IMG/VR virus record: IMGVR_UViG_3300017917_003859
Location: 91,028-155,027 of that record
Source of the DNA: a virus
Strand: one strand, 5' to 3'
Length of the DNA: 64,000 nt
The notes under the pieces are model-generated. The model made no database searches and had not been told where the DNA came from. It saw only the letters and a program-made list of their open reading frames with translations. Both the position numbers and the translations under genes were made by a program. Within the stretch, counting starts at the first letter, position 1, and each line of letters begins with the position of its first letter. Below are positions 1 through 64,000 of the stretch, one piece after another.

Positions 1-51
1 GTGCTGGATATGAAAAAGAACAAATAAATAAATTTATAAACACAAAATAAT

Positions 52-555
52 ATGGAAAACAAATACATACCTTTTATCTCTGAGGTAGAAGAATTTAATG
101 AAACAATGGGTAAAGGATGGCAAAATCGTACTACACCAACAATTAATAAAGTAGATGCTGATTTTGTAATTAATTTTATTCAAGAAGAACTTGATGAATT
201 AAAAGAAGCAGTTGAAGAAAATGATATTGTAGGAGTATTTGATGCTATTTTAGATATTACTTATGTAGGATTAGGAAATGGGGCTTTAGTATTTGGATTA
301 AAAGATAAAATATTAGATGGATATGCTGAAGTACAAGCATCTAATATGTCTAAACTTTGCAAATCAGAAGAAGAAGCACGTTTAACAGTTATTAAGCGCT
401 CTGAAGAACAAGGTCGCCCGTGTCATTATGTAAAAGTAGGAGACAATTGGATTGTATATAGAGATGATAAAAAAATTATGAAAAGTTTAAACTATTTTCC
501 TCCAAACCTAAACCAATTTTTTACAGAGGATGAAATAAATTCATGTAAAAAATAG
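52..555 (+). CDS. MazG-like / all-alpha NTP pyrophosphohydrolase
   Basis: EELDEL...DAILDITYV acidic helices and the SNMSK motif typical of phage NTP-PPases. Confidence 0.8.
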   Translation: MENKYIPFISEVEEFNETMGKGWQNRTTPTINKVDADFVINFIQEELDELKEAVEENDIVGVFDAILDITYVGLGNGALVFGLKDKILDGYAEVQASNMSKLCKSEEEARLTVIKRSEEQGRPCHYVKVGDNWIVYRDDKKIMKSLNYFPPNLNQFFTEDEINSCKK

Positions 556-597
556 ATCTCTTATATATTTATTATCGATAACTAGATAGTAAAATAT

Positions 598-1320
598 ATG
601 ACAAAAATTTATTTAATTGAAAACTGTTTTGGAGATCCAAACAAAGTATATATTGGGAAAACCATTAATAGTAGATATAATCCTCACAAATATATATTTG
701 GAGAAAATATCAAATATACTATTATAGATGAAATTAATTCTTTAGATAAAAAAGATTGGAAACCTTTAGAGTGTTATTGGATTGAACAATTTAAACAGTG
801 GAATTTTAATGTTTTAAATAAAAATAAAGGAGGAAGTGGTCCTTCTTATTTAGATGAAGAACAAAGAAAAAATTTAAGAGTTCCTAAAAAGAATAAAGAA
901 AAATATTCATATCCTAAAACTCAATGTTTTATAAATTCTGTAAAGGGAAAACACAAAATTCACCCTGAAAGTAGAAATAGGAATATAAGTCAATCTTTAA
1001 AAGGATATAAACAAACAGAAGAACATATTGAAAAAAGAATTAAAAAATTAAAAAATAAACCCAATATAAAAAATCGAAAACCAAAACCAGAAGGATTTGG
1101 AAAAATTATTAGTGAAAAGTTGAAAGGAAAAAAACATGATTTTACATCAAAACCTATTATTCAATATGATTTGAATAAAAATCTTATACAAGAATTTCCT
1201 TCCATTACTAATGCATGTGATGTTATATTTAATGATAGATCTAAAAATCCAAATATAACTAAATGTTGTCAAGGAAAAATAAAAACTGCTTATGGATTTA
1301 TTTGGAAATATAAAAATTAA
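598..1320 (+). mobile_element. Free-standing GIY-YIG-type homing endonuclease with NUMOD3/NUMOD1-like DNA-binding repeats
   Basis: KIY...VYIGKT, E..WI, LNKNKGG; ISQSLKG/ISEKLKG repeats; C-terminal KPIIQYD..EFPSI..CC.GK.KTAYGFIWKY. Confidence 0.8.
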
Positions 1321-1355
1321 TTTATATTTTTATTAAAAATTTAAAACTAAAACAC

Positions 1356-3104
1356 TTGTATCAGTCAATTTACTACGATCACCAATCATATACTTATTAT
1401 CTCCGTGATGATGATATGGGTTGGTCTGAATTTAAATATCAACCAACATATTGGAAACGAGTAGATGAATGGCAAGAAAATGCTCAACCTGTACTGACCG
1501 GAGGATGGGCAGTACCAACTAAAAAATATAATAAAGATGATTCTAATTTATTAGAAAAAGATATTGATAAATGTCTTGTTGTATTACGAGAATTATATTA
1601 CAAATTAGATGATGTTGTGCCTAAATGGCATAACATTGTTTATTTAGATATTGAAATCGAAATGGGAGGTGCTTTAACACCTGAATACATCAAAGCTGCA
1701 CCTATGCCTCTTACATCCATTGCTTTAATTGACATTACCACTAAACAAAAAATATGTTTAATTGTTGATAAAACAGGTGAAATTAAAGAAACAAATCAAG
1801 ATAGCAAACATATTATACCTTGTGGTTCAGAAAAAGAATTAATTAAACGCTTTCTAGATAAATGGGAAGAATTAGACCCAACAATCATCTGTGGATATAA
1901 CTCAGAATATTTTGATGTACCTTACTTGTATTTTAGAATTAAACAAGTACTAGGTGAGGATGAAGTATTGCGTTTATCTCCCATTAAAAAAATTAATTAT
2001 AGAGAATTTGCTGGTCAAATGCAACTTACTATAGGAGGTGTTAACCATTTAGATTATATGCTTTTACATAAAAAGTATATTATGAAAGAAGAACCCTCAT
2101 ATAAATTAGGAGATATAGGAACTAAATATGTTAATTTAGGTAAAATAGAGTATGAAGGTAATTTAAATACTTTATTTAAAAACGATATAAATAAATTTAT
2201 AGATTATAACTTACGAGATGTTGAAATTATAGAAGCATTAGAAGGTAAATTAAAATTTATCGACTTAACAATCATGATTTCTCATATTTGTAATATACCT
2301 TACGAAAGTATTTACTACAATACAGTAATGAATGAAGGTGCTATTTTAAAGTATTTAAGACGTGAAGGCATCATTTCACCAAACAAACCAACTACTCATA
2401 ATCCATCACTTAAAAACATTAAGGAAAGTTATGCTGGTGGTTATTTATTGGAACCTATTCCTGGATTATATTTTGATGTTATTGATTTAGACTTTACTTC
2501 ACTATATCCTTCAATTATTAAATCACTTAATTTAGGTATTGAAACATTAGTAGGTAGAATTAAAGTACCTTACAATGCTACTTACGAGCAAAATCATAGT
2601 TTAGAAAAACTTAAAGAACGCAATCCTGAAGAAGAAATAACTATTGAAAAATTAGACAAAACAAATTATACACTTAAATCAGCTAAAATTAAATTAAAAA
2701 CATTAATTGATATAATTGAAAAAAACAATTACACAATATCTGCTTCAGGTGCTATGTTTGATACTAACGAAAAAAGTATTGTATCTAAAATATTAGCAGG
2801 GTGGTTTGACAAACGAGAGCATTATTGTGGTTTAAAGAAAAAAGCAGGTAAAGCAGAGGATTGGGCCAATTATAAATTATATGATTTGTTTCAACATGCT
2901 TTTAAAATCTTACAAAACGCAATGTATGGCACATTTGCTATTAATGGATGGAGATACACTGATGGTCATTTGATTTGTAGTGCTGCTATTACAAATAGTG
3001 GACAAAGATTAACTATGTCTACTATAGATTTTGTAAATGATAAAATAAACAATGAATATTTACAATTAAGTAAAGATAAGTTAATTACTAAATTTGGTTT
3101 ATGA
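1356..3104 (+). CDS. polB: Family B DNA polymerase, N-terminal part (3'-5' exonuclease plus motifs A and B); TTG start
   Basis: ExoI DIEIE, ExoII YNSEYFD, ExoIII YNLRD, motif A DLDFTSLYPS, motif B KILQNAMYG; motif C absent. Confidence 0.93.
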   Translation: MYQSIYYDHQSYTYYLRDDDMGWSEFKYQPTYWKRVDEWQENAQPVLTGGWAVPTKKYNKDDSNLLEKDIDKCLVVLRELYYKLDDVVPKWHNIVYLDIEIEMGGALTPEYIKAAPMPLTSIALIDITTKQKICLIVDKTGEIKETNQDSKHIIPCGSEKELIKRFLDKWEELDPTIICGYNSEYFDVPYLYFRIKQVLGEDEVLRLSPIKKINYREFAGQMQLTIGGVNHLDYMLLHKKYIMKEEPSYKLGDIGTKYVNLGKIEYEGNLNTLFKNDINKFIDYNLRDVEIIEALEGKLKFIDLTIMISHICNIPYESIYYNTVMNEGAILKYLRREGIISPNKPTTHNPSLKNIKESYAGGYLLEPIPGLYFDVIDLDFTSLYPSIIKSLNLGIETLVGRIKVPYNATYEQNHSLEKLKERNPEEEITIEKLDKTNYTLKSAKIKLKTLIDIIEKNNYTISASGAMFDTNEKSIVSKILAGWFDKREHYCGLKKKAGKAEDWANYKLYDLFQHAFKILQNAMYGTFAINGWRYTDGHLICSAAITNSGQRLTMSTIDFVNDKINNEYLQLSKDKLITKFGL

Positions 3105-3126
3105 TATTTATAACAAATACTGGATT

Positions 3127-3768
3127 ATGAAAAAATCACAACTTAGGCAAATAATTAAAGAAGAAATATTTAAAATATTAAATGAGAATATTTCTAAAAT
3201 CATAGATAATTTTGAACAAGGACTAATGGTTTATATTATGGATGCATATCAACGATTAGACAATGATGAAGCTGAGTTATTAGAACTAAATGAATTATAT
3301 GATTCTATAAATTGGTTTCTTAAAAATACCCCAGAAAAAGAGTTTATAGAATATGAAAAAGAAAATATGGAATTTTTTATAAATAATAGATCTCAAATTG
3401 AACATTATTTAATAGATAATATAAATGAACCTATTAAAGTTCAATGGCCCGGATTACCAGATGTATTTTATTATACTCCATTAGTAAAAAAGAATCAAAT
3501 CTGGATTAAATTAGGGACTACCCCTAATTCAAAATTAGACCCCAAATATGATTACTACAACCCCAGTGAAGATTTAGAGTTCCCTATACGAATTAAAAAT
3601 AAAGATGATTTTGAAAAATATTCTAAAGAATTAGAGGTAAAAGGGTATTATTGGTATGGAGGAAAACCCCCATCATCGTTTAACCCTGCAGAACAAACAA
3701 ACGGAATAGAATATCCTTTTAAATTATTAAGAATAGATAAAAATTCAAAACAGTTAGGATATAATTAA
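3127..3768 (+). CDS. Hypothetical protein with MKKSQLRQIIKEEI..LNE leader, inserted between the two polB halves
   Basis: Start reassigned to ATG 3127, downstream of ATATTTATA (3104-3112); leader shared with other ORFs. Confidence 0.75.
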   Translation: MKKSQLRQIIKEEIFKILNENISKIIDNFEQGLMVYIMDAYQRLDNDEAELLELNELYDSINWFLKNTPEKEFIEYEKENMEFFINNRSQIEHYLIDNINEPIKVQWPGLPDVFYYTPLVKKNQIWIKLGTTPNSKLDPKYDYYNPSEDLEFPIRIKNKDDFEKYSKELEVKGYYWYGGKPPSSFNPAEQTNGIEYPFKLLRIDKNSKQLGYN

Positions 3769-3792
3769 ACTAAAATCATTTTAATAAAAGTT

Positions 3793-4674
3793 ATGCAAAA
3801 TATTATTATAAGCGACACAGATAGTTTATACATCTGTTTAGGCCCTATCTTAGAACATATGCGCTCTCAAGGTATCGAAATCAACGACACTAACAAAAAT
3901 GAGATCATATTAAAATTAGCAAACCAAATACAAGAAGAATCAAACGCTAATTTAGATTCAATTAGTAAAAATTTATACAACATCACCCCAGGCTCTCACT
4001 ATTTCCAATTAAAACAAGAAGTAATATGTGCTGGTGTACTTACAACAGGTAAACGTCGTTATGCAATGTATGTTACTAATAAAGAAGGTGTACCTGTTGA
4101 GGAATTAGACATGAAAGGACTTGAATTAATGAAGTCCAACATGAATAAATTATTTAAAAAGTTTGGTGAAGACTTAATTAAGAATGTATTGTTTGGTAAA
4201 CCCAAAAATAAAATAGATAATTCAATAATTGAATTTTACAAATCACTTAAAACATTAGATCCAAGATCACTTGGTAAACCTACAGGAGTAAAACAAATAG
4301 AAGCATATTATGTTCCTGCTCGTGCTGGAGAAATGTTTAGTTCGTTTAAATTAAAAGCCCCAGCTAATACAAAAGCTGCTGTACGATATAATGATTTGCT
4401 TAAATTTAAAAAATTAGATAAAAAATATGAATCTATTATTGAAGGTGATAAAATATTTATTATTAATTTGAAGAAAAACCCATATAATTTAGAAACAATT
4501 GGTTTACCAAATGCTCAAGTACCTAAAGAAATAGAGGAATTTGTTAAAGCATATATTGATATTGAAGAAATATTTGAATCATTGTTAGCAAATAAATTGA
4601 AGAATTTATATGATGATTTAAAATGGGAGTTTCCTCCTCTTAATTCAAATGTTGGAAAATTCTTTGCCTTTTAA
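3793..4674 (+). CDS. polB: Family B DNA polymerase, C-terminal part (motif C palm plus thumb)
   Basis: SDTDS motif C at the N-terminus, KRRYA, KGLE; own AATAAAAGTT-ATG leader; ends KFFAF (clamp-binding-like). Confidence 0.92.
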   Translation: MQNIIISDTDSLYICLGPILEHMRSQGIEINDTNKNEIILKLANQIQEESNANLDSISKNLYNITPGSHYFQLKQEVICAGVLTTGKRRYAMYVTNKEGVPVEELDMKGLELMKSNMNKLFKKFGEDLIKNVLFGKPKNKIDNSIIEFYKSLKTLDPRSLGKPTGVKQIEAYYVPARAGEMFSSFKLKAPANTKAAVRYNDLLKFKKLDKKYESIIEGDKIFIINLKKNPYNLETIGLPNAQVPKEIEEFVKAYIDIEEIFESLLANKLKNLYDDLKWEFPPLNSNVGKFFAF

Positions 4675-4702
4675 ATTAAATTATTTATATTAAATAAAAG
4701 TT

Positions 4703-5443
4703 ATGATACAAAAATTCGAATTACAAGCAATTATCAACAAATATTACCTAAATGGTTTAGTTGAATCTACTAAATGGGATGTTAAAGATAATAAATTAAA
4801 TATTAAATTTACTTCACCTACTAGAGAAATGGTTGGTGAATTAATATGTGATAAATTTCCATTAGAGAATTCAACATTTGGTATTATAAATACTTCTCAA
4901 CTACTTAAATTAATTAATATTACATCAGGAGATGTATTGTTAAGTTTTGTTAAAAATAATAAAATATTTTCAAAATTAGTAATATCTGATAATCAATTCA
5001 CTACTTATTATACTTTAGCAGATATTTTAACTATACCTAAATCAGGAGAATATAATGGGCCTGATGAATTTGATATAGAAGCAATATTGGATAAAGATAT
5101 AATTAATTCTTTAATTAAAGCTAAAAATGCATTACCTGATAATTCTACAATGATTATTAGGCCATCTATGGGATTAGATGGTGATTTTCAATTAGAATTA
5201 ACATTTGGTGGAGATAATGAATATTCAAATAAAGTTTCTTATTTTCTTTCAAATTTTTCCAAACAAATTACCAATTCAACATTTGAACTAGCATTCAACT
5301 CAGATTTATTTAAAGAAATATTATCTGCTAATAAAGACGTAGATGAAGCTAAGTTATTTATTAATTTACAAGGATTAATTAAATTAGAATTTAAATCTAA
5401 AACAACAACAAATAAATATTATTTAGTTCAAAAAGAAATATAA
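4703..5443 (+). CDS. DNA sliding clamp (gp45/PCNA-like)
   Basis: 246 aa with a two-domain beta/alpha pattern, next to polB and in the same module as the clamp loader. Confidence 0.7.
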   Translation: MIQKFELQAIINKYYLNGLVESTKWDVKDNKLNIKFTSPTREMVGELICDKFPLENSTFGIINTSQLLKLINITSGDVLLSFVKNNKIFSKLVISDNQFTTYYTLADILTIPKSGEYNGPDEFDIEAILDKDIINSLIKAKNALPDNSTMIIRPSMGLDGDFQLELTFGGDNEYSNKVSYFLSNFSKQITNSTFELAFNSDLFKEILSANKDVDEAKLFINLQGLIKLEFKSKTTTNKYYLVQKEI

Positions 5444-5646
5444 TGTTAAATATAGTTAATCAATATATTGAATATCAAGGCTGTTTACATAAAATTTTAC
5501 GAACAGTTAAAGAAAGCAGTAAACCAATCATAGATGATTGGAAAGAACATTTAAATGCTGATTTAGTATTAAAAAATGAAGGAATATTTTATTTTGTTCA
5601 AAAAATGGGAGAAGCTGAAATTATTGAAGAAGATAATAAAGCTTGA
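5443..5646 (+). CDS. Hypothetical protein
   Basis: ORF coupled to the clamp gene. Confidence 0.6.
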   Translation: MLNIVNQYIEYQGCLHKILRTVKESSKPIIDDWKEHLNADLVLKNEGIFYFVQKMGEAEIIEEDNKA

Positions 5647-5704
5647 TAAGTAAATTAAAATTTATTATATTTATTAAAGTAAAACAGTTATAAAAATAAA
5701 ATTT

Positions 5705-5998
5705 ATGTCAAAATTAGAAGCAGTTTTTAATTCAATTATCGTTAAACCTCAAGAAGAGGAAGAAACAACCTACGGCTCAATTGTAGTTCCAGATTTAGGC
5801 AAAGAAAAAGGACTACGTGGAACTATTATTTCAATAGGCCCTGGTTACTACTCAGCCACAGGAACATTTGTTAATACTACTTTGGAAGAAGGACAGAAAG
5901 TAATTCTACCTCCAATAGGACCAGTTAAAATTGAACATGATGGTCAAGAATATTGGTCATGTCAAGAAAATCAAGTACTTGCAATCATTAATGATTAA
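5705..5998 (+). CDS. groES: Co-chaperonin GroES
   Basis: 97 aa; IIVKP, mobile loop TTYGSIVVP, IGPG, VLAII. Confidence 0.9.
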   Translation: MSKLEAVFNSIIVKPQEEEETTYGSIVVPDLGKEKGLRGTIISIGPGYYSATGTFVNTTLEEGQKVILPPIGPVKIEHDGQEYWSCQENQVLAIIND

Positions 5999-6008
5999 TT
6001 AAAAATCG

Positions 6009-8426
<2,418 letters not shown>

Positions 8427-8427
<1 letters not shown>

Positions 8428-8675
8428 TGGAAATTAAAGAAAACTACATACTAATTGCCACCAGGCGTGCGCCTGGTGATAATTGGGTTTTAGTAGATGA
8501 TGATAAACAAATTATTCATAAATCATTGACTGAAACATTAGAGGCTTATTTTCAAAAAACTCAAGCAAGATGTGATTTTAAACTTTCACCTTTGAAAGGT
8601 GAGTTATATATAATTACTACTGAAGAGGTAGCATCTCCTCCACCTAAGAAATTTAATTTATATGGGGATTACTAA
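8427..8675 (+). CDS. Hypothetical protein
   Basis: ORF coupled to groEL. Confidence 0.65.
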
Positions 8676-8697
8676 TATTTATAGTAAATATTAACTC

Positions 8698-9135
8698 ATG
8701 AAAAAATCTGAATTACGCCAAATCATTAAAGAAGAAATACATAAAGTATTAAATGAAATAACATATATTGGACCTGATGGAGAATTGATGGGAGATTTTA
8801 CTTTAAATCAACTCCAATTAACCCCAGAAGTAAAAAAATATATAGATAAAATAGTAGAAGATGCTAAAAATGATGGTGAATTTGAAAATTTAATTTCATT
8901 TGGCTATTTTGATACTGAATTACCTATTCATCTTCTTCAAAAATTTAATGGGGATATTATAGAAAAATTATTAGATGTCTCTCCTGAAGATTTAGAATAC
9001 TTAGAATCAGCTATAGAAGATTTAGAGGATCCTGAAGATTTAGAAGATTTAGATATTGATGATGATATTAAAGAAAAATTATATACCTCCATTAGCGATA
9101 GAGTAAAAAGTTATATAGAATCTAAAATAGAATAA
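8698..9135 (+). CDS. Acidic protein with MKKSELRQIIKEEI..LNE leader
   Basis: Leader, upstream ATATTTATA (8675-8683), EDLE repeats. Confidence 0.75.
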   Translation: MKKSELRQIIKEEIHKVLNEITYIGPDGELMGDFTLNQLQLTPEVKKYIDKIVEDAKNDGEFENLISFGYFDTELPIHLLQKFNGDIIEKLLDVSPEDLEYLESAIEDLEDPEDLEDLDIDDDIKEKLYTSISDRVKSYIESKIE

Positions 9136-9138
9136 GTT

Positions 9139-9498
9139 ATGAAACTAGAATTAGAAAAACTTTACAAAGAATATTGTGAAAGTGAATTAGAATCATTAAA
9201 GGGTGAAGATAAATTTATAGACATGATGTTAATGTTTGTAGAATTTAGATTATATGTAAGTGGTGGTAGTGAATATGGTTGTACGGTAAGTATGACAACT
9301 GTAAATAATTTTTTAGATGAAATATTCTTATATGATAATATGATGGATGATTGGGGTGGGGCATATAGAGGAGAGTGTTGTTGGGAAAAGTATAGTTCTT
9401 TAAAAAGATTAGTGAATGAAAGTGAATTAAAAGAAAATATTAAAATTGAAATATTAGAAGGTTATAAGAAAGAAAATGGAATGGATGAAGAATTCTAG
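9139..9498 (+). CDS. Hypothetical protein
   Basis: ORF only. Confidence 0.6.
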   Translation: MKLELEKLYKEYCESELESLKGEDKFIDMMLMFVEFRLYVSGGSEYGCTVSMTTVNNFLDEIFLYDNMMDDWGGAYRGECCWEKYSSLKRLVNESELKENIKIEILEGYKKENGMDEEF

Positions 9499-9542
9499 AT
9501 TTGGTTTTTTAAAAAAATTTTCATATATTAAAAATAAAAGTT

Positions 9543-10475
9543 ATGTCAAAAAGATTACACACTATTCTGAACGAAAAATATCGTCCTGATACTTTAGAAG
9601 GATATATTTGCAAAGATGAAATTAAAACTAAATTTGAGGAATTTATTAAACAACAAGATATTCCTCATCTTTTATTTGCTGGTAAACCAGGTACTGGCAA
9701 GACCACAATTGCTAAAATATTAACTAAAAATATTGACTGTGATTTTATTTACATTAATGCGACTGATGAACGTTCAATAGAAGTGATGAGAGATAAAGTA
9801 GGAGCATTTGCTGCTGCTGGTTCATTTAAGCCACTTAAAATAGTAATTTTAGATGAAGCAACTCATATACTTCAAGCATCACAAGTAGTTCTATTAAACA
9901 TGATAGAAACGTATAGTTTAACTACTCGTTTCATACTAACTGGTAACTACCCAGAACGACTTATACAACCGCTTAGAAGTAGATTACAAGAATTTGATTT
10001 AGTACCTCCAACTAAAAAAATAGTAGCTCAGCATATTGATGATATTTTAAATAAAGAAGGAATAGAACATACACTTGAAGATATAGCAACTATCATTAAA
10101 AAATCATACCCTGATTTTCGTAAAATACTCAATAATTGTCAGTTAAATACTGTTAATAATAAATTGGTTTTAACTAATTCAAATAATGATGATGATTATA
10201 AAGAAAACATTTTAAATGAACTTAAAACACCATCTACTAAATCATTTAATATTATTAGACAAATTATAGCAAATGCTGATTTAGATAATTTTGATGATTT
10301 ATATAAATTTTTATATGAAAAAATGAATGAATATTCTAAAGGTAATGAAGGTATAATAATTTGTACTTTAGAAGAATATCAATACCACTCAGTACTAGTT
10401 CTTGATAAAGAAATTAATATCATGGCTTGTATATCTAAAATATTAGAAACAATTTTAAATAAACGAATAATATGA
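9543..10475 (+). CDS. Clamp loader AAA+ subunit (RFC/gp44-like)
   Basis: EKYRP, Walker A GKPGTGKT, Walker B ILDEA, LRSR. Confidence 0.92.
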   Translation: MSKRLHTILNEKYRPDTLEGYICKDEIKTKFEEFIKQQDIPHLLFAGKPGTGKTTIAKILTKNIDCDFIYINATDERSIEVMRDKVGAFAAAGSFKPLKIVILDEATHILQASQVVLLNMIETYSLTTRFILTGNYPERLIQPLRSRLQEFDLVPPTKKIVAQHIDDILNKEGIEHTLEDIATIIKKSYPDFRKILNNCQLNTVNNKLVLTNSNNDDDYKENILNELKTPSTKSFNIIRQIIANADLDNFDDLYKFLYEKMNEYSKGNEGIIICTLEEYQYHSVLVLDKEINIMACISKILETILNKRII

Positions 10476-10639
10476 ACAACAACAAACACTTAACAATCGA
10501 AATTATTAGAACATTAGAATCTCTTTTACATAAAGAGTATCACCCAGATAATAGTATTATTACTAATCGTTTAGGATTTACTCCTAAACAAGAAGAAGAA
10601 ATTAGAAATAAAATTTTATCACTAATTAAAACCCTATAA
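10472..10639 (+). CDS. Small hypothetical protein (55 aa, not in the ORF track)
   Basis: MNNNKHLTIEII...LIKTL; fills the gap and overlaps the upstream stop (ATGA). Confidence 0.5.
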   Translation: MNNNKHLTIEIIRTLESLLHKEYHPDNSIITNRLGFTPKQEEEIRNKILSLIKTL

Positions 10640-10644
10640 TATAA

Positions 10645-10890
10645 ATGAAAGAACAAATACAAATGAAAGTAGATATTACTCAATCTACACCAATCAAATC
10701 CACAGACGGAAATCAAATATTTCAAGAAGCAGTAATACTTCGCAAAATCAGTAAATTTATTGCTGGTACAAGTGAAGATGCTGTTGTTCCAATTCCTGTA
10801 TTCATCGATACAAAAACAGGAAAAATATTAATTGAAATGTTACCTAAAGAGCTTCGAGCAGAATATGAAGAGTACAACAAAACAGCCTAA
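10645..10890 (+). CDS. Hypothetical protein
   Basis: ORF within the clamp-loader operon. Confidence 0.65.
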   Translation: MKEQIQMKVDITQSTPIKSTDGNQIFQEAVILRKISKFIAGTSEDAVVPIPVFIDTKTGKILIEMLPKELRAEYEEYNKTA

Positions 10891-11311
10891 ACAATTTTCA
10901 GTATTTGATTTTGTAAAAGCAATTATCGATACTAAACAATCGTGGGAATCATTTACTCCTGAACAGCAAAAACAATTTAATAAATTTATGATTAATAAAA
11001 TATTATCTATGAATCGTAAATATATTGATATTGTTAATTATGTTCAAAAATTAAATATAGAAAATAATAAAAAGGTATATGATGTGTATTGTTGGATGAT
11101 TCCTCAATCAAAAAATACATATTCTCAATTTATTAAATCTGCTTCTAAAAAGTCTACTTCTGATGAATTACTTAATTATATTAAAGAATATTTTGAATGT
11201 TCATTAAAGGAAGCAGAAGAATATATCAAATTAATGGAAAACGAACATGTAATTGATATACTTACTAGTAGAGGAGCAGATGAAAAAGAAATTAAAAAAT
11301 TATTAAAGTAA
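10865..11311 (+). CDS. Probable clamp loader small subunit (gp62-like)
   Basis: FxxFMINKILSM..., IKEYFECS..EA pattern and position; start reassigned. Confidence 0.55.
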   Translation: MKSTTKQPKQFSVFDFVKAIIDTKQSWESFTPEQQKQFNKFMINKILSMNRKYIDIVNYVQKLNIENNKKVYDVYCWMIPQSKNTYSQFIKSASKKSTSDELLNYIKEYFECSLKEAEEYIKLMENEHVIDILTSRGADEKEIKKLLK

Positions 11312-11658
11312 TGGCTGAAAAAGAAATGTCTGTTATTGAACAGTTAGAGAAAGAATACCCTACAATCGCTCAGGGGTATAAACAAATAATAAAAGAACAA
11401 TATACTTTATTTGCAAAAAAGCACCTAGACTATGGAATGTCAAACATTGCAGCTGGTACTCAATTAGCAAATGATGAAGAAAAAGATTTCGCGTTAACTG
11501 GGCTTTGGTATAGACTTTCAGATAAAGTAAACAGATGGAAAAATCTTATTATTACTAAACAAACAAGTAAAAACGAACCATTAACTGATACATATCAAGA
11601 CATTACTAATTATGGTATTATTGCTCAATTAGTAGAGAGAGGATTATGGAAAAAATAA
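11311..11658 (+). CDS. DUF1599-like nucleotide-modification-associated protein
   Basis: KKHLDYG...RLSDK..R..NL...E...DTYQDITNY. Confidence 0.7.
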   Translation: MAEKEMSVIEQLEKEYPTIAQGYKQIIKEQYTLFAKKHLDYGMSNIAAGTQLANDEEKDFALTGLWYRLSDKVNRWKNLIITKQTSKNEPLTDTYQDITNYGIIAQLVERGLWKK

Positions 11659-11659
11659 T

Positions 11660-12613
11660 ATGGCTAAAGATAAAATTCCATCTATAATAAAGAAAATCCA
11701 AAACCATAAACCTAAGGAAATAAACTACTCAATTCATAAAACTATTTCTTATTCTCAAATCTCAATGTATATGCAATGTCCTAAAAAATGGGCGCTGCAA
11801 TATAAAGATGGCCATAAATTATTCACATCTAGTATTAATACAGTATTTGGAACTGCTATTCATGAAACTATACAGCATTATATATCTGAATTGTATAACA
11901 AAAGTGGAGCAGAAGCAGACAGAATTGATTTAGAAGAATATTTCGAAAATAAATTTAGAGAAATATATTTAGAAGAATATAAATCAAACAAAAATACTCA
12001 TTTTAGCAACTCAGAAGAGATGAGAGAATTTTTCGATGATGGGGTTGCAATATTAGATTTTATTAAGAAAAAACGAAGTGAATATTTTGGTAAAAGAGGA
12101 TGGCATTTGGTAGGTATTGAATTACCTATCATTTTATCACCAGATAAACGCTATAACAACATTTTATTCAATGGATATATTGATTTAGTGCTTTACCATG
12201 AACCAACAGAAAAATTCATTATTTACGATATTAAAACAAGTACTCGAGGGTGGGGTGATAGAGAAAAAAAAGATGAATTGAAACAACTCCAAATATTAGT
12301 TTACAAAAATTATTTCAGTGAACAATTTGGAGTACCTAAAGAAAATATAGATGTGGAGTTTTTCATAGTAAAACGTAAAATTTGGGAAGAGAGTGAGTTT
12401 CCTCAAAAAAGAATACAAATTTTTTCTCCGGCTAATGGTAAAACAAAAACCAATAAAGCTGTTACATTAGTAACCCAATTTATAGAAGAAACATTTAATT
12501 TTGATGGAACCTATAAACAAACAGATTACCAAGCTAAACCGGATAAATACAATTGTACATATTGTCCTTTTAAAAATAAAAAAGAACTTTGCAATAAAGC
12601 AATTTTTTCCTAA
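11660..12613 (+). CDS. PD-(D/E)XK nuclease, Cas4/RecB-like, with Fe-S-type Cys set
   Basis: SYSQ..CP, GTAIHE, GYIDL, DIKT, Q..Y, CTYCPF..C. Confidence 0.85.
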   Translation: MAKDKIPSIIKKIQNHKPKEINYSIHKTISYSQISMYMQCPKKWALQYKDGHKLFTSSINTVFGTAIHETIQHYISELYNKSGAEADRIDLEEYFENKFREIYLEEYKSNKNTHFSNSEEMREFFDDGVAILDFIKKKRSEYFGKRGWHLVGIELPIILSPDKRYNNILFNGYIDLVLYHEPTEKFIIYDIKTSTRGWGDREKKDELKQLQILVYKNYFSEQFGVPKENIDVEFFIVKRKIWEESEFPQKRIQIFSPANGKTKTNKAVTLVTQFIEETFNFDGTYKQTDYQAKPDKYNCTYCPFKNKKELCNKAIFS

Positions 12614-12644
12614 TTTTCTATATATTTATATATAAACATACGTT

Positions 12645-12833
12645 ATGGAAAACAATACAACATTAACCTCAGTAAAAGTAGATAAGGATCTATTTGAAAC
12701 ATTCAAAATAGAATGTGTAAAACGAAAATTTTCATTAAATAAACTTGTGAATCGAGCAATAGATTTATATCTTAATGATGAAAATTTTAGAAAACAAGTT
12801 GGTAATCACACTAACATAAAAATCCAAGATTAA
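12645..12833 (+). CDS. Ribbon-helix-helix DNA-binding protein
   Basis: LTSVKV strand followed by two helices (LVNRAIDLY). Confidence 0.6.
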   Translation: MENNTTLTSVKVDKDLFETFKIECVKRKFSLNKLVNRAIDLYLNDENFRKQVGNHTNIKIQD

Positions 12834-12862
12834 TTATTAACAACAAAACAACAATTAGTTTT

Positions 12863-14314
12863 ATGAATTCAAGTTTTGCTTACTTACCTCCCAAAGAGAG
12901 GAAAAAAATCCTTCTAATATGTGATGACCTCAGAGCATATTCAGGAGTAGCAACAGTAGCTAAAGAAATTGTATTAGGAACAGCTCAACATTTCAATTGG
13001 GTAAATATTGCAGGAGCAATGAATCATCCTGATAAAGGGAAAAAATTTGATTTATCCCAAGATATTAACAATCATACAAATATTACAGATTCTTCTGTGG
13101 TAATTTATCCTGTAGATGGTTATGGAGATACAATGTTTATTAGACAAATGATTCAATTAGAAAAACCAGATGCTGTATTTTTAATTACTGATCCTAGGTA
13201 TTTTACTTGGTTATTTAATATTGAAAACGAAATTCGCAAACAAATTCCTATTATTTATTTAAATATTTGGGATAGTCCATATCCATATCCTTTATGGAAT
13301 AAAGTATTTTATGAATCATGTGATGCTTTATTGGCGATTTCTAAACAAACCAAAAATATCAATGAAGTTGTTTTAAATGAAAAAGCTAAATCAAAAATAA
13401 TAAAATATGTTCCTCATGGATTAAATGATAAAACATTTTTCCCTATTGATCCTTCTTATGAAAAATATACTGAGTTTAAGAAATTTAAGTCAGATTTATT
13501 TAAAGGTAAAGAATATGATTTTGTGTTGTTTTTTAATTCTAGAAACATTCGTAGAAAACAAATTCCAGATACTTTACTAGCATTTAGAATGTTCTTAGAT
13601 ACATTACCTAAAGAACAAGCAGATAAATGTTGCATTTTATTACATACAGATTTAGTTAGTGAACATGGAACTGATTTACCTGCAGTAACTAATTATTTAT
13701 TTGATAAATATAGAAACAATATAATTTACCATACTCAAGGATTAGCTCCAGAACAAATGAATTGGCTATATAATTGTTCAGATGGACAAATACTAATTAC
13801 AGACAATGAAGGATGGGGATTAAGTTTAACTGAAGCCTTATTAGCTGGGAAGCCAATTATAGCAAATGTTCAAGGAGGAATGCAAGATCAGATGCGATTT
13901 GAAAATGAAAAAGGTGAATGGATTAATTTTAATTTAGATTTTCCTTCAAACCATAGAGGTACCTATAAAAAACATGGTAGTTGGGCTTTTCCAGTTTATC
14001 CAGCAAGTATTTCAATTCAAGGCTCTCCTCAAACCCCATACATAAGTGCTGATAGAGTTAAACCAGAAGAAGCTGCAGAACAAATATCTGCATTATATAA
14101 TATTCCTAAAGATATTAGAAAACAAATAGGATTAGAGGGAAGAAAATGGGCTACAAGTGATGAAGCAGGTTTTACAACTCAACATCAAGCAAAAAGAATA
14201 ATTGAAGCTTTAGATGAATTGTTTGAAACTTGGGAACCTAGAGAAATTTATGAACTTATAAATGCAACAGAGTATACTCCTGATGTAACTCGTGATCACA
14301 AATTAATTTATTAA
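12863..14314 (+). CDS. GT-B (GT4-like) glycosyltransferase
   Basis: RNIRRK, EGWGLSLTEA. Confidence 0.88.
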   Translation: MNSSFAYLPPKERKKILLICDDLRAYSGVATVAKEIVLGTAQHFNWVNIAGAMNHPDKGKKFDLSQDINNHTNITDSSVVIYPVDGYGDTMFIRQMIQLEKPDAVFLITDPRYFTWLFNIENEIRKQIPIIYLNIWDSPYPYPLWNKVFYESCDALLAISKQTKNINEVVLNEKAKSKIIKYVPHGLNDKTFFPIDPSYEKYTEFKKFKSDLFKGKEYDFVLFFNSRNIRRKQIPDTLLAFRMFLDTLPKEQADKCCILLHTDLVSEHGTDLPAVTNYLFDKYRNNIIYHTQGLAPEQMNWLYNCSDGQILITDNEGWGLSLTEALLAGKPIIANVQGGMQDQMRFENEKGEWINFNLDFPSNHRGTYKKHGSWAFPVYPASISIQGSPQTPYISADRVKPEEAAEQISALYNIPKDIRKQIGLEGRKWATSDEAGFTTQHQAKRIIEALDELFETWEPREIYELINATEYTPDVTRDHKLIY

Positions 14315-14325
14315 AAATAAAATCT

Positions 14326-15642
14326 ATGAATAAACCGTTATTTGTAATTAGTTGTGCCATCGACACATATAGTGGCTATGGGGCACGTTCTCGTGATATA
14401 GTAAAATCCATTATTGAATTAAAAAAAGATGAATGGGATATTAAAATAATGCCTCAACGTTGGGGTGACTGTAGTTGGGGTTTTATACAAGATAATCCTG
14501 AATGGGAATTCTTAACACAATATTTCCTTAATACTCCACAGTTAAATCAACAACCAGATATTTGGGCTCAAATTACAGTGCCTAATGAATTTCAACCTAT
14601 TGGAAAATACAATATAGGAATTACTGCGGGAATTGAAACCACAATTTGTGCCCCAGAATGGATTGAAGGAGTAAACCGAATGAATATTACTTGGGTTTCA
14701 TCAAACCATTCCAAAAAAGTATTTGAAGATACTAAATATAATAAACAAGATCCTCAAGGTAGAAATGTAGGAGTAGTACAATTAGAAAAACCAATTGAGG
14801 TAGTATTTGAGGGAGCAGATCTAAATAAATATAAATTATTAAGTGATGTTAAGTCAAGTGAAATTGATTTATCATCTATTAAAGAATCATTTTGTTATTT
14901 ATTTGTAGGCCACTGGATTAATTTAAATTCTCCATTAGGTGAAGATAGAAAAAATGTAGGTTTATTAATTAAAGCATTCTTTGAAACATTTAAAAATAAA
15001 CAAAATAAACCAGCATTAATTTTAAAAACATCAAGTGCTGTTAATTCATACATGGATAGGGATGCTATATTAAAAAACATACATGCTATTAAACAAACAG
15101 TAAACAGTACAAATTTACCTAATATTTATTTATTACATGGTGATTTTACTGATGCTGAAATGAATGAGCTTTATAATAATATTAAAGTAAAAGCTATGGT
15201 TTCATTAACTAAAGGAGAAGGTTTTGGTCGTCCATTACTTGAATTTAGTTTAGTTAAAAAACCTATTGTTACTACAAATTGGAGTGGACATATAGATTTC
15301 TTAAATAAAGCAAATGTTACTTTATTAGGTGGAGAATTAAAACCTGTGCACCCAGCAGTATCAAATCAATTTTTACTTAAAGAAAGTTCTTGGTTTAATG
15401 TAAATCCTGTAGAGGTTGGAGAAGCATTAATGGATGTTTATAAAAACTATGACAAATATCTACCAGGTGCTCGTAAACAAGGAGAACAAAATAAAGAGAA
15501 ATTTAGTTTTGATGCGATGAAGCAAGTTGTAAAAGAACAATTAGCTAAAGTACCTGAGTTTCCAAAACAAATTCAATTAAAATTGCCCTCTCTTCGTAAA
15601 ATTGAATTACCAAAACTTACTAAAATAGAAAACAATGATTAA
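14326..15642 (+). CDS. GT-B (GT4-like) glycosyltransferase
   Basis: SGYG, DRKN, GEGFGRPLLE. Confidence 0.88.
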   Translation: MNKPLFVISCAIDTYSGYGARSRDIVKSIIELKKDEWDIKIMPQRWGDCSWGFIQDNPEWEFLTQYFLNTPQLNQQPDIWAQITVPNEFQPIGKYNIGITAGIETTICAPEWIEGVNRMNITWVSSNHSKKVFEDTKYNKQDPQGRNVGVVQLEKPIEVVFEGADLNKYKLLSDVKSSEIDLSSIKESFCYLFVGHWINLNSPLGEDRKNVGLLIKAFFETFKNKQNKPALILKTSSAVNSYMDRDAILKNIHAIKQTVNSTNLPNIYLLHGDFTDAEMNELYNNIKVKAMVSLTKGEGFGRPLLEFSLVKKPIVTTNWSGHIDFLNKANVTLLGGELKPVHPAVSNQFLLKESSWFNVNPVEVGEALMDVYKNYDKYLPGARKQGEQNKEKFSFDAMKQVVKEQLAKVPEFPKQIQLKLPSLRKIELPKLTKIENND

Positions 15643-16183
15643 GCTAGTAGATTTACTTAAAGAAAATAGTGATAGTAAATACAAGTATGGATGTGTAATG
15701 TTATATTTTGATTTTCCCGAAATTAATAAAATACATGATGCTATCAACCCAAATGATATATATGAAGAAGATGGAGATAAAACTTTTGGATTAGAAGATG
15801 AACCCCATACAACTTTACTGTATGGTCTTCACCCTGAAGTTAGTTTAGATGAAGTTAAAAAAATATTAAATTCATACACTTATTATCCTTGTACTATCAA
15901 GAATGCTTCATTATTTAAAAATGAAAAATATGATGTATTAAAATTTGATGTTGAAGGAAAAAATTTACATGAAACTAATAATGATTTAAAACGATATCCA
16001 TTTACAAGTGATTACCCTGATTATCACCCCCACCTTACAATTGGATATATTAAACCTGGATTTGGAAAAAAGTATACTAAAATGTTAAAAGAGATAGAAT
16101 TCAAATTAATCCCCCAGTATGTAGTATATTCTCACCCAGATGGAACTAAAGATAAAATTAAAATAAAAGTAGAAAATTTGTAA
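15635..16183 (+). CDS. 2H phosphoesterase, Acb1/T4 gp57B-like, with MIKLVDLLKE leader
   Basis: Two HxT motifs (PHTTLLYG, PHLTIGY) about 74 aa apart. Confidence 0.75.
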   Translation: MIKLVDLLKENSDSKYKYGCVMLYFDFPEINKIHDAINPNDIYEEDGDKTFGLEDEPHTTLLYGLHPEVSLDEVKKILNSYTYYPCTIKNASLFKNEKYDVLKFDVEGKNLHETNNDLKRYPFTSDYPDYHPHLTIGYIKPGFGKKYTKMLKEIEFKLIPQYVVYSHPDGTKDKIKIKVENL

Positions 16184-16225
16184 TCTCTTTTGTGATCTTT
16201 ATCTTTTATTTAATATTTATAACCG

Positions 16226-16375
16226 ATGGGAAGAATTAAAAAATACCAAACACCTGAAGAAAAACAAAAAGCTAGGGCAAATGCTTCCAAAAAATATTAC
16301 TGGAAAAATAAAGAACAAGAAGATGAAAAAGCAAGACAACGATATAAAAATAACAAAAATATATCTCGTGACTAA
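16226..16375 (+). CDS. Small basic protein overlapping the endonuclease 5' end (49 aa, not in the track)
   Basis: MGRIKKYQTPEEKQKAR...; directly follows ATATTTATA at 16213-16221. Confidence 0.5.
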   Translation: MGRIKKYQTPEEKQKARANASKKYYWKNKEQEDEKARQRYKNNKNISRD

Positions 16376-16979
16376 CTGCTATGGAGATCCCAATAAAATT
16401 TATATAGGTAAAACAAAAGGATCAAGAAAAGCAGCTCATAAAAGAAAATTTGGAAAACAAATTGAATATACTTATATTGATGAAGTTTTAAGCTTAAATA
16501 AAATACATTGGAAACCATTAGAAACATTTTGGATCCAACAATTCAAACAGTGGGATTTTAAAATATTAAATGAAAATGAAGGTGGTGGAGGACCAGAATT
16601 TATATCTGAAGAAGTTAAAAGAAAAATTAGTATAAATAACACAGGAAAACCCAAATCAAAAGAACACTGTAATAAAATAAGTCAATCTAAAAAAGGATGT
16701 AAAGTATGGAGTAAAGGTAAAAAATTTTCAAAAGAACATTGTGAAAAAATAAGCAAAAATTCAGCAGGAAAATCAAAACCTTCATCTTCTTATTTAAATA
16801 ATCAACATAGTGCTAAATCTATTTTTCAATATGATTTAAATTTAAATTTTATTAAAGAATGGTCTAGTATTAAAAAAGCAGCTTTAGAACTAAATATAAC
16901 TCCTGAAGCAATTGGGAATTGTTTAAGAAAAGGAACAAATTCATCATCAGGAGGATTTAAATGGAAATATAAAAACTAA
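16281..16979 (+). mobile_element. Second GIY-YIG/NUMOD homing endonuclease, paralogue of 598..1320 (start uncertain)
   Basis: TKIYLVTNCYGDPNKIYIGKT, WKPLETFWIQQFKQW, SKEHC.KIS repeats, QYD..KEWSSI..GFKWKY. Confidence 0.8.
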
Positions 16980-16984
16980 ATAAA

Positions 16985-17443
16985 ATGAATGATAATCTAA
17001 TTATTTGCAACCACTGTAGTGGAGATTGTTGCTATGTAACAGAAAACTCCCCAGAAATAAAAACATACAGTTGTTTCTCCTGCGGATTTACAACAAACAC
17101 CTTAATGAAAGAAGGAGAACAATTTTATATAGAACAAACAGAAATTCTACCTGAACTTTATAAAGATGTAATGTATAAAGATAAAGATGGTTTGATTTGG
17201 ATGCCTACAACTATTAATGTTCCTGATAAAGGTATGGTATTTTACAATGGTACTAAAAAAGAAAATGCTAAATGGGCAGCTGTAAAAGCAGTAGAGGTAT
17301 TAGAAGAAGAAAAAGAAAAATACCCAATCAAAAACAAACCTGGAGAATACTATAAATTTAGAATGGATATGAGTACTATGAAACCATTTGAAATGAAAGA
17401 ATTCATGGATGCTCTTTCATATATTGAAATTCTACCAGAATAA
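16985..17443 (+). CDS. Hypothetical zinc-ribbon protein
   Basis: CNHC...CFSCG. Confidence 0.6.
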   Translation: MNDNLIICNHCSGDCCYVTENSPEIKTYSCFSCGFTTNTLMKEGEQFYIEQTEILPELYKDVMYKDKDGLIWMPTTINVPDKGMVFYNGTKKENAKWAAVKAVEVLEEEKEKYPIKNKPGEYYKFRMDMSTMKPFEMKEFMDALSYIEILPE

Positions 17444-17479
17444 TTTGGCTTACAAAATATAAATTCATACATTTAAAGT

Positions 17480-17821
17480 ATGAAATTAGCTATTATAGGT
17501 AGTCGTACTTTTAATGATTATAAATTGCTTCAAGAAATTCTTGAACAACATAAATCAAAAATAACTTTAGTAGTATCTGGTGCTGCTAAAGGAGCCGATT
17601 CATTAGGAGAAAAATGGGCGTTAGAAAATAATATTCAAACGCTCATTTTTCCTGCTGAGTGGGGTAAATATGGTAAAAGAGCAGGGTATATTAGAAATGA
17701 AGATATAATTAAAAATTGTGATTACTGTATTGCATTTTGGGATGGTGAAAGTAAAGGAACAAAACATTCTATTTCATTATGTAAAAAATATAGCAAACCC
17801 TGTCAAATAATAAAAATATGA
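17480..17821 (+). CDS. SLOG family (YspA/DUF2493-like) protein
   Basis: IIGSR, VSGAAKGAD, AGYIRN, AFWDGESKGT. Confidence 0.85.
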   Translation: MKLAIIGSRTFNDYKLLQEILEQHKSKITLVVSGAAKGADSLGEKWALENNIQTLIFPAEWGKYGKRAGYIRNEDIIKNCDYCIAFWDGESKGTKHSISLCKKYSKPCQIIKI

Positions 17822-18468
17822 AAATTAGTTATTGTATCACAGCATGTAATGAACATCTTGAATTAGAAAGATTACTTAGATTTCTTAAAAAACATATTAG
17901 AAAACAAGATGAAGTAATTATTCAATTAGACACTAATTATACAAGTGAAGTGTTAGAAGTATGCAATTTATTTACAGGGTTTAATCATCAAGAAAATTTA
18001 GTTGATGCAATTGAAAACAGTCAATTTTATATTTTTGCATTAGATAATAATTTTGCTCAATTCAAAAACCAACTGTCTAAATTTGCAACAGGTGATTATA
18101 TCTTTCAGTTAGATGCAGATGAATTACCTCATGAAGATTTAATTAAAATACTCTATATGTTACTAGAACAAAATTCAGAAGTGGATATGTTTTTAGTTCC
18201 TAGAGTAAACACAGTAGAAGGGCTTACTCAAGAACATATATTAAAATGGGGATGGAATGTTAATGAAAAAGGTTGGGTTAATTTTCCTGATTACCAAACC
18301 AGAATATATAAAAATATTCCTGAAATACATTGGATAGGAAAAGTACATGAAAGAATAAATGGTACTAAAACTTTTTCTCCATTACCCGCTGAAGAGGTTT
18401 GGTGTTTGTATCATCCAAAAAATATAGAAAAACAAGAAAAACAAAACAATTACTACGAGACAATATGA
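17818..18468 (+). CDS. GT2 glycosyltransferase
   Basis: ISY.IT.CNE, QLDADE, PDYQTR, VHE. Confidence 0.85.
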   Translation: MKISYCITACNEHLELERLLRFLKKHIRKQDEVIIQLDTNYTSEVLEVCNLFTGFNHQENLVDAIENSQFYIFALDNNFAQFKNQLSKFATGDYIFQLDADELPHEDLIKILYMLLEQNSEVDMFLVPRVNTVEGLTQEHILKWGWNVNEKGWVNFPDYQTRIYKNIPEIHWIGKVHERINGTKTFSPLPAEEVWCLYHPKNIEKQEKQNNYYETI

Positions 18469-18986
18469 AATTACATTTAGGTTGTGGAACTAAACATCTT
18501 GAAGGATACACTAATATAGATATTAGATACCTCCCAGGAGTAGATGAAGTGAATAATATTCGCTTTTTACGAAATTATAAAGAAAATTCAGTTGATGAAA
18601 TTTATGCTTGCCATGTTCTAGAACATTTTGGTAGGTGGGAATATAAAGAAGTACTTAAACGTTGGTTAGAGATTCTAAAACCAGAAGGAAAATTACGTTT
18701 AGCTATTCCTAATTTTCAATCAATTTGTACTTATTATACTAAAACTGGTGATTTAAATTCATTGATTGGACTACTTTATGGAGGCCAAGATTATGATGAA
18801 AATTACCACTATATCACTTTTGATTATTTAACTTTATCTAGAGATTTAAAAAACATTGGATACAAAACTATTGATATTTGGAATGCTGAAGATTATCAAG
18901 GAGATGATTTTAGTAAAGCATATCTTCCTCACATGGATAAAGAAAACGGAATATTAATGAGTTTAAATATATTAGCAATAAAATAA
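18465..18986 (+). CDS. SAM-dependent methyltransferase
   Basis: LHLGCG, HVLEH, LKPEG; start reassigned to 18465. Confidence 0.85.
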   Translation: MKLHLGCGTKHLEGYTNIDIRYLPGVDEVNNIRFLRNYKENSVDEIYACHVLEHFGRWEYKEVLKRWLEILKPEGKLRLAIPNFQSICTYYTKTGDLNSLIGLLYGGQDYDENYHYITFDYLTLSRDLKNIGYKTIDIWNAEDYQGDDFSKAYLPHMDKENGILMSLNILAIK

Positions 18987-18987
18987 C

Positions 18988-19545
18988 ATGGAACATTTTT
19001 ACAAAACATTAGGAGAAAATTGGTTTACATACCCAGAACTCTATACTTACATGGTAAATAAATTCCCAACAAATTCACATTTCGTTGAAGTAGGAACTTG
19101 GAAAGGAATGAGTGCAGCTTATATGGCTGTAGAAATCATCAATTCAGGAAAAAATATTAAATTCGATTGTATTGATACTTGGGATTTTGTAGATTCACAA
19201 AAAGAAATTACTCAAGAAATGTGTGAAGGATTATATGAAACATTTCTTAAAAATATAGAACCTGTAAAACATCAAATCAACCCAATTAAGGCTTTATCAT
19301 GGGATGGAGCTGCATTTTATAAAGATAATTCATTAGATTTTGTTTTCATTGATGCTGCTCATGATTATGAATCAGTAAAAAAAGATATTAATGCTTGGTT
19401 TCCTAAAGTTAAAAAAGGAGGAGTAATAGCAGGTCATGATTATACTTGGTGTGCTGATGTGCAAAAAGCAGTTAATGAATTTTTTAAAGGAAAAACAATT
19501 TATGAAACTGAAGGATGTTGGGCTTATTTTACTGAAGAAGAATAA
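18988..19545 (+). CDS. Class I SAM methyltransferase (Methyltransf_24-like)
   Basis: VEVGTWKG, FIDAAHDY, GHDY. Confidence 0.85.
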   Translation: MEHFYKTLGENWFTYPELYTYMVNKFPTNSHFVEVGTWKGMSAAYMAVEIINSGKNIKFDCIDTWDFVDSQKEITQEMCEGLYETFLKNIEPVKHQINPIKALSWDGAAFYKDNSLDFVFIDAAHDYESVKKDINAWFPKVKKGGVIAGHDYTWCADVQKAVNEFFKGKTIYETEGCWAYFTEEE

Positions 19546-20354
19546 TGAAAATATTTAGTAAATTTTTTAATCCAAAAACATTTGAAGAAAAATTACCACA
19601 TTTAAAACATGTAGATTTTTCTTTATTTGTAGATGAAGTTCCTCAAAAACAAGAAGATTTATCTTCAATTAATATAATGGTGCTAGCTGAACCAAATGAA
19701 TATTTTGGTTTACATGATTGGACTATACAAAATAAACACCTATTCTCAGTTATATTAACTTGGGATGATAAAATTTTAAATACTTGTGATAATTCATTAT
19801 TTTTCCCATTTGGTCAGACTTGGTTCAAACCTGAACAATATGAAAAAGAACATGAGAAAAAATTTGAAGTGGCACACTTATGTGGTGTTCTTTTAAAATC
19901 ATATGGACATCAAATGCGTCATGAAATTTTAGTAAGAGAAAACGAATTTAAAATACCTACAAATTTCTATAAAACAATAGGAGATAGACATAATGAAGAT
20001 GATGCTCGTATTGGTAAAGAAACGGTGTTTGGTAATTCAATGTTCGGGATAGTAATTGAGAATTTTTCACATAGAGGATATTTTAGTGAAAAAATATTAG
20101 ATTGTTTTTTAATGAAAACTATTCCTATATATTGGGGGTGTTCTAATATATATAATTATTTTTTTGAACCTGGATTTTTTAAATTTGAAAATGTTGATGA
20201 TTTAATATACCTTTCAAACAAATTTACCCCAGAGATATATGAATCAAGAAAAGATGCTATAGAACATAATTATAAATTAGCTCTTAATTATGTTAATTAT
20301 GAACAAAGTATTATAAATAAATTAGAAGAAATATTTAAATTAAATGGGTTATGA
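19545..20354 (+). CDS. GT10 (fucosyltransferase-like) glycosyltransferase
   Basis: IENF...YFSEKILDCF..TIPIYWG. Confidence 0.75.
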   Translation: MKIFSKFFNPKTFEEKLPHLKHVDFSLFVDEVPQKQEDLSSINIMVLAEPNEYFGLHDWTIQNKHLFSVILTWDDKILNTCDNSLFFPFGQTWFKPEQYEKEHEKKFEVAHLCGVLLKSYGHQMRHEILVRENEFKIPTNFYKTIGDRHNEDDARIGKETVFGNSMFGIVIENFSHRGYFSEKILDCFLMKTIPIYWGCSNIYNYFFEPGFFKFENVDDLIYLSNKFTPEIYESRKDAIEHNYKLALNYVNYEQSIINKLEEIFKLNGL

Positions 20355-21226
20355 TTCAAATAGTTATACACACTTTACCGCATGAAATAGATCAATTAGA
20401 ACAAACTTTAATTCGTTTAAAATATAATGCTAATTATTTAACTGATGAAAAAATATTAGTAGACGTTGTTTTAAATTGCAATTTAGTTGATTGGAACACT
20501 TCAATTATACCTAAATCATTTTTTATAAATAAATTTAATCAACTAGAACAATTAACCAAAACATGGGCCCAGACTAAATTTGAGATGAATGAAGATGGAA
20601 CTATTCAAGGATGTGTTTCTCATAGAAGAAAATCTATTAATGAAACAAATGCTGATGCTTTGCTTATTTTAGATACAGATATATTTTTTAATAATACATT
20701 ACTTTATCTTATATATAATGCAGTCGAACATTTAAAAAATGAAAATCCATATTTTATATTAACACCTCAAACTACCCCAATGTGGGATAATAGTTGGGAT
20801 CCAATTGTTAATGATAAATTTAAAGATGATGGTATTCATTTCCAAAATAGAGATCCATATAAATCATTTCAACCTCTTTCAGATAATGTTATGATCAAAC
20901 CTATAAATGGATTTAAATTTGGAGGAGGATGGGCTACAGTAATTAGTACCAAATTAGCTAAAAAAATAGGTGTACCTGAATCATTAGGACATTATGGGTT
21001 AGAAGATACATTTATAATGTATTGCTCTTATATGATGCAACAAAAAGGTTTAGGTGTGGTACAATATATTTTAGAAAATGAAGTAATAGTAGAAGATCAT
21101 TTATATAGATTTAATCCATATAAAGATTACCTAACTATAATTAATAAACAAGAAGAATTTAAAAAAATCGCCCATGAAAATTTTCAAGAAGAATTAATTA
21201 AATTTGGGAATTTATTAAATAAATAA
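20351..21226 (+). CDS. Putative GT-A glycosyltransferase
   Basis: LDTD (DxD), YGLED. Confidence 0.6.
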   Translation: MIQIVIHTLPHEIDQLEQTLIRLKYNANYLTDEKILVDVVLNCNLVDWNTSIIPKSFFINKFNQLEQLTKTWAQTKFEMNEDGTIQGCVSHRRKSINETNADALLILDTDIFFNNTLLYLIYNAVEHLKNENPYFILTPQTTPMWDNSWDPIVNDKFKDDGIHFQNRDPYKSFQPLSDNVMIKPINGFKFGGGWATVISTKLAKKIGVPESLGHYGLEDTFIMYCSYMMQQKGLGVVQYILENEVIVEDHLYRFNPYKDYLTIINKQEEFKKIAHENFQEELIKFGNLLNK

Positions 21227-21240
21227 TATATTTACTTTAT

Positions 21241-22131
21241 ATGAAACAATATAAAAAAATCTTTATAGCAGGAGCTAATGGAATGTTAGGTACTACTCTA
21301 CAAAATATTGTTAATACCAAAAATTTCTTACTCACAGATAAAGAAACATCAGAAAATATTAGTTGGTGTGATATTAGAGATCTACAATATACAACCAACC
21401 TAATTAAAGAATACCAACCAGACATAATCTTAAATTTTGCAGCATTAGTAGATTTAGAATATTGTGAAAAAAACCAAGACGATTGTTATTCAACAAATAC
21501 AATTGCTGCCATCCATTTATTTAATTTAGCTAAAGATTTAAATATTCCATACGTGTTTATAAGTACAGCAGGTATATTTGGTAATGATAAAGAATTTTAC
21601 ACGGAAGAAGACCAACCATACCCATTAAGTGCTTATGGCAAAAGTAAATATTTTACAGAACAGCTTTTACTAAATCAAAATTACCCTAAATATTGGATAT
21701 TCAGAGCAGGATGGATGATGGGTGGTGGGCCTGAAAAAGATAAGAAATTTGTTAATAAAATTATGAAACAAGTTAAATCTGGGGTTAAAGAACTATTTGT
21801 TGTAGATGATAAATTAGGAGTACCTACTTATACTAAAGATTTTGCTAGTTCAATTTTAAAACATATAGAAGAAGAATTACCTTATGGTTTATATAATATG
21901 GTAAGCCAAGGTGAAGCAAGTAGATATGATACTGCTGTTGCTATAAATGAATATCTTAATTTAGGATTAAAAATAAATAAAGTAGATAGTAACCACTTCA
22001 ATCAAGAATATTTTGCTCCACGCCCATACTCAGAAAAACTAATAAATAAATCATTAAATGATTTAGGACGAAATTATATGAGAGATTGGAAATTATGTTT
22101 ACATGAATATTTAAATGAATATTACAAATGA
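21241..22131 (+). CDS. dTDP-4-dehydrorhamnose reductase-like (RmlD family)
   Basis: GANGMLG, YGKSK, G.PTY, APRP. Confidence 0.85.
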   Translation: MKQYKKIFIAGANGMLGTTLQNIVNTKNFLLTDKETSENISWCDIRDLQYTTNLIKEYQPDIILNFAALVDLEYCEKNQDDCYSTNTIAAIHLFNLAKDLNIPYVFISTAGIFGNDKEFYTEEDQPYPLSAYGKSKYFTEQLLLNQNYPKYWIFRAGWMMGGGPEKDKKFVNKIMKQVKSGVKELFVVDDKLGVPTYTKDFASSILKHIEEELPYGLYNMVSQGEASRYDTAVAINEYLNLGLKINKVDSNHFNQEYFAPRPYSEKLINKSLNDLGRNYMRDWKLCLHEYLNEYYK

Positions 22132-22778
22132 AAAATGTTTACGATATAACAAATGAATTTGAAAAAAAATTAGGAGAATATACTGGAGCTCCATACGTAG
22201 TAACTTTAGATAACCAAAGTAATGCTTTATTTCTAGCATTATATTATGAACACTACATAACCAAAAATATAACCTCAGAGTATATTACTATCCCATCTAG
22301 AACTTATCCTTCAGTACCATGTGAAATTATTCATGCTGGTTTGAAAGTAAAATTTAGACAAGTAGAAGGTAAAACTATTAAAGGCGCTTATCAACTAGAA
22401 GGCTCAAATGTATGGGACTCAGCTCTATCCTTTACCACCAATATGTACAAACCAGAACAACACATGTGTATTAGTTTTACTGGACCTTATAAACATTTTA
22501 AATTAAGTAAAGGAGGAGCAATATTAACTGATAATTATGAAGCTTACCTATGGTTCAAAAGAGCTAGATATTCAGGAAGAAGAGAATGTTCATATCATGA
22601 TGATAATTTAGATATGTTGGGGTGGAATTTTTATATGATGCCTGAATTAGCAGCACGTGGATTATTATTAATGGGGCAATTTTATAATGGAGAAGGAAAA
22701 CCAAAACATAATGCTGATTTAGAATTACCATATCCAGACCTATCCAAATTTCCTGTCTATACAAATTTTAATAAATAA
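22128..22778 (+). CDS. Short DegT/DnrJ-family PLP sugar aminotransferase
   Basis: FEKKL, DSA, SFTGPYK..KGGAIL, GWNFYM; shorter than cellular homologues. Confidence 0.75.
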   Translation: MKNVYDITNEFEKKLGEYTGAPYVVTLDNQSNALFLALYYEHYITKNITSEYITIPSRTYPSVPCEIIHAGLKVKFRQVEGKTIKGAYQLEGSNVWDSALSFTTNMYKPEQHMCISFTGPYKHFKLSKGGAILTDNYEAYLWFKRARYSGRRECSYHDDNLDMLGWNFYMMPELAARGLLLMGQFYNGEGKPKHNADLELPYPDLSKFPVYTNFNK

Positions 22779-22780
22779 GT

Positions 22781-24025
22781 ATGAAAAAATTATTAATTTT
22801 AGGAGCAAATCCTGAAACTATACCACTTATTGAAACAGCTAAGGCTATGGGTGTGTATACTATAGTTACTGATCACAACCCTGAAGCACCCGCTAAAAAA
22901 TTTGCCGATAAAGGTATTAACATTAACGGAATGGATGTTGATGCTTTAGTAAATTTTTGTAGGCAAGAAAATGTAGATGGTGTTTTAGTAGGTGTTGCTG
23001 ATAGATTAATAGAACCTTATCAAAAGGTATGTGAAGCTTTGAATTTACCATGTTATGGTAATCAATACCAATGTGAAGTACTTACAAATAAAGGAAAATT
23101 TAATGATTTATGCAAAAAATATAATCTTAATACAATTCCTTCATTTAAATATTTTAAAAATAAATTTTATAGCCAACATAGATTCAACTATCCATTATTT
23201 ATAAAACCAATAGATAAAAACTCAGGAAAAGGTATGTCTTTGGTTTATAATATAGATGAATTAGTTGAAGGAATTGAAAAAGCATTTAAGAATACTAATA
23301 GTGAATATGTTTTAATAGAAAAATATATGGATTGTCCTGATGTTATGATTAATTATACTATCATAAATGGAAATCCTGTATTATCTGCTATTACTGATAG
23401 ATTTACAACTAATGAACAAACAAATGCAAGTAAAGTATGTTTAGGAAATATATATCCATCTAATTTATTAGATAAATATTTAAATACTGAGCATTTAAAA
23501 GTTTCAAATTTACTAAAAGATATAGGTTTAAAAAATGCTATATTTACTGTATCTGCATTTGTTGAAAATGATAAATTTTATTATTATGACCCTGGATTTA
23601 GACTTCAAGGTGAAGCTCCTAATCTCCATATCCAACAAGTAAGTGGATTTGATCAAAAAGAATTTTTAATAGATATAGCTTTATATAATATTATTATCAA
23701 TAAATATAATATTACACAGCAAAATGATAAAGCTTATTCTGCTACTATATGGTTTTTATTAAAAAAAGGAACAATAGAACAAATATTGGGTTTTGATAAA
23801 ATTAAAGAAGATCCATCTGTATTTTATATTTCAAAACGATTATCTGAAAATGATACAATTACTGATGAAGATGTAGGAACTGAAGCTCAAGTTTTAGCTA
23901 GAGTATATGTAATTTGTAAAACAAAAGATGAATTAAAAAATAAAATTATAAAAATTCAAAATACTATAAAAGTATTTGATACTGAGGGTAATAATCAACT
24001 TCTCAATGGATTTAAATATGAATAA
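22781..24025 (+). CDS. ATP-grasp ligase
   Basis: LLILGA, FIKPID..SGKG, LIEKY. Confidence 0.8.
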   Translation: MKKLLILGANPETIPLIETAKAMGVYTIVTDHNPEAPAKKFADKGININGMDVDALVNFCRQENVDGVLVGVADRLIEPYQKVCEALNLPCYGNQYQCEVLTNKGKFNDLCKKYNLNTIPSFKYFKNKFYSQHRFNYPLFIKPIDKNSGKGMSLVYNIDELVEGIEKAFKNTNSEYVLIEKYMDCPDVMINYTIINGNPVLSAITDRFTTNEQTNASKVCLGNIYPSNLLDKYLNTEHLKVSNLLKDIGLKNAIFTVSAFVENDKFYYYDPGFRLQGEAPNLHIQQVSGFDQKEFLIDIALYNIIINKYNITQQNDKAYSATIWFLLKKGTIEQILGFDKIKEDPSVFYISKRLSENDTITDEDVGTEAQVLARVYVICKTKDELKNKIIKIQNTIKVFDTEGNNQLLNGFKYE

Positions 24026-24776
24026 AAAAACATTTGTTATAGCAGGAGGAACTACTGGGGTAGCTAGACAAGTAGTAATTGAACTTGTTAAAATGGGCCA
24101 TAATGTAGTTTTTGGTGATGTGGGTACAATGGTTAATGTTGATCATCTTCTAGATGAATTAAAAAAATACAATGGAAAAGCCCATTTTATTCCAACCAAC
24201 GTAGCCAACATAAAAGATTGTAAAATATTATTTGATTATGCTAAAGAAAAATTTGAACACATTGATGGATTCTTTAGCTATGCGGGAATCACCCCAGCAC
24301 AATCATTATTAGAATGTACTGAGGATGTTTATGATGATATATTTGATATAAATGTTAAAGGAGCTCTATTTTGTTCTAAATATGCTGTAAAATATATGAA
24401 AGAAAATGGAGGTGGTTCTATAGTATTTACTGGATCTCCTCATTCCGATGCTGGTGAAATAGATAGAGTGGCATATGCTTGCTCAAAAGGAGCAGTAGTT
24501 ACATTATCAAATCATATAGCTAAAAATTATGGAAAACACAATATCCGCTCTAATTATATTACTATGGGGTGGACACCAACAGAAGGTGAATTAAATTTAA
24601 GAAAAAGTCAAGGTATTACAAAAGAAGATTTAGAAAAAACTGCTAAACAGATTGTTCCTATGGGTAGAATGAACACATATGAAGATATTGTTCCAGCAAT
24701 TATATATCTATTATCTGATAATTCATTAATGGTGTCAGGTTCTAATATTAGAATTACTGGTGGTTGGTTTATGTAA
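24018..24776 (+). CDS. Short-chain dehydrogenase/reductase
   Basis: AGGTTGVA, YACSK, P.GR, GGW; start reassigned. Confidence 0.88.
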   Translation: MNKKTFVIAGGTTGVARQVVIELVKMGHNVVFGDVGTMVNVDHLLDELKKYNGKAHFIPTNVANIKDCKILFDYAKEKFEHIDGFFSYAGITPAQSLLECTEDVYDDIFDINVKGALFCSKYAVKYMKENGGGSIVFTGSPHSDAGEIDRVAYACSKGAVVTLSNHIAKNYGKHNIRSNYITMGWTPTEGELNLRKSQGITKEDLEKTAKQIVPMGRMNTYEDIVPAIIYLLSDNSLMVSGSNIRITGGWFM

Positions 24777-24784
24777 AATTAGTT

Positions 24785-25981
24785 ATGAATAAATTAGTAA
24801 GCATAATAATTCCTATATATAACAGTGAAGAATTTCTAGATAAATGCATTCAAAGTGCTATAAATCAATCTTATAAGAATATTGAAATTGTTCTTGTTAA
24901 TGATGGTTCAACAGATTCGAGTAAATCAATATGTGATAGTTATGCTTCTAAAGATAATCGAATTAAAGTAATTCATAAAAATAATGGGGGGTTAGTTAGT
25001 TCTCGCAAAGCAGGACTTAAAGTCTCTACTGGGGAATATATTTTGTATATTGATGGAGATGATTGGATTGAACCTGAATTAGTACAACATTATATGAATC
25101 AAGTATTTGAATTTAATGCTGATGTTGTAATATCATCTCATATAGTGAATTTAGAAGGTAGAGAAGATATTTTACCAAATTCACTTCCACCCGGAGTTTA
25201 CAATAAAGATCAACTTAATTCAATTGTATACCCAAAAATGCTACATACTGGAAAATTCTCTCAGTTTGGCATATTTTCATATTCGTGGGGGAAATTATAT
25301 AAAAAAGAAATATTGTTTGAAAATCAATTAAATGTTGATGAAAGTATAACTATCGGAGAAGATGCATTATGTTTGTATCCTACATTATTAGATACTAATA
25401 AATTAGTTATTTTAAAACAACCTTATTATCATTATAGACAACGAGCTAATTCTTTAATTAAAACTTTAAGAACTATTGATATTCTTAAAATGCAAAAAGT
25501 ATATGATGACCTTAAAAATGTATTTTCCAACAAAAAAGTTTTAGATATAATGTTACCTCAATTACAACATTATCTTTTAAGTTTATTAATCATCAATACT
25601 AAAGGACCAGATTTCATTAATACAAATATATATCCATTTGATAATATTAATAATAAATCAAATCTAGTTATATATGGTGGAGGTACATTTGGGCAACATT
25701 TATATAAAAAAATCACCACTCATAGTTCTCACAACATAGTAGCTTGGGTAGATGAAAAATATAAACATTATTCCAAACTAAATCTCCCAGTAACTGGATT
25801 TGAGAGTATTCAAAATCTTGAATATGATGCTGTTTTGATAGCTTTAATTGATGAAGATAACTCTAATCAAGCATTATTAAAATTAATAAGTTATGGAGTA
25901 AATAATAAAAAAATAATTCAAATACCTTATTACAAAACTAACATACAAGAATCATTACTTAAATATGAAATTAAATTATAA
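24785..25981 (+). CDS. GT2 glycosyltransferase with C-terminal Rossmann-like domain
   Basis: VSIIIPIYN, NDGSTD, DGDD, GED; IYGGGTFG. Confidence 0.88.
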   Translation: MNKLVSIIIPIYNSEEFLDKCIQSAINQSYKNIEIVLVNDGSTDSSKSICDSYASKDNRIKVIHKNNGGLVSSRKAGLKVSTGEYILYIDGDDWIEPELVQHYMNQVFEFNADVVISSHIVNLEGREDILPNSLPPGVYNKDQLNSIVYPKMLHTGKFSQFGIFSYSWGKLYKKEILFENQLNVDESITIGEDALCLYPTLLDTNKLVILKQPYYHYRQRANSLIKTLRTIDILKMQKVYDDLKNVFSNKKVLDIMLPQLQHYLLSLLIINTKGPDFINTNIYPFDNINNKSNLVIYGGGTFGQHLYKKITTHSSHNIVAWVDEKYKHYSKLNLPVTGFESIQNLEYDAVLIALIDEDNSNQALLKLISYGVNNKKIIQIPYYKTNIQESLLKYEIKL

Positions 25982-26804
25982 AAATTTAGACTTAATTTTT
26001 CATGCCGGATCAAGTTTATTAGAAGGCCCAATATGGGATAACAAAAATAAATTAATATATTGCGTATCAATAGAACAAGGGCTAATTTACCAAATCAACC
26101 CATCCTCAGGAGAAGTACAATCATATCCTACTAAAGGAAATGTAGGGTGTGTAGCTTTAATCCCAGGTGGAGATTTAATTTCAGCAGAAAAAGAAGGTAT
26201 TTTTGTTACAAATCCTAAAACAAAAGAAAAAATATATATTGATCAATTTGAATCAAATCCCGATTTACGATATAATGATGGTAGATTTGATCCTGTTGGT
26301 AGATTTCTTGTTGGAACAAAAAGTGAAAAAGATTTTTTTCTTGAAAAAGAAATTGAGAAAGGTAAATTGTTTTCGTATTTTCAAGGTGAATGTAAAGTAT
26401 TATTAGATAATTTACTAATATCAAATGGAATTGGATTTTCTCTTGATAATAAAAAAATGTATTTTATAGACACTCCTACAAAAAAAGTAGCTCAATATGA
26501 ATATAATTTAAACACAGGGGATATTAAATTTGAAAAATATATAGTAGAAATTGATGGACCAGGATGGCCTGATGGTATGTGTGTTGATTTAGATGGGAAT
26601 ATTTGGGTAGCCGAATGGGAGGGATGGGGAATCAGAAAATGGGATGTAAATACTGGAAAAATGTTAGATGAAATACTTTTGCCTTGTCCAAGAGTAACTT
26701 CATGTTGTTTAGGTGGAGAAAATATGAATGAAATTTTTATTACAACCGCTAAAAGTGAAGGTAATATTTTTGGAGGAGGTTTATTTAAAACAAAATTAAA
26801 ATAA
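25965..26804 (+). CDS. SMP-30/gluconolactonase family protein
   Basis: LEGP.W, RYNDG, ISNG, PDGM. Confidence 0.88.
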   Translation: MKLNYKNLDLIFHAGSSLLEGPIWDNKNKLIYCVSIEQGLIYQINPSSGEVQSYPTKGNVGCVALIPGGDLISAEKEGIFVTNPKTKEKIYIDQFESNPDLRYNDGRFDPVGRFLVGTKSEKDFFLEKEIEKGKLFSYFQGECKVLLDNLLISNGIGFSLDNKKMYFIDTPTKKVAQYEYNLNTGDIKFEKYIVEIDGPGWPDGMCVDLDGNIWVAEWEGWGIRKWDVNTGKMLDEILLPCPRVTSCCLGGENMNEIFITTAKSEGNIFGGGLFKTKLK

Positions 26805-26807
26805 TAT

Positions 26808-27386
26808 ATGGCTACACCATCAAAATTTGATAATGATACTTTTTTAATGACTAGAGAACATTTAAATTCTTTTATTAATAGAGTAGCTAAAATATATAAT
26901 CAAGAAGGAAAAAAATTACTTGAAATAGGTTCCCAAGATAGATCTGAAGTTAAAGAAGCTTTTAATAAATGTAGTATTGAAACTCTAGACCTAGTATCTG
27001 ATTACAACCCCGATATTATAGGTGATATTACTAAATATAATGCTCATATAAACGATTCTACATATGATATTATAACTTGTTTAGAAATATTAGAACATAC
27101 TTTAAATCCATTTTCTGCTATAGAAGAATTAAGACGCATCTGTAAACATGAAGGATATATTTTGTTTTCTGCCCCATTAAATTGGAGAATTCATGGTCCT
27201 GTTCCTGATTGTTGGAGATTTACAGAATTTGGTTGGAGAGTATTATTAAAAGATTTTGATATTATTGAAATAGACAAATTAGAAACACCAGATAGGAATT
27301 TGTTTCCTATTAAATATAATATTTTAGCAAGATGTAATAAAAACAAAAATACTCAAGAACATGAATTAAAATTTCAAAGAATCTAA
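26808..27386 (+). CDS. SAM-dependent methyltransferase
   Basis: LEIG, EILEH, H.P.DCWRF. Confidence 0.8.
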   Translation: MATPSKFDNDTFLMTREHLNSFINRVAKIYNQEGKKLLEIGSQDRSEVKEAFNKCSIETLDLVSDYNPDIIGDITKYNAHINDSTYDIITCLEILEHTLNPFSAIEELRRICKHEGYILFSAPLNWRIHGPVPDCWRFTEFGWRVLLKDFDIIEIDKLETPDRNLFPIKYNILARCNKNKNTQEHELKFQRI

Positions 27387-27390
27387 ATTT

Positions 27391-28077
27391 ATGAAAATAC
27401 ATATATTTTATAGCCACTATAATGTAACTGGAACTGATAATAAAAGTAGACCAAACTGGTTTGATTATGAAAAATGTTTTGTTAATTTATTAGAAACTAT
27501 CAAAACCAAAAACAATATTATCCTTAATGTTGTTATGGATGGAAAAATAGAAAATAATTGGATTAATAAATACAAACAATATTTCAACACATATGAATTT
27601 ACAGGTGGTAATATGGAAATTGTTACTAAAGCTGTATATAATATTATAAAAGAATACAAATGTGATGATGGTGATTTGATTTATATATTAGAAAATGATT
27701 ATTTACATCTTGAAAATTGGAGTGATAAAGTAATTGAACTTTATAAAACATTTAATGGATTAAACTATATTAGTCTGTATGATCACAATGATAAATATTT
27801 TTTACCTCAATATGAAGATTTAATATCAAAAATAATAGTTACAAATTCTCATCATTGGAGGACAACTCCAAGTACTTGCGGTTCATATATTGTTCCAAAA
27901 CATATTTTTAATGATGATTATGAAATCCAAACCACAGTAATAGGGGATCATGTTAAACATGTTTACCTTAATGAACATAAAGGAAGATTTATACTAACAC
28001 CAGTTCCTGGTTTGTCAACTCATTGTATGGAATATTTATTAAGTCCTACTATTGATTGGCAAAAAATAAATAATTAA
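27391..28077 (+). CDS. Putative glycosyltransferase
   Basis: YILENDYLH, SLYDH.DKY, P.PG.STH. Confidence 0.55.
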   Translation: MKIHIFYSHYNVTGTDNKSRPNWFDYEKCFVNLLETIKTKNNIILNVVMDGKIENNWINKYKQYFNTYEFTGGNMEIVTKAVYNIIKEYKCDDGDLIYILENDYLHLENWSDKVIELYKTFNGLNYISLYDHNDKYFLPQYEDLISKIIVTNSHHWRTTPSTCGSYIVPKHIFNDDYEIQTTVIGDHVKHVYLNEHKGRFILTPVPGLSTHCMEYLLSPTIDWQKINN

Positions 28078-28722
28078 ATGAGAAAATATAAATACGATAC
28101 CCAAAGTTATAATTTTGCAGATGGTTTAAGAAATATTTTTGATATATATCATCTTGATAGAATAAATGAAAATAGAGATGTATTAAAACGAGAAGAAGAT
28201 CAAAGTACTAGATATCATAAATTATATTATGGGTGGGCCAGAACTGAAAAATTTACTAAAATGTATGAATCTTTAATTCAACATATAATTAAAAAACATG
28301 TATACAACAATGAATCTATAGTATACCAAGCCATTCCTACTTTTAGAATAGCCTTTCCTAACAACATAGCTGTTGGTGAATGGCATAAAGATAAATGGTA
28401 TAGAAATGGAGAATGGGCTTCTAAAGTAAAAGAAATGAATTTTTTCCTTCCTATCACAGATGCATTCGATACAAATACTATTTGGGCAGAAACAGAAGAA
28501 GATAAAGAAGATTTTATTCCTATGAATTGCAATTATGGAGAAATAATTCAGTGGGATGGATGTAATTTAACACATGGGAATAAAATTAATGAGACTGGGA
28601 GAACTAGAATTTCAATTGATTTTAGAGTCATAGAATATAAAAATTATATTCCAAGTGATCATGGATCAATAAACACAAAAACTCCATTTGCTATTGGAGG
28701 TTATTATAAATTAATGAAATAA
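28078..28722 (+). CDS. StrG-like 2OG-Fe(II) oxygenase-fold protein
   Basis: Q..PTFR, WHKD, HGN..N.TG.TR.S.DFR. Confidence 0.65.
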   Translation: MRKYKYDTQSYNFADGLRNIFDIYHLDRINENRDVLKREEDQSTRYHKLYYGWARTEKFTKMYESLIQHIIKKHVYNNESIVYQAIPTFRIAFPNNIAVGEWHKDKWYRNGEWASKVKEMNFFLPITDAFDTNTIWAETEEDKEDFIPMNCNYGEIIQWDGCNLTHGNKINETGRTRISIDFRVIEYKNYIPSDHGSINTKTPFAIGGYYKLMK

Positions 28723-28723
28723 T

Positions 28724-29506
28724 ATGGAAAAAATAAGTGTAATTATACCTACATTCAAGACACCTCAAGCTCTTGATTTATGCCTTAAATCAGCAATTTT
28801 AGGTCAACATGATAGAAAAAATCAAATTATTGTTGTTGTAGATGGACATTATGATATAAATAAAGAGGTACTTGAAAAATGGAAAGAACATATTGATGTA
28901 TTAAATCTAGAAGAAAATGTAGGAACAGTTAGAGCTACTAATTTAGGAGTATATAATGCCCAACATGAAAAAATATTAATAGCAAACGATGACAATGTGT
29001 TCCCTGATGATTGGGATTTAAATTTACTAGAAAGTTACTGGCCTAACTCAGTCATGTCTCCAAACCAAATTGAACCATACCCAAGTATTTTTTCTCAATT
29101 TATTATTGAAGATTTAGGACGTGATCCTAAAACATTTGATTTAGAAAAATTTTGGAAATTTGATAAGGAACATGCTTCTAGAGATAAAATAGATCAAACT
29201 GGTTCAACATTTCCATTTTTTATGAATAAAAGAGATTATATGCGAGTAGGTGGATTTGCTGAAGATTACCCTTCACCTAGTGGGTTTGTCGCTGATTGGG
29301 AATTTTTTATGAAATGTCAAATGAATGGATTAAATATGATGAGAGCACATAATTGTCATTTTTATCATTTTGTTTCATTAAGTGCTAAGACTCCTGAACA
29401 GTTAGCTCAATCAAAACAATATGAAATTGCTTGCCATGAATATGCTAAATATAAATGGGGTTCTTATATAAAGCATGATCCTAAAACTAATTTAAAATTT
29501 ATATAA
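28724..29506 (+). CDS. GT2 glycosyltransferase
   Basis: ISVIIPT, NDD, GGF, D.EF, HF.S. Confidence 0.85.
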   Translation: MEKISVIIPTFKTPQALDLCLKSAILGQHDRKNQIIVVVDGHYDINKEVLEKWKEHIDVLNLEENVGTVRATNLGVYNAQHEKILIANDDNVFPDDWDLNLLESYWPNSVMSPNQIEPYPSIFSQFIIEDLGRDPKTFDLEKFWKFDKEHASRDKIDQTGSTFPFFMNKRDYMRVGGFAEDYPSPSGFVADWEFFMKCQMNGLNMMRAHNCHFYHFVSLSAKTPEQLAQSKQYEIACHEYAKYKWGSYIKHDPKTNLKFI

Positions 29507-29554
29507 TTTAAATAGGCTTTAAAATATTTATTAGTATATTTAAAAAAAGAAATT

Positions 29555-30119
29555 ATGGGAGCTAAAAAATTATATATATGTTACTTGAAAAGTGATCCTA
29601 ATAAAGAACCAATAAATAGAATTAGTGCATATTCATACGAGGAAGCACTTGAATTTTTCTCTCAGAGGAAAAAAATAGATAAACAAGCATTTTTAAGTAT
29701 ATTTGAAATAGAGGTATATGAAACTGAATCTAAATAATTTTGGTAGTAAATTAAAAATTACTCAAAAAGAAGAAAAAACTAAATTTATTACTGAGGAGCA
29801 ATTGTTTATTGAAACGGTTGATCGATTAGATACATGTTGGAGTAAATCAAATAAATTATATGAAATATTTAAAATAAATGCTCTAGAATATGAAGAGGAT
29901 TTTTATCAAGTAATTGAAGATTTATTTTTACTTAAATATGGTCCTTGGAAAACAGAAATAGTAATGTGGTATATTTTCGGTAGAATAGATATCGATGGGA
30001 ATATGTATCCTTTAATAGTTCAACTAGATGAGGATGACGAAGAAAAAGAAGTACTCCTTAAAACTCCTAAAGAGTTGTGGGATTTTTTAATAATGGTAGA
30101 AAAAAAAAGAAAAAAATAA
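29555..30119 (+). CDS. Two hypothetical proteins (29555..29737, 29718..30119)
   Basis: Overlapping ORFs after the promoter at 29513. Confidence 0.6.
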
Positions 30120-30120
30120 T

Positions 30121-30411
30121 ATGAAACTTTGTATATCTTGTGGAAAAGAAATACACCCAAAACGTTTGGAAATTCTTCCTAACGCAACTAAATGTGTAGA
30201 TTGTTCAACCACAAATAAAAAAGCAGGTGTAACTGTTACTAAAGGAAAGGGAGACCATACTTACAATGACATAGTAATTATGGATCATGAAGACTATCTT
30301 AAATATCAAGAACTAGAAAACAAAACCTACAAACGTAGAACAGATGAAATATCTCATCCTGATGAAACAGATGATGTTGAAGACACTGAATCTACTGAAC
30401 CTAATATTTAA
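30121..30411 (+). CDS. DksA/TraR-type C4 zinc-finger protein
   Basis: CISCGKEIHPKRLEILP.ATKCVDC. Confidence 0.75.
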   Translation: MKLCISCGKEIHPKRLEILPNATKCVDCSTTNKKAGVTVTKGKGDHTYNDIVIMDHEDYLKYQELENKTYKRRTDEISHPDETDDVEDTESTEPNI

Positions 30412-30416
30412 TTAGT

Positions 30417-31106
30417 ATGCCTAAAGCAAAACCATTAACTAAAGAACAAGTACTAATGGCTATGCAGCATACCAAATCAAATAAAGCTGCGGCCCGTTAT
30501 TTAAATTGCTCATACATTCACTACAAAAGGTATGCCAAAATGTACCGTGAATTTGATGGTGGAAGAACACTATTTGAAATCCATAAAAATCAATGTGGTA
30601 AAGGAATTTCTAAATATGGATCAGGAAATAATGCAATGCAAGCCAGAAAAAACTGGAGAGTAATAGATGTGGTTGAGGGAAGACTATCCCCACATCATTA
30701 CAAACCTGAATTAATTAAACAAAAAATGATTGAGGAAGGATTATTGAAGGAGGAATGTGCGTTGTGTGGTTTTCATGAGCGAAGAGTAAATGACTATAAA
30801 ATACCCTTAATATTAAATTTCAAAGATAATAATTCAAATCATTATAATTTAGGAAATGTTAGATTTTTGTGTTACAATTGTTATTTTTTAAATATTGGAA
30901 ATATTTTCAATCAACAAGACATGAAACAATTGGAAACGCACCAACCAACTTTTGGTATTACTAAAACACAAATTGGAGATAGAAAATTTGAAAAAGCAAT
31001 AGATTTCCAATTAGATGAATTCCAATTAGCCCAATTAGAAAAACTAGGCCTTTATCAGCCACCCAAACCCGAGGATGATGGTTCTGAGTTTATTTCAAGA
31101 CTTTAA
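30417..31106 (+). CDS. HTH plus degenerate HNH-fold protein
   Basis: AAARYLNCSY helix-turn-helix-like segment; CALC...N.RFLCYNCY. Confidence 0.6.
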   Translation: MPKAKPLTKEQVLMAMQHTKSNKAAARYLNCSYIHYKRYAKMYREFDGGRTLFEIHKNQCGKGISKYGSGNNAMQARKNWRVIDVVEGRLSPHHYKPELIKQKMIEEGLLKEECALCGFHERRVNDYKIPLILNFKDNNSNHYNLGNVRFLCYNCYFLNIGNIFNQQDMKQLETHQPTFGITKTQIGDRKFEKAIDFQLDEFQLAQLEKLGLYQPPKPEDDGSEFISRL

Positions 31107-31118
31107 ATATTTATTATC

Positions 31119-31581
31119 ATGAAACATCAAAAACATGATAAGATAGTTAAAGACTACCAAAACCAAAAATCAGAGCATCTTGATAAGTTGGCTACTAAAA
31201 TGTTGAAAAATGATGAGAAGATGCAAAAGTTAAAAACTAAAAAAATTAATAAAAATTTCCTAAACTTATTTTAATATGAAGCCAAAAGAATTTAAAGTTA
31301 ATACACTTGAAGATTTCCAACAAATGGTAGATAATAAAACCTTTAGTATATCTGAGGCTTTAGTAAATTCTATTTTAAATAATTTAAAGACACGTAAAAA
31401 AAACATACATGTTCTTTCTGTAAAATGTATTAATGAGAATACAGAATTTGATATAACTTTGGAAAAGCGTCACTTTGTTGAAACTCTTAAAGAAAATTTA
31501 AAATATTATGAAGAGCGCGAAATGTATGAAGAGTGTTCGAAAATAAATAAAGCTATTAAAGATTTAACAAAAACTAAATAA
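31119..31581 (+). CDS. Two hypothetical proteins (31119..31274, not in the track; 31276..31581)
   Basis: ORFs after ATATTTATT at 31107. Confidence 0.55.
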
Positions 31582-31600
31582 TTCTGCAATATGTATAGTC

Positions 31601-31741
31601 ATGGCAAAATTAAAAGAACAAATCATTAGTTTTTTCAACAAATTCAAGAAAAAACGCAAGGGTATACATAGTAAGAAAAAATCTAGTAAACTTAAAACTA
31701 GCAAAAATTACAAAAAACCATATAAAGGACAAGGTAGATGA
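31601..31741 (+). CDS. Small Lys-rich peptide ending YKGQGR (46 aa, not in the track)
   Basis: Clean ORF after ATATGTATA 31589; stop overlaps the next ATG. Confidence 0.6.
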   Translation: MAKLKEQIISFFNKFKKKRKGIHSKKKSSKLKTSKNYKKPYKGQGR

Positions 31742-32265
31742 AGCGCTCAGAACTCAAACAAATTATTAAGGAAGAATTAGCAGAAGCTAAGAAAAAAGAT
31801 AAAACAGGTTTATCATTTGCTCTAGCAGCAAACCTTGAAAAATACGGAAAACCTCAAACCCCAAAAGGCGCTAAACCTGTTGATTTTACTAAAAAACAAG
31901 AAAAACACGTAAAGAAAACAGCAGAAAAACTTAAAAAATCAATTAAAGAAGATTTAGGTAACTACATGTTTTTCCAAAACCTTAAAACCATTAAACAAAT
32001 GGTTGATGATTTACTTAAGTTAGATGAAAAAATGGTTGATGGTATTTTAGCAAGTGGGCATGATTGGGCTGAAGATCATATTGCAACATCAAAAGATGAT
32101 GTTGAAGAAGTACATAATTTTCTAATGAATAAAAAAGTTGCTATGCCTGTTGGGATGAATGAAAAGAAACAATTGTCTCCTAAACAAAAGAAAATAGCAG
32201 CAGCTGCTCCACCAGAAGATGAAATAACGGGTGCTGATTTTAAAGTATTAAGAAATAAAAAATAA
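31738..32265 (+). CDS. Protein with MKRSELKQIIKEELAE leader
   Basis: Shared leader; internal IKE/MNE sites. Confidence 0.7.
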   Translation: MKRSELKQIIKEELAEAKKKDKTGLSFALAANLEKYGKPQTPKGAKPVDFTKKQEKHVKKTAEKLKKSIKEDLGNYMFFQNLKTIKQMVDDLLKLDEKMVDGILASGHDWAEDHIATSKDDVEEVHNFLMNKKVAMPVGMNEKKQLSPKQKKIAAAAPPEDEITGADFKVLRNKK

Positions 32266-32322
32266 ATTGAAGGCTTGGCTTCCAATGTAAATTAATATAT
32301 ATTTATATTAAACAATTAAACA

Positions 32323-32721
32323 ATGAAACAACAACTCAACGAAGAATTCTGTCGCATGCAAAAACTTGCAGGAATTAAATTAAATGAAAATGAAAACTCA
32401 CGTGAAGGAATTATAAGCTTTGGTCCATTTAAAAATGTAGAATGGTATTTACGTGACAATAATCAAGTATTTTTAACTGTTACTGAAAGTGATAATTTTA
32501 GAAAAATAGAAAATGAACTTGAATACACTAGTGATGAACTTACTGATGAACAGAAATCATTTTTAGATAATGAAGTAAATAATTTAGCTGAGGAAATGAG
32601 TGATTATTTAATGTCTATTGGAGTTAAAAATGAAATATATGATAATCCAATTGGTTATGGTCAAGAAATTGACAATTTAGTGGTTGCTTTTGATAAAAAT
32701 GATTTATCTAAACTTAAATAA
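32323..32721 (+). CDS. Protein with MKQQLNEEF.RMQKLAGI.LNE leader
   Basis: LNE-containing leader, upstream ATATTTATA 32299. Confidence 0.7.
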   Translation: MKQQLNEEFCRMQKLAGIKLNENENSREGIISFGPFKNVEWYLRDNNQVFLTVTESDNFRKIENELEYTSDELTDEQKSFLDNEVNNLAEEMSDYLMSIGVKNEIYDNPIGYGQEIDNLVVAFDKNDLSKLK

Positions 32722-32745
32722 TAGAATTATATAAAAATTAAATAA

Positions 32746-32781
32746 AAGGCTTGGGAAACCAAGCCTTCTTTCTTATATTTA
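32746..32781 (+). terminator. Hairpin terminator fused with promoter
   Basis: AAGGCTTGG-GAAA-CCAAGCCTT, pyrimidine tract, then TATATTTA. Confidence 0.75.
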
Positions 32782-32798
32782 CGTTAAATAAATAAGTT

Positions 32799-33260
32799 AT
32801 GAAAGTAGTTACAGACAACAGTGTATTCCCTCCCCGCAAACATTACGAGGATGTAGAATTAAAATTTACAAAATTTACCCCAAAATGTCGTGTTCTCCCA
32901 GCAAATTATTTTGAAGAACCAAACACCCATTTTATCCTTAAAGCTAGATATGAACCTGGTGAAAATAAATTTTTCCCAATGGGTGGATTTGAAGTAAAAC
33001 ATTCCGAAGGAGGCACATACAATTATTATTTAGATGAAGTAATTGTTCATCCGTATGAATTAGGAATGAATAAATTTTTCACTAAAGCCCCACCAGAAAT
33101 TAAAGAAAAAGTAAAAGACCCAAATGCTCCTAAAGGAAAACGTGGTCGTAAAGCATTAGATCCTGAAGTAAAAGCTGCTAAAGAAGCAACAAAATTGGCT
33201 GAAGCTGAGGAAAGACGTAAGCGAAGCGGTGGAAAACGTGGAAGACCGAAGAAGTCATAA
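32799..33260 (+). CDS. Protein with AT-hook-like basic tail
   Basis: KGKRGRK and GKRGRPKK. Confidence 0.65.
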   Translation: MKVVTDNSVFPPRKHYEDVELKFTKFTPKCRVLPANYFEEPNTHFILKARYEPGENKFFPMGGFEVKHSEGGTYNYYLDEVIVHPYELGMNKFFTKAPPEIKEKVKDPNAPKGKRGRKALDPEVKAAKEATKLAEAEERRKRSGGKRGRPKKS

Positions 33261-33313
33261 TATGTATAATAGTCATGAACGACGAATATCAAACTTATCA
33301 ATATTGGAATAAT

Positions 33314-33574
33314 ATGAAAAAACAACAACTCAAACAAATAATCAGAGAAGAAGTACGCAAAGTATTAACTGAAGGATTAAAATTTGGAAATGTAGGAAAA
33401 GGTGAAGAATATTTTGCTACTGAAGATTTTAGTATTTTTAAAAAAGGTGATAAAGTATATGTAGATACTGTTAGAAATTCAGGAACTGAAGTTGTTCTTG
33501 AATTATCTAATGATGCTGGAGAGCATGATTCTATTAAAGGTGATTTAAACGACGAAATTGAAGTATTTGATTAA
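33314..33574 (+). CDS. Protein with MKKQQLKQIIREEV..LTE leader
   Basis: Shared leader; start reassigned. Confidence 0.7.
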   Translation: MKKQQLKQIIREEVRKVLTEGLKFGNVGKGEEYFATEDFSIFKKGDKVYVDTVRNSGTEVVLELSNDAGEHDSIKGDLNDEIEVFD

Positions 33575-33575
33575 T

Positions 33576-33920
33576 ATGAAAAAAATTGAATTAAAAGAAA
33601 TTATACGTAAAGAAGTACGCGAAGCTCTAGACTCAGAATTCGAAAAGGCTCAAGACAAATTATATACTTCAGTAACTGGAAAAGAACCAGGTTCAAAAGG
33701 TTTAAATAAATTTAGAACCGATTCTAGTAATCCTAACAAAAAATATATAGTATCATATTGGTATACTACTAATAATGGTAATGATGTTGATAACGATTAT
33801 ATAACAGATGTTATAGCTACTTCTCCTGAAGAAGCTATTGAGGTGGTAATGAATAATAGGTTTGAGTATGGTGTTCCTAGAACTGCTAAAAATTTTAAAG
33901 CAACAGAACAAAAAAATTAA
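33576..33920 (+). CDS. Protein with MKKIELKEIIRKEV leader
   Basis: Shared leader; start reassigned. Confidence 0.7.
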   Translation: MKKIELKEIIRKEVREALDSEFEKAQDKLYTSVTGKEPGSKGLNKFRTDSSNPNKKYIVSYWYTTNNGNDVDNDYITDVIATSPEEAIEVVMNNRFEYGVPRTAKNFKATEQKN

Positions 33921-33946
33921 ATTAAATATTAAATAAATTTTAATTG

Positions 33947-33982
33947 AAGGCTTGGGAAACCAAGCCTTTGTTTGTATATTTA
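33947..33982 (+). terminator. Hairpin terminator fused with promoter
   Basis: Stem-loop identical to 32746. Confidence 0.75.
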
Positions 33983-33999
33983 CATTAAATAAATAAGTT

Positions 34000-35994
34000 A
34001 TGGAAAAAAAGATTATTACAAAGACTTTCAAATCGCTTAACGGAGTTATTAGTACTTGGTTTTATGAAGAAGACAAATTAAACCTAGGACCATTTAAAGT
34101 ATTAATCAAATATCCTGATGATTATACTTCAGATGCTGAAGATATAAGAAATAAAAATAAAAAACTTCCAAAAACAAAACAAAAATATTTCAACCCAGCA
34201 AATGGGAAAATGATCGGATACAACCGTGCAGTGCAGTTGGGATTAATAAAATAAGATTATGAAAGATGAATTTGTAACATATGAACAGGCACTAGCTCTT
34301 AAAGAGTTAGGGTTTGATGAGTCTTGTTTGGCTTATTGGTTTAATACAACCCCACCTAATCCAGAAGGACCGTGTATTGTTTATCATGAGAAACCGTATA
34401 ATAATAGAGAAATAATTAAAAATGTAATTAGGGAATTTTGTTGGGCACCACTCAAACAACAAGCCTTTAGATGGTTTAGGGATAAACATAATTTGTTAGT
34501 CACTATTCAAGCTATGATGAAAGATAGTTGGTTACTTACTATACAATCTACTGATTCAACTACTGCTAATGGTGTTTATAATGGTAAAAGATGGGAATTA
34601 GATAATGATGAAGGTTATGTTGAACCAAAGTCATATGAAGAAGCAGAACAAGCCTGTCTAGATAAATTAATAGAAATTTGTAAAAATAAATAAGACTAAT
34701 ATGGAAAAAGAATTTGTAACATATGAACAAGCTCTAGCTCTTGAAGAATTGGGTTTTGATGAACCTGTAATTAATGTATATGATCTTAAATCTAAGGAAC
34801 TAGTATTAGATGAAGATGATGAAATGATATGGGCACCAGTTCTTCATAATAATGGAGCAACTATTTCAGCCCCACTTTACCAACAAGCATTTAGATGGTT
34901 TAGAGAGAAGTATAAATTGATATCTTTTATAGGTTGTGATGAAAAGTTTTTCTTTTCAATAACTGACATACCCTATAAAGATAAATACTATTCTTCCCAT
35001 GATGGGTTAGAACATAATGCGTTTTATGAAACTTATGAAGAAACAGAACAAGCCTGTCTAGATAAACTAATAGAAATAACTAAAAACAAATAATAGGTTA
35101 TGAAAAAAGAAAAAGGAATTATTACCAAAACCTGGTTAGAGGTAAAAAAATTCATTGAAGAAAAACAATTCGATAAAGCAGAAGAAACAATAGATGTAGG
35201 AATTGCTCTATTATCTAAACTTACTTTGGATGGGTATGGAGATAAAGATGTAATTGAAAAAGTAAAAATGGAAGTGTGGAAAGAACGCTTCTGGATTACT
35301 CTAGAAAATCACATATGGGCTCGTCGTCCAGACTATAAAGAAAACTGGAAATGTTAATACAATGAGAAAAAAACAAATTCAACAAAATCCTCAATACATT
35401 ATTTTAAATGAACACGCTCAGGTATGGGTTGGGATTCGTGGTGAAGGATTATCATTTAGTGATAATTTGGATGAAGCAAAACCATTAGAAACCGATGAAC
35501 AATTCAATCATTTGAAAAGAATGACTTTATTTAAATTAGAAAAAATATTTGTATAAATGGCTGAAAAACGAGGAAATACAGGTAAATTAAATTACGACTT
35601 TAATCAAGCTGCAAATCTAGAGGTACAAATAAATGATGTTTGGTATAGAGTAACACCTAGAGAATTTCGTTCATTTAGTGGGCCACGCCGCATCAATGAA
35701 GCACAATATGCTGGTCCAACATATCTATTCGGAACAAATCAAATCATTACTAAATTTCCTAAAGTAGGAATTATGTTTTTGAATGATGTAGATCCTAGAG
35801 TAAAAAGCACCAAAAAATATTATTGGGAATAATAAAAAACTTGGCTTACAAAATCCAATTTCATATATTAACTTTAAAACAAACAAATTATGAGTAAATC
35901 AAGTAACAAATCAAAAGTAGAAACACTTAAAACGTGGTTAGAAGATTTAAAAAAACGTAGAAAAACAAATTATTCAAACTACCAAAAACACTAA
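34000..35994 (+). CDS. Run of small hypothetical genes, including tandem paralogues 34259..34693 and 34701..35093
   Basis: Shared EFVTYEQALAL.ELGFDE, APL.QQAFRWFR and YEE.EQACLDKLIEI.KNK. Confidence 0.7.
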
Positions 35995-36000
35995 CCTACC

Positions 36001-36723
36001 ATGGCTCGTACCAGTAAAGAATCAATAGATAATTGGTTTGATAATAATTTAGATTTAACTAACAGAATCATGTATGTAGGCTCAGTTCATAATGCTCATG
36101 AACATGAATCTGGAGTTGATGCTTATATGGCAGAATATGCCATAAAAGGAATTCAATTACTTGAATTAAGAAACTCAGAACCTATTACTATTATTATGAA
36201 TAATCCTGGTGGGGATTTTTTTCATGGATTAGCAATTTATGATACTATAAAATATTCTTCATGTCATTGTACTATTAAAGTATATGGTCATGCTATGAGT
36301 ATGGGTAGTTTGATTTTACAAGCTGCTGATAAACGTATAATGATGCCTAACGCTAGATTTATGATTCATTATGGGTATGATGCTAAATATGATAATGTAA
36401 AAACTGTAGAAAAGTGGATTGATGAAGGAAAACGTTTAGCATATGAAATGGAAAATATATATTTGGATGTTATGTTGGAAAAAGAAGAAAAAGAAGGACA
36501 CGGTTATTTAGCTAAAATCATTTCGGGAATCATGGCTAGACAATCTGCTTTAGAATATCCTCTTCCAACAACTAAAATATATTCATTTTCTAAAAATTTA
36601 GATAAAAAAAGAGAAGAAATACGAGCAGTATTAAAAGAAATGCTTAATTTTGATACTATATTAAATGCTGAAGAAACAGTAGCTTTAGGATTTGCAGATG
36701 AAATTTATAAGTTAAAAAAATAG
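36001..36723 (+). CDS. clpP: ClpP-family protease
   Basis: NNPGG, AMSMGS (Ser), RFMIH (His), AEE.V..GFADEI. Confidence 0.85.
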   Translation: MARTSKESIDNWFDNNLDLTNRIMYVGSVHNAHEHESGVDAYMAEYAIKGIQLLELRNSEPITIIMNNPGGDFFHGLAIYDTIKYSSCHCTIKVYGHAMSMGSLILQAADKRIMMPNARFMIHYGYDAKYDNVKTVEKWIDEGKRLAYEMENIYLDVMLEKEEKEGHGYLAKIISGIMARQSALEYPLPTTKIYSFSKNLDKKREEIRAVLKEMLNFDTILNAEETVALGFADEIYKLKK

Positions 36724-36755
36724 GCTTACAAAATTTATCAATGTATATTTAGATT

Positions 36756-37334
36756 ATGAAAATATTTAAATATAATAAAAAAACACTCAATTTTGAGTCA
36801 ATAAAATCATACAAATTATGGTTATCAATTATTAGTGCTTTATTAATCCTATTCTTAATAGGATGGGCTTCAGGTACTAATAAATATATTATTAATAAAA
36901 TTGTAAATAAAACAGAAATCACTGATACATTAGTAGTTCATGGGCAAAAATTTAGTGAAGAAGCATTAGTTGAATTACTTAAAGATTGCCATGTAAAATT
37001 TCCATACATAGTACTAGCCCAAGCCAAACTTGAGTCAGGCAATTTTACAAGTAAATTATTTAAAAATAATAATAATATGTTTGGCATGCGTAAAGCACGA
37101 CAACGTGTTACTACTGCTCAAGGGGAAAAGAATGAATATGCTTATTATAGAGATTGGATTGATTGTGTTTACGATTACGCTATGTGGAGTACTTGTGCTA
37201 CAAGTGGATTATCAACAGAAAATGATTATTTTAATAAATTAAGTGAAAGATATGCTGAAGATTCAACATATGTTATTAAACTTAAAGATATTATTAAGAA
37301 AGAAAAATTAGAAAGGTTATTTGAGGATCAATAA
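36756..37334 (+). CDS. Membrane-anchored GH73-like glucosaminidase/muramidase
   Basis: N-terminal TM helix; AQAKLESG, NNMFG, YAED..Y. Confidence 0.75.
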   Translation: MKIFKYNKKTLNFESIKSYKLWLSIISALLILFLIGWASGTNKYIINKIVNKTEITDTLVVHGQKFSEEALVELLKDCHVKFPYIVLAQAKLESGNFTSKLFKNNNNMFGMRKARQRVTTAQGEKNEYAYYRDWIDCVYDYAMWSTCATSGLSTENDYFNKLSERYAEDSTYVIKLKDIIKKEKLERLFEDQ

Positions 37335-37366
37335 TTTTGTATATTTATAATTAAATATATAAATAA

Positions 37367-38491
37367 ATGACATTAGTATTACGCACAGTTAAAGGATCTC
37401 CTTTAACTTATCAAGAACTAGATGATAATTTTACATACCTATCTTCATCAATAACTAACATAAGTGGTAGTGGTGGTGGGTTCCCATACACTGGATCTGC
37501 AGATATTAGTGGTAGTTTTTCATTAATAGGATCTGCATCTCTTAATGGTCCTGTAATATTAGAAGGAAGTTCCAATACAATATTAGTAAGCAGTAGTACA
37601 GGTGTAAATGAAATTACTCTTAACACTCCTTTTGATGGGACTAAAGCACGTTTTACTACTATAGCTGGAGTTAACGATTGGGCTGCGTTTACTATAAATG
37701 CTGCTTATGATAATGGATGGAATTTAGATAAAACTGAAAGTATAGGAGGATTTTTTAAATTAGATGCTCGAGATGCTTATCAAAGTATATCATTTTATAC
37801 TATCCCTACAGGATCAAATCCTCACATAGATGAGTCTTATATACTAGATATTAATTTAAATAATAAAATAGTATCTATAGCCTCAGATGGTGCTTTAAAT
37901 TCTCCAAACATAACTGGATCTTTATTAGGAACTGCTAGTTATGCTTTAAATGCTGAATCAGCAAATGCTTTCCCATACACTGGAAGTGCAGGAATATCTG
38001 GGAGTTTATTAATAAATGGATCTGGTTCTAGCATATTAAAAATCAATGGAACACAAGGAGAATTATTTAATGTAAATGATAGTTTATCCGGTTCTCTATT
38101 TAGCGTAAATAATATTTCTGGGTTTCCTCAATTAGAAACATTTTCTGATGGTGTAACAAAATTAGGCAATTATACAGCTAGAACTTTATATCATACAGCA
38201 TATTTAACTTCATCTGCTGCTAATGTATCTCACTCTGTATATTCTTTTAGTACTAGTAGTTATAATTCTGCTTTCTTTGAATATGTAGCTATCAGTGCAT
38301 CAAATGTAGTTGTAGGAAATATAAAAGGAGCATGGGCTGGAAGTAATATAGTATACACAGATGTATCTTCATCTGCTGGAAATCCTACCCCCATAACTTT
38401 ATCTTTAATAATATCCCAAAGTCAAGCTCAACTAATTTTACTATCATCAGGGAGCAGTTGGGAATTCAAAACAATAATAAAAGCAATATAA
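37367..38491 (+). CDS. Ser/Gly-rich virion fibre-like protein
   Basis: LTYQELDDNF N-terminus, two FPYTGSA.ISGS repeats, upstream ATATTTATA. Confidence 0.6.
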   Translation: MTLVLRTVKGSPLTYQELDDNFTYLSSSITNISGSGGGFPYTGSADISGSFSLIGSASLNGPVILEGSSNTILVSSSTGVNEITLNTPFDGTKARFTTIAGVNDWAAFTINAAYDNGWNLDKTESIGGFFKLDARDAYQSISFYTIPTGSNPHIDESYILDINLNNKIVSIASDGALNSPNITGSLLGTASYALNAESANAFPYTGSAGISGSLLINGSGSSILKINGTQGELFNVNDSLSGSLFSVNNISGFPQLETFSDGVTKLGNYTARTLYHTAYLTSSAANVSHSVYSFSTSSYNSAFFEYVAISASNVVVGNIKGAWAGSNIVYTDVSSSAGNPTPITLSLIISQSQAQLILLSSGSSWEFKTIIKAI

Positions 38492-38492
38492 T

Positions 38493-39251
38493 ATGTCAAC
38501 AAATATAAATTGGAAAGGTCCTGAAATTAATAGTAAAGGTTTAGTATTTTATTCTGATATTGGTTCTCCTAATTCATATTATGGAGAAAGTACAGTATAT
38601 GATTTAATGTCTAGATATGTTGGTTCATTTACTGGCAGCATAGCATATACTGGTTCTAATGATGGGTTTGTCTGTGTATCTAACAATGTTGGAGTTGCTG
38701 CTAGAATAGGAGTTGGAACTCAATTGAATGACATATTTTATACTACATCTTCTAAATTCACTATACAAACAGCTGTTCGTTTTAATACATTTAGTAATGC
38801 TAATGCTCCATATGGATGTGTATTGTTTGGTAACATGTATGATAATTTAGTTTATGGAGGAATCCAATTTAGAGTTTCTGCAGATGCCTATCCTGGAGTA
38901 TATTTGGTAACTTATGATGGGGGTGCTTCATATATGTATAAATTTCATGCTAATGAACTTTCAACTGGTATCTGGTATTTGCTAAGTTTAGTATATGAAG
39001 GTACAGGAATAACAGACGGAATTAAACTTTATGTTAATGGTGCTCTAACCACTGGTTCTTTTAATGAAGGAACTAATGGAAGTATAAATAGTTTTTATTC
39101 TACTGAGCCTTATTATATTGGTTCTTCAACTAATGTTACTCCAGGTCAAATGGATGGAGATTTTGCTTTAATGCAAATATATAATAGAGCACTATCTAGT
39201 GATGAAATATATAATAATTATACACAATATAAATCTAGATTTGGAATTTAA
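38493..39251 (+). CDS. LamG/concanavalin-A-like lectin domain protein
   Basis: GLVFY.D, KLYVNG, IYNRALS..EI..NY...K.RFG. Confidence 0.75.
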   Translation: MSTNINWKGPEINSKGLVFYSDIGSPNSYYGESTVYDLMSRYVGSFTGSIAYTGSNDGFVCVSNNVGVAARIGVGTQLNDIFYTTSSKFTIQTAVRFNTFSNANAPYGCVLFGNMYDNLVYGGIQFRVSADAYPGVYLVTYDGGASYMYKFHANELSTGIWYLLSLVYEGTGITDGIKLYVNGALTTGSFNEGTNGSINSFYSTEPYYIGSSTNVTPGQMDGDFALMQIYNRALSSDEIYNNYTQYKSRFGI

Positions 39252-39253
39252 TT

Positions 39254-39984
39254 ATGAAACGCGATTTAACAGACGGTCTTAAATTTTTTCCATGGTTATG
39301 GAAATATAGAAAAGGACATTTATTAGGGTTATTAGGAAATCTTGGCTTAGGATGGGGAGCTTTTATATATTCTTACCCAGACATTTCAGGAATACTAGTT
39401 ACTGCATTTTTTGGGACTTTAGTTCCTATTTTATTTGGTTTTTTATTAAGAAGAGATTATAACGACGCTAAACAAGGCTTTTCACGATGATTTTTAATAT
39501 AAGAAAAAGCCATCATCACTCTGATGGCTTTCTTTTTAAATTATTTAGTTCAATTCATATTTCAAATAGACTAGAATATATAGTTGAATTTGATCCTTCA
39601 TGTATATATGAATTACCAAATGAAGATCAATATGATATAAATAAATTATTTGGTTTTTCATCAGGCTATCATCACACCAACTCAGCTAGATTTGGATGGA
39701 ATTGGGATGGAAAACATTTACATATTTATTCATATTGTTATATAAATAAAAAAAGAGATATTTCTTATATTTGTTCTATAGAATTAGAAAAAGAATACAA
39801 ATTTATTATTATTGATAAAAAAACACAATACTTATTTACAATAATAGACCAAGAAATAAATCACATATATCAAACATCCATCAATAAACAATCTACACTT
39901 CTTCCAGGTTATCAATTATGGCCTTATTTTGGAGGTAATTGTAAAGCACCTCATAATATAAAAATTTCTTTAAAAACTTGTTAA
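39254..39984 (+). CDS. Two-TM membrane protein (39254..39490) and hypothetical protein (39487..39984)
   Basis: Hydrophobic helices; NKLFGFS..HH.NSARFGW, PYFGG. Confidence 0.6.
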
Positions 39985-40066
39985 AGAAAATTTGGCTTAC
40001 AGAATCCACTTTCATATGTTAATATAAGTTAAATAAATAAGTTATAAACCAAAAACAAAAATCAAA

Positions 40067-40297
40067 ATGACAAGTAACAGTAACAGTAAGTCGCTTAAGC
40101 GCAGAATGAACCAAACCGCAATTTTATCTTTCTTTAAAGCTCGTGAATATCGCGGTGATTTAACTCGTATCTCTGATGAAACTGGGTATTCATTATCTCA
40201 TGTTTCAAATGTTAAAGCTGGTCGTCGTCGCATCAATGATGAGTTGGCTAACTCAATGTACTACATTAGTCGTCGTCGTGTTAAGCAAACCGCTTAA
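40067..40297 (+). CDS. Small basic HTH-like DNA-binding protein
   Basis: ISDETGYSLSHVSNV.AGRR; own promoter (39992) and terminator. Confidence 0.65.
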   Translation: MTSNSNSKSLKRRMNQTAILSFFKAREYRGDLTRISDETGYSLSHVSNVKAGRRRINDELANSMYYISRRRVKQTA

Positions 40298-40322
40298 TAA
40301 TTAGTGCGCTAATACAATTATC

Positions 40323-40346
40323 AAGGTGGGCGCAAGCCCACCTTTT
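40323..40346 (+). terminator. Intrinsic terminator
   Basis: AAGGTGGGC-GCAA-GCCCACCTT-TT. Confidence 0.85.
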
Positions 40347-40365
40347 ACATTTTTAAATAAGTGTT

Positions 40366-43300
40366 ATGAAACCAAACGAATTAAGGATAGGGAATATAGT
40401 AATGCGTAAAAGCTTTATGCATGAATCTACCCCAGAAGGGAAATTGTTTTATCAAACAATAATAACCCCGAATGATATTCAGGCGTGCCTTATAAGTCCG
40501 GAGCATTTTAACCCTATTCCATTAACAGAAGAATGGTTAGTCAAGCTTGGATTAATTAAAGAAAACTTTACTGATAAAGTAGCAGAAGATTTAGGAGAAG
40601 AATTTCGTAAACCAGATATTGATGAAGATGGCAATGTTTGGTATTATTGGGTTAAAGGATTATTTAATCTAGAAATACAAAATAACGGTGAAATTTGGTT
40701 TGAAATATATTCTCACTATAAACATTTAGAATATGTTCATCAACTTCAAAATCTTTATTTTATATTAACAGATGAAGAATTAACAATAAAATAAATGAAA
40801 CCAACCGAATTAAGGCTAGGTAATTACGTATATCCATTTGATGATATAGAATTATGTTCAAATGAAGAAATATTTAAAAATTGCATTGAAGTAGATGGAG
40901 GAGTAATAATTTCTACTAGCACCTATTATCCAATTCCATTAACAGAAGAATGGCTTTTGAAATTTGGGTTTGTAAAGATTGGTACTTATAGAATTGAATT
41001 TGTAAAATATTCTAAATATAAAGATTTTGAAATTGAAGTTAGTTTATATATAAATGATGGTAAAATTGTAACAGGACAGGACTTTGAAATAAACTACGTA
41101 CACCAATTACAAAACCTTTACTTTGCTTTAACAGGGGAGGAATTAGAGATAAAATAATTTATTATGTTTAAAATAGGACAAGAAGTAGTTTGTGTAGATG
41201 ATACTCCAAACCCAAACAAAAAAACCCATCCTAAAATGAAATGGGTAAAAAAAGGAAAACACTACATTGTTAGAGACATATATAAACCTTATAAAGCTAC
41301 AGGTAATGAAATAGCTATTTTACTTGAGGAAATAGTAAATGATATTTATGTTTTAGGTAGAGAAATTGGGTATAACTCTGATAGATTCAAACCTGTAGAT
41401 ATGATTGAAGAATCTCAAGAATGGGCTGAAAGTATTTTAGAAGAAATAGAACAAGAAATAGAAACTGAAGTATGTATTGATATATAATTAATTATTGTCA
41501 ATTATGAATATCCTATTAAAATTAAAAGCATTTTACCTATTAGGTAAAATAGTATACATCCCAGAAAATAAAATAATAAAAGGATATTTATATTCAGTCA
41601 CTAAAGATGGATGGGGAAAAGTATATCCTGGTGGGCATGTAGTTCACGTATCTAAAATAAAAAAATTCTAGAATTAGGCTTACAAAAAAATAGGTTATAT
41701 ATTTACAGTAAATAAAAAGTTATGGCAGATATTACAATGTGTACAGGTACTAATTGCCCTGTTAAAGAGAAATGCTACAGATTTACAGCAACCCCAAATG
41801 AGTTATGGGAATCATGGTTTATAGAATCACCAATTACAGACGGTAAATGTGAAATGTATTGGGGAGAGAAATCTGAATCTGTATTTAATCAATTAAAAGA
41901 TATAACAAATGACACCAAAAGAGAAAGCAGAAGAATTAATCGATAAATTCTTAGAATTTACAGCAATTGGAAACTTTCCTAGCATAAATGCTAAAGAATG
42001 CGCTTTAATAGCAGTTGATGAGGTATTAAATAATATTGAATTAATTAATAATAAATATCAAATAAATTATTGGCGAGAAGTTAAACAAGAAATAGAAAAG
42101 CTATGACAAAAGAGGAATTTATATTTTATGTAAAAGGTATTATTGCCTCTGAGATGGAAAAAGGTAGAGTAGATTCATTAAAGATGAATACTTCAAATGC
42201 TGATATACACCTCATAGGCCCACTCAAACTAATTAAAGATGCTTTAGACAGCATCCAACCAGACTTCACACCTACACCAGGTTTCACTTTAGAAGAACCT
42301 AATACTAACTATTATAGAATGTATTATAATGCTAAACCAAAATCACATTTTGATACATGTCCTTGCAACCCAAAAAATGGTGGTAGTGGAGTGTGTGGAT
42401 GTGTTTTAGGATCATTAACAACATATTGTAAATAATGACAAAAGAAGAAGCAAAAGATGCACTAATTGAAGTGCTAATGAATCAAGTAGCAGATTTATCA
42501 ATGATGTCTAAAATTGAGTTAGGTGATGATGTAATCGCTGAGATTAAACGATTAAAAGAGATTATTAATGGATAGGAACGAAATATCAATAACCTTAACA
42601 AAGGAAGAATGGAGTAGGGTTAATACCTGGATTCAATCTTGTAGTAGACAGACATTTGAAAGAGTGGGTGATCAATGGTTCACGGAATTGTTAGATATCG
42701 TAAAACCATTTTATATGTCTTTGTACTTTTCTGATGATTATTCCGCTTGGAATATACCTCACGATTCTGAACATACATTAGTAATGAAAGGTGTATATTT
42801 TAGATACTTGGTTTTTTCTGTTGGTAGAATTGCTTATGATTTTGATGTTAAACCGATTACATCACAAATGGCTTATGACATTGTTACAAAATTAGAAAAA
42901 CAAGGTGATGATAAGTGGAAAAAAAACAGATGGTAATAATATGAACAGACTCATTAAAACACAACAAGAACATGAAGAGTATCAAAAAGAGGTTCGTAAC
43001 AGACAATACGAAACAAATCCTGTAACGGTTAGTTTTAGTGATGATTGGGATAATATGGAACCTTATAATTTTGATATTGAGTATATAAAAGTTACAAGAA
43101 CCGATAATCACGAAATTATAGAACGAGTAAAATATGAACAACATAGATAAAGATTTAAAATCTGTATTAAAAAGAGGTGGTGGTATAGCTTTGATTGTTT
43201 CTATGGTTGAATGTCCTAATTGTAACAAAGATATTTGGGTAGAAATGGGAAGTCATTGTGGATTTGATGGTACTTTAGATTTTGCCGTTGATACTCATTG

Positions 43301-43445
43301 TTATGAATGTTGTGAACCTATTAAAGTTGTATTTGAAACTAGTAACATAAAAGATACTGGATTTATGACTATATCGGAATCTACAGATTTTACATTTAAT
43401 AAGTTTATAAAAAATTGTAAAAACAAATATGAACAACCTAGATAA
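40366..43445 (+). CDS. Run of small hypothetical genes, including tandem paralogues 40366..40794 and 40795..41157
   Basis: Shared MKP.ELR.GN, PIPLTEEWL.K.G and YVHQLQNLYF.LT.EEL. Confidence 0.65.
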
Positions 43446-43481
43446 ACAATAGAAAGTTATGAACAACCTAGATAAACAATA
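43428..43481 (+). repeat. 24-bp direct repeat of the thyA start
   Basis: TATGAACAACCTAGATAAACAATA at 43428 and 43458; near-copy around 43133. Confidence 0.85.
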
Positions 43482-44790
43482 CACAGACCTACTCCAAGAC
43501 ATTTTGGATAATGGTTACACTAAAGGTGACCGTACAGGTACAGGAACACTATCAGTATTCGGAAGACAAATACGTCATAAAATGAGTGATGGATTTCCTT
43601 TACTTACAACTAAAAAGATGGCTTGGAAATCAATCGTAACTGAGTTGATTTGGTTTTTAAGAGGTGATACCAATATCAAATACTTAGTTGATAATGACTG
43701 TCATATTTGGGATGGAGATGCGTATAAGAGATATGTAAAATGGGTTGAATCGGCTAAAAACCAGAATAATGAAAATGAGATAGTCAAAATACCTATGTCT
43801 AAAGAAGATTTTATTGAAACCATTAAAGGTAATGATGAGATATTAAAAAAAATGGGTAAAAGATATTGTGATGAGTTTGCTAAGAAGTGGGGTGAGTTAG
43901 GTCCAATTTATGGTAAGCAATGGAGAAGTTGGTACAAAAGAGAGGTAAGACTTAGAAGTGATGTTGTTGGTGAACCACTAACGCTACCTGAAATTTTTGA
44001 AGTTAAAATACCAATAGACCAAATCTCAAACCTAATCAACGACCTCAAAACAAACCCAGACTCAAGACGATTAATGGTTAATGCTTGGAATGCAGGTGAA
44101 TTAGACCAAATGGTACTTCCACCCTGTCATTATGGATTTCAAGTTTATACAAGAGAGTTGAGTTTAAAAGAGAGGTTATCTTTATGGGATAAAAGATTTG
44201 GGTTTGCAAATGAAGAACAACAAAATCAATTCAATCCCGATGTACATTTAGATACACATGGAATACCTAAACCAGCAATCTCTTTAATGTGGAATCAACG
44301 TTCAGTAGATACATTCTTAGGTTTACCATTCAACATTGCTTCTTATGGATTGTTATTAGAAATCATTGCTAAGGCAGTGAATATGGTTCCTGATGAATTG
44401 ATTGGTAACTTAGGTGATGTACATTTGTATTCAAATCATATTGAACAAGCCAAGGAACAGATTGGTAGAGAATTGAGTTTGGAAGAAAGACAAGATTTGT
44501 ATTATAAATTAAATCCAGAGTTCAGATTGTTACATGATGACATGAACGAACATATGAATAAACATAATGTTCCAAAACGAACAAGAGAACCATTTCCACT
44601 ACCAACATTAAACATCAATACAGAGTTTTGGCCTTATGAAGGTGGTGAGTGTGGTGTAGGTCCATTAGATGCTATTAAAGTATTTGAATCATTTAAAGAT
44701 GACAACTTTTGTAAATGTTTATTGGAAGAAGATATACAATTAAGTAATTATCAATCACACCCAACAATTAAAGCACCTTTATCAAATTAA
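43459..44790 (+). CDS. thyA: Thymidylate synthase with insertions
   Basis: DRTGTGT, FPLLTTK, LGPIYG.QWR, LPPCH, QRSVD.FLGLPFN, HLYSNH. Confidence 0.97.
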   Translation: MNNLDKQYTDLLQDILDNGYTKGDRTGTGTLSVFGRQIRHKMSDGFPLLTTKKMAWKSIVTELIWFLRGDTNIKYLVDNDCHIWDGDAYKRYVKWVESAKNQNNENEIVKIPMSKEDFIETIKGNDEILKKMGKRYCDEFAKKWGELGPIYGKQWRSWYKREVRLRSDVVGEPLTLPEIFEVKIPIDQISNLINDLKTNPDSRRLMVNAWNAGELDQMVLPPCHYGFQVYTRELSLKERLSLWDKRFGFANEEQQNQFNPDVHLDTHGIPKPAISLMWNQRSVDTFLGLPFNIASYGLLLEIIAKAVNMVPDELIGNLGDVHLYSNHIEQAKEQIGRELSLEERQDLYYKLNPEFRLLHDDMNEHMNKHNVPKRTREPFPLPTLNINTEFWPYEGGECGVGPLDAIKVFESFKDDNFCKCLLEEDIQLSNYQSHPTIKAPLSN

Positions 44791-44814
44791 TAAACAAATA
44801 AACAATTATAAAAA

Positions 44815-44994
44815 ATGAGTAACGAAACAACATCCGGCATCAGCTTTTCAGGGCTGCTAACTATTGTCTTTATTGTATTAAAATTAACCAACTATATTGA
44901 TTGGTCTTGGTGGTGGGTACTATCTCCAATATGGATTCCAATTGCGGTATTGGTAGTAGTAATGTTAATTTATAAATCGTTTTTCGATAAATAA
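44815..44994 (+). CDS. Small membrane protein (59 aa, not in the track)
   Basis: LLTIVFIVLKL..IDWSWWWVLSPIW. Confidence 0.7.
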   Translation: MSNETTSGISFSGLLTIVFIVLKLTNYIDWSWWWVLSPIWIPIAVLVVVMLIYKSFFDK

Positions 44995-45154
44995 ATGGAA
45001 TTTTTACATGTGTTGGGCTTGTGCCCTGATTCAATTTCTCATTTAGATTTGATAGATATACTTATATCTAATTACAATGAATTAATTAGGATCTACCAGT
45101 TGTATATAAGTAAATAAAACCCTAAATATTTATAAATGTATATATTTATAAGTA

Positions 45155-45850
45155 ATGGCTGATTTTTCAAAATACAATCCAAAAGCTACACTACGTTTTG
45201 TAGTGAGTGAATCATTCAATAATGGTCCAATCATTGGTTTTTCTGCTTCATTAGAAGTAACTAAATCTACTGTTGAGTTATCTACAGTTTGGGGTGTAAG
45301 TGATTATGGAATAACTGAATTTAATCGAATGAGATTAAATAATGTTAATACAACTGATGAAGGAAAAATACTTAGTTGGTTTGGTTCATCACTTATAAAT
45401 GCTGGAGTTGATTATGCAGCTACTTGCTCTCAAATCCTAACTAATTATATTACAGGAGCAGACATATATACACTGTTTTCTTCATCTGGAGTGATTTTGG
45501 AACCATACCCAACAGGTACAATTTATATAGTTACTTCCTCATTACAATTCCCAGCAACTGCTGTAGATTCACAAAGTACAGATTTATCATTTGGTGTCAG
45601 TGCTAGGTATTTAGTTGAAGGTGACTTAACAATAACACCTCCATCTCAATTCCAAATATCATTAACTAGTGGAAGTGGATATACTTCAGGTTCATTAATA
45701 CTATCTCAAAGTAGTTATGCTACAGTAAGTAGTAGTACAGTACATGTTGTATTTACTCCTAATTCAATTGGTGACTACAACTATTACGTAACTTGTTCTG
45801 TGGTAAGTGGTTCAAGTAAATATGTAAATGTTTCTGGTAGCGGAATTTAA
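45155..45850 (+). CDS. Ser/Thr-rich probable virion protein with C-terminal Ig-like domain
   Basis: Composition; V.FTP..G.Y....V.VSGSG; two upstream ATATTTATA. Confidence 0.55.
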   Translation: MADFSKYNPKATLRFVVSESFNNGPIIGFSASLEVTKSTVELSTVWGVSDYGITEFNRMRLNNVNTTDEGKILSWFGSSLINAGVDYAATCSQILTNYITGADIYTLFSSSGVILEPYPTGTIYIVTSSLQFPATAVDSQSTDLSFGVSARYLVEGDLTITPPSQFQISLTSGSGYTSGSLILSQSSYATVSSSTVHVVFTPNSIGDYNYYVTCSVVSGSSKYVNVSGSGI

Positions 45851-45875
45851 AAATTAATTAAATAAACTTTAATCA

Positions 45876-45911
45876 AAGGCTTGGGAAACCAGGCCTTTGT
45901 TTGTATATTTA
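45876..45911 (+). terminator. Hairpin terminator fused with promoter
   Basis: AAGGCTTGG-GAAA-CCAGGCCTT...TATATTTA. Confidence 0.75.
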
Positions 45912-45927
45912 AATTAAATAAATAAAT

Positions 45928-48648
45928 ATGGAAAAAAAGTTTTCACTAACACAATTCACAAACATCATCATTGAAAAACAACTTGATGATAAAGAAATAT
46001 GGAAAGAAGACATTGATCCTCTCAACCCATACTCCAAACGTCTCACTCTATTAGCAACACTAGATACAAACTCTCACAAATGGAGCTTTGTATCACCAAA
46101 TTTCTTTGAATTAGTAAAACAACATTCATCTGTATTTAAAAACAATCTATTCAAACCAATGTTGAAGCCAAATGAAATATCATTTGAAAAACAGTTTGAA
46201 TGCTTTAAACGTAGAGTAAATATATCAGTTACTAGAACATTAAATAAAATCAGATGTGGTTCAAAATAAAATATTTATTCAACAAATTATTTAGAAAAAA
46301 AATTGTTATTCCATTAGTTAGAAAGGGAGTAAAAACTGGGATGTGGGTTGAGTGCTATAAAGGAGATAGTACATATAAAAAATTAATTAAGGTGTATGGT
46401 TTTCCACTTCCTAAAACTATAGAGGCTGTTCCTCTAGAAGAAAATTAGGCTTACAAAATTTTCTAATATATATTCATTAAATGAAAATAATACGAAATAT
46501 ATTAAATAAATTATTTACAAAAAATAAACATGTTGTTTGTGAACATGGGTTTGAAATACATGAGGTTATGAATTTAAAAATAGACCCTATTTGTAAAAAA
46601 TGTGGTAAAAGTCTAAATGAAATAAATAATAAATATATTAATTATGGATAGAAAAATCAAGACAACATATGTAGCAATCATAGATTCATCACCTATTATG
46701 TCTGCAGATTCTTTTGAGAATCTTAAATTAGGATTAGATGAATATTTTGGGTGTGATGGTAGAGGAGGTGAATATTTATGTTTTGTTCCTCATGTAACTA
46801 AATATTATGATGATTATGAAGGTTATTTTGAATATAAAACTATTTTTTCTTCTATAGAATGTATTGATAAGGTAAGAGTATATTCAGTTGAATTTTACCC
46901 ACCCACAAATTTTTCCTATGACATTAATAAAATAACAATAGGTCAATGGGATCCAAATAAACCATTAACAGAAGAACCTTTAATATTTAAAAATATTGAG
47001 GATGCATTTGAATATTTTAAAAATTTTAAAACAAAAGAGTAATATATAAATAAATGAAATTAGGAGAATTTATTAAAAACTTTAGTCACAATAATGTGAT
47101 AAGATTGGTTTATAAAAACAAAAGTGACTACGAGGTTGTATTAACTGATTGGAATGATGTATCAATGGATTGGGAAGTAAATAAACAAAAAGGCAAATTC
47201 AGACATTATATTAATAATGAAGTGTTGGGATTGGCTACAATATCATTTGGTTCTGGTCAAGGAATATATCATACTGATGCTTTAAATATTATCATTGAAA
47301 AACTCAATAATCAACCATTCATTGAAGAGTTGATAGAAAATAATGTATATCAAGAAGCAAACAATTAAAAAATAAAATAATATATGAAAGTAGACGCATA
47401 TAAAGATGGAAAAGGCAACATTGTTATTACCGAAGATTCATTTGAAATGTTATTAGCATGTTTGGATAATCAAAAATTTATTAACGAATCTCCACAAAAC
47501 GGAGATAGTATTTCTGTTGGAGAAGAAAAATATAAATCAACGCAGACAGAAATTCAAGAAGCAATTGATGACTATAATAGAGAATGTAGAAGAATATTAC
47601 ATCCAAAAACTCCAAAAATATAAAATTATGGGATATTTTGATTTTTTAATAGACCAAGGTAATGGTAAGCCTAAACCAGGCATGGAGTATATCTATCGTC
47701 TTAATATGTGTTGGAGACCAGGGCAACTTGGATATATTCCTATGAAAATAGGAACCATAATGATAGACGTAGTTCAATTAGAAAATAAGAGCTACGAATT
47801 TACAAATAAAGAAACTGGCGAAAGATTGAGAACAAATTATGCTTGGTCATTAGCTGAAAATACACCAGATAATATCAAAAAAATAGAAGAATATGATAAA
47901 GAGTACACTAAGTTTAAAGAACACGAAAAACAAGTTAATAATCTTTTTAAAAAAATAAAAACCGTATAAATAAAATGGAAACAACAAAAAATGAAAATGT
48001 AAATAGTGATTTTAAAAATCCACCTCTTACAGCTTATGATTTAATAAGGTCTGCAACTTCAGAAATTGATTTAGTAGCATATCAATTGCAAGAAAAATTA
48101 ATTGAATCAGGTAAATTATTAGATGAAAAAAATATGTTTTATAAAATTTCACTCAAATATGAAGTGGATACTATACCAGAAAATCAAAAAATTATTGAAT
48201 GTGGAGAATACACATATTTCATATCAAGTAAACAATCGCCAGATGAATTAAAGAACATGGCTAAAGAGTATTTTTATTCAAAATACAAAGCACATACTGT
48301 TGTGCATATTGAAATACAGGAGATAAATTTATCTCAAGGTGTTTTATATGAATCGGATTTTACAAGAGCATTTTTTGTAAAAGAAATTAAAAAAGTGTAA
48401 GTATGAAAAGAACATTTTTAAAAGTTACTAAAAAGAAATTAAGTGCTATAACTTGTAAATGGTATGGAGCTGGTAAAGAATTGCAAATTAATGATAAGGT
48501 TTGTAGTGGATTTACAATAAATTATGCAAATCTTAATGGAACTCCGTCATCTGAATATAATCCAAATGAAGTTATCTTATCATTAAAAATGTTCGTTGAA
48601 AAAGACGGTGTATTGTATGAACTATATAAAAACTCAAAACAAAAATAA
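45928..48648 (+). CDS. Run of small hypothetical genes
   Basis: Closely packed + strand ORFs with no recognised motifs. Confidence 0.6.
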
Positions 48649-48840
48649 TAAATTATGCAAAAAGTAAAAGAAAAAATAAAATGTATAATTTACTCGACTT
48701 AGAAGAAAATACAGTGTTGGAAAATGCAACACTAGAACAAATAGAAATATTTCTTGAAGATAAAGATTCAAATATGTTTCTTTTAGAAGAATCAATATAA
48801 ATAAAATATTTTATTTGGAGTCCAAAATTCTCCTTCTTAT

Positions 48841-48990
48841 ATTTATGATATAGAAAAAGAAATTCTTAAAAAATTTAAACATTCTAAAGTTGTTCCACAA
48901 AATGAATTTCCGGGTCAAACAGAATGTTTAGATGTAAAATGTTTAGAAGATTTAATGTTATTTATAAAATCAAAGTATGAACCAATTTAA
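48841..48990 (+). pseudogene. C-terminal relic of a GIY-YIG-like endonuclease
   Basis: Reads IYDIEKEILKKFK..P..EFPGQTECL with no suitable start codon. Confidence 0.45.
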
Positions 48991-49015
48991 CACCAATAGT
49001 CCGAGAGAAGCCACT

Positions 49016-49716
49016 ATGAAAATATGGCATATCTCGGACACTTAACTCACGGTTTCCACAAACAACTAACAATCCCAGAAGGAATTGATTTAGTTATTCA
49101 CACTGGTGATTGTAGTAATCATATTGACCCATATCTAAATGAATGGGAAGTAAAAGACTTTTTGATGTGGTATGAACAAGTACCTATTCCAAACAAAATC
49201 TATATTCCCGGAAACCACGACACATCAATTGAGAAAAATTTAGTAACTGCAGCAGATTTTACATCAAGAGGGATACACTTACTAGTCCATGATTGGATTA
49301 ATATAGGTGGTGATTACGATGGAATAAGGGTATTTGGTTCACCTTACACCCCAACTTTTGGTAATTGGTCGTTTATGAAATCAAGAGAAACTATAAATAG
49401 AATTTGGGAACAAATCCCTGAAGGGATGGATATTGTTGGTGTGCATGGACCATGTAAAGGAATACTTGATTTATCTTACAACAGACAAAATGAACTGGAG
49501 TTTTGTGGAGATAATGCTTTACGCAAACATATTTTGAATAGAGTAAAACCAAAATATTTCTTATCAGGACACATTCATAATTTTGAAGATATTATTAATA
49601 CTGGATTTAGACATTTACCTGATTATGAAATTACTTTTAGTAATGCAGCAGCAGTAACTGATAGAAAATTTAATTTAGGGATAACTTATAATGGAAATAT
49701 ATTTGAAATAAATTAG
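49016..49716 (+). CDS. Calcineurin-like metallophosphoesterase, interrupted by a 5-nt insertion after codon 9
   Basis: MKIWHISDT in one frame; HGFH, HTGD, GNHD, HGP, GHIH in the track frame. Confidence 0.8.
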
Positions 49717-49836
49717 TCAGGTGGCGGAATTGGTTAGACGCTAACAAAAAGGGTTAAGATAGGAAAAGAAAGATCGTTAAAAAGATACCCACTTTGTCTT
49801 ATGACTATCATACAGGTTCGAATCCTGTCCTGACTA
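49715..49836 (+). ncRNA. tRNA-like RNA 1 (Leu-type body, no canonical anticodon arm)
   Basis: Acceptor AGTCAGG/CCTGACT+A, D arm GCG..GG..CGC, T arm ACAGG-TTCGAAT-CCTGT; 122 nt. Confidence 0.8.
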
Positions 49837-49959
49837 CGCGATCGCAGCTGCAACCTGCTAAACGGTGGGAGAGGGTACCCAGGCCTCTCAAAACAAGTAG
49901 AAACAACATCTCCCCAGTTTCTTGTTCTATGCATGGAAAGGATTTATAAGGAGATATTT

Positions 49960-50091
49960 AGTCAGGTGGCGAAATGGTAGACGCTACATACTCTGAGGTG
50001 CAAAAACAGAGGTAAGATGGAAACGATAACTTAAATGATTATCAGCTACTGCACCGCACCATCCGTACAGGTTCGAATCCTGTCCTGACTA
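49960..50091 (+). ncRNA. tRNA-like RNA 2 (same body, different insert)
   Basis: Acceptor and T arm identical to RNA 1; 132 nt. Confidence 0.8.
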
Positions 50092-50096
50092 TAAGG

Positions 50097-50168
50097 GCTC
50101 CTGTCGTCTAGGGGTTAGGACGCATCCCTTTCACGGATGAAACGGCGGTTCGATTCCGCTCAGGAGTA
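50097..50168 (+). tRNA. tRNA-Glu(TTC), CCA not encoded
   Basis: GCTCCTG/CAGGAGT acceptor, CATCC-CTTTCAC-GGATG anticodon arm, GGCGG-TTCGATT-CCGCT T arm. Confidence 0.93.
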
Positions 50169-50353
50169 CAAAATGAATATTAATAAATAAAAAAATGAAA
50201 ACACTAAACGTAATTTCAGCAACGTTTGCTTTTTTAGCAATACTAGCTTCAATAAGTGAAAAAGATTATTCAGAAATGATGGCCTGGATAGTTGTATTTC
50301 TCTTTAATGTAAAAGATTATATTTATACTGAATCAAAATAAAAAACAAACAAT

Positions 50354-50617
50354 ATGCCAAGTTTTACAGAATACAGTGTCCCAGTAGATGTGGATGTAGA
50401 CATCGAAGTGGATGAATTTTTAGATGAATGTGATGATAAAGAAATAGAAGAAGTAATTAGGTGGTTGAAACTTAGTGGATATACTTTACCAACCCCCGAA
50501 TCACAAAACATATTTGATGATGAGTGGAACAATACTCTAGAAAAATTAGTAGGTATTCGCTTACGAATGTCTGAAGAAGACATTGAGACAATTAGAGCAA
50601 TAGCTAAAAAATATTAA
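50354..50617 (+). CDS. Acidic hypothetical protein
   Basis: VDVDVDIEVDEFLDECDD. Confidence 0.65.
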   Translation: MPSFTEYSVPVDVDVDIEVDEFLDECDDKEIEEVIRWLKLSGYTLPTPESQNIFDDEWNNTLEKLVGIRLRMSEEDIETIRAIAKKY

Positions 50618-50679
50618 TTGATTGGGCTTACAAAATTTTTGAATATATATTTACATCAAATAATTAAAAAATAAAAGTT

Positions 50680-51480
50680 ATGTTAGACATTAGTAAAGCA
50701 ACCAAATTCAAAACAATTGAAGAAATTAAATCAGTAGCTCCTTCAATTTTCACTTCAAAAGCATTTGATGAAGTATCAAAAAACTACATCCACATCCCAA
50801 CAAACCAAATCGTTGAAGATATGGAAGCATTAGGATGGAAAGTAGTTGATGCAAAACAAGTTAAAAGTAGAAAAGACAAATACAAAGGATACCAAAAACA
50901 CCTCCTAGTATTTCGAAATACAGATGTAGTCATTAATGGAGAAAATGGCGATACAGTTTTCCCTCAAATTCTAATTTCCAATTCACATGATGGTAAATCA
51001 GCGTTTGTGTTTAGAGCTGGTCTTTATCGACTCGTGTGTGAAAATGGTTTAGTAGTAGCTAATAAAGAATTTGAACGTGTTTCAATTCGTCACGTAGGTT
51101 ATTCATTTGAAGAATTAAGAAAAACTATTTCAATGATGGTAGAAAAACTCCCACTCACAGTTGACTCAATGAATAAATTGAGAAAAATTCAAATGGATGA
51201 GAAACAGAAAGAGGAATTTGCCAAACGAGCATTCAAATTACGTTTCAATCAAGAAGTAAAATTTGATTTAAATGAATTAATCAAACCAACACGCCCAGAA
51301 GATGCTGGAAGTGATGTTTGGTCTGTGTATAATGTGATTCAAGAAAAACTAATTAATGGAGGATTTGAATACACTAATGAAAATGGGAAATTCCGAAAAG
51401 GAAGAAAAATAAAGAACTTCCAACAAGACATTAAATTGAACGAACAATTATATGAACTAGCCACCGAATATGCTTGTTAA
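50680..51480 (+). CDS. DUF932/DUF945-family protein
   Basis: Y.HIPT, KH...FR, NSHDG, G.YRLVCENGL, W..YN.IQE. Confidence 0.85.
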   Translation: MLDISKATKFKTIEEIKSVAPSIFTSKAFDEVSKNYIHIPTNQIVEDMEALGWKVVDAKQVKSRKDKYKGYQKHLLVFRNTDVVINGENGDTVFPQILISNSHDGKSAFVFRAGLYRLVCENGLVVANKEFERVSIRHVGYSFEELRKTISMMVEKLPLTVDSMNKLRKIQMDEKQKEEFAKRAFKLRFNQEVKFDLNELIKPTRPEDAGSDVWSVYNVIQEKLINGGFEYTNENGKFRKGRKIKNFQQDIKLNEQLYELATEYAC

Positions 51481-51493
51481 TTGAGTTAAATAG

Positions 51494-51529
51494 AGGGTTT
51501 GGGAAACCAAACCCTTTTTTGTATATTTA
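51494..51529 (+). terminator. Hairpin terminator fused with promoter (covariant copy)
   Basis: AGGGTTTGG-GAAA-CCAAACCCT-TTTTT..TATATTTA. Confidence 0.8.
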
Positions 51530-51546
51530 CTATAAATAAATAAGTT

Positions 51547-54391
51547 ATGAGTCCAAAAGAAAAAGCCAGACAAGGAGTAGACCATTTTGTAGAACAAATA
51601 TACGAAAAAACAGGTCGCGCATATCAATATTCAACAGCAAGACAACTAGCAATAGAAAATATTGATTTGGTAATTAATAAAACAACAAATGAAGACGATA
51701 TAAAATATTTGCTAGAAGTAAAACAAGAATTAAATGAAGGTTATGGAAAATAAAATACCAACAGCAGAAGAATTATTAGAAAAGCTTGCCAATGCGCCTA
51801 CTGGAAGTATTGAAGATTTAATGATTGAATTTGCTAAACTTCATGTACAAGCAGCACTTAAAGCTGCTAGTGATACTGAAGTACTATATCTTAGGAATGG
51901 TAACGCATACACAGATGAAAAAGCAATTATTAATTCATACCCTTTAACTAATATAAAGTAGTATGCAACATAAACTAATAAACACAGGAGATTATCTGCT
52001 AATAGTAGATGAATCAGAGATTAAAGAAGGTGATTTGGCTTTATTATCAAGTTATGTAGGTATTGTAATTGTAGGAAGCATTGATGATATGCCTTACACT
52101 ACAGTCCATAGAAATTGGATAGGATTAAATTGTGATACTTGTTATGATGTGGCTGATGTTAAAGATTTTAAAAAAATTATATCACACTTACCGCTCAACA
52201 ACTCACCAATACTTGAAGGTGTAGATTTATTGCCACCATTTGAAGATGAGGTTGAGAAGATAGCTAACCAAGAAGCTGAAAAATTACATGACAAAAGTAA
52301 ACATGATGATTGGGACATTTATAATCAACTTGTTCATGAAGATACTGAGATGATTAAGATTGGCTACAACAAAGCCAAAGAGAAGTATAAGTACACAGAG
52401 GAGGATTTGAGAAAGGCTATTGATATGAGTAGAGATATAAAAATGGACCATTATCTATTAGAAAAAAAATGCTATGTTACATTTTCAATAGATGAAATCA
52501 TCCAATCCCTCCAACAACCAAAGGTACCTGTTGGTTTTAAGTGTGAAATGGAAAAACCAAGTAGTAGTTTTGGTGCACATATGGCTAATTTCTTTGGTCA
52601 ATCAATACCTAAAACAACAACTAACTCACAAGGTCTTACTCAATGGGTAGGAGAATATATTTATTAAACAAGACTAATATGTGGCATTATATAAAATACT
52701 TTTTAAAGCTAATATTTGGCTTTATGATTATTATAGCATTAGATGTTATGCTTAGAAAAGCAGACCCAAATATAGGATTGGGGTGGTTTTACATAACGTT
52801 GGGTTTGTATAATGGCTATTGCTACTTAGAATATAGATTAACAGATAAAGATTAAATGAAAACAAGACTACTAAAATCATTACGTAAAAATTGCGAATAT
52901 AAATTCAAAAGTGGAGAATGCTATGTGTTGTGGAAAAAAACAAACTACGTATTCCCATCAATAGAGAAAATGCTATCTGAAATATATCGTTTCAATAGTG
53001 CTTATCATGATAGGCCATTTGATTGGTTTTGGGATCGAATTTATTATAAACAGTTGGATAAAATAGAAAAAAGAAAATTCAATAAACTATGAAACAAAAA
53101 ACAGAAAAATATCATGGCTTAATATTTTGGCTTAACCTAAAAGATATATTCATTATACCAACCATCCAAATAGAAAAAGACGACTACAATGAACAGGATT
53201 GGGGAGTTACGGATTACAATATATGTTTATATATTTTTTGTTTTTGTATTAAATATCATTTGATTATTGATAAATACAATTTCTACGATAAACCAGACAT
53301 GAAATTTAAAGTTTATTTTAGACGCAAATAAAAATATGACACCAAAAGAAATAAACAACATAAGATACTACTACTATTTTAGTAAAAAAATGGTTGGAAT
53401 TGGTTTTATGTTAAATACAGATCCAGCATTTGCAATGAGAGAAGTATCGTTTGAAATAGATTTCAAATTTATGTTTGTTGGGTTTTGGATAGTAAAATTT
53501 AAAAACTAAAGTATATGACACCAAAAGAAAAAGCAAAAGAATTAGTGAATAAATACAATTTGGTTGTATTAGATACTGCATTAGGTGGTAGCAATAGAAG
53601 AGTAAAACAATGTGCTCTAATATGCTGTGATGAAGTATTAGGATACATGGGTGCAGATAGAGGTACTGAGTTTTGGGTTGAAGTTAAACAGGAAATAAAT
53701 AAACTATGAGTGGAGGACATTTTGATTATCAACAATACCGCATCAGAGAAATAACTGATAAGATAGAGCAAATCATTTTACAAAATGGTAAGAAAAAAGA
53801 ACAACGAGCATCATGGGAGGATGAGTATTATTATCAATACCCACCTGAAGTAATTGAAAAATTCAAAGAAGGATTAACTATACTTAAACAAGCAGAAGTA
53901 TACGCTCAACGTATTGATTGGCTGCTATCAGGAGATGATGGTGAAGAAACATTTTTTGAACGCTTAAAAGAAGATTTAGAGAAACTATGAGTAAAACAGA
54001 CTTAATGTTGTTTTGTAAAAAATGTAATAAAACAATGTTTTTTGAATATCTACCATCCCAAAAACACATTGGTAAACCATATAAATGCCCTGGATGTGGC
54101 TCTAGAAAATAAATTATGACAAAATTAATTTTAAAAATAATTATTGGGTATTTAGTAGCATTTGCAATAGAAATGATTCTTATTAAAGAATATCCAAATT
54201 TAACAAAAAATAATTGGTGGGGATATGTTACACCTGCATTATATTCTTTATATTGTTTTATAGAATTTATAGAAGAAAATGAATAAAATATGACAACAAC
54301 AGAAATAATAGGAGGTATAGTATTAGTGTTACTAGTAATTTGGGTAGCATATGAAATAAAAAAAGCACCGGTACGAGATGATTGGGACTAA
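51547..54391 (+). CDS. Run of small hypothetical genes
   Basis: Packed ORFs, including M[TS]PKEKA paralogues. Confidence 0.6.
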
Positions 54392-54460
54392 TAAAAACAA
54401 AAAACTTGTTTTATTAGGCTTACAAAATAAATTAATGTATATTCATACCAAATAAATCAA

Positions 54461-54868
54461 ATGAAAACATTACTTTGGTTAGATGATATTAGGAATCCAT
54501 TTGAAGATCATTGGGGTATATCATTTAGTCCAATACCATCAAATGAATTAGGCCATATTGAATGGGTTAAATCATATGCTGAATTCACAAAATGGATCAT
54601 AGACAATGGTTTACCTGATGCAATTTGTTTTGATCATGATTTAGGAATGGATATTGCACTTAAAGCAAGAGAAAAAGGAATGTCCAAACGTAAATCAAGA
54701 GCACTAAAACAAGAAGAAAAAACAGGATTTGACTGCGCTAAATGGTTAGTTGATTATTGCATTGACAACAACAAATCACTTCCACCATACAATATCCAAT
54801 CAGCAAACCCAGTTGGAAAAGAAAATATAGATGCTTTATTAAAAAATTTTATTAGGCTTACAAAATAA
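54461..54868 (+). CDS. Cyclic-phosphate-processing receiver-like domain protein
   Basis: LWLDD.R.P, FDHDLG, TG.DCAKWL, SANPVG. Confidence 0.75.
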   Translation: MKTLLWLDDIRNPFEDHWGISFSPIPSNELGHIEWVKSYAEFTKWIIDNGLPDAICFDHDLGMDIALKAREKGMSKRKSRALKQEEKTGFDCAKWLVDYCIDNNKSLPPYNIQSANPVGKENIDALLKNFIRLTK

Positions 54869-54909
54869 ATTAATGTATATTTACTTCAAATAATTAAAAA
54901 ATAAAGGTT

Positions 54910-57900
54910 ATGTTAGATACAAGTAAAATTAGAGTAACATCTGTAGCAGATGTTGATACAAAAGATTATCCAGATTTCTGTGATGCATATATTGAAGAAG
55001 CAGAATGGGAAGATGGTACTTCATTAACAGATGATGAATTAGAAGAATTAAATGAAGATGGAGAGTTTGTTTATGAAGCAATAATGAATTGGTTATATTA
55101 AAAATAACACGCACATGACTGGAATCACATTCATCAAAATCCAACCTAAATACTTCAGCAAGGGGGATATCATTTCGGATTATTCACCTCTATTACCTGA
55201 TTCTGAATATTATGAAGTTGTAAATGTATATAAATATAATATTCATTTACGAAATGTAAATACAAAAACCAATTTACATATAGAATACAGTAGTAAATCA
55301 TATTGGTATTGCTTGGAATTAACAGATGGGTGCCTTGGCTAGGCTTACAAAATCTTTGAATGTATATTTATCACATTATGAAAAAAGATAAGAAATATAA
55401 ACTAAAGGAACATTGGTCAAAGAGACTAGGTAAATTACAGTTTATAAACAATCAAAACGAAAGGTTTCTAATTGGTAAAAATCATTCAGACATTCGTTTT
55501 AGATTAACTCAATTAGCAATTAAATTCAAATTATAATGGAAACAAAACACACAAAAGGAGAATGGATTTTTGAAAAAGAAAGCCAAATATATTCAAACGG
55601 TATAGGTATATTTATTAAATCAAGAAAAGATAATTCAACAATTTGTCACATGGCTTGTGAAAGTGATTTAGATGTAGCCAACGCTAAATTAATATCAGCA
55701 GCTCCTGAATTATTAGAGGCTTTAGAGTATGCTCTTGAATTTTTACCTAAAGACGTTCAAAGAAAAGCTAAACAAGCAATTAACAAAGCAACAAAATAAT
55801 ATGAAACATAGTCTAATTTTTCCAAAACAAGCATTTTTAAGTGATTATTTGGAAGCAATAATTATTTGCTTAAATTAATAGGCTTACATAATCTATTAAT
55901 GTATATTTAGTTAAATTAAAAAATAAAGGTTATGAAAAGATTAAGTAAAGAAGCAACTGATAGAGTTGAAGGTTTAACAAACACGATTGCTCTAAATTTA
56001 TTCAAAACATCAATTAATGTAATCATACAAGATATGGTTAGTGAAGGATGGGAACATGAAGATGTAAGAGATTACATGTTTGATACAATTGAATCCAAAA
56101 TTGAGGAGCATCAACATCAAGATAAAGAAGAAGATTGGAAACAATATTGGGTATTTGAAAGTTGTTAGGCTTACAAAATCCACTTACATATATTTAGTCT
56201 AAATAAATAAAAATAATAGGTTATGACTGATAGTTTCGATTATATTGATAATTGGTTTTGGGATTATAATGACCGTTGTTGGAAAGTAAAATTACTAAAT
56301 GAGAAGATTATCCAACCAGGTGATAGAGTACTAATCAAATTCAGTAATGGAAATTTTACAGGTACTGTAAAACAAGTAGCTGGGTTTGGTTCAAATGAAG
56401 ATAGAGCAGTCATATCTGTTTTATTTCCAGGTAGATCTAAAGGTAAAAAAATACATATTACAAATGTATTAGATAAAGTCTAAAATAAAGGTTATGAAAA
56501 AAACAATATATTATTGGTATCGCAATGAAAAACCAATTACTGGTGAATTAATTGAAAAAACTACTGAAAAAGAGAATGGAGAAGTAATAGAATATTTAGA
56601 AATAAAAACTAAATATGTTATAGCATTTTTTTGGAGAGAAGAAGGAACAGATCAATGGTATGATGAACATACAAATGAAGTATTTGTAAGTCATAAAAAA
56701 CCAAAATATAAAAAACCAGAACATATATTTCCACTTTATGATTAAATAATAGGTTATGAAAAAAGCATTTGAAGCATTAGTATCACTAGTTCAACTAGCA
56801 TTAGCAATATTACTTATATGGATGTATATTGAGGTATGGATTAATGCTTGGAAAGAAAAAAAATACATTAAATTCATAATAATGAGTATTATACCAGCAA
56901 TAATAATACACGCTGTAATTGAACAAGAGTACAAAAACTCAAAATATGTACTTCACCATCCCGTAGTAAATAATCCAGACTTAATTAGAAACAAATAATA
57001 TGAAGTTAATTGAAATAGAACACAGCCAACTCAAACCTGGAGACCACGTTTGTGATATAAGTAATGTTGAACGAGGAATAATGTTTGAAGTAATTAAAGT
57101 AGATCAAGATATAGCATATATGAAACTACTTAGTAAAGACAAATATGTGCCTTACATTATGTATGGTGATGATAAAGAGTATTATCCTTTTAATCCGTGT
57201 TTTTGGTATTTAATTAATTATTAGTATGAAGACTAAAGAAGAAATAGAAACCCATTTATCAGAGCTTCAAGCCCAATACAATCAACTTACAGAATGGCAT
57301 GACAAAGCATATCAAAAATATATCGATGATAAAAGATGGTGGGGTAGAGATGCTGATAGGGGAGAAGTAGATCACACCAATGATTTATTAAGTGAATGTC
57401 ATAATGAAATAAAATTATTAAAATGGGTGTTAAATATAGTTGATTAATTTATTAGGCTTACAAAATTTTCAAACATATATTTACAACAATTAAATAAATA
57501 AATAACAATTAAAACCATACAACCATGAAAAAACAAACTAAAGAAAAAACACCATTCACAATTTTCATTAATCCAAAAATTGAAAAACAATTAGAAAACG
57601 GACCATTACTCAGAGCAACAGGACAAGTAATAGTATATAAAACAACAGAAGGAAAATGGGGTGCTGATGTTGAAATAATAGAAATAAATGAAATTATACT
57701 GATGGGAGTATCAATTAAAGAATATAAAGAACAAAAAGCTGCAATAGAACATTTCAAAAACATGGGTATTAATTTATATGATGTAATGGATAAAGAATTA
57801 GATGAAATATTTGCATGTAGTGGAGATGTAGAACAATTTGTGTTTGAACAAATAGGAATTAAATTAACGTAGTTGTGTGTGAATGGTTGGGGGTGTAAAA

Positions 57901-60900
57901 AGCCCCCTTCTATTTTACTAGGCATACACTATTAATTAACATATATTCAAACAAATTAAATAATATGATACCTGAAATTCACGGATACTACCAATGTTCA
58001 AACGCTTGTAGTTATGGTGTCCATATCTCAGATGATATGGAACAAGCCAAATTAATTATGAATGATGAAGACTGTACAGTTACAGACTGGCTAGATATAG
58101 AATGGATAGCATCAAATGATGATGATGAAGAATACGAACCGGTCATTGATCCAAATGGATATAACGTGCCATTAAATCTAGTTATCAAAAAGAACTAGGC
58201 TTACAAAATTTACTAACATATATTTATATAAATTAAAAATAAAGGTTATGAGTAAAAAGAAAAAATATTCAGATACAGAATTAATCACAGCAGATTGGAA
58301 AGACATAGGTGGGGCTTTTGACTCAATGGTTAAAGCAGCACAAGCTATGGGTCTATATGTTTATTCTGCTCCATCTTTTGAAGGTGGTGATGATTATGCT
58401 TTAATTATTTCTAAAGTACCTTATAAAAGTAATGAAGAAGCAGAAGCTGCAGCTATGGGGTTTAATAAAAAAGAATATAAAAAATATTTGAATGGAGAAG
58501 AGGTTTAATTAATCCATTAGGCTTACACTACTTTTTAACATATATTTACTTTAAATAATTAAAATATGTCACACACAAATAAATACACATTTCAAGGTAT
58601 TCGATGGATACCTGGGTATAATGATTTTGATCATGATGATTATGAAATTGAAGCTCAAGATGAAAAAGAAGCATGGGATAAATTAAGAAAAACATCCAAA
58701 TATTGGAAAGCAGTAGATATAACTCACATTAATGGGATATCTGTAGATAAAAACAACATTAAATAATTAAAAAACACACATATGGAAAATATCGTTAAAC
58801 AAACACTCGAAAAAACACTAAATGAACTTTACGACCAAATCGAAACCAAACAACAAGGACACGACCAATTACTATCAAATGGTGTTCATGAAATAGTAGA
58901 TTCTATTGATGACTTATTCAAAGAATTCATCATCAAGGTTTCAGAAACAGAAATATCATTTAAGCATAAAGAAAACCATTCATGGTATGACTTCAGAATA
59001 AATCGAACTACCAACTATGGTTCAGAAGAAAAAACATTTAAGGAAGCAAAACTATCCTACAGTTCATATAGTGAACTAGACAAAACAGGTCTTGAAATGA
59101 CTGTTTGTATAGGATCACTAGCACGCCACTGCTTATATAACACAAATGAATGGAGAGATTTAGTTGGTTTAATGAACTACTCATTGGAACTATATAAAAC
59201 TGAAATTAAAGAGCTAAGTAGTCAAACATACAAAATACGTAATGAAATAAAACGTATTGAAGATGAAGAAAAAAACAACCAATTCAATGATATATTCAAC
59301 AAAGGTACATTCAAATTAAAAGAATCAATTCGTTTTGATTATGGACCTAGTAGATATGACTATGTTAAATCAGATGAATTTTTTTGGGAAGAAAATAAAG
59401 GCGGAAAAACATATACATTAAGTTATATGGAACATAGAAGATCAAACCCACACATGAATGAGAATGGAGATATACTAGAACCGGTTTATGAAAGAGTAAA
59501 ACGTATGGTTCATAAACGAATCAAGAAAGCAGATCTAGAGCGATTCATAAAATATAATGTAAATAAAATAGTGTAGGCTGTTAGGCTTACACAATCTACT
59601 AACATATATTTACTTCAAATAAAAATAATGGAAGATAGAGAAGCAGATTTTATTATATATTGTACAATAATAATATTAATTATTGCGCTTTTTTTATAAT
59701 TAAAAAATAAAGGTTATGAAAACAATTACAACTCACACCAACGGTGATTTTCAATTGACTAAACAAGAAAGACATGAAATCTACAAACAAATGGTAGAAC
59801 ATGACTTCTACTTATGTATCAAAGCTAGAGATATACTTACTGAAAAATATATGTATATAGATGATATGTTTCACAAAACAGATATTGATTCTTATGGTTT
59901 AGTTAAAAAATATTTACCTGAATTATATATGTTTGTTGAGAATACATGTGGTGATGCTCTGGAAGTTTTATGTCCTGGGTTTGGTTCGTTTGAAGTTGGA
60001 AAAATTAGAAAAATAATAGTAGATTTTTGTGTGGAGATGACTAAACCTGAAAAAAATAAAAGATAAATTTGAATATATTTTTTATTTTAAAATTTATTAG
60101 GCTTACATAATCTACCAACATATATTTACTTTATTATAAAATTAAATATTAAACATATGAAAATCACACTCACACCTCAAGAATCGGAAAACTATTTCCA
60201 CTCAGCATTATGTAACAGTTTAGATTATATGTCTGGATACGGACTGGAGTTAGACTATGAAGCAACCGCCTATAAAGAAGCCAGAACCAAACTAGACAAT
60301 CCATGTTTTGAAGATGTACTAATACAATTACTCAAAGATGGTGGAACATTAACATTAGTAGATATAGAAAACGAAGGAGACATGACTAGATCTATTAATA
60401 TTCAAGATGTACATGAACGAGTACAACACACTCCATTCAGTCATTTAGTAGATATGGTAAATGAAGAAGACGACGCTACAACAGGTGACGTAATACTACA
60501 AACAGTATTCTTTTCAGAAATAATATTTGGTTAGGCTTACACAATCTACTAACATATATTTACATTAAATAATTAAAACACACAACTATGAATCCATTTG
60601 ATAAACCATTCAACACTTGGACAATCGAAGATTTTCAAGACGCACTAAAAATCACTCAGGCAAATCAAAACAAACCAACAACAATTCAAATTGGACCTAC
60701 ATCACTAAACGTTACAGCTCATTTTTCAAAATCAATAGGTCTACCTATACCACCTACAATTGATATAGTTGAACTAGAACGAGACGAACCAATTGTAGAA
60801 AAACAACCCAAAATAAAAGATACAAAATATACTCGAATGAAAGCATTTCATAAAGAGTTACAAGCATTTATCAGTACATTACAAGGCAAAAATGGTAAAT

Positions 60901-62611
60901 TGGATGTAAAAACAATTAAACTAGCAATAAATAAATTACCTAGAACACATTCAGTACATACCACTTACAGAGCATATCTAGAAAAATGTAGATGGAAACA
61001 AAGACAACACTACTTAGAGAAATGGGGCACAACAGGATGTTTTTGGGAATTAACTGATTATGATAGGTTAAGTAAACATATGAAATATATGAATGGATAT
61101 TATTATGAGTTCGCTTATAAGGCAAGATTAGGATACTTAGGTGCACAAGTAAGTGTATATAAAAATTATATAAAATGCTAGGCTTACAAAATCTACTAAC
61201 ATATATTTACAACAATTAAATAAATAATATACACATATGAAAACAACATTTGAATTCATTAAAGAAACAGACGCTACGGGTGAAACATATTACTATACTA
61301 AAAAAGATGGAGAACTAGTATCCGGCACCCTATCATTTGATTATGATTTAGCCCTTGAAAGATATAACAAAGTAATAAATGGGGTTAAAAAAATAGTAGA
61401 GGTACTCAAAACAGAAACTATAGAATATAAATAGATTTTATTAGGCCTACACTATCTTTTAACATATATTTATATTATAAATTTAAAAAATAAATAATAA
61501 TTTAAAAACACACAATTATGACACAACTAGAACAACTAAAACAAGACCTAGCAAACTTAACAGAACGTGTTAACTGCGCAATGGCATTAACTGATGGCTC
61601 AATCTACCTAACACGAGACCAACTAAAAGACCTAATCAACACAATCACACAACAAACAATGGAACACTTTGAAAACGAACTAAAAGATATAGACCTAGAT
61701 ATAGAGGATTATATTAATTTAGATTTAGATTATAACAGAACAATTCAAGTAGACTTTGATAATGGATCATACTTTAGGGATATCAAAGCTAACCTAACAG
61801 AACCTGATGAAATCACAGATGAGGATATTGATGCAATTGTGGAAAAATATAAATAAATTCATTAGGCTTACATAATTTACTAACATATGTTTACCTTAAA
61901 TAATTAAAACACACAACTATGGAAAACATTAATGAAAAAAACGTATTAGATTCATGTCCACAAGTAATCTATAATTATCCAAAACAAGAAGGTAAAAAAC
62001 AACTCTCCCCAGATGTAGATATTATACATATACATGCCTGTAAAGATGTATTTTATATTACTATACAAATCACACCCTGGGATATAGAATGGATAGATAA
62101 TCAAACATATAAAACATTAGAATCTGCTATTGATATATTTAAAAAGAGAGGTTATGATAAAGCAGTTGAACTATATGGTAAAACAAACTGTATGGAATTA
62201 ATTGAAAACAATACTATCTTCGACAAACTAGTTCCAGGATATGGCGCTGCCTCTACAATAGAGGGAGAAATGTTAAGAGCATACGCTAAAATAAACTATA
62301 GATTTTGTAATGATGGAGATGTAGTTGGGATAGGATATGGAAAAGAAACAACTGGAGCACCATATGCTTTTTTAATGGATATGGCAAAAATGTATCCTTA
62401 TGATTTTAGTGGGCTTGAGTATAAATTAGATGATTTGAGAAACGAAAATGAAGATAAAGAAAGCTACAGATGTATTCTAGAAGAAATAGGAACAGACATT
62501 GCTAAAGGTATCGTTTTAAAAGGCACTCAATTAACACCTGATAGATACGATATGCTTTCAGATGAATATTATAATAAAGCTATAAAGATGTTTGGTAAAT
62601 TTGATGAATAA
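54910..62611 (+). CDS. About 20 small early hypothetical genes, many acidic
   Basis: ORFs of about 60-265 aa, most immediately downstream of a promoter repeat. Confidence 0.7.
57889..57916 (+). terminator. Intrinsic terminator
   Basis: GGGGG...CCCCC stem followed by TTCTATTTT. Confidence 0.6.
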
Positions 62612-62654
62612 TTCATTAGGCTTACACAATCTACTAACATATATTTACTTCAAA

Positions 62655-62808
62655 TAAAAATAAATAAAACGTTATGTGACAAATTAGGGATGAGTGGTGT
62701 TGGATGGGTGGAAGACTGTTGTGTGTGTGAACAAGGGTGGTGATAGGTGGGGGTGGTGGTGTTGGCGAAAATCCAACCCCCTCATTCACCTCACCACCTC
62801 TTTTCTTA
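62655..62808 (+). ncRNA. Promoter-driven G/T-rich non-coding element ending in a long hairpin
   Basis: Promoter at 62617, ATG-TGA only, G-rich tract, hairpin 62735-62799 followed by a T tract. Confidence 0.55.
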
Positions 62809-62939
62809 TAGACAACAGATATCTGTATATACTGTTAGGCTTACACCGTAAAGTCACATATATTTACATTATAAGTTACGGAAAATCACAAACACAGCCA
62901 ACATCTTTACGGAAAATGGCAAAAACAAAACACACAACT

Positions 62940-63158
62940 ATGGAAACAACAAACTACAAAACAGAATTAAGTTCAAGAATAATAAACTTGATAGCAGAGT
63001 GTTGGGATTACAACCTGAAAGTATTAGTGGAAGTGGAAAAAGACAATTTAGAAAAAGCTGATTTATATAAAATGGTATGTGAGGATATAGAAGAGGAAAT
63101 TGAAGTGTTGATGTTAATAGAGGATGCATTGTACAATAATAGACCTAACATTAAGTAA
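62940..63158 (+). CDS. Acidic hypothetical protein (probable true start of track ORF 62694)
   Basis: ACACACAACT-ATG leader after promoter 62836. Confidence 0.65.
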   Translation: METTNYKTELSSRIINLIAECWDYNLKVLVEVEKDNLEKADLYKMVCEDIEEEIEVLMLIEDALYNNRPNIK

Positions 63159-63219
63159 CGTACAAAACAACTATTTAAAAACTAGGCCTACAAAATTATA
63201 GTACATATATTTATATTAA

Positions 63220-63351
63220 ATGAAAAGTAATTTAAAACAAATAGAAGTAACTATTCAGGATATTTGGAATGCATCACGTCCAACAATCCAACGTAACAAG
63301 AAAAAATATACAAGAAAAGACAAACATAGAAGTAAAATGTTTGGCAATTAA
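63220..63351 (+). CDS. Small basic peptide (43 aa, KKKYTRKDKH)
   Basis: ORF after promoter 63183. Confidence 0.55.
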   Translation: MKSNLKQIEVTIQDIWNASRPTIQRNKKKYTRKDKHRSKMFGN

Positions 63352-63374
63352 AGATATTTTTTGTATATTTATTA

Positions 63375-63668
63375 TGGAACACAAATCCAAACCACTACGG
63401 GCTTCCTACGGGATGTAACTCCAAAAATAGTGTTTTAGGTAATGGTTCAAACAAACGTTCATTATTAGTTTAGGCAAACAAAAGCATTAATGCACCCGGT
63501 CCACATAACCGGATTTTAATTTGACAAGAACACCCGTACCGCTAGCCGACCTAGCTAGATGCGTGAATGGTGTGAGTTGATAGTAGAGCAAGACGATGTG
63601 AGTTAAAATTGATATAAATGCTGGTCAACAATCTCGGGCCGGCTCTCATACTGCTTGTTTAATCAATA
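63375..63668 (+). ncRNA. Unassigned ~290-nt structured RNA
   Basis: No long ORF, raised GC, many nested helices with G-U pairs, upstream TTGG-N19-TATATTTA. Confidence 0.6.
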
Positions 63669-63728
63669 GTTAGGCTTACAGAACAACCTAACATATATTT
63701 ACAACATAATAATAAAATAATAAAGGTT

Positions 63729-63899
63729 ATGGAAGAATTAATTATTAAAAAACTAACAGGTGGTTTATTAGGTATGAAAAATGGTACTAAAAAACCAACC
63801 GATGTTGCTCCTTGGTTAAATAAATTAAAACCTATCAATCCAGGAATGTATGAGGACTATCTAGTTAAGTATAAAGAAACATTAAATTCAATTAAATAA
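63729..63899 (+). CDS. Small hypothetical protein (56 aa)
   Basis: AATAAAGGTT-ATG leader after promoter 63671. Confidence 0.6.
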   Translation: MEELIIKKLTGGLLGMKNGTKKPTDVAPWLNKLKPINPGMYEDYLVKYKETLNSIK

Positions 63900-64000
63900 T
63901 TAGGCTTACATAATATGTTAACGTATATTTAGTTTAAATAAATAAAACCACCACACCCAAACACAACCAACCCAGAACGGGGGGGGGGGGGGGGGGGGGA

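Follow-up and report, generated by a model that had tools for sequence, protein, structure and literature searches.

Seven unrelated small proteins encoded in the window (the whole stretch of 64,000 nucleotides analysed, which is the last 64 kb of the 155 kb genome of an uncultured T4-like phage of Flavobacteria) each carry at the N-terminus a short leader peptide belonging to one of three interchangeable types. We consider it likely (probability about 0.7), judging from the sequences, that these leaders form an expanded, multi-class capsid-targeting system, by which the proteins would be loaded into the head as in T4 and then clipped. The same leader occurs here on more than 100 protein families, compared with few proteins in T4. 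The relevant features are as follows.

1356..4674, + strand: DNA polymerase gene split by 3127 into halves 1356-3104 and 3793-4674, with PHROG DNA polymerase matches on both halves.
3104..3112, + strand: promoter-like ATATTTATA, of the type preceding structural genes (class ATATTTATAATAAA); further copies at 8675-8683, 32299-32307, 33260-33268 and 31589-31597.
3127..3768, + strand: leader-1 gene, 213 aa; leader at residues 1-20, ending ILNE.
8698..9135, + strand: leader-1 gene in the slot between GroEL and clamp loader; 145 aa, with VLNE at the end of the leader.
15635..16183, + strand: leader-2 gene; 10-aa leader MIKLVDLLKE in the T4 capsid-targeting register, with the heptad at residues 4-10.
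31738..32265, + strand: leader-1 gene, 175 aa; early LAE site at residue 16, Lys-rich linker, conserved 'YMFFQNLKTI' domain.
32323..32721, + strand: leader-3 gene, 132 aa; N-terminus (..FCRMQKLAGIKLNE) copies the C-terminal tail of the putative scaffold and adds an L-x-E site.
33314..33574, + strand: leader-1 gene opening a tandem pair; 86 aa from the ATG at 33314, with VLTE at the end of the leader.
33576..33920, + strand: leader-1 gene, 114 aa; leader ending ALD, not L-x-E.

The sequence-only reading had picked out leader 1 at the starts of five genes (3127, 8698, 31738, 33314 and 33576), and all five hold. The core [LIV][KR]x[LIV][IV][KR][EK]E[LIV] (LKQIIKEE-type) occurs exactly five times in a six-frame translation of the window, always 5–6 residues after the ATG, and a sixth leader-1 copy lies elsewhere in the genome at 21633. 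A scan of the genome with a leader HMM, as that reading had suggested, gave six N-terminal matches at E<1e-8, the next reaching only ~0.01. When 223 N-termini were compared with one another in an unbiased way, leader pairs scored 34–56, whereas internal control segments reached 32 at most. The bodies behind the leader are mutually unrelated by blastp, again as claimed. Across 80 viral loci, leader 1 heads 168 ORFs, which are often arranged in tandem and whose cargos fall into ~128 unrelated families. Its position is strictly N-terminal (6/6 in the genome and ~160/168 in the viral loci); since the leader Met serves as the start in ~160/168 cases, the in-frame upstream ATG at 33275 is an unlikely start of 33314.

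The end of leader 1 is marked by a sharp boundary, with conservation of 2.3–5.3 bits at residues 1–14, ~2 bits at L18 and E20, and ~0.1 bit from residue 21 onwards. In the viral loci, 93 of 142 leaders have an [LI]xE that ends at residue 20, and 122 of 142 have one that ends within residues 15–24. In the window, six of the seven genes have a leader ending in L/I-x-Glu, the exception being 33576 with ALD, which belongs to the ~14% of leader-1 copies without an [LI]xE site. In T4, an Asp at the cut position permits targeting and blocks processing (PMC9026906).

The leader is virus-specific: 596 Gb of cellular genomes yielded one match, itself a phage contig. A search of a 5.8-billion-protein set with residues 1–40 of the 8698 protein returned full-length orthologues only, because a 20-aa tag cannot reach significance there. 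Further, cultured phages searched by tblastn with the consensus leader gave nothing useful, and the leader motif strings were not found in the literature. Two other candidate tags were set aside. The terminase N-terminus (MSQDLKQIIREEYIKC) matches the leader HMM but is conserved terminase sequence in all relatives, and the leader-like C-terminus of a 545-aa head protein was dropped as evidence, its conservation being absent in relatives.

Two more genes had been proposed to carry related leaders, and 15635 (MIKLVDLLKE) and 32323 (..RMQKLAGIKLNE) are indeed real members of two further leader classes. The 'LIKE' inside 6009, put forward at the same time, is a meaningless chance occurrence, because [LI]xE is found 1.43 times per 100 aa genome-wide. 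The T4 heptad Φ-x-x-Φ-Φ-x-E, which the T4 record contains in IPII, IPIII and Alt, is present at residues 4–10 in 13/13 leader-2 genes, with a background of 0.0029 per position. The full T4 capsid-targeting template (Φ4, acid 6, Φ7, Φ8, Glu10) is matched by four N-termini, compared with 0.12 expected, and by leader 2 in 13/13 copies, 15635 among them. Leader 1 consists of two tandem copies of the same heptad, not in the T4 register, and leader 3 carries the heptad in 9/16 copies.

Leader 3 is identical in sequence to the terminal peptide of the putative scaffold (scaffold alignment A5). The motif R[MFW]QKLAG[IL] forms the extreme scaffold C-terminus in five genomes and several loci, and it lies near the N-terminus of ~20 small proteins; its distribution is bimodal, being confined to the scaffold C-terminus or to a position 8–11 aa after the Met of small proteins. 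The scaffold is a provisional assignment made from position, composition and a weak local hhalign match to T4 gp22 (shared LTESQK; P 0.006, probability 6.5%). No match between the scaffold and T4 gp22 was obtained with BLASTP, and gp22 is without a leader-3-like tail. The [LI]xE density of the scaffold is 6.4 per 100 aa, a 4.5-fold enrichment over the genome-wide value. Scaffold tails bind the capsid protein in other phages, and the same is assumed here by analogy.

As the sequence-only reading had anticipated, the genome encodes a gp21-type prohead protease (Peptidase_S77, PF03420; E 1.3e-30) at genome positions 40077-40682, which is also present in every near-complete relative. As to co-occurrence of leader and protease, the protease is found on 15/35 leader contigs, compared with ~11.8 expected from completeness, and on all three contigs that are at least 89% complete. 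The L/I-x-E in which the leaders terminate is the site of a gp21-type protease, and cleavage there is predicted.

Homologous cargos exchange leaders with the junction exactly at the Glu, and three unrelated peptide classes thereby share one amino-acid boundary of exchange. The 8698 cargo recurs with leader 3 in locus L019 (E 1e-8) and with leader 1 in L121, directly after the protease. Similarly, the 31738 cargo domain has leader 1 in L023 and L026 and the leader-2 type MIKLASLLKE in L033, L043 and L047. Exchanges were also observed in an ART-like family (leader 1 to 2) and in L045/L076 (leader 1 to 3). In relatives, leader genes are sited within the head module: in L121, leader-1 genes flank the protease, filling the gp67/gp68 slot and forming an array directly after it, and in G005 the protease and the scaffold have two leader-3 genes between them. 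The cultured relative Flavobacterium phage vB_FspM_immuto has leader 1 on immuto26A_176, _177 and _191 and leader-3 genes at 25094 and 111708.

With a median length of 117 aa, the cargos are small, and they are soluble (TM-like in 3/194, compared with 17/227 in the genome). Scanning 128 tagged proteins against Pfam revealed hardly any domains; the 128 cargo families include an ADP-ribosyltransferase fold (Tpt1/DarT-like) and an Acb1-like esterase. The latter is represented in the window by the 15635 cargo, an Acb1-like 2H phosphoesterase (Pfam Acb1 1.9e-7, above the cut-off) with both H-x-T motifs, at 58 and 133.

The capsid loading proposed in the sequence-only reading has indirect support from several independent lines: the gp21-type protease, leaders that end in its L/I-x-E site, their interchange on one cargo, the scaffold-tail copy and the leader genes within head modules of relatives. 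In the proposed mechanism, the leader would form a short amphipathic helix at the N-terminus, by which the protein docks in the core of the prohead during assembly. The Φ-Φ-x-Glu terminating each leader would be the site at which the gp21-type protease of the phage strips it off at head maturation, freeing a small soluble cargo. The freed cargo would be retained in the head and then enter the host along with the DNA, where it may act against host defences. Leader 2 (15635) would be the direct counterpart of the 10-residue capsid targeting sequence of T4, and leader 1 (3127, 8698, 31738, 33314 and 33576) a doubled version of the T4 heptad. Leader 3 (32323) would be a copy of the scaffold C-terminal tail with an added cleavage site, and would therefore occupy the binding site of the scaffold.

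The T4 capsid targeting sequence, reportedly treated by Mullaney and Black in 1996, is so far known for only a few proteins within a single narrow group of phages. On the internal proteins IPI–III and Alt, it is removed by the prohead protease gp21 (PMC9026906, PMC3012670). In both phages a short N-terminal peptide ending in L/I-x-Glu heads otherwise unrelated proteins and an S77 protease is encoded; in both, too, the cargos are diverse, evolve quickly and count an ADP-ribosyltransferase-fold enzyme among them. In length and register, leader 2 agrees with the T4 sequence (Φ4, acid 6, Φ7, Φ8, E10). In comparison, the main leader here is 20 aa long, with a doubled heptad and another sequence; at least three interchangeable classes occur in one genome; 128 cargo families were found in a small sample, compared with a handful in T-even phages; and the host belongs to the Bacteroidota.

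Encapsulin-type cargo-loading peptides bind the inside of an HK97-fold shell. Leader 3 resembles these peptides and the coat-binding scaffold tails of P22 in reusing the peptide with which the phage's own scaffold ends, but it is N-terminal and followed by a protease site, and capsid binding is here assumed. In the giant phages phiKZ and SPN3US, many head-internal proteins are cut after Glu by a diverged gp21 homologue (PMC5694885, PMC7411985). The likeness to these ejection proteins lies in propeptides cleaved by a gp21-like protease, the cleavage being a prediction in the present case. To our knowledge, giant-phage propeptides are long and protein-specific, whereas here one portable 10–20-aa tag is found on many proteins.

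If the leaders work as in T4, a 10–20-residue motif would mark the proteins injected by a large clade of aquatic phages, most of them uncultured. These proteins would comprise more than 100 families that are unannotated and unrelated to one another, with ADP-ribosyltransferase-like and Acb1-like enzymes among them. The tags would then provide a sequence handle for first-strike anti-defence effectors in metagenomes and lead directly to new proteins for anti-defence and host takeover, besides offering natural modular tags for putting foreign proteins inside capsids. The scaffold-tail copy in leader 3 suggests how such tags originate. The chances are about even that aquatic T4-like Bacteroidota phages possess plug-in addressing with at least 3–4 interchangeable head-loading tags, one of them copied from the scaffold tail, and deliver hundreds of still-unknown protein families with their DNA.

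Amphipathic K/E/I/L helices are frequent in AT-rich genomes, which counts against the capsid-targeting reading, as do the leader-1 copies without an [LI]xE site, the partial promoter evidence, the provisional identity of the scaffold and the lack of such a tail in T4 gp22. As generic amphipathic helices, the leaders might instead dock onto a non-capsid partner, such as a host or phage hub protein, the phage GroEL/GroES, or a protease using a timing degron. The location of tagged genes in replication and accessory regions, the phage-encoded GroEL adjoining 8698 and the lack of the Glu site in some copies would agree with this. We nevertheless regard it as unlikely, since it leaves the scaffold-tail copy unexplained and accounts neither for the match to the T4 register nor for the leader genes adjoining the protease in L121 and G005. 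It is highly improbable that a modifying enzyme recognises the leader, in the manner of RiPP-type leaders. Such a role would suit one leader on many unrelated bodies and tandem gene arrays, but no enzyme family tracks the leader among the recurrent neighbours of the 80 loci, which are backbone genes instead (FAD-oxidoreductase-like in 17/80, AAA_28 in 12, GIY-YIG-like in 12 and terminase in 10), and the tagged genes of the window are scattered with no neighbour in common.

Tagged genes do sit inside core operons, as the earlier reading stated: 3127 splits the DNA polymerase gene, and 8698 has GroEL and the clamp loader as its neighbours. In the relatives G004 and G005, the two polymerase halves form an uninterrupted reading frame, and the slot of 8698 is empty. 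We doubt that 3127 is a selfish element, such as a homing endonuclease, with an incidental leader. The gene interrupts an otherwise contiguous polymerase gene and is sited elsewhere in relatives (cargo orthologues in L006 and L007, 77%, in another genomic context), but accessory genes that carry a promoter of their own should also show such mobility. No nuclease family (GIY-YIG, HNH, LAGLIDADG or PD-(D/E)xK) was matched in Pfam, PHROGs or the ESM Atlas, and no known fold was found for the cargo, its structure model (pLDDT 46) being unusable and uninformative and without an Atlas match.

Hypervariable arrays, gene gain and loss between close relatives, and the upstream DNA common to 3127 and 8698 could also be explained if the conserved 5' end were a DNA- or mRNA-level feature, either a recombination handle or a translation-initiation enhancer, with no peptide role. 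This is very unlikely: the many synonymous changes and the retention of the leader in genomes of 29–38% GC indicate selection on the peptide, upstream DNA is otherwise unconserved among tagged genes, and three unrelated peptide classes are swapped at one amino-acid boundary. The leader DNA could aid recombination as a side effect. For the same reasons of peptide-level conservation, and with several tagged genes lacking their own promoter, the portable module of the sequence-only reading survives as a peptide leader, modular and interchangeable on the same cargo, and is unsupported as a DNA cassette of promoter plus leader.

The statement that most tagged genes lie downstream of ATAT[TG]TATA is only roughly correct. 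The motif stands at −23/−24 of 3127, 8698 and 32323, at −54 of 33314 and at −149 of 31738; 15635 has none, and 33576, which begins 2 nt past the stop of 33314, is co-transcribed and has no promoter of its own. Genome-wide, the motif precedes 4/10 tagged genes, compared with 27/217 others (p=0.03). A promoter PWM trained on structural genes gave a good structural-type promoter for only three window genes; 32323 has a structural-type promoter, at rank 14 of 227. The scaffold–MCP operon itself has a different promoter. Across the genome, the promoter-like ATATTTATA motif occurs in 39 copies on the + strand, compared with five on the − strand.

The N-terminal leaders are best explained as candidate capsid-loading tags, a reading to which we give a probability of roughly 0.7 on convergent, indirect evidence. 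The known kind to which such a system belongs is the capsid targeting sequence (CTS) of T4 internal proteins, which is removed by the prohead protease gp21 (S77 family). Compared with the T4 CTS, the tags, their multiple exchangeable classes and the far larger range of cargos (the protein bodies behind the leaders) are new here, and a literature search for this leader system found no paper describing it.

Leader 1 is conserved at the peptide level. Its five starts in the sequence-only reading (genes 3127, 8698, 31738, 33314 and 33576, named by window start) all read as written, and the description of nearly the same leader on unrelated bodies is borne out: the leader HMM gives six N-terminal matches at E<1e-8, set apart from everything else, and the proteins show no relatedness behind residue 22. 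Translating the window in all six frames yields five copies of the core motif, each directly behind an ATG, and the rest of the genome adds a sixth. When all N-termini were compared without bias, pairs of leaders scored far higher than internal control segments. Leu, Arg and Ile codons vary freely between copies, upstream DNA is conserved only between 3127 and 8698, and gene 33576 starts 2 nt past the 33314 stop; the proposed 'promoter plus leader' module therefore fails as a common DNA cassette.

The window covers bases 91028-155027 of the virus record, which is single, 155,027 bp long, 28.6% GC and about 95% complete, carries nearly all its genes on the + strand, and is a T4-like phage with a T4-type terminase. 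Its nearest cultured relative is Flavobacterium phage vB_FspM_immuto, with Microcystis phage Mel-JY01 farther off. The head genes and an adjacent gene are as follows.

Portal: Portal_T4, 1.6e-67
Major capsid protein: Gp23, 1.6e-74
Prohead protease: Peptidase_S77, 1.3e-30
Genome 38438-40075: 545-aa protein, N-terminus MKTLQE, immediately 5' of the protease gene

The gp21-type head protease that the loading proposal calls for is encoded. Between protease and capsid genes lies an acidic protein with 6.4 [LI]xE per 100 aa (1.43 genome-wide), which would fit the expected look of a T4-type scaffold substrate; a common LTESQK motif gives a hint of homology to T4 gp22. The start of the 545-aa protein resembles that of the T4 CTS (MKTYQE). 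Its orthologues begin MKTLQT, MRTLQE and MKSIKQ, and LKE|G and LNE|N joints are scattered along it.

In the T4 record, IPII and IPIII begin MKTYQEFIAE and Alt begins MELITELFDE, and in all three, residues 4-10 form the heptad Φ-x-x-Φ-Φ-x-E. Residues 4 and 7 of the T4 CTS are needed for targeting, and 8 and 10 for processing (PMC9026906). Leader 2 (gene 15635, MIKLVDLLKE) has the heptad at this same position in 13 of 13 copies, and four N-termini in this genome match the full T4 template, against 0.12 expected. Leader 1 has two heptads (residues 6-12 and 14-20). Leader 3 (gene 32323) includes R[MFW]QKLAG[IL]. This motif has two strictly separate locations: it forms the scaffold's final residues in every genome examined, or lies 8-11 residues past the Met of small proteins, with [IL]-x-E next. 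A fourth N-terminal class, M[ED]NFDLKK[FY]L[VA]ENKL, has no copy in this genome; it is exchanged with leader 1 on a cargo of loci L036/L040 and occurs at these sites.

Immuto (MW353175): 1803, 103806 and 118632
Viral locus L015: 2483
Viral locus L061: 512

Homologous cargos bear differing leaders, with Glu as the junction. The 8698 cargo stands under leader 3 in one locus (L019), the 31738 cargo under a leader-2 type in three (L033/L043/L047), leaders 1 and 3 are swapped between L045 and L076, and one protein of a relative (G004) carries a tandem of leaders 1 and 3. On the GKQVGTLYHFT cargo, the leader is of class 1 in L018/L039/L061 and of class 2 in L014 and in this genome.

Genome 82056-82607, some 9 kb 5' of the window: leader-2 gene, MIKLIDLLNE|GKQVGTLYHFT..

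This family is predicted, with moderate confidence, to have a fold like that of the NAD-dependent ADP-ribosyltransferase-fold transferases (Tpt1, KptA, DarT), which recalls T4's packaged Alt, and the gene is a possible Alt counterpart. Gene 15635 has as its cargo a 2H phosphoesterase of the Acb1-like type, in which both H-x-T motifs are present.

The leader pattern had at least 597 matches in IMG/VR, and 80 loci were kept. Among the matches listed, these hold 168 leader ORFs by HMM, almost all at ATG and frequently with five to seven such small genes in a row, and 147 unique tagged proteins fall into 128 cargo clusters. Information content, 2.3-5.3 bits across residues 1-14, is still about 2 bits at both L18 and E20; beginning with residue 21 it drops to about 0.1 bit. 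Cargos are small (median 117 aa), membrane-like segments are rarer in them than in the genome's proteins overall, and almost none of the tagged cargos had a Pfam domain. Cellular genomes (596 Gb) gave one confirmed leader match, on a contig that is itself a phage head module. The counts agree with the expected co-occurrence with a gp21-like protease: of 35 leader contigs tested, each of which CheckV estimates to be part of a genome of roughly 150-200 kb, 15 carry an S77 protease (about 11.8 expected if each genome has one), as do 3/3 of those at least 89% complete.

Leader genes also sit among head genes. In L121, terminase, portal and a conserved head gene are followed by a pair of leader-1 genes, another gene and the protease; directly 3' of the protease, genes with leader 1 or leader 2 form an array, and one member has a cargo related to 8698. 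This 49.5-kb contig (CAZDEU010000005.1), placed in a MAG labelled 'uncultured Bacteroidales', is part of a T4-like phage, as its terminase, portal, protease and leader-gene arrays show. Two leader-3 genes separate protease and scaffold in relative G005, and in G024 the next gene 3' of the protease opens with the core of leader 1 and weakly matches the scaffold.

Three rival readings were considered. A docking helix for a partner other than the capsid is unlikely, leaving both the head-module positions and the scaffold-tail copy unexplained. That the conservation is purely a DNA-level feature is very improbable, being contradicted by the synonymous variation, and a RiPP-like recognition sequence is likewise very improbable, a search for the partner enzyme among recurrent neighbours in the 80 loci having found none.

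Genes 3127 and 8698 are mobile accessory genes.

Window 1356-4674: split DNA polymerase, 582-aa and 293-aa ORFs

The polymerase is split by a 688-bp insert whose sole gene is the tagged 3127; in G004 and G005 the polymerase gene is unbroken and reads in frame, and 3127 orthologues are located elsewhere in L006/L007. G004 and G005 have no gene in the 8698 slot, which a truncated copy occupies in three loci (L009:3001-3165, L010:136-300, L012:3001-3165). These 54-aa orthologues (leader plus 34 residues; 144-145 aa at full length elsewhere) may represent a decaying cargo gene. Adjacent paralogues at window 34259-34693 and 34701-35093, with the common N-terminus M[KE][DK]EFVTYEQALAL[KE]ELGFDE, appear to be whole-length relatives rather than tag bearers.

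Two promoter classes were found in the genome. The early-type composite TTAGGCTTACAAA-N14-TATATTTAC has about 12 copies in window 50300-63800, each 5' of a small gene (examples below). The second class, ATATTTATAATAAA, which we infer to be late, lies about 25 nt 5' of structural genes; the scaffold-capsid operon has a promoter of another class. A PWM trained on structural genes only ranks 32323 14th, 8698 15th and 3127 25th among 227 genes, and in the remaining tagged genes the motif is weak or missing. A terminator hairpin, AAGGCTTGGGAAACCAAGCCTT, recurs, followed directly by TATATTTAC..TTAAATAAATAAGTT-ATG; they resemble portable terminator-promoter cassettes that delimit small gene units.

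Window 50625-50660, 54855-54890 and 60100-60135: composite promoters
Window 32746-32767, 33945-33970, about 45880 and about 51500: AAGGCTTGGGAAACCAAGCCTT hairpins

Follow-up and report, generated by a model that had tools for sequence, protein, structure and literature searches.

The final 64 kb of a 155,027-bp IMG/VR virus record, which we refer to as the window and whose numbering is used for all coordinates, contain on the plus strand at 63376–63668 what is very probably a real structured RNA gene. The best explanation of the element as a whole, to which we assign a probability of roughly 0.6, is that it belongs to a new RNA family of ~290 nt lying outside Rfam. The element does not code for protein, and four phage lineages have kept it, whereas the small genes around it are not conserved.

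The phage genome has a G+C content of 28.6% and nearly all of its genes lie on the plus strand. T4-type replication genes are present (family B DNA polymerase, clamp loader), as are GroEL and ThyX. The DNA polymerase is at most 32% identical to any cultured phage counterpart; a search with it also identified 78 uncultured viral contigs, most of which match it at 76–87% identity. The last 10 kb of the window form an array of small genes, each preceded by a copy of a promoter repeat (TAGGCTTACA, spacer, ATATATTTA), of which the window holds 28 near-copies compared with a chance expectation of 4.75. The RNA element lies inside this early cassette array, 1.3 kb from the contig end. The contig end itself (63961–63999) consists of ~40 G followed by a single A and resembles a sequencing or assembly artefact, so that the right end of the record does not represent a mapped genome terminus; the final promoter cassette (63901) is truncated by it. 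At 62674–62810, a perfect promoter copy is followed by ATG-TGA, ~85 nt of G/T-rich sequence and a hairpin, with the G+C content locally reaching 54%, and the C/A-rich stretch at 63940–63960 is complementary in composition to the G/T-rich part of this segment. Apart from the array, the ThyX-type thymidylate synthase ORF at 43459–44790 (443 aa) matches positions 29–307 of a 335-position profile with its residues 1–442, and thus comprises ~160 additional residues, possibly an insertion.

Upstream of the RNA gene, TTGG at 63341–63344 is followed by a 19-nt spacer and TATATTTA at 63364–63371, exactly as the earlier note had read its promoter. The same site is equally readable as TTGGCA-17-TATATT, which our consensus scan scored at 10 of 12 positions of the sigma-70 consensus. 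Every version of the element that we found (see below) has a promoter-like site of its own, all three homologues exhibiting TTTG and a TATAAT-like box (TATAAT, TATTAT, TATAAC) with unchanged spacing to a conserved GAACA start. These promoters fit the Bacteroidota −33/−7 pattern (TTTG ... TAnnTTTG) and the sigma-70 pattern (TTGGCA-17-TATATT; TATAAT in L082) equally well, and because the two readings tie, we name no host phylum. On the 3′ side, the gene is delimited by the next promoter-repeat copy, within which a 6-bp hairpin (GTTAGG/CCTAAC, 63670–63693) is possible on the plus strand; the scan lists it with 8 pairs on the minus strand, and the repeat might also serve as the RNA's 3′ end signal. 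Both ends of the gene given in Table 1 are predictions from sequence.

Table 1. Predicted features of the RNA gene and its borders (window numbering)
Feature	Position	Strand	Remarks
RNA promoter	63341–63371	+	TTGG-N19-TATATTTA; sequence and consensus scan
Predicted RNA gene, ~290 nt	63376–63668	+	No ORF, G+C, full-length homology to L082, L083 and L148; predicted ends
Variable 5′ domain	63376–63475	+	Conserved GAACA start, duplicated CTACGGG (63395, 63406); poor alignment
5′ hairpin GUAAUG/CAUUAU	63439–63465	+	Kept in 4/4 versions as GUARUG/CWUUAY
Invariant 17-nt block	63477–63493	+	Identical in 4/4 versions
Hairpin P4, CCGG / 9-nt loop / CCGG, then U run	63496–63522	+	Terminator-like by scan
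Central arm P5–P8	63521–63580	+	Long arm; each helix with changes on both sides
P5	63521–63525 with 63576–63580	+	A-U switches to G-C
P6	63530–63534 with 63569–63573	+	Different sequence in each of four versions
P7	63538–63540 with 63561–63564	+	Double change
P8, CUAG/CUAG, 9-nt loop	63542–63545 with 63555–63558	+	Double change
Near-invariant 20-nt block, including second UGUGAG copy	63587–63606	+	Two G-to-A changes only, in L082
3′ hairpin P9, GCUGGUC/GGCCGGC	63620–63643	+	7–9 pairs in 4/4 versions, G-C to A-U swaps
3′ tail, pairs back to 63581–63603	63644–63668	+	Minimum-free-energy fold of window
Next promoter-repeat copy	63670–63702	+	3′ bound of the RNA gene, outside the RNA

On the plus strand of 63376–63668 no frame holds an ORF, the sole short frame being the 14-codon ATG frame at the start that the earlier note had also singled out. 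L083 and L148 have lost the ATG that the window shows at 63374, and the homologues have no ORF frame in common. As each of the three plus frames contains several stops of all kinds (TAA, TAG, TGA), simple recoding opens no frame, and an alternative genetic code was rejected as an explanation. At 41%, the G+C content of the element exceeds the window mean (28.3 ± 3.8%) by over 3 SD, and only the tRNA region is higher. Searching the whole window against Rfam 15 (4227 models) at gathering thresholds yielded tRNA matches only, at 49960–50168, whereas 63150–63800 searched with E values up to 10 gave one 8-bit chance match on the minus strand and no family. The homologues L082, L083 and L148 likewise returned tRNAs and noise only. 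ARAGORN detected one tRNA in the window (50097–50169) and neither a tRNA nor a tmRNA at 63341–63668. Membership of a known family, which the earlier note had named as grounds for giving up its reading, was therefore not found by this Infernal-type search, and its view of an unclassified non-coding RNA that has a promoter to itself is supported by the missing Rfam match, the negative tRNA and tmRNA search, the conserved promoter, the start codon that is not kept and the covarying plus-strand helices described below. The element also differs from a riboswitch or cis-acting leader, which would occupy the 5′ UTR of a conserved gene with no promoter in between: the promoter repeat at 63670 separates it from the downstream unit, and that unit varies by genome, being a small ORF, a small membrane-like ORF or tRNA-Arg.

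Among 30 related records searched with blastn, two further genomes contain the central 150 nt of the element at 75% identity: G005 (locus L082, 104,954 bp) and G010 (locus L083, 174,694 bp with direct terminal repeats). A fourth version came from a two-block pattern scan of JGI metagenomes, where it lies on three short contigs (L145, L146, L148); the scan also identified L149, a copy of the G005 version. The resulting four distinct versions (window, L082, L083, L148) align over their full length of ~290–340 nt (nhmmer E values 1e-73 to 1e-79) at pairwise identities of 59–73%. When 2 kb of sequence surrounding the element was used as the query against 24 related records, the matches comprised the RNA core and short promoter repeats only, and since the flanking small ORFs matched nowhere, the RNA element is the best-conserved feature of a hypervariable region.

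Searches with model R1 and nhmmer --max recovered the RNA in G000, G005 and G010, and found it absent from four complete relatives (G002, G003, G009, G013). No additional member was detected by R1 in 50 related viral records, by R1 in 0.89 Mb around 100 tRNA-like loci, by nhmmer among the 119 tRNA-like loci listed (~1 Mb), or by R1 as a second copy elsewhere in the window. Distant-mode blastn over 50,697 phage records gave no match to cultured phages, and the neighbouring 230-aa protein, used to seek relatives, found none. Its presence in few relatives and absence from the others searched characterize the RNA as a rare, accessory and movable module. A phyletic profile contrasting the three genomes with the RNA and the four complete genomes without it yielded no co-occurring protein gene, the only fits being spurious antisense ORFs. 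Several candidate matches were rejected: a 19-bit R1 match in G006, which lies inside an ORF; the hits of viral-contig pattern scans (n = 4, exact or degenerate) beyond the known copies, which were chance matches in coding DNA (L143, L144, L161–L166); the metagenome matches L147 and L150–L152; and the two matches of a GTDB genome scan, these last two groups also being due to chance.

From the window sequence alone, the helices of the element do not rise above chance: its minimum free energy of −64.6 kcal/mol compares with −65.8 ± 4.8 kcal/mol in dinucleotide shuffles (z +0.25), 113 of the 200 shuffles folded equally well, and the minus strand gave a comparable z of +0.22. Of the many helices that the earlier note had proposed from the one sequence, comparison with the three homologues upheld some and not others. 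For the 135-nt core (window 63472–63610), RNAalifold predicted seven helices in which 97.7% of the cells are standard pairs. Of the 33 core pairs, 10 are changed on both sides, compared with 4.0 ± 1.4 in column shuffles (none of 500 reaching 10) and with 0–2 in slid controls whose partners were moved by 1–3 columns; with only four distinct versions and a consensus derived from the same alignment, these statistics are weak. Missing covariation had been another ground named for abandoning the RNA reading, and the double-changed pairs speak against it.

Among the individual helices suggested earlier, CCGGT/ACCGG (P4), GCTAG/CTAGC (P8), CTGGTC/GGCCGG (P9) and TAATG/CATTA (as GUAAUG/CAUUAU) proved to be conserved with compensatory change. 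The arms of the proposed pairing TACGGG/CCCGTA are located where they had been placed (CTACGGG at 63395 and 63406, CCCGTA at 63533); the pairing itself is not conserved, as CCCGTA occurs only in the window, and it clashes with the covarying P6 and P7. ACCA/TGGT, whose TGGT belongs to the covarying GGTGT strand, is not conserved either and clashes with the same helices. A two-state switch had furthermore been suspected from the duplicated CTACGGG. This duplication recurs only in L148, and with a partner restricted to the window and a pairing that breaks P6/P7, which covary in all four versions, the switch has no comparative support. The rod comprising GAGCAAG/CTTGTTT and TTGAT/ATCAA is found in the window fold and not in the homologues, which use another register: the window pairs GAGCAAG/CUUGUUU, UGUGAG/CUCAUA and GUUGAU/AUCAAU, whereas the homologues have YAG/CUG and AAGA/UCUU, so that the rod is only loosely conserved.

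The extent of conservation varies along the molecule. The 5′ domain is poorly conserved across the versions, and its hairpin shows G·U to G-C and A-U to G·U changes as well as one U·U mismatch in two sequences. Two arrangements compete for the 17-nt block: it can fold locally into a GCA-UUAA-UGC hairpin, or it can supply the 5′ strands of the closing helices P1–P3, whose partner strands at 63588–63604 would link it to the 20-nt block. As the P1–P3 pairs are invariant, the comparison neither supports nor refutes them, and one of the L082 G-to-A changes turns a U·G pair of P2 into U-A. Within the central arm, the strands of P6 read ACACC/GGUGU, ACAUU/AAUGU, AUGUU/AACAU and CAUC/GAUG. In L148 and L083, the 3′ strand of P9 lies beyond a ~65-nt insert that holds a degenerate second copy.

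Covarying stems arranged around long invariant unpaired blocks, together with two similar hairpins with 9-nt loops, point to a function exerted through the fold. Such stems around long invariant junction blocks are the typical pattern of aptamers and ribozymes. We give an even chance to a trans-acting RNA whose folded form binds a partner or catalyses a reaction. A discrete RNA would be made early in infection from its own promoter at 63341–63371, and its working surface would likely consist of the two 9-nt-loop hairpins together with the unpaired junction blocks that never vary, binding a protein or small ligand or possibly forming a catalytic core, as opposed to pairing with mRNA over long stretches. 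The latter would be the mode of action of a base-pairing regulatory small RNA, in which the invariant single-stranded blocks serve as seeds and the helices as scaffold or for stability. The own promoter, the lack of an ORF and the long invariant stretches would suit such an RNA, as would a hairpin followed by a U run, which resembles the 3′ end of many small RNAs. We nevertheless consider this reading improbable, since no complementarity of ≥10 nt recurred at homologous places in a comparison of phage targets across three phage genomes, and most of the conserved blocks are located in or adjoin helices of the multi-branch core.

The hairpin in question, P4, has a stem of 4–5 pairs with one G-C to A-U double change and is followed by 4–6 U in all four versions. 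Together with the U run it may represent a junction strand or a partial internal terminator; if it terminated transcription mid-element, a single 290-nt molecule would be the wrong description. A cis-acting or processing element could be built on this basis, namely an attenuator or leader acting at P4 and the U run, or two RNAs, one of ~145 nt ending at P4 and one downstream. Besides the terminator-like scan result, which applies to all four versions, the tRNA genes downstream of the element in G010 would be compatible with this proposal. Yet no two genomes share the downstream unit, which is preceded by a promoter copy of its own, P4 with its few pairs and 9-nt loop is weak as a terminator, and the 5′ part, which would contain the sensor site, is the least conserved; moreover, the helices 3′ of P4 covary, so that this region must be transcribed. 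Accordingly, we rate a cis-acting element as quite improbable and retain the trans-acting structured RNA as the preferred reading.

The strand on which the structure forms could be deduced from wobble pairs. The core contains 13 G·U cells and P9 up to four G·U pairs, all of which would be A·C mismatches on the opposite strand, indicating that the RNA reads the plus strand, in agreement with the direction of the promoter and as the earlier note had argued from its G-U pairs. The signature generally sought in a structured non-coding RNA, compensatory substitutions combined with strand-specific G·U pairs, is thus present, within a set of only four sequences. The same cells make it very unlikely that the hairpins form in DNA as part of a replication origin, packaging or recombination site. 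Watson–Crick covariation alone would fit either strand or DNA, and the window copy lies close to a contig end; this end, however, is the poly-G artefact and not a mapped terminus, the position varies from mid-contig in G005 to within the tRNA island in G010, and a conserved promoter is situated immediately upstream. A non-functional spacer or decayed small early gene with chance helices, which the z score of +0.25 and the location among small, fast-evolving cassettes would permit, was already disfavoured and is the least credible reading, given that the element is the best-conserved DNA of its 2-kb region across related phages, has raised G+C and no shared frame, and exceeds the controls well in compensatory changes.

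The genomic setting of the structured RNA differs between the versions. In G010 it is located between tRNA-Leu/tRNA-Met and tRNA-Arg/tRNA-Ile, in L082 and L148 it lies downstream of a tRNA-like gene whose acceptor arms read AGTCAGG/CCTGACT, and in the window it is 13 kb away from the tRNA region. The RNA thus constitutes an accessory module that resides in or beside tRNA genes in three relatives and in the early cassette array here, and is missing from four complete relatives. This placement suggests an early accessory function tied to tRNA or host takeover. A specific link to tRNA or defence, in the form of host takeover or tRNA-linked counter-defence, we put forward as a tentative proposal of low probability. 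In view of its aptamer- or ribozyme-like core pattern, the RNA might even represent a new catalytic or ligand-/tRNA-binding class, carried by a mobile phage module that shuttles between tRNA islands and early-gene cassettes; we regard this as unlikely, if conceivable. It is possible that the RNA of such a mobile module counters host defence aimed at tRNA or translation.

Orphan structured RNAs, exemplified by T4 RNA C/D, GOLLD and ROOL, recur in phage tRNA islands, and to our knowledge no function has been assigned to any of them. The present RNA resembles RNA C and RNA D as a small non-coding RNA that a T4-type phage encodes in its tRNA region: on the T4 genome, rnaC and rnaD (the species 1 and 2 RNAs) adjoin tRNA-Arg, and the G010 copy is located between tRNA-Met and tRNA-Arg. 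The roles of T4 RNA C and RNA D are unknown (PMC3014915). They measure 139 and 119 nt, whereas the present RNA is with ~290 nt about twice as long and has its own promoter, and the window copy, in contrast to the T4 RNAs, is 13 kb from the tRNA genes. A further mark of the T4 RNAs is excision from the tRNA precursor transcript; each version of the present RNA has a promoter-like site of its own. Model R1, run with filters off over T4 positions 69000–74000, gave a best score of 11.7 bits elsewhere and no match on the rnaC/rnaD strand, and MAFFT alignment to rnaC and rnaD showed only scattered identities at chance level.

GOLLD (RF01998) and ROOL (RF03087) are highly structured orphan RNAs of phages and prophages, often near tRNA islands, whose function is unknown (PMC12286853). 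The likeness to the present RNA consists in a phage-encoded element beside or between tRNA or tRNA-like genes, which applies to G010, L082 and L148 and not to the window. At ~290–340 nt it is considerably shorter than these RNAs (~580 to >800 nt) and, with four versions in the collections searched, far rarer, and its sequence gives no evidence of pseudoknots or multimeric cages. The GOLLD and ROOL models did not match the window element or its homologues even with E values up to 10. Hence, the setting resembles those of T4 RNA C/D and GOLLD/ROOL, and the present RNA, as judged by these searches, is unrelated to them. Breaker-type orphan motifs, which come from comparative genomics, are defined as it is, by covarying stems and invariant nucleotides at the junctions within an intergenic stretch that is enriched in G+C and free of ORFs. 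It differs from the motifs of this type in Rfam in that none of the 4227 models matched and in that it forms a separate transcription unit and not the leader of a conserved gene.

The element adds a compact orphan RNA of ~290 nt from an uncultured T4-type phage lineage, with a compact core whose size suits structure determination, probing, ligand screening and assays of self-cleavage. Its patchy occurrence among close relatives provides natural plus/minus comparisons. Furthermore, within a hypervariable array of early-gene cassettes, it is an RNA, and no protein gene, that has been retained as the sole common element of the lineages.

Several features of the tRNA regions were observed alongside. 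The G010 segment C1:152090–162961 contains 25 tRNA genes, whereas the six other related genomes in the comparison have 1–4. An exact copy of the 3′ half of the tRNA-like genes (23 nt, comprising the T arm and the CCTGACT strand of the acceptor) is present in at least 119 viral contigs (L226–L344), with up to six copies per 5 kb (L234) among the matches listed; the two tRNA-like copies of the window, at 49716–49838 and 49961–50092, carry inserts of ~50–60 nt. Two of the relatives without the RNA have other ORF-free, G+C-rich sequence after the same tRNA-Leu/tRNA-Met pair: in G013 (C1:60220–60494, minus strand) it is a segment of ~270 nt, and in G003 (C1:134600–134760) a series of GTAGGGGAATC-like repeats. 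At L082:1840–2100 (G005 ~59650–59910), 150 nt downstream of the RNA, lies a second stretch of ~200 nt that is G+C-rich and lacks an ORF. It gave no Rfam match with E values up to 1. With a promoter repeat of its own and a 3′ end formed by a GGAGGTCC...GGGCCTCC hairpin and a T run, this stretch is probably another phage non-coding RNA.
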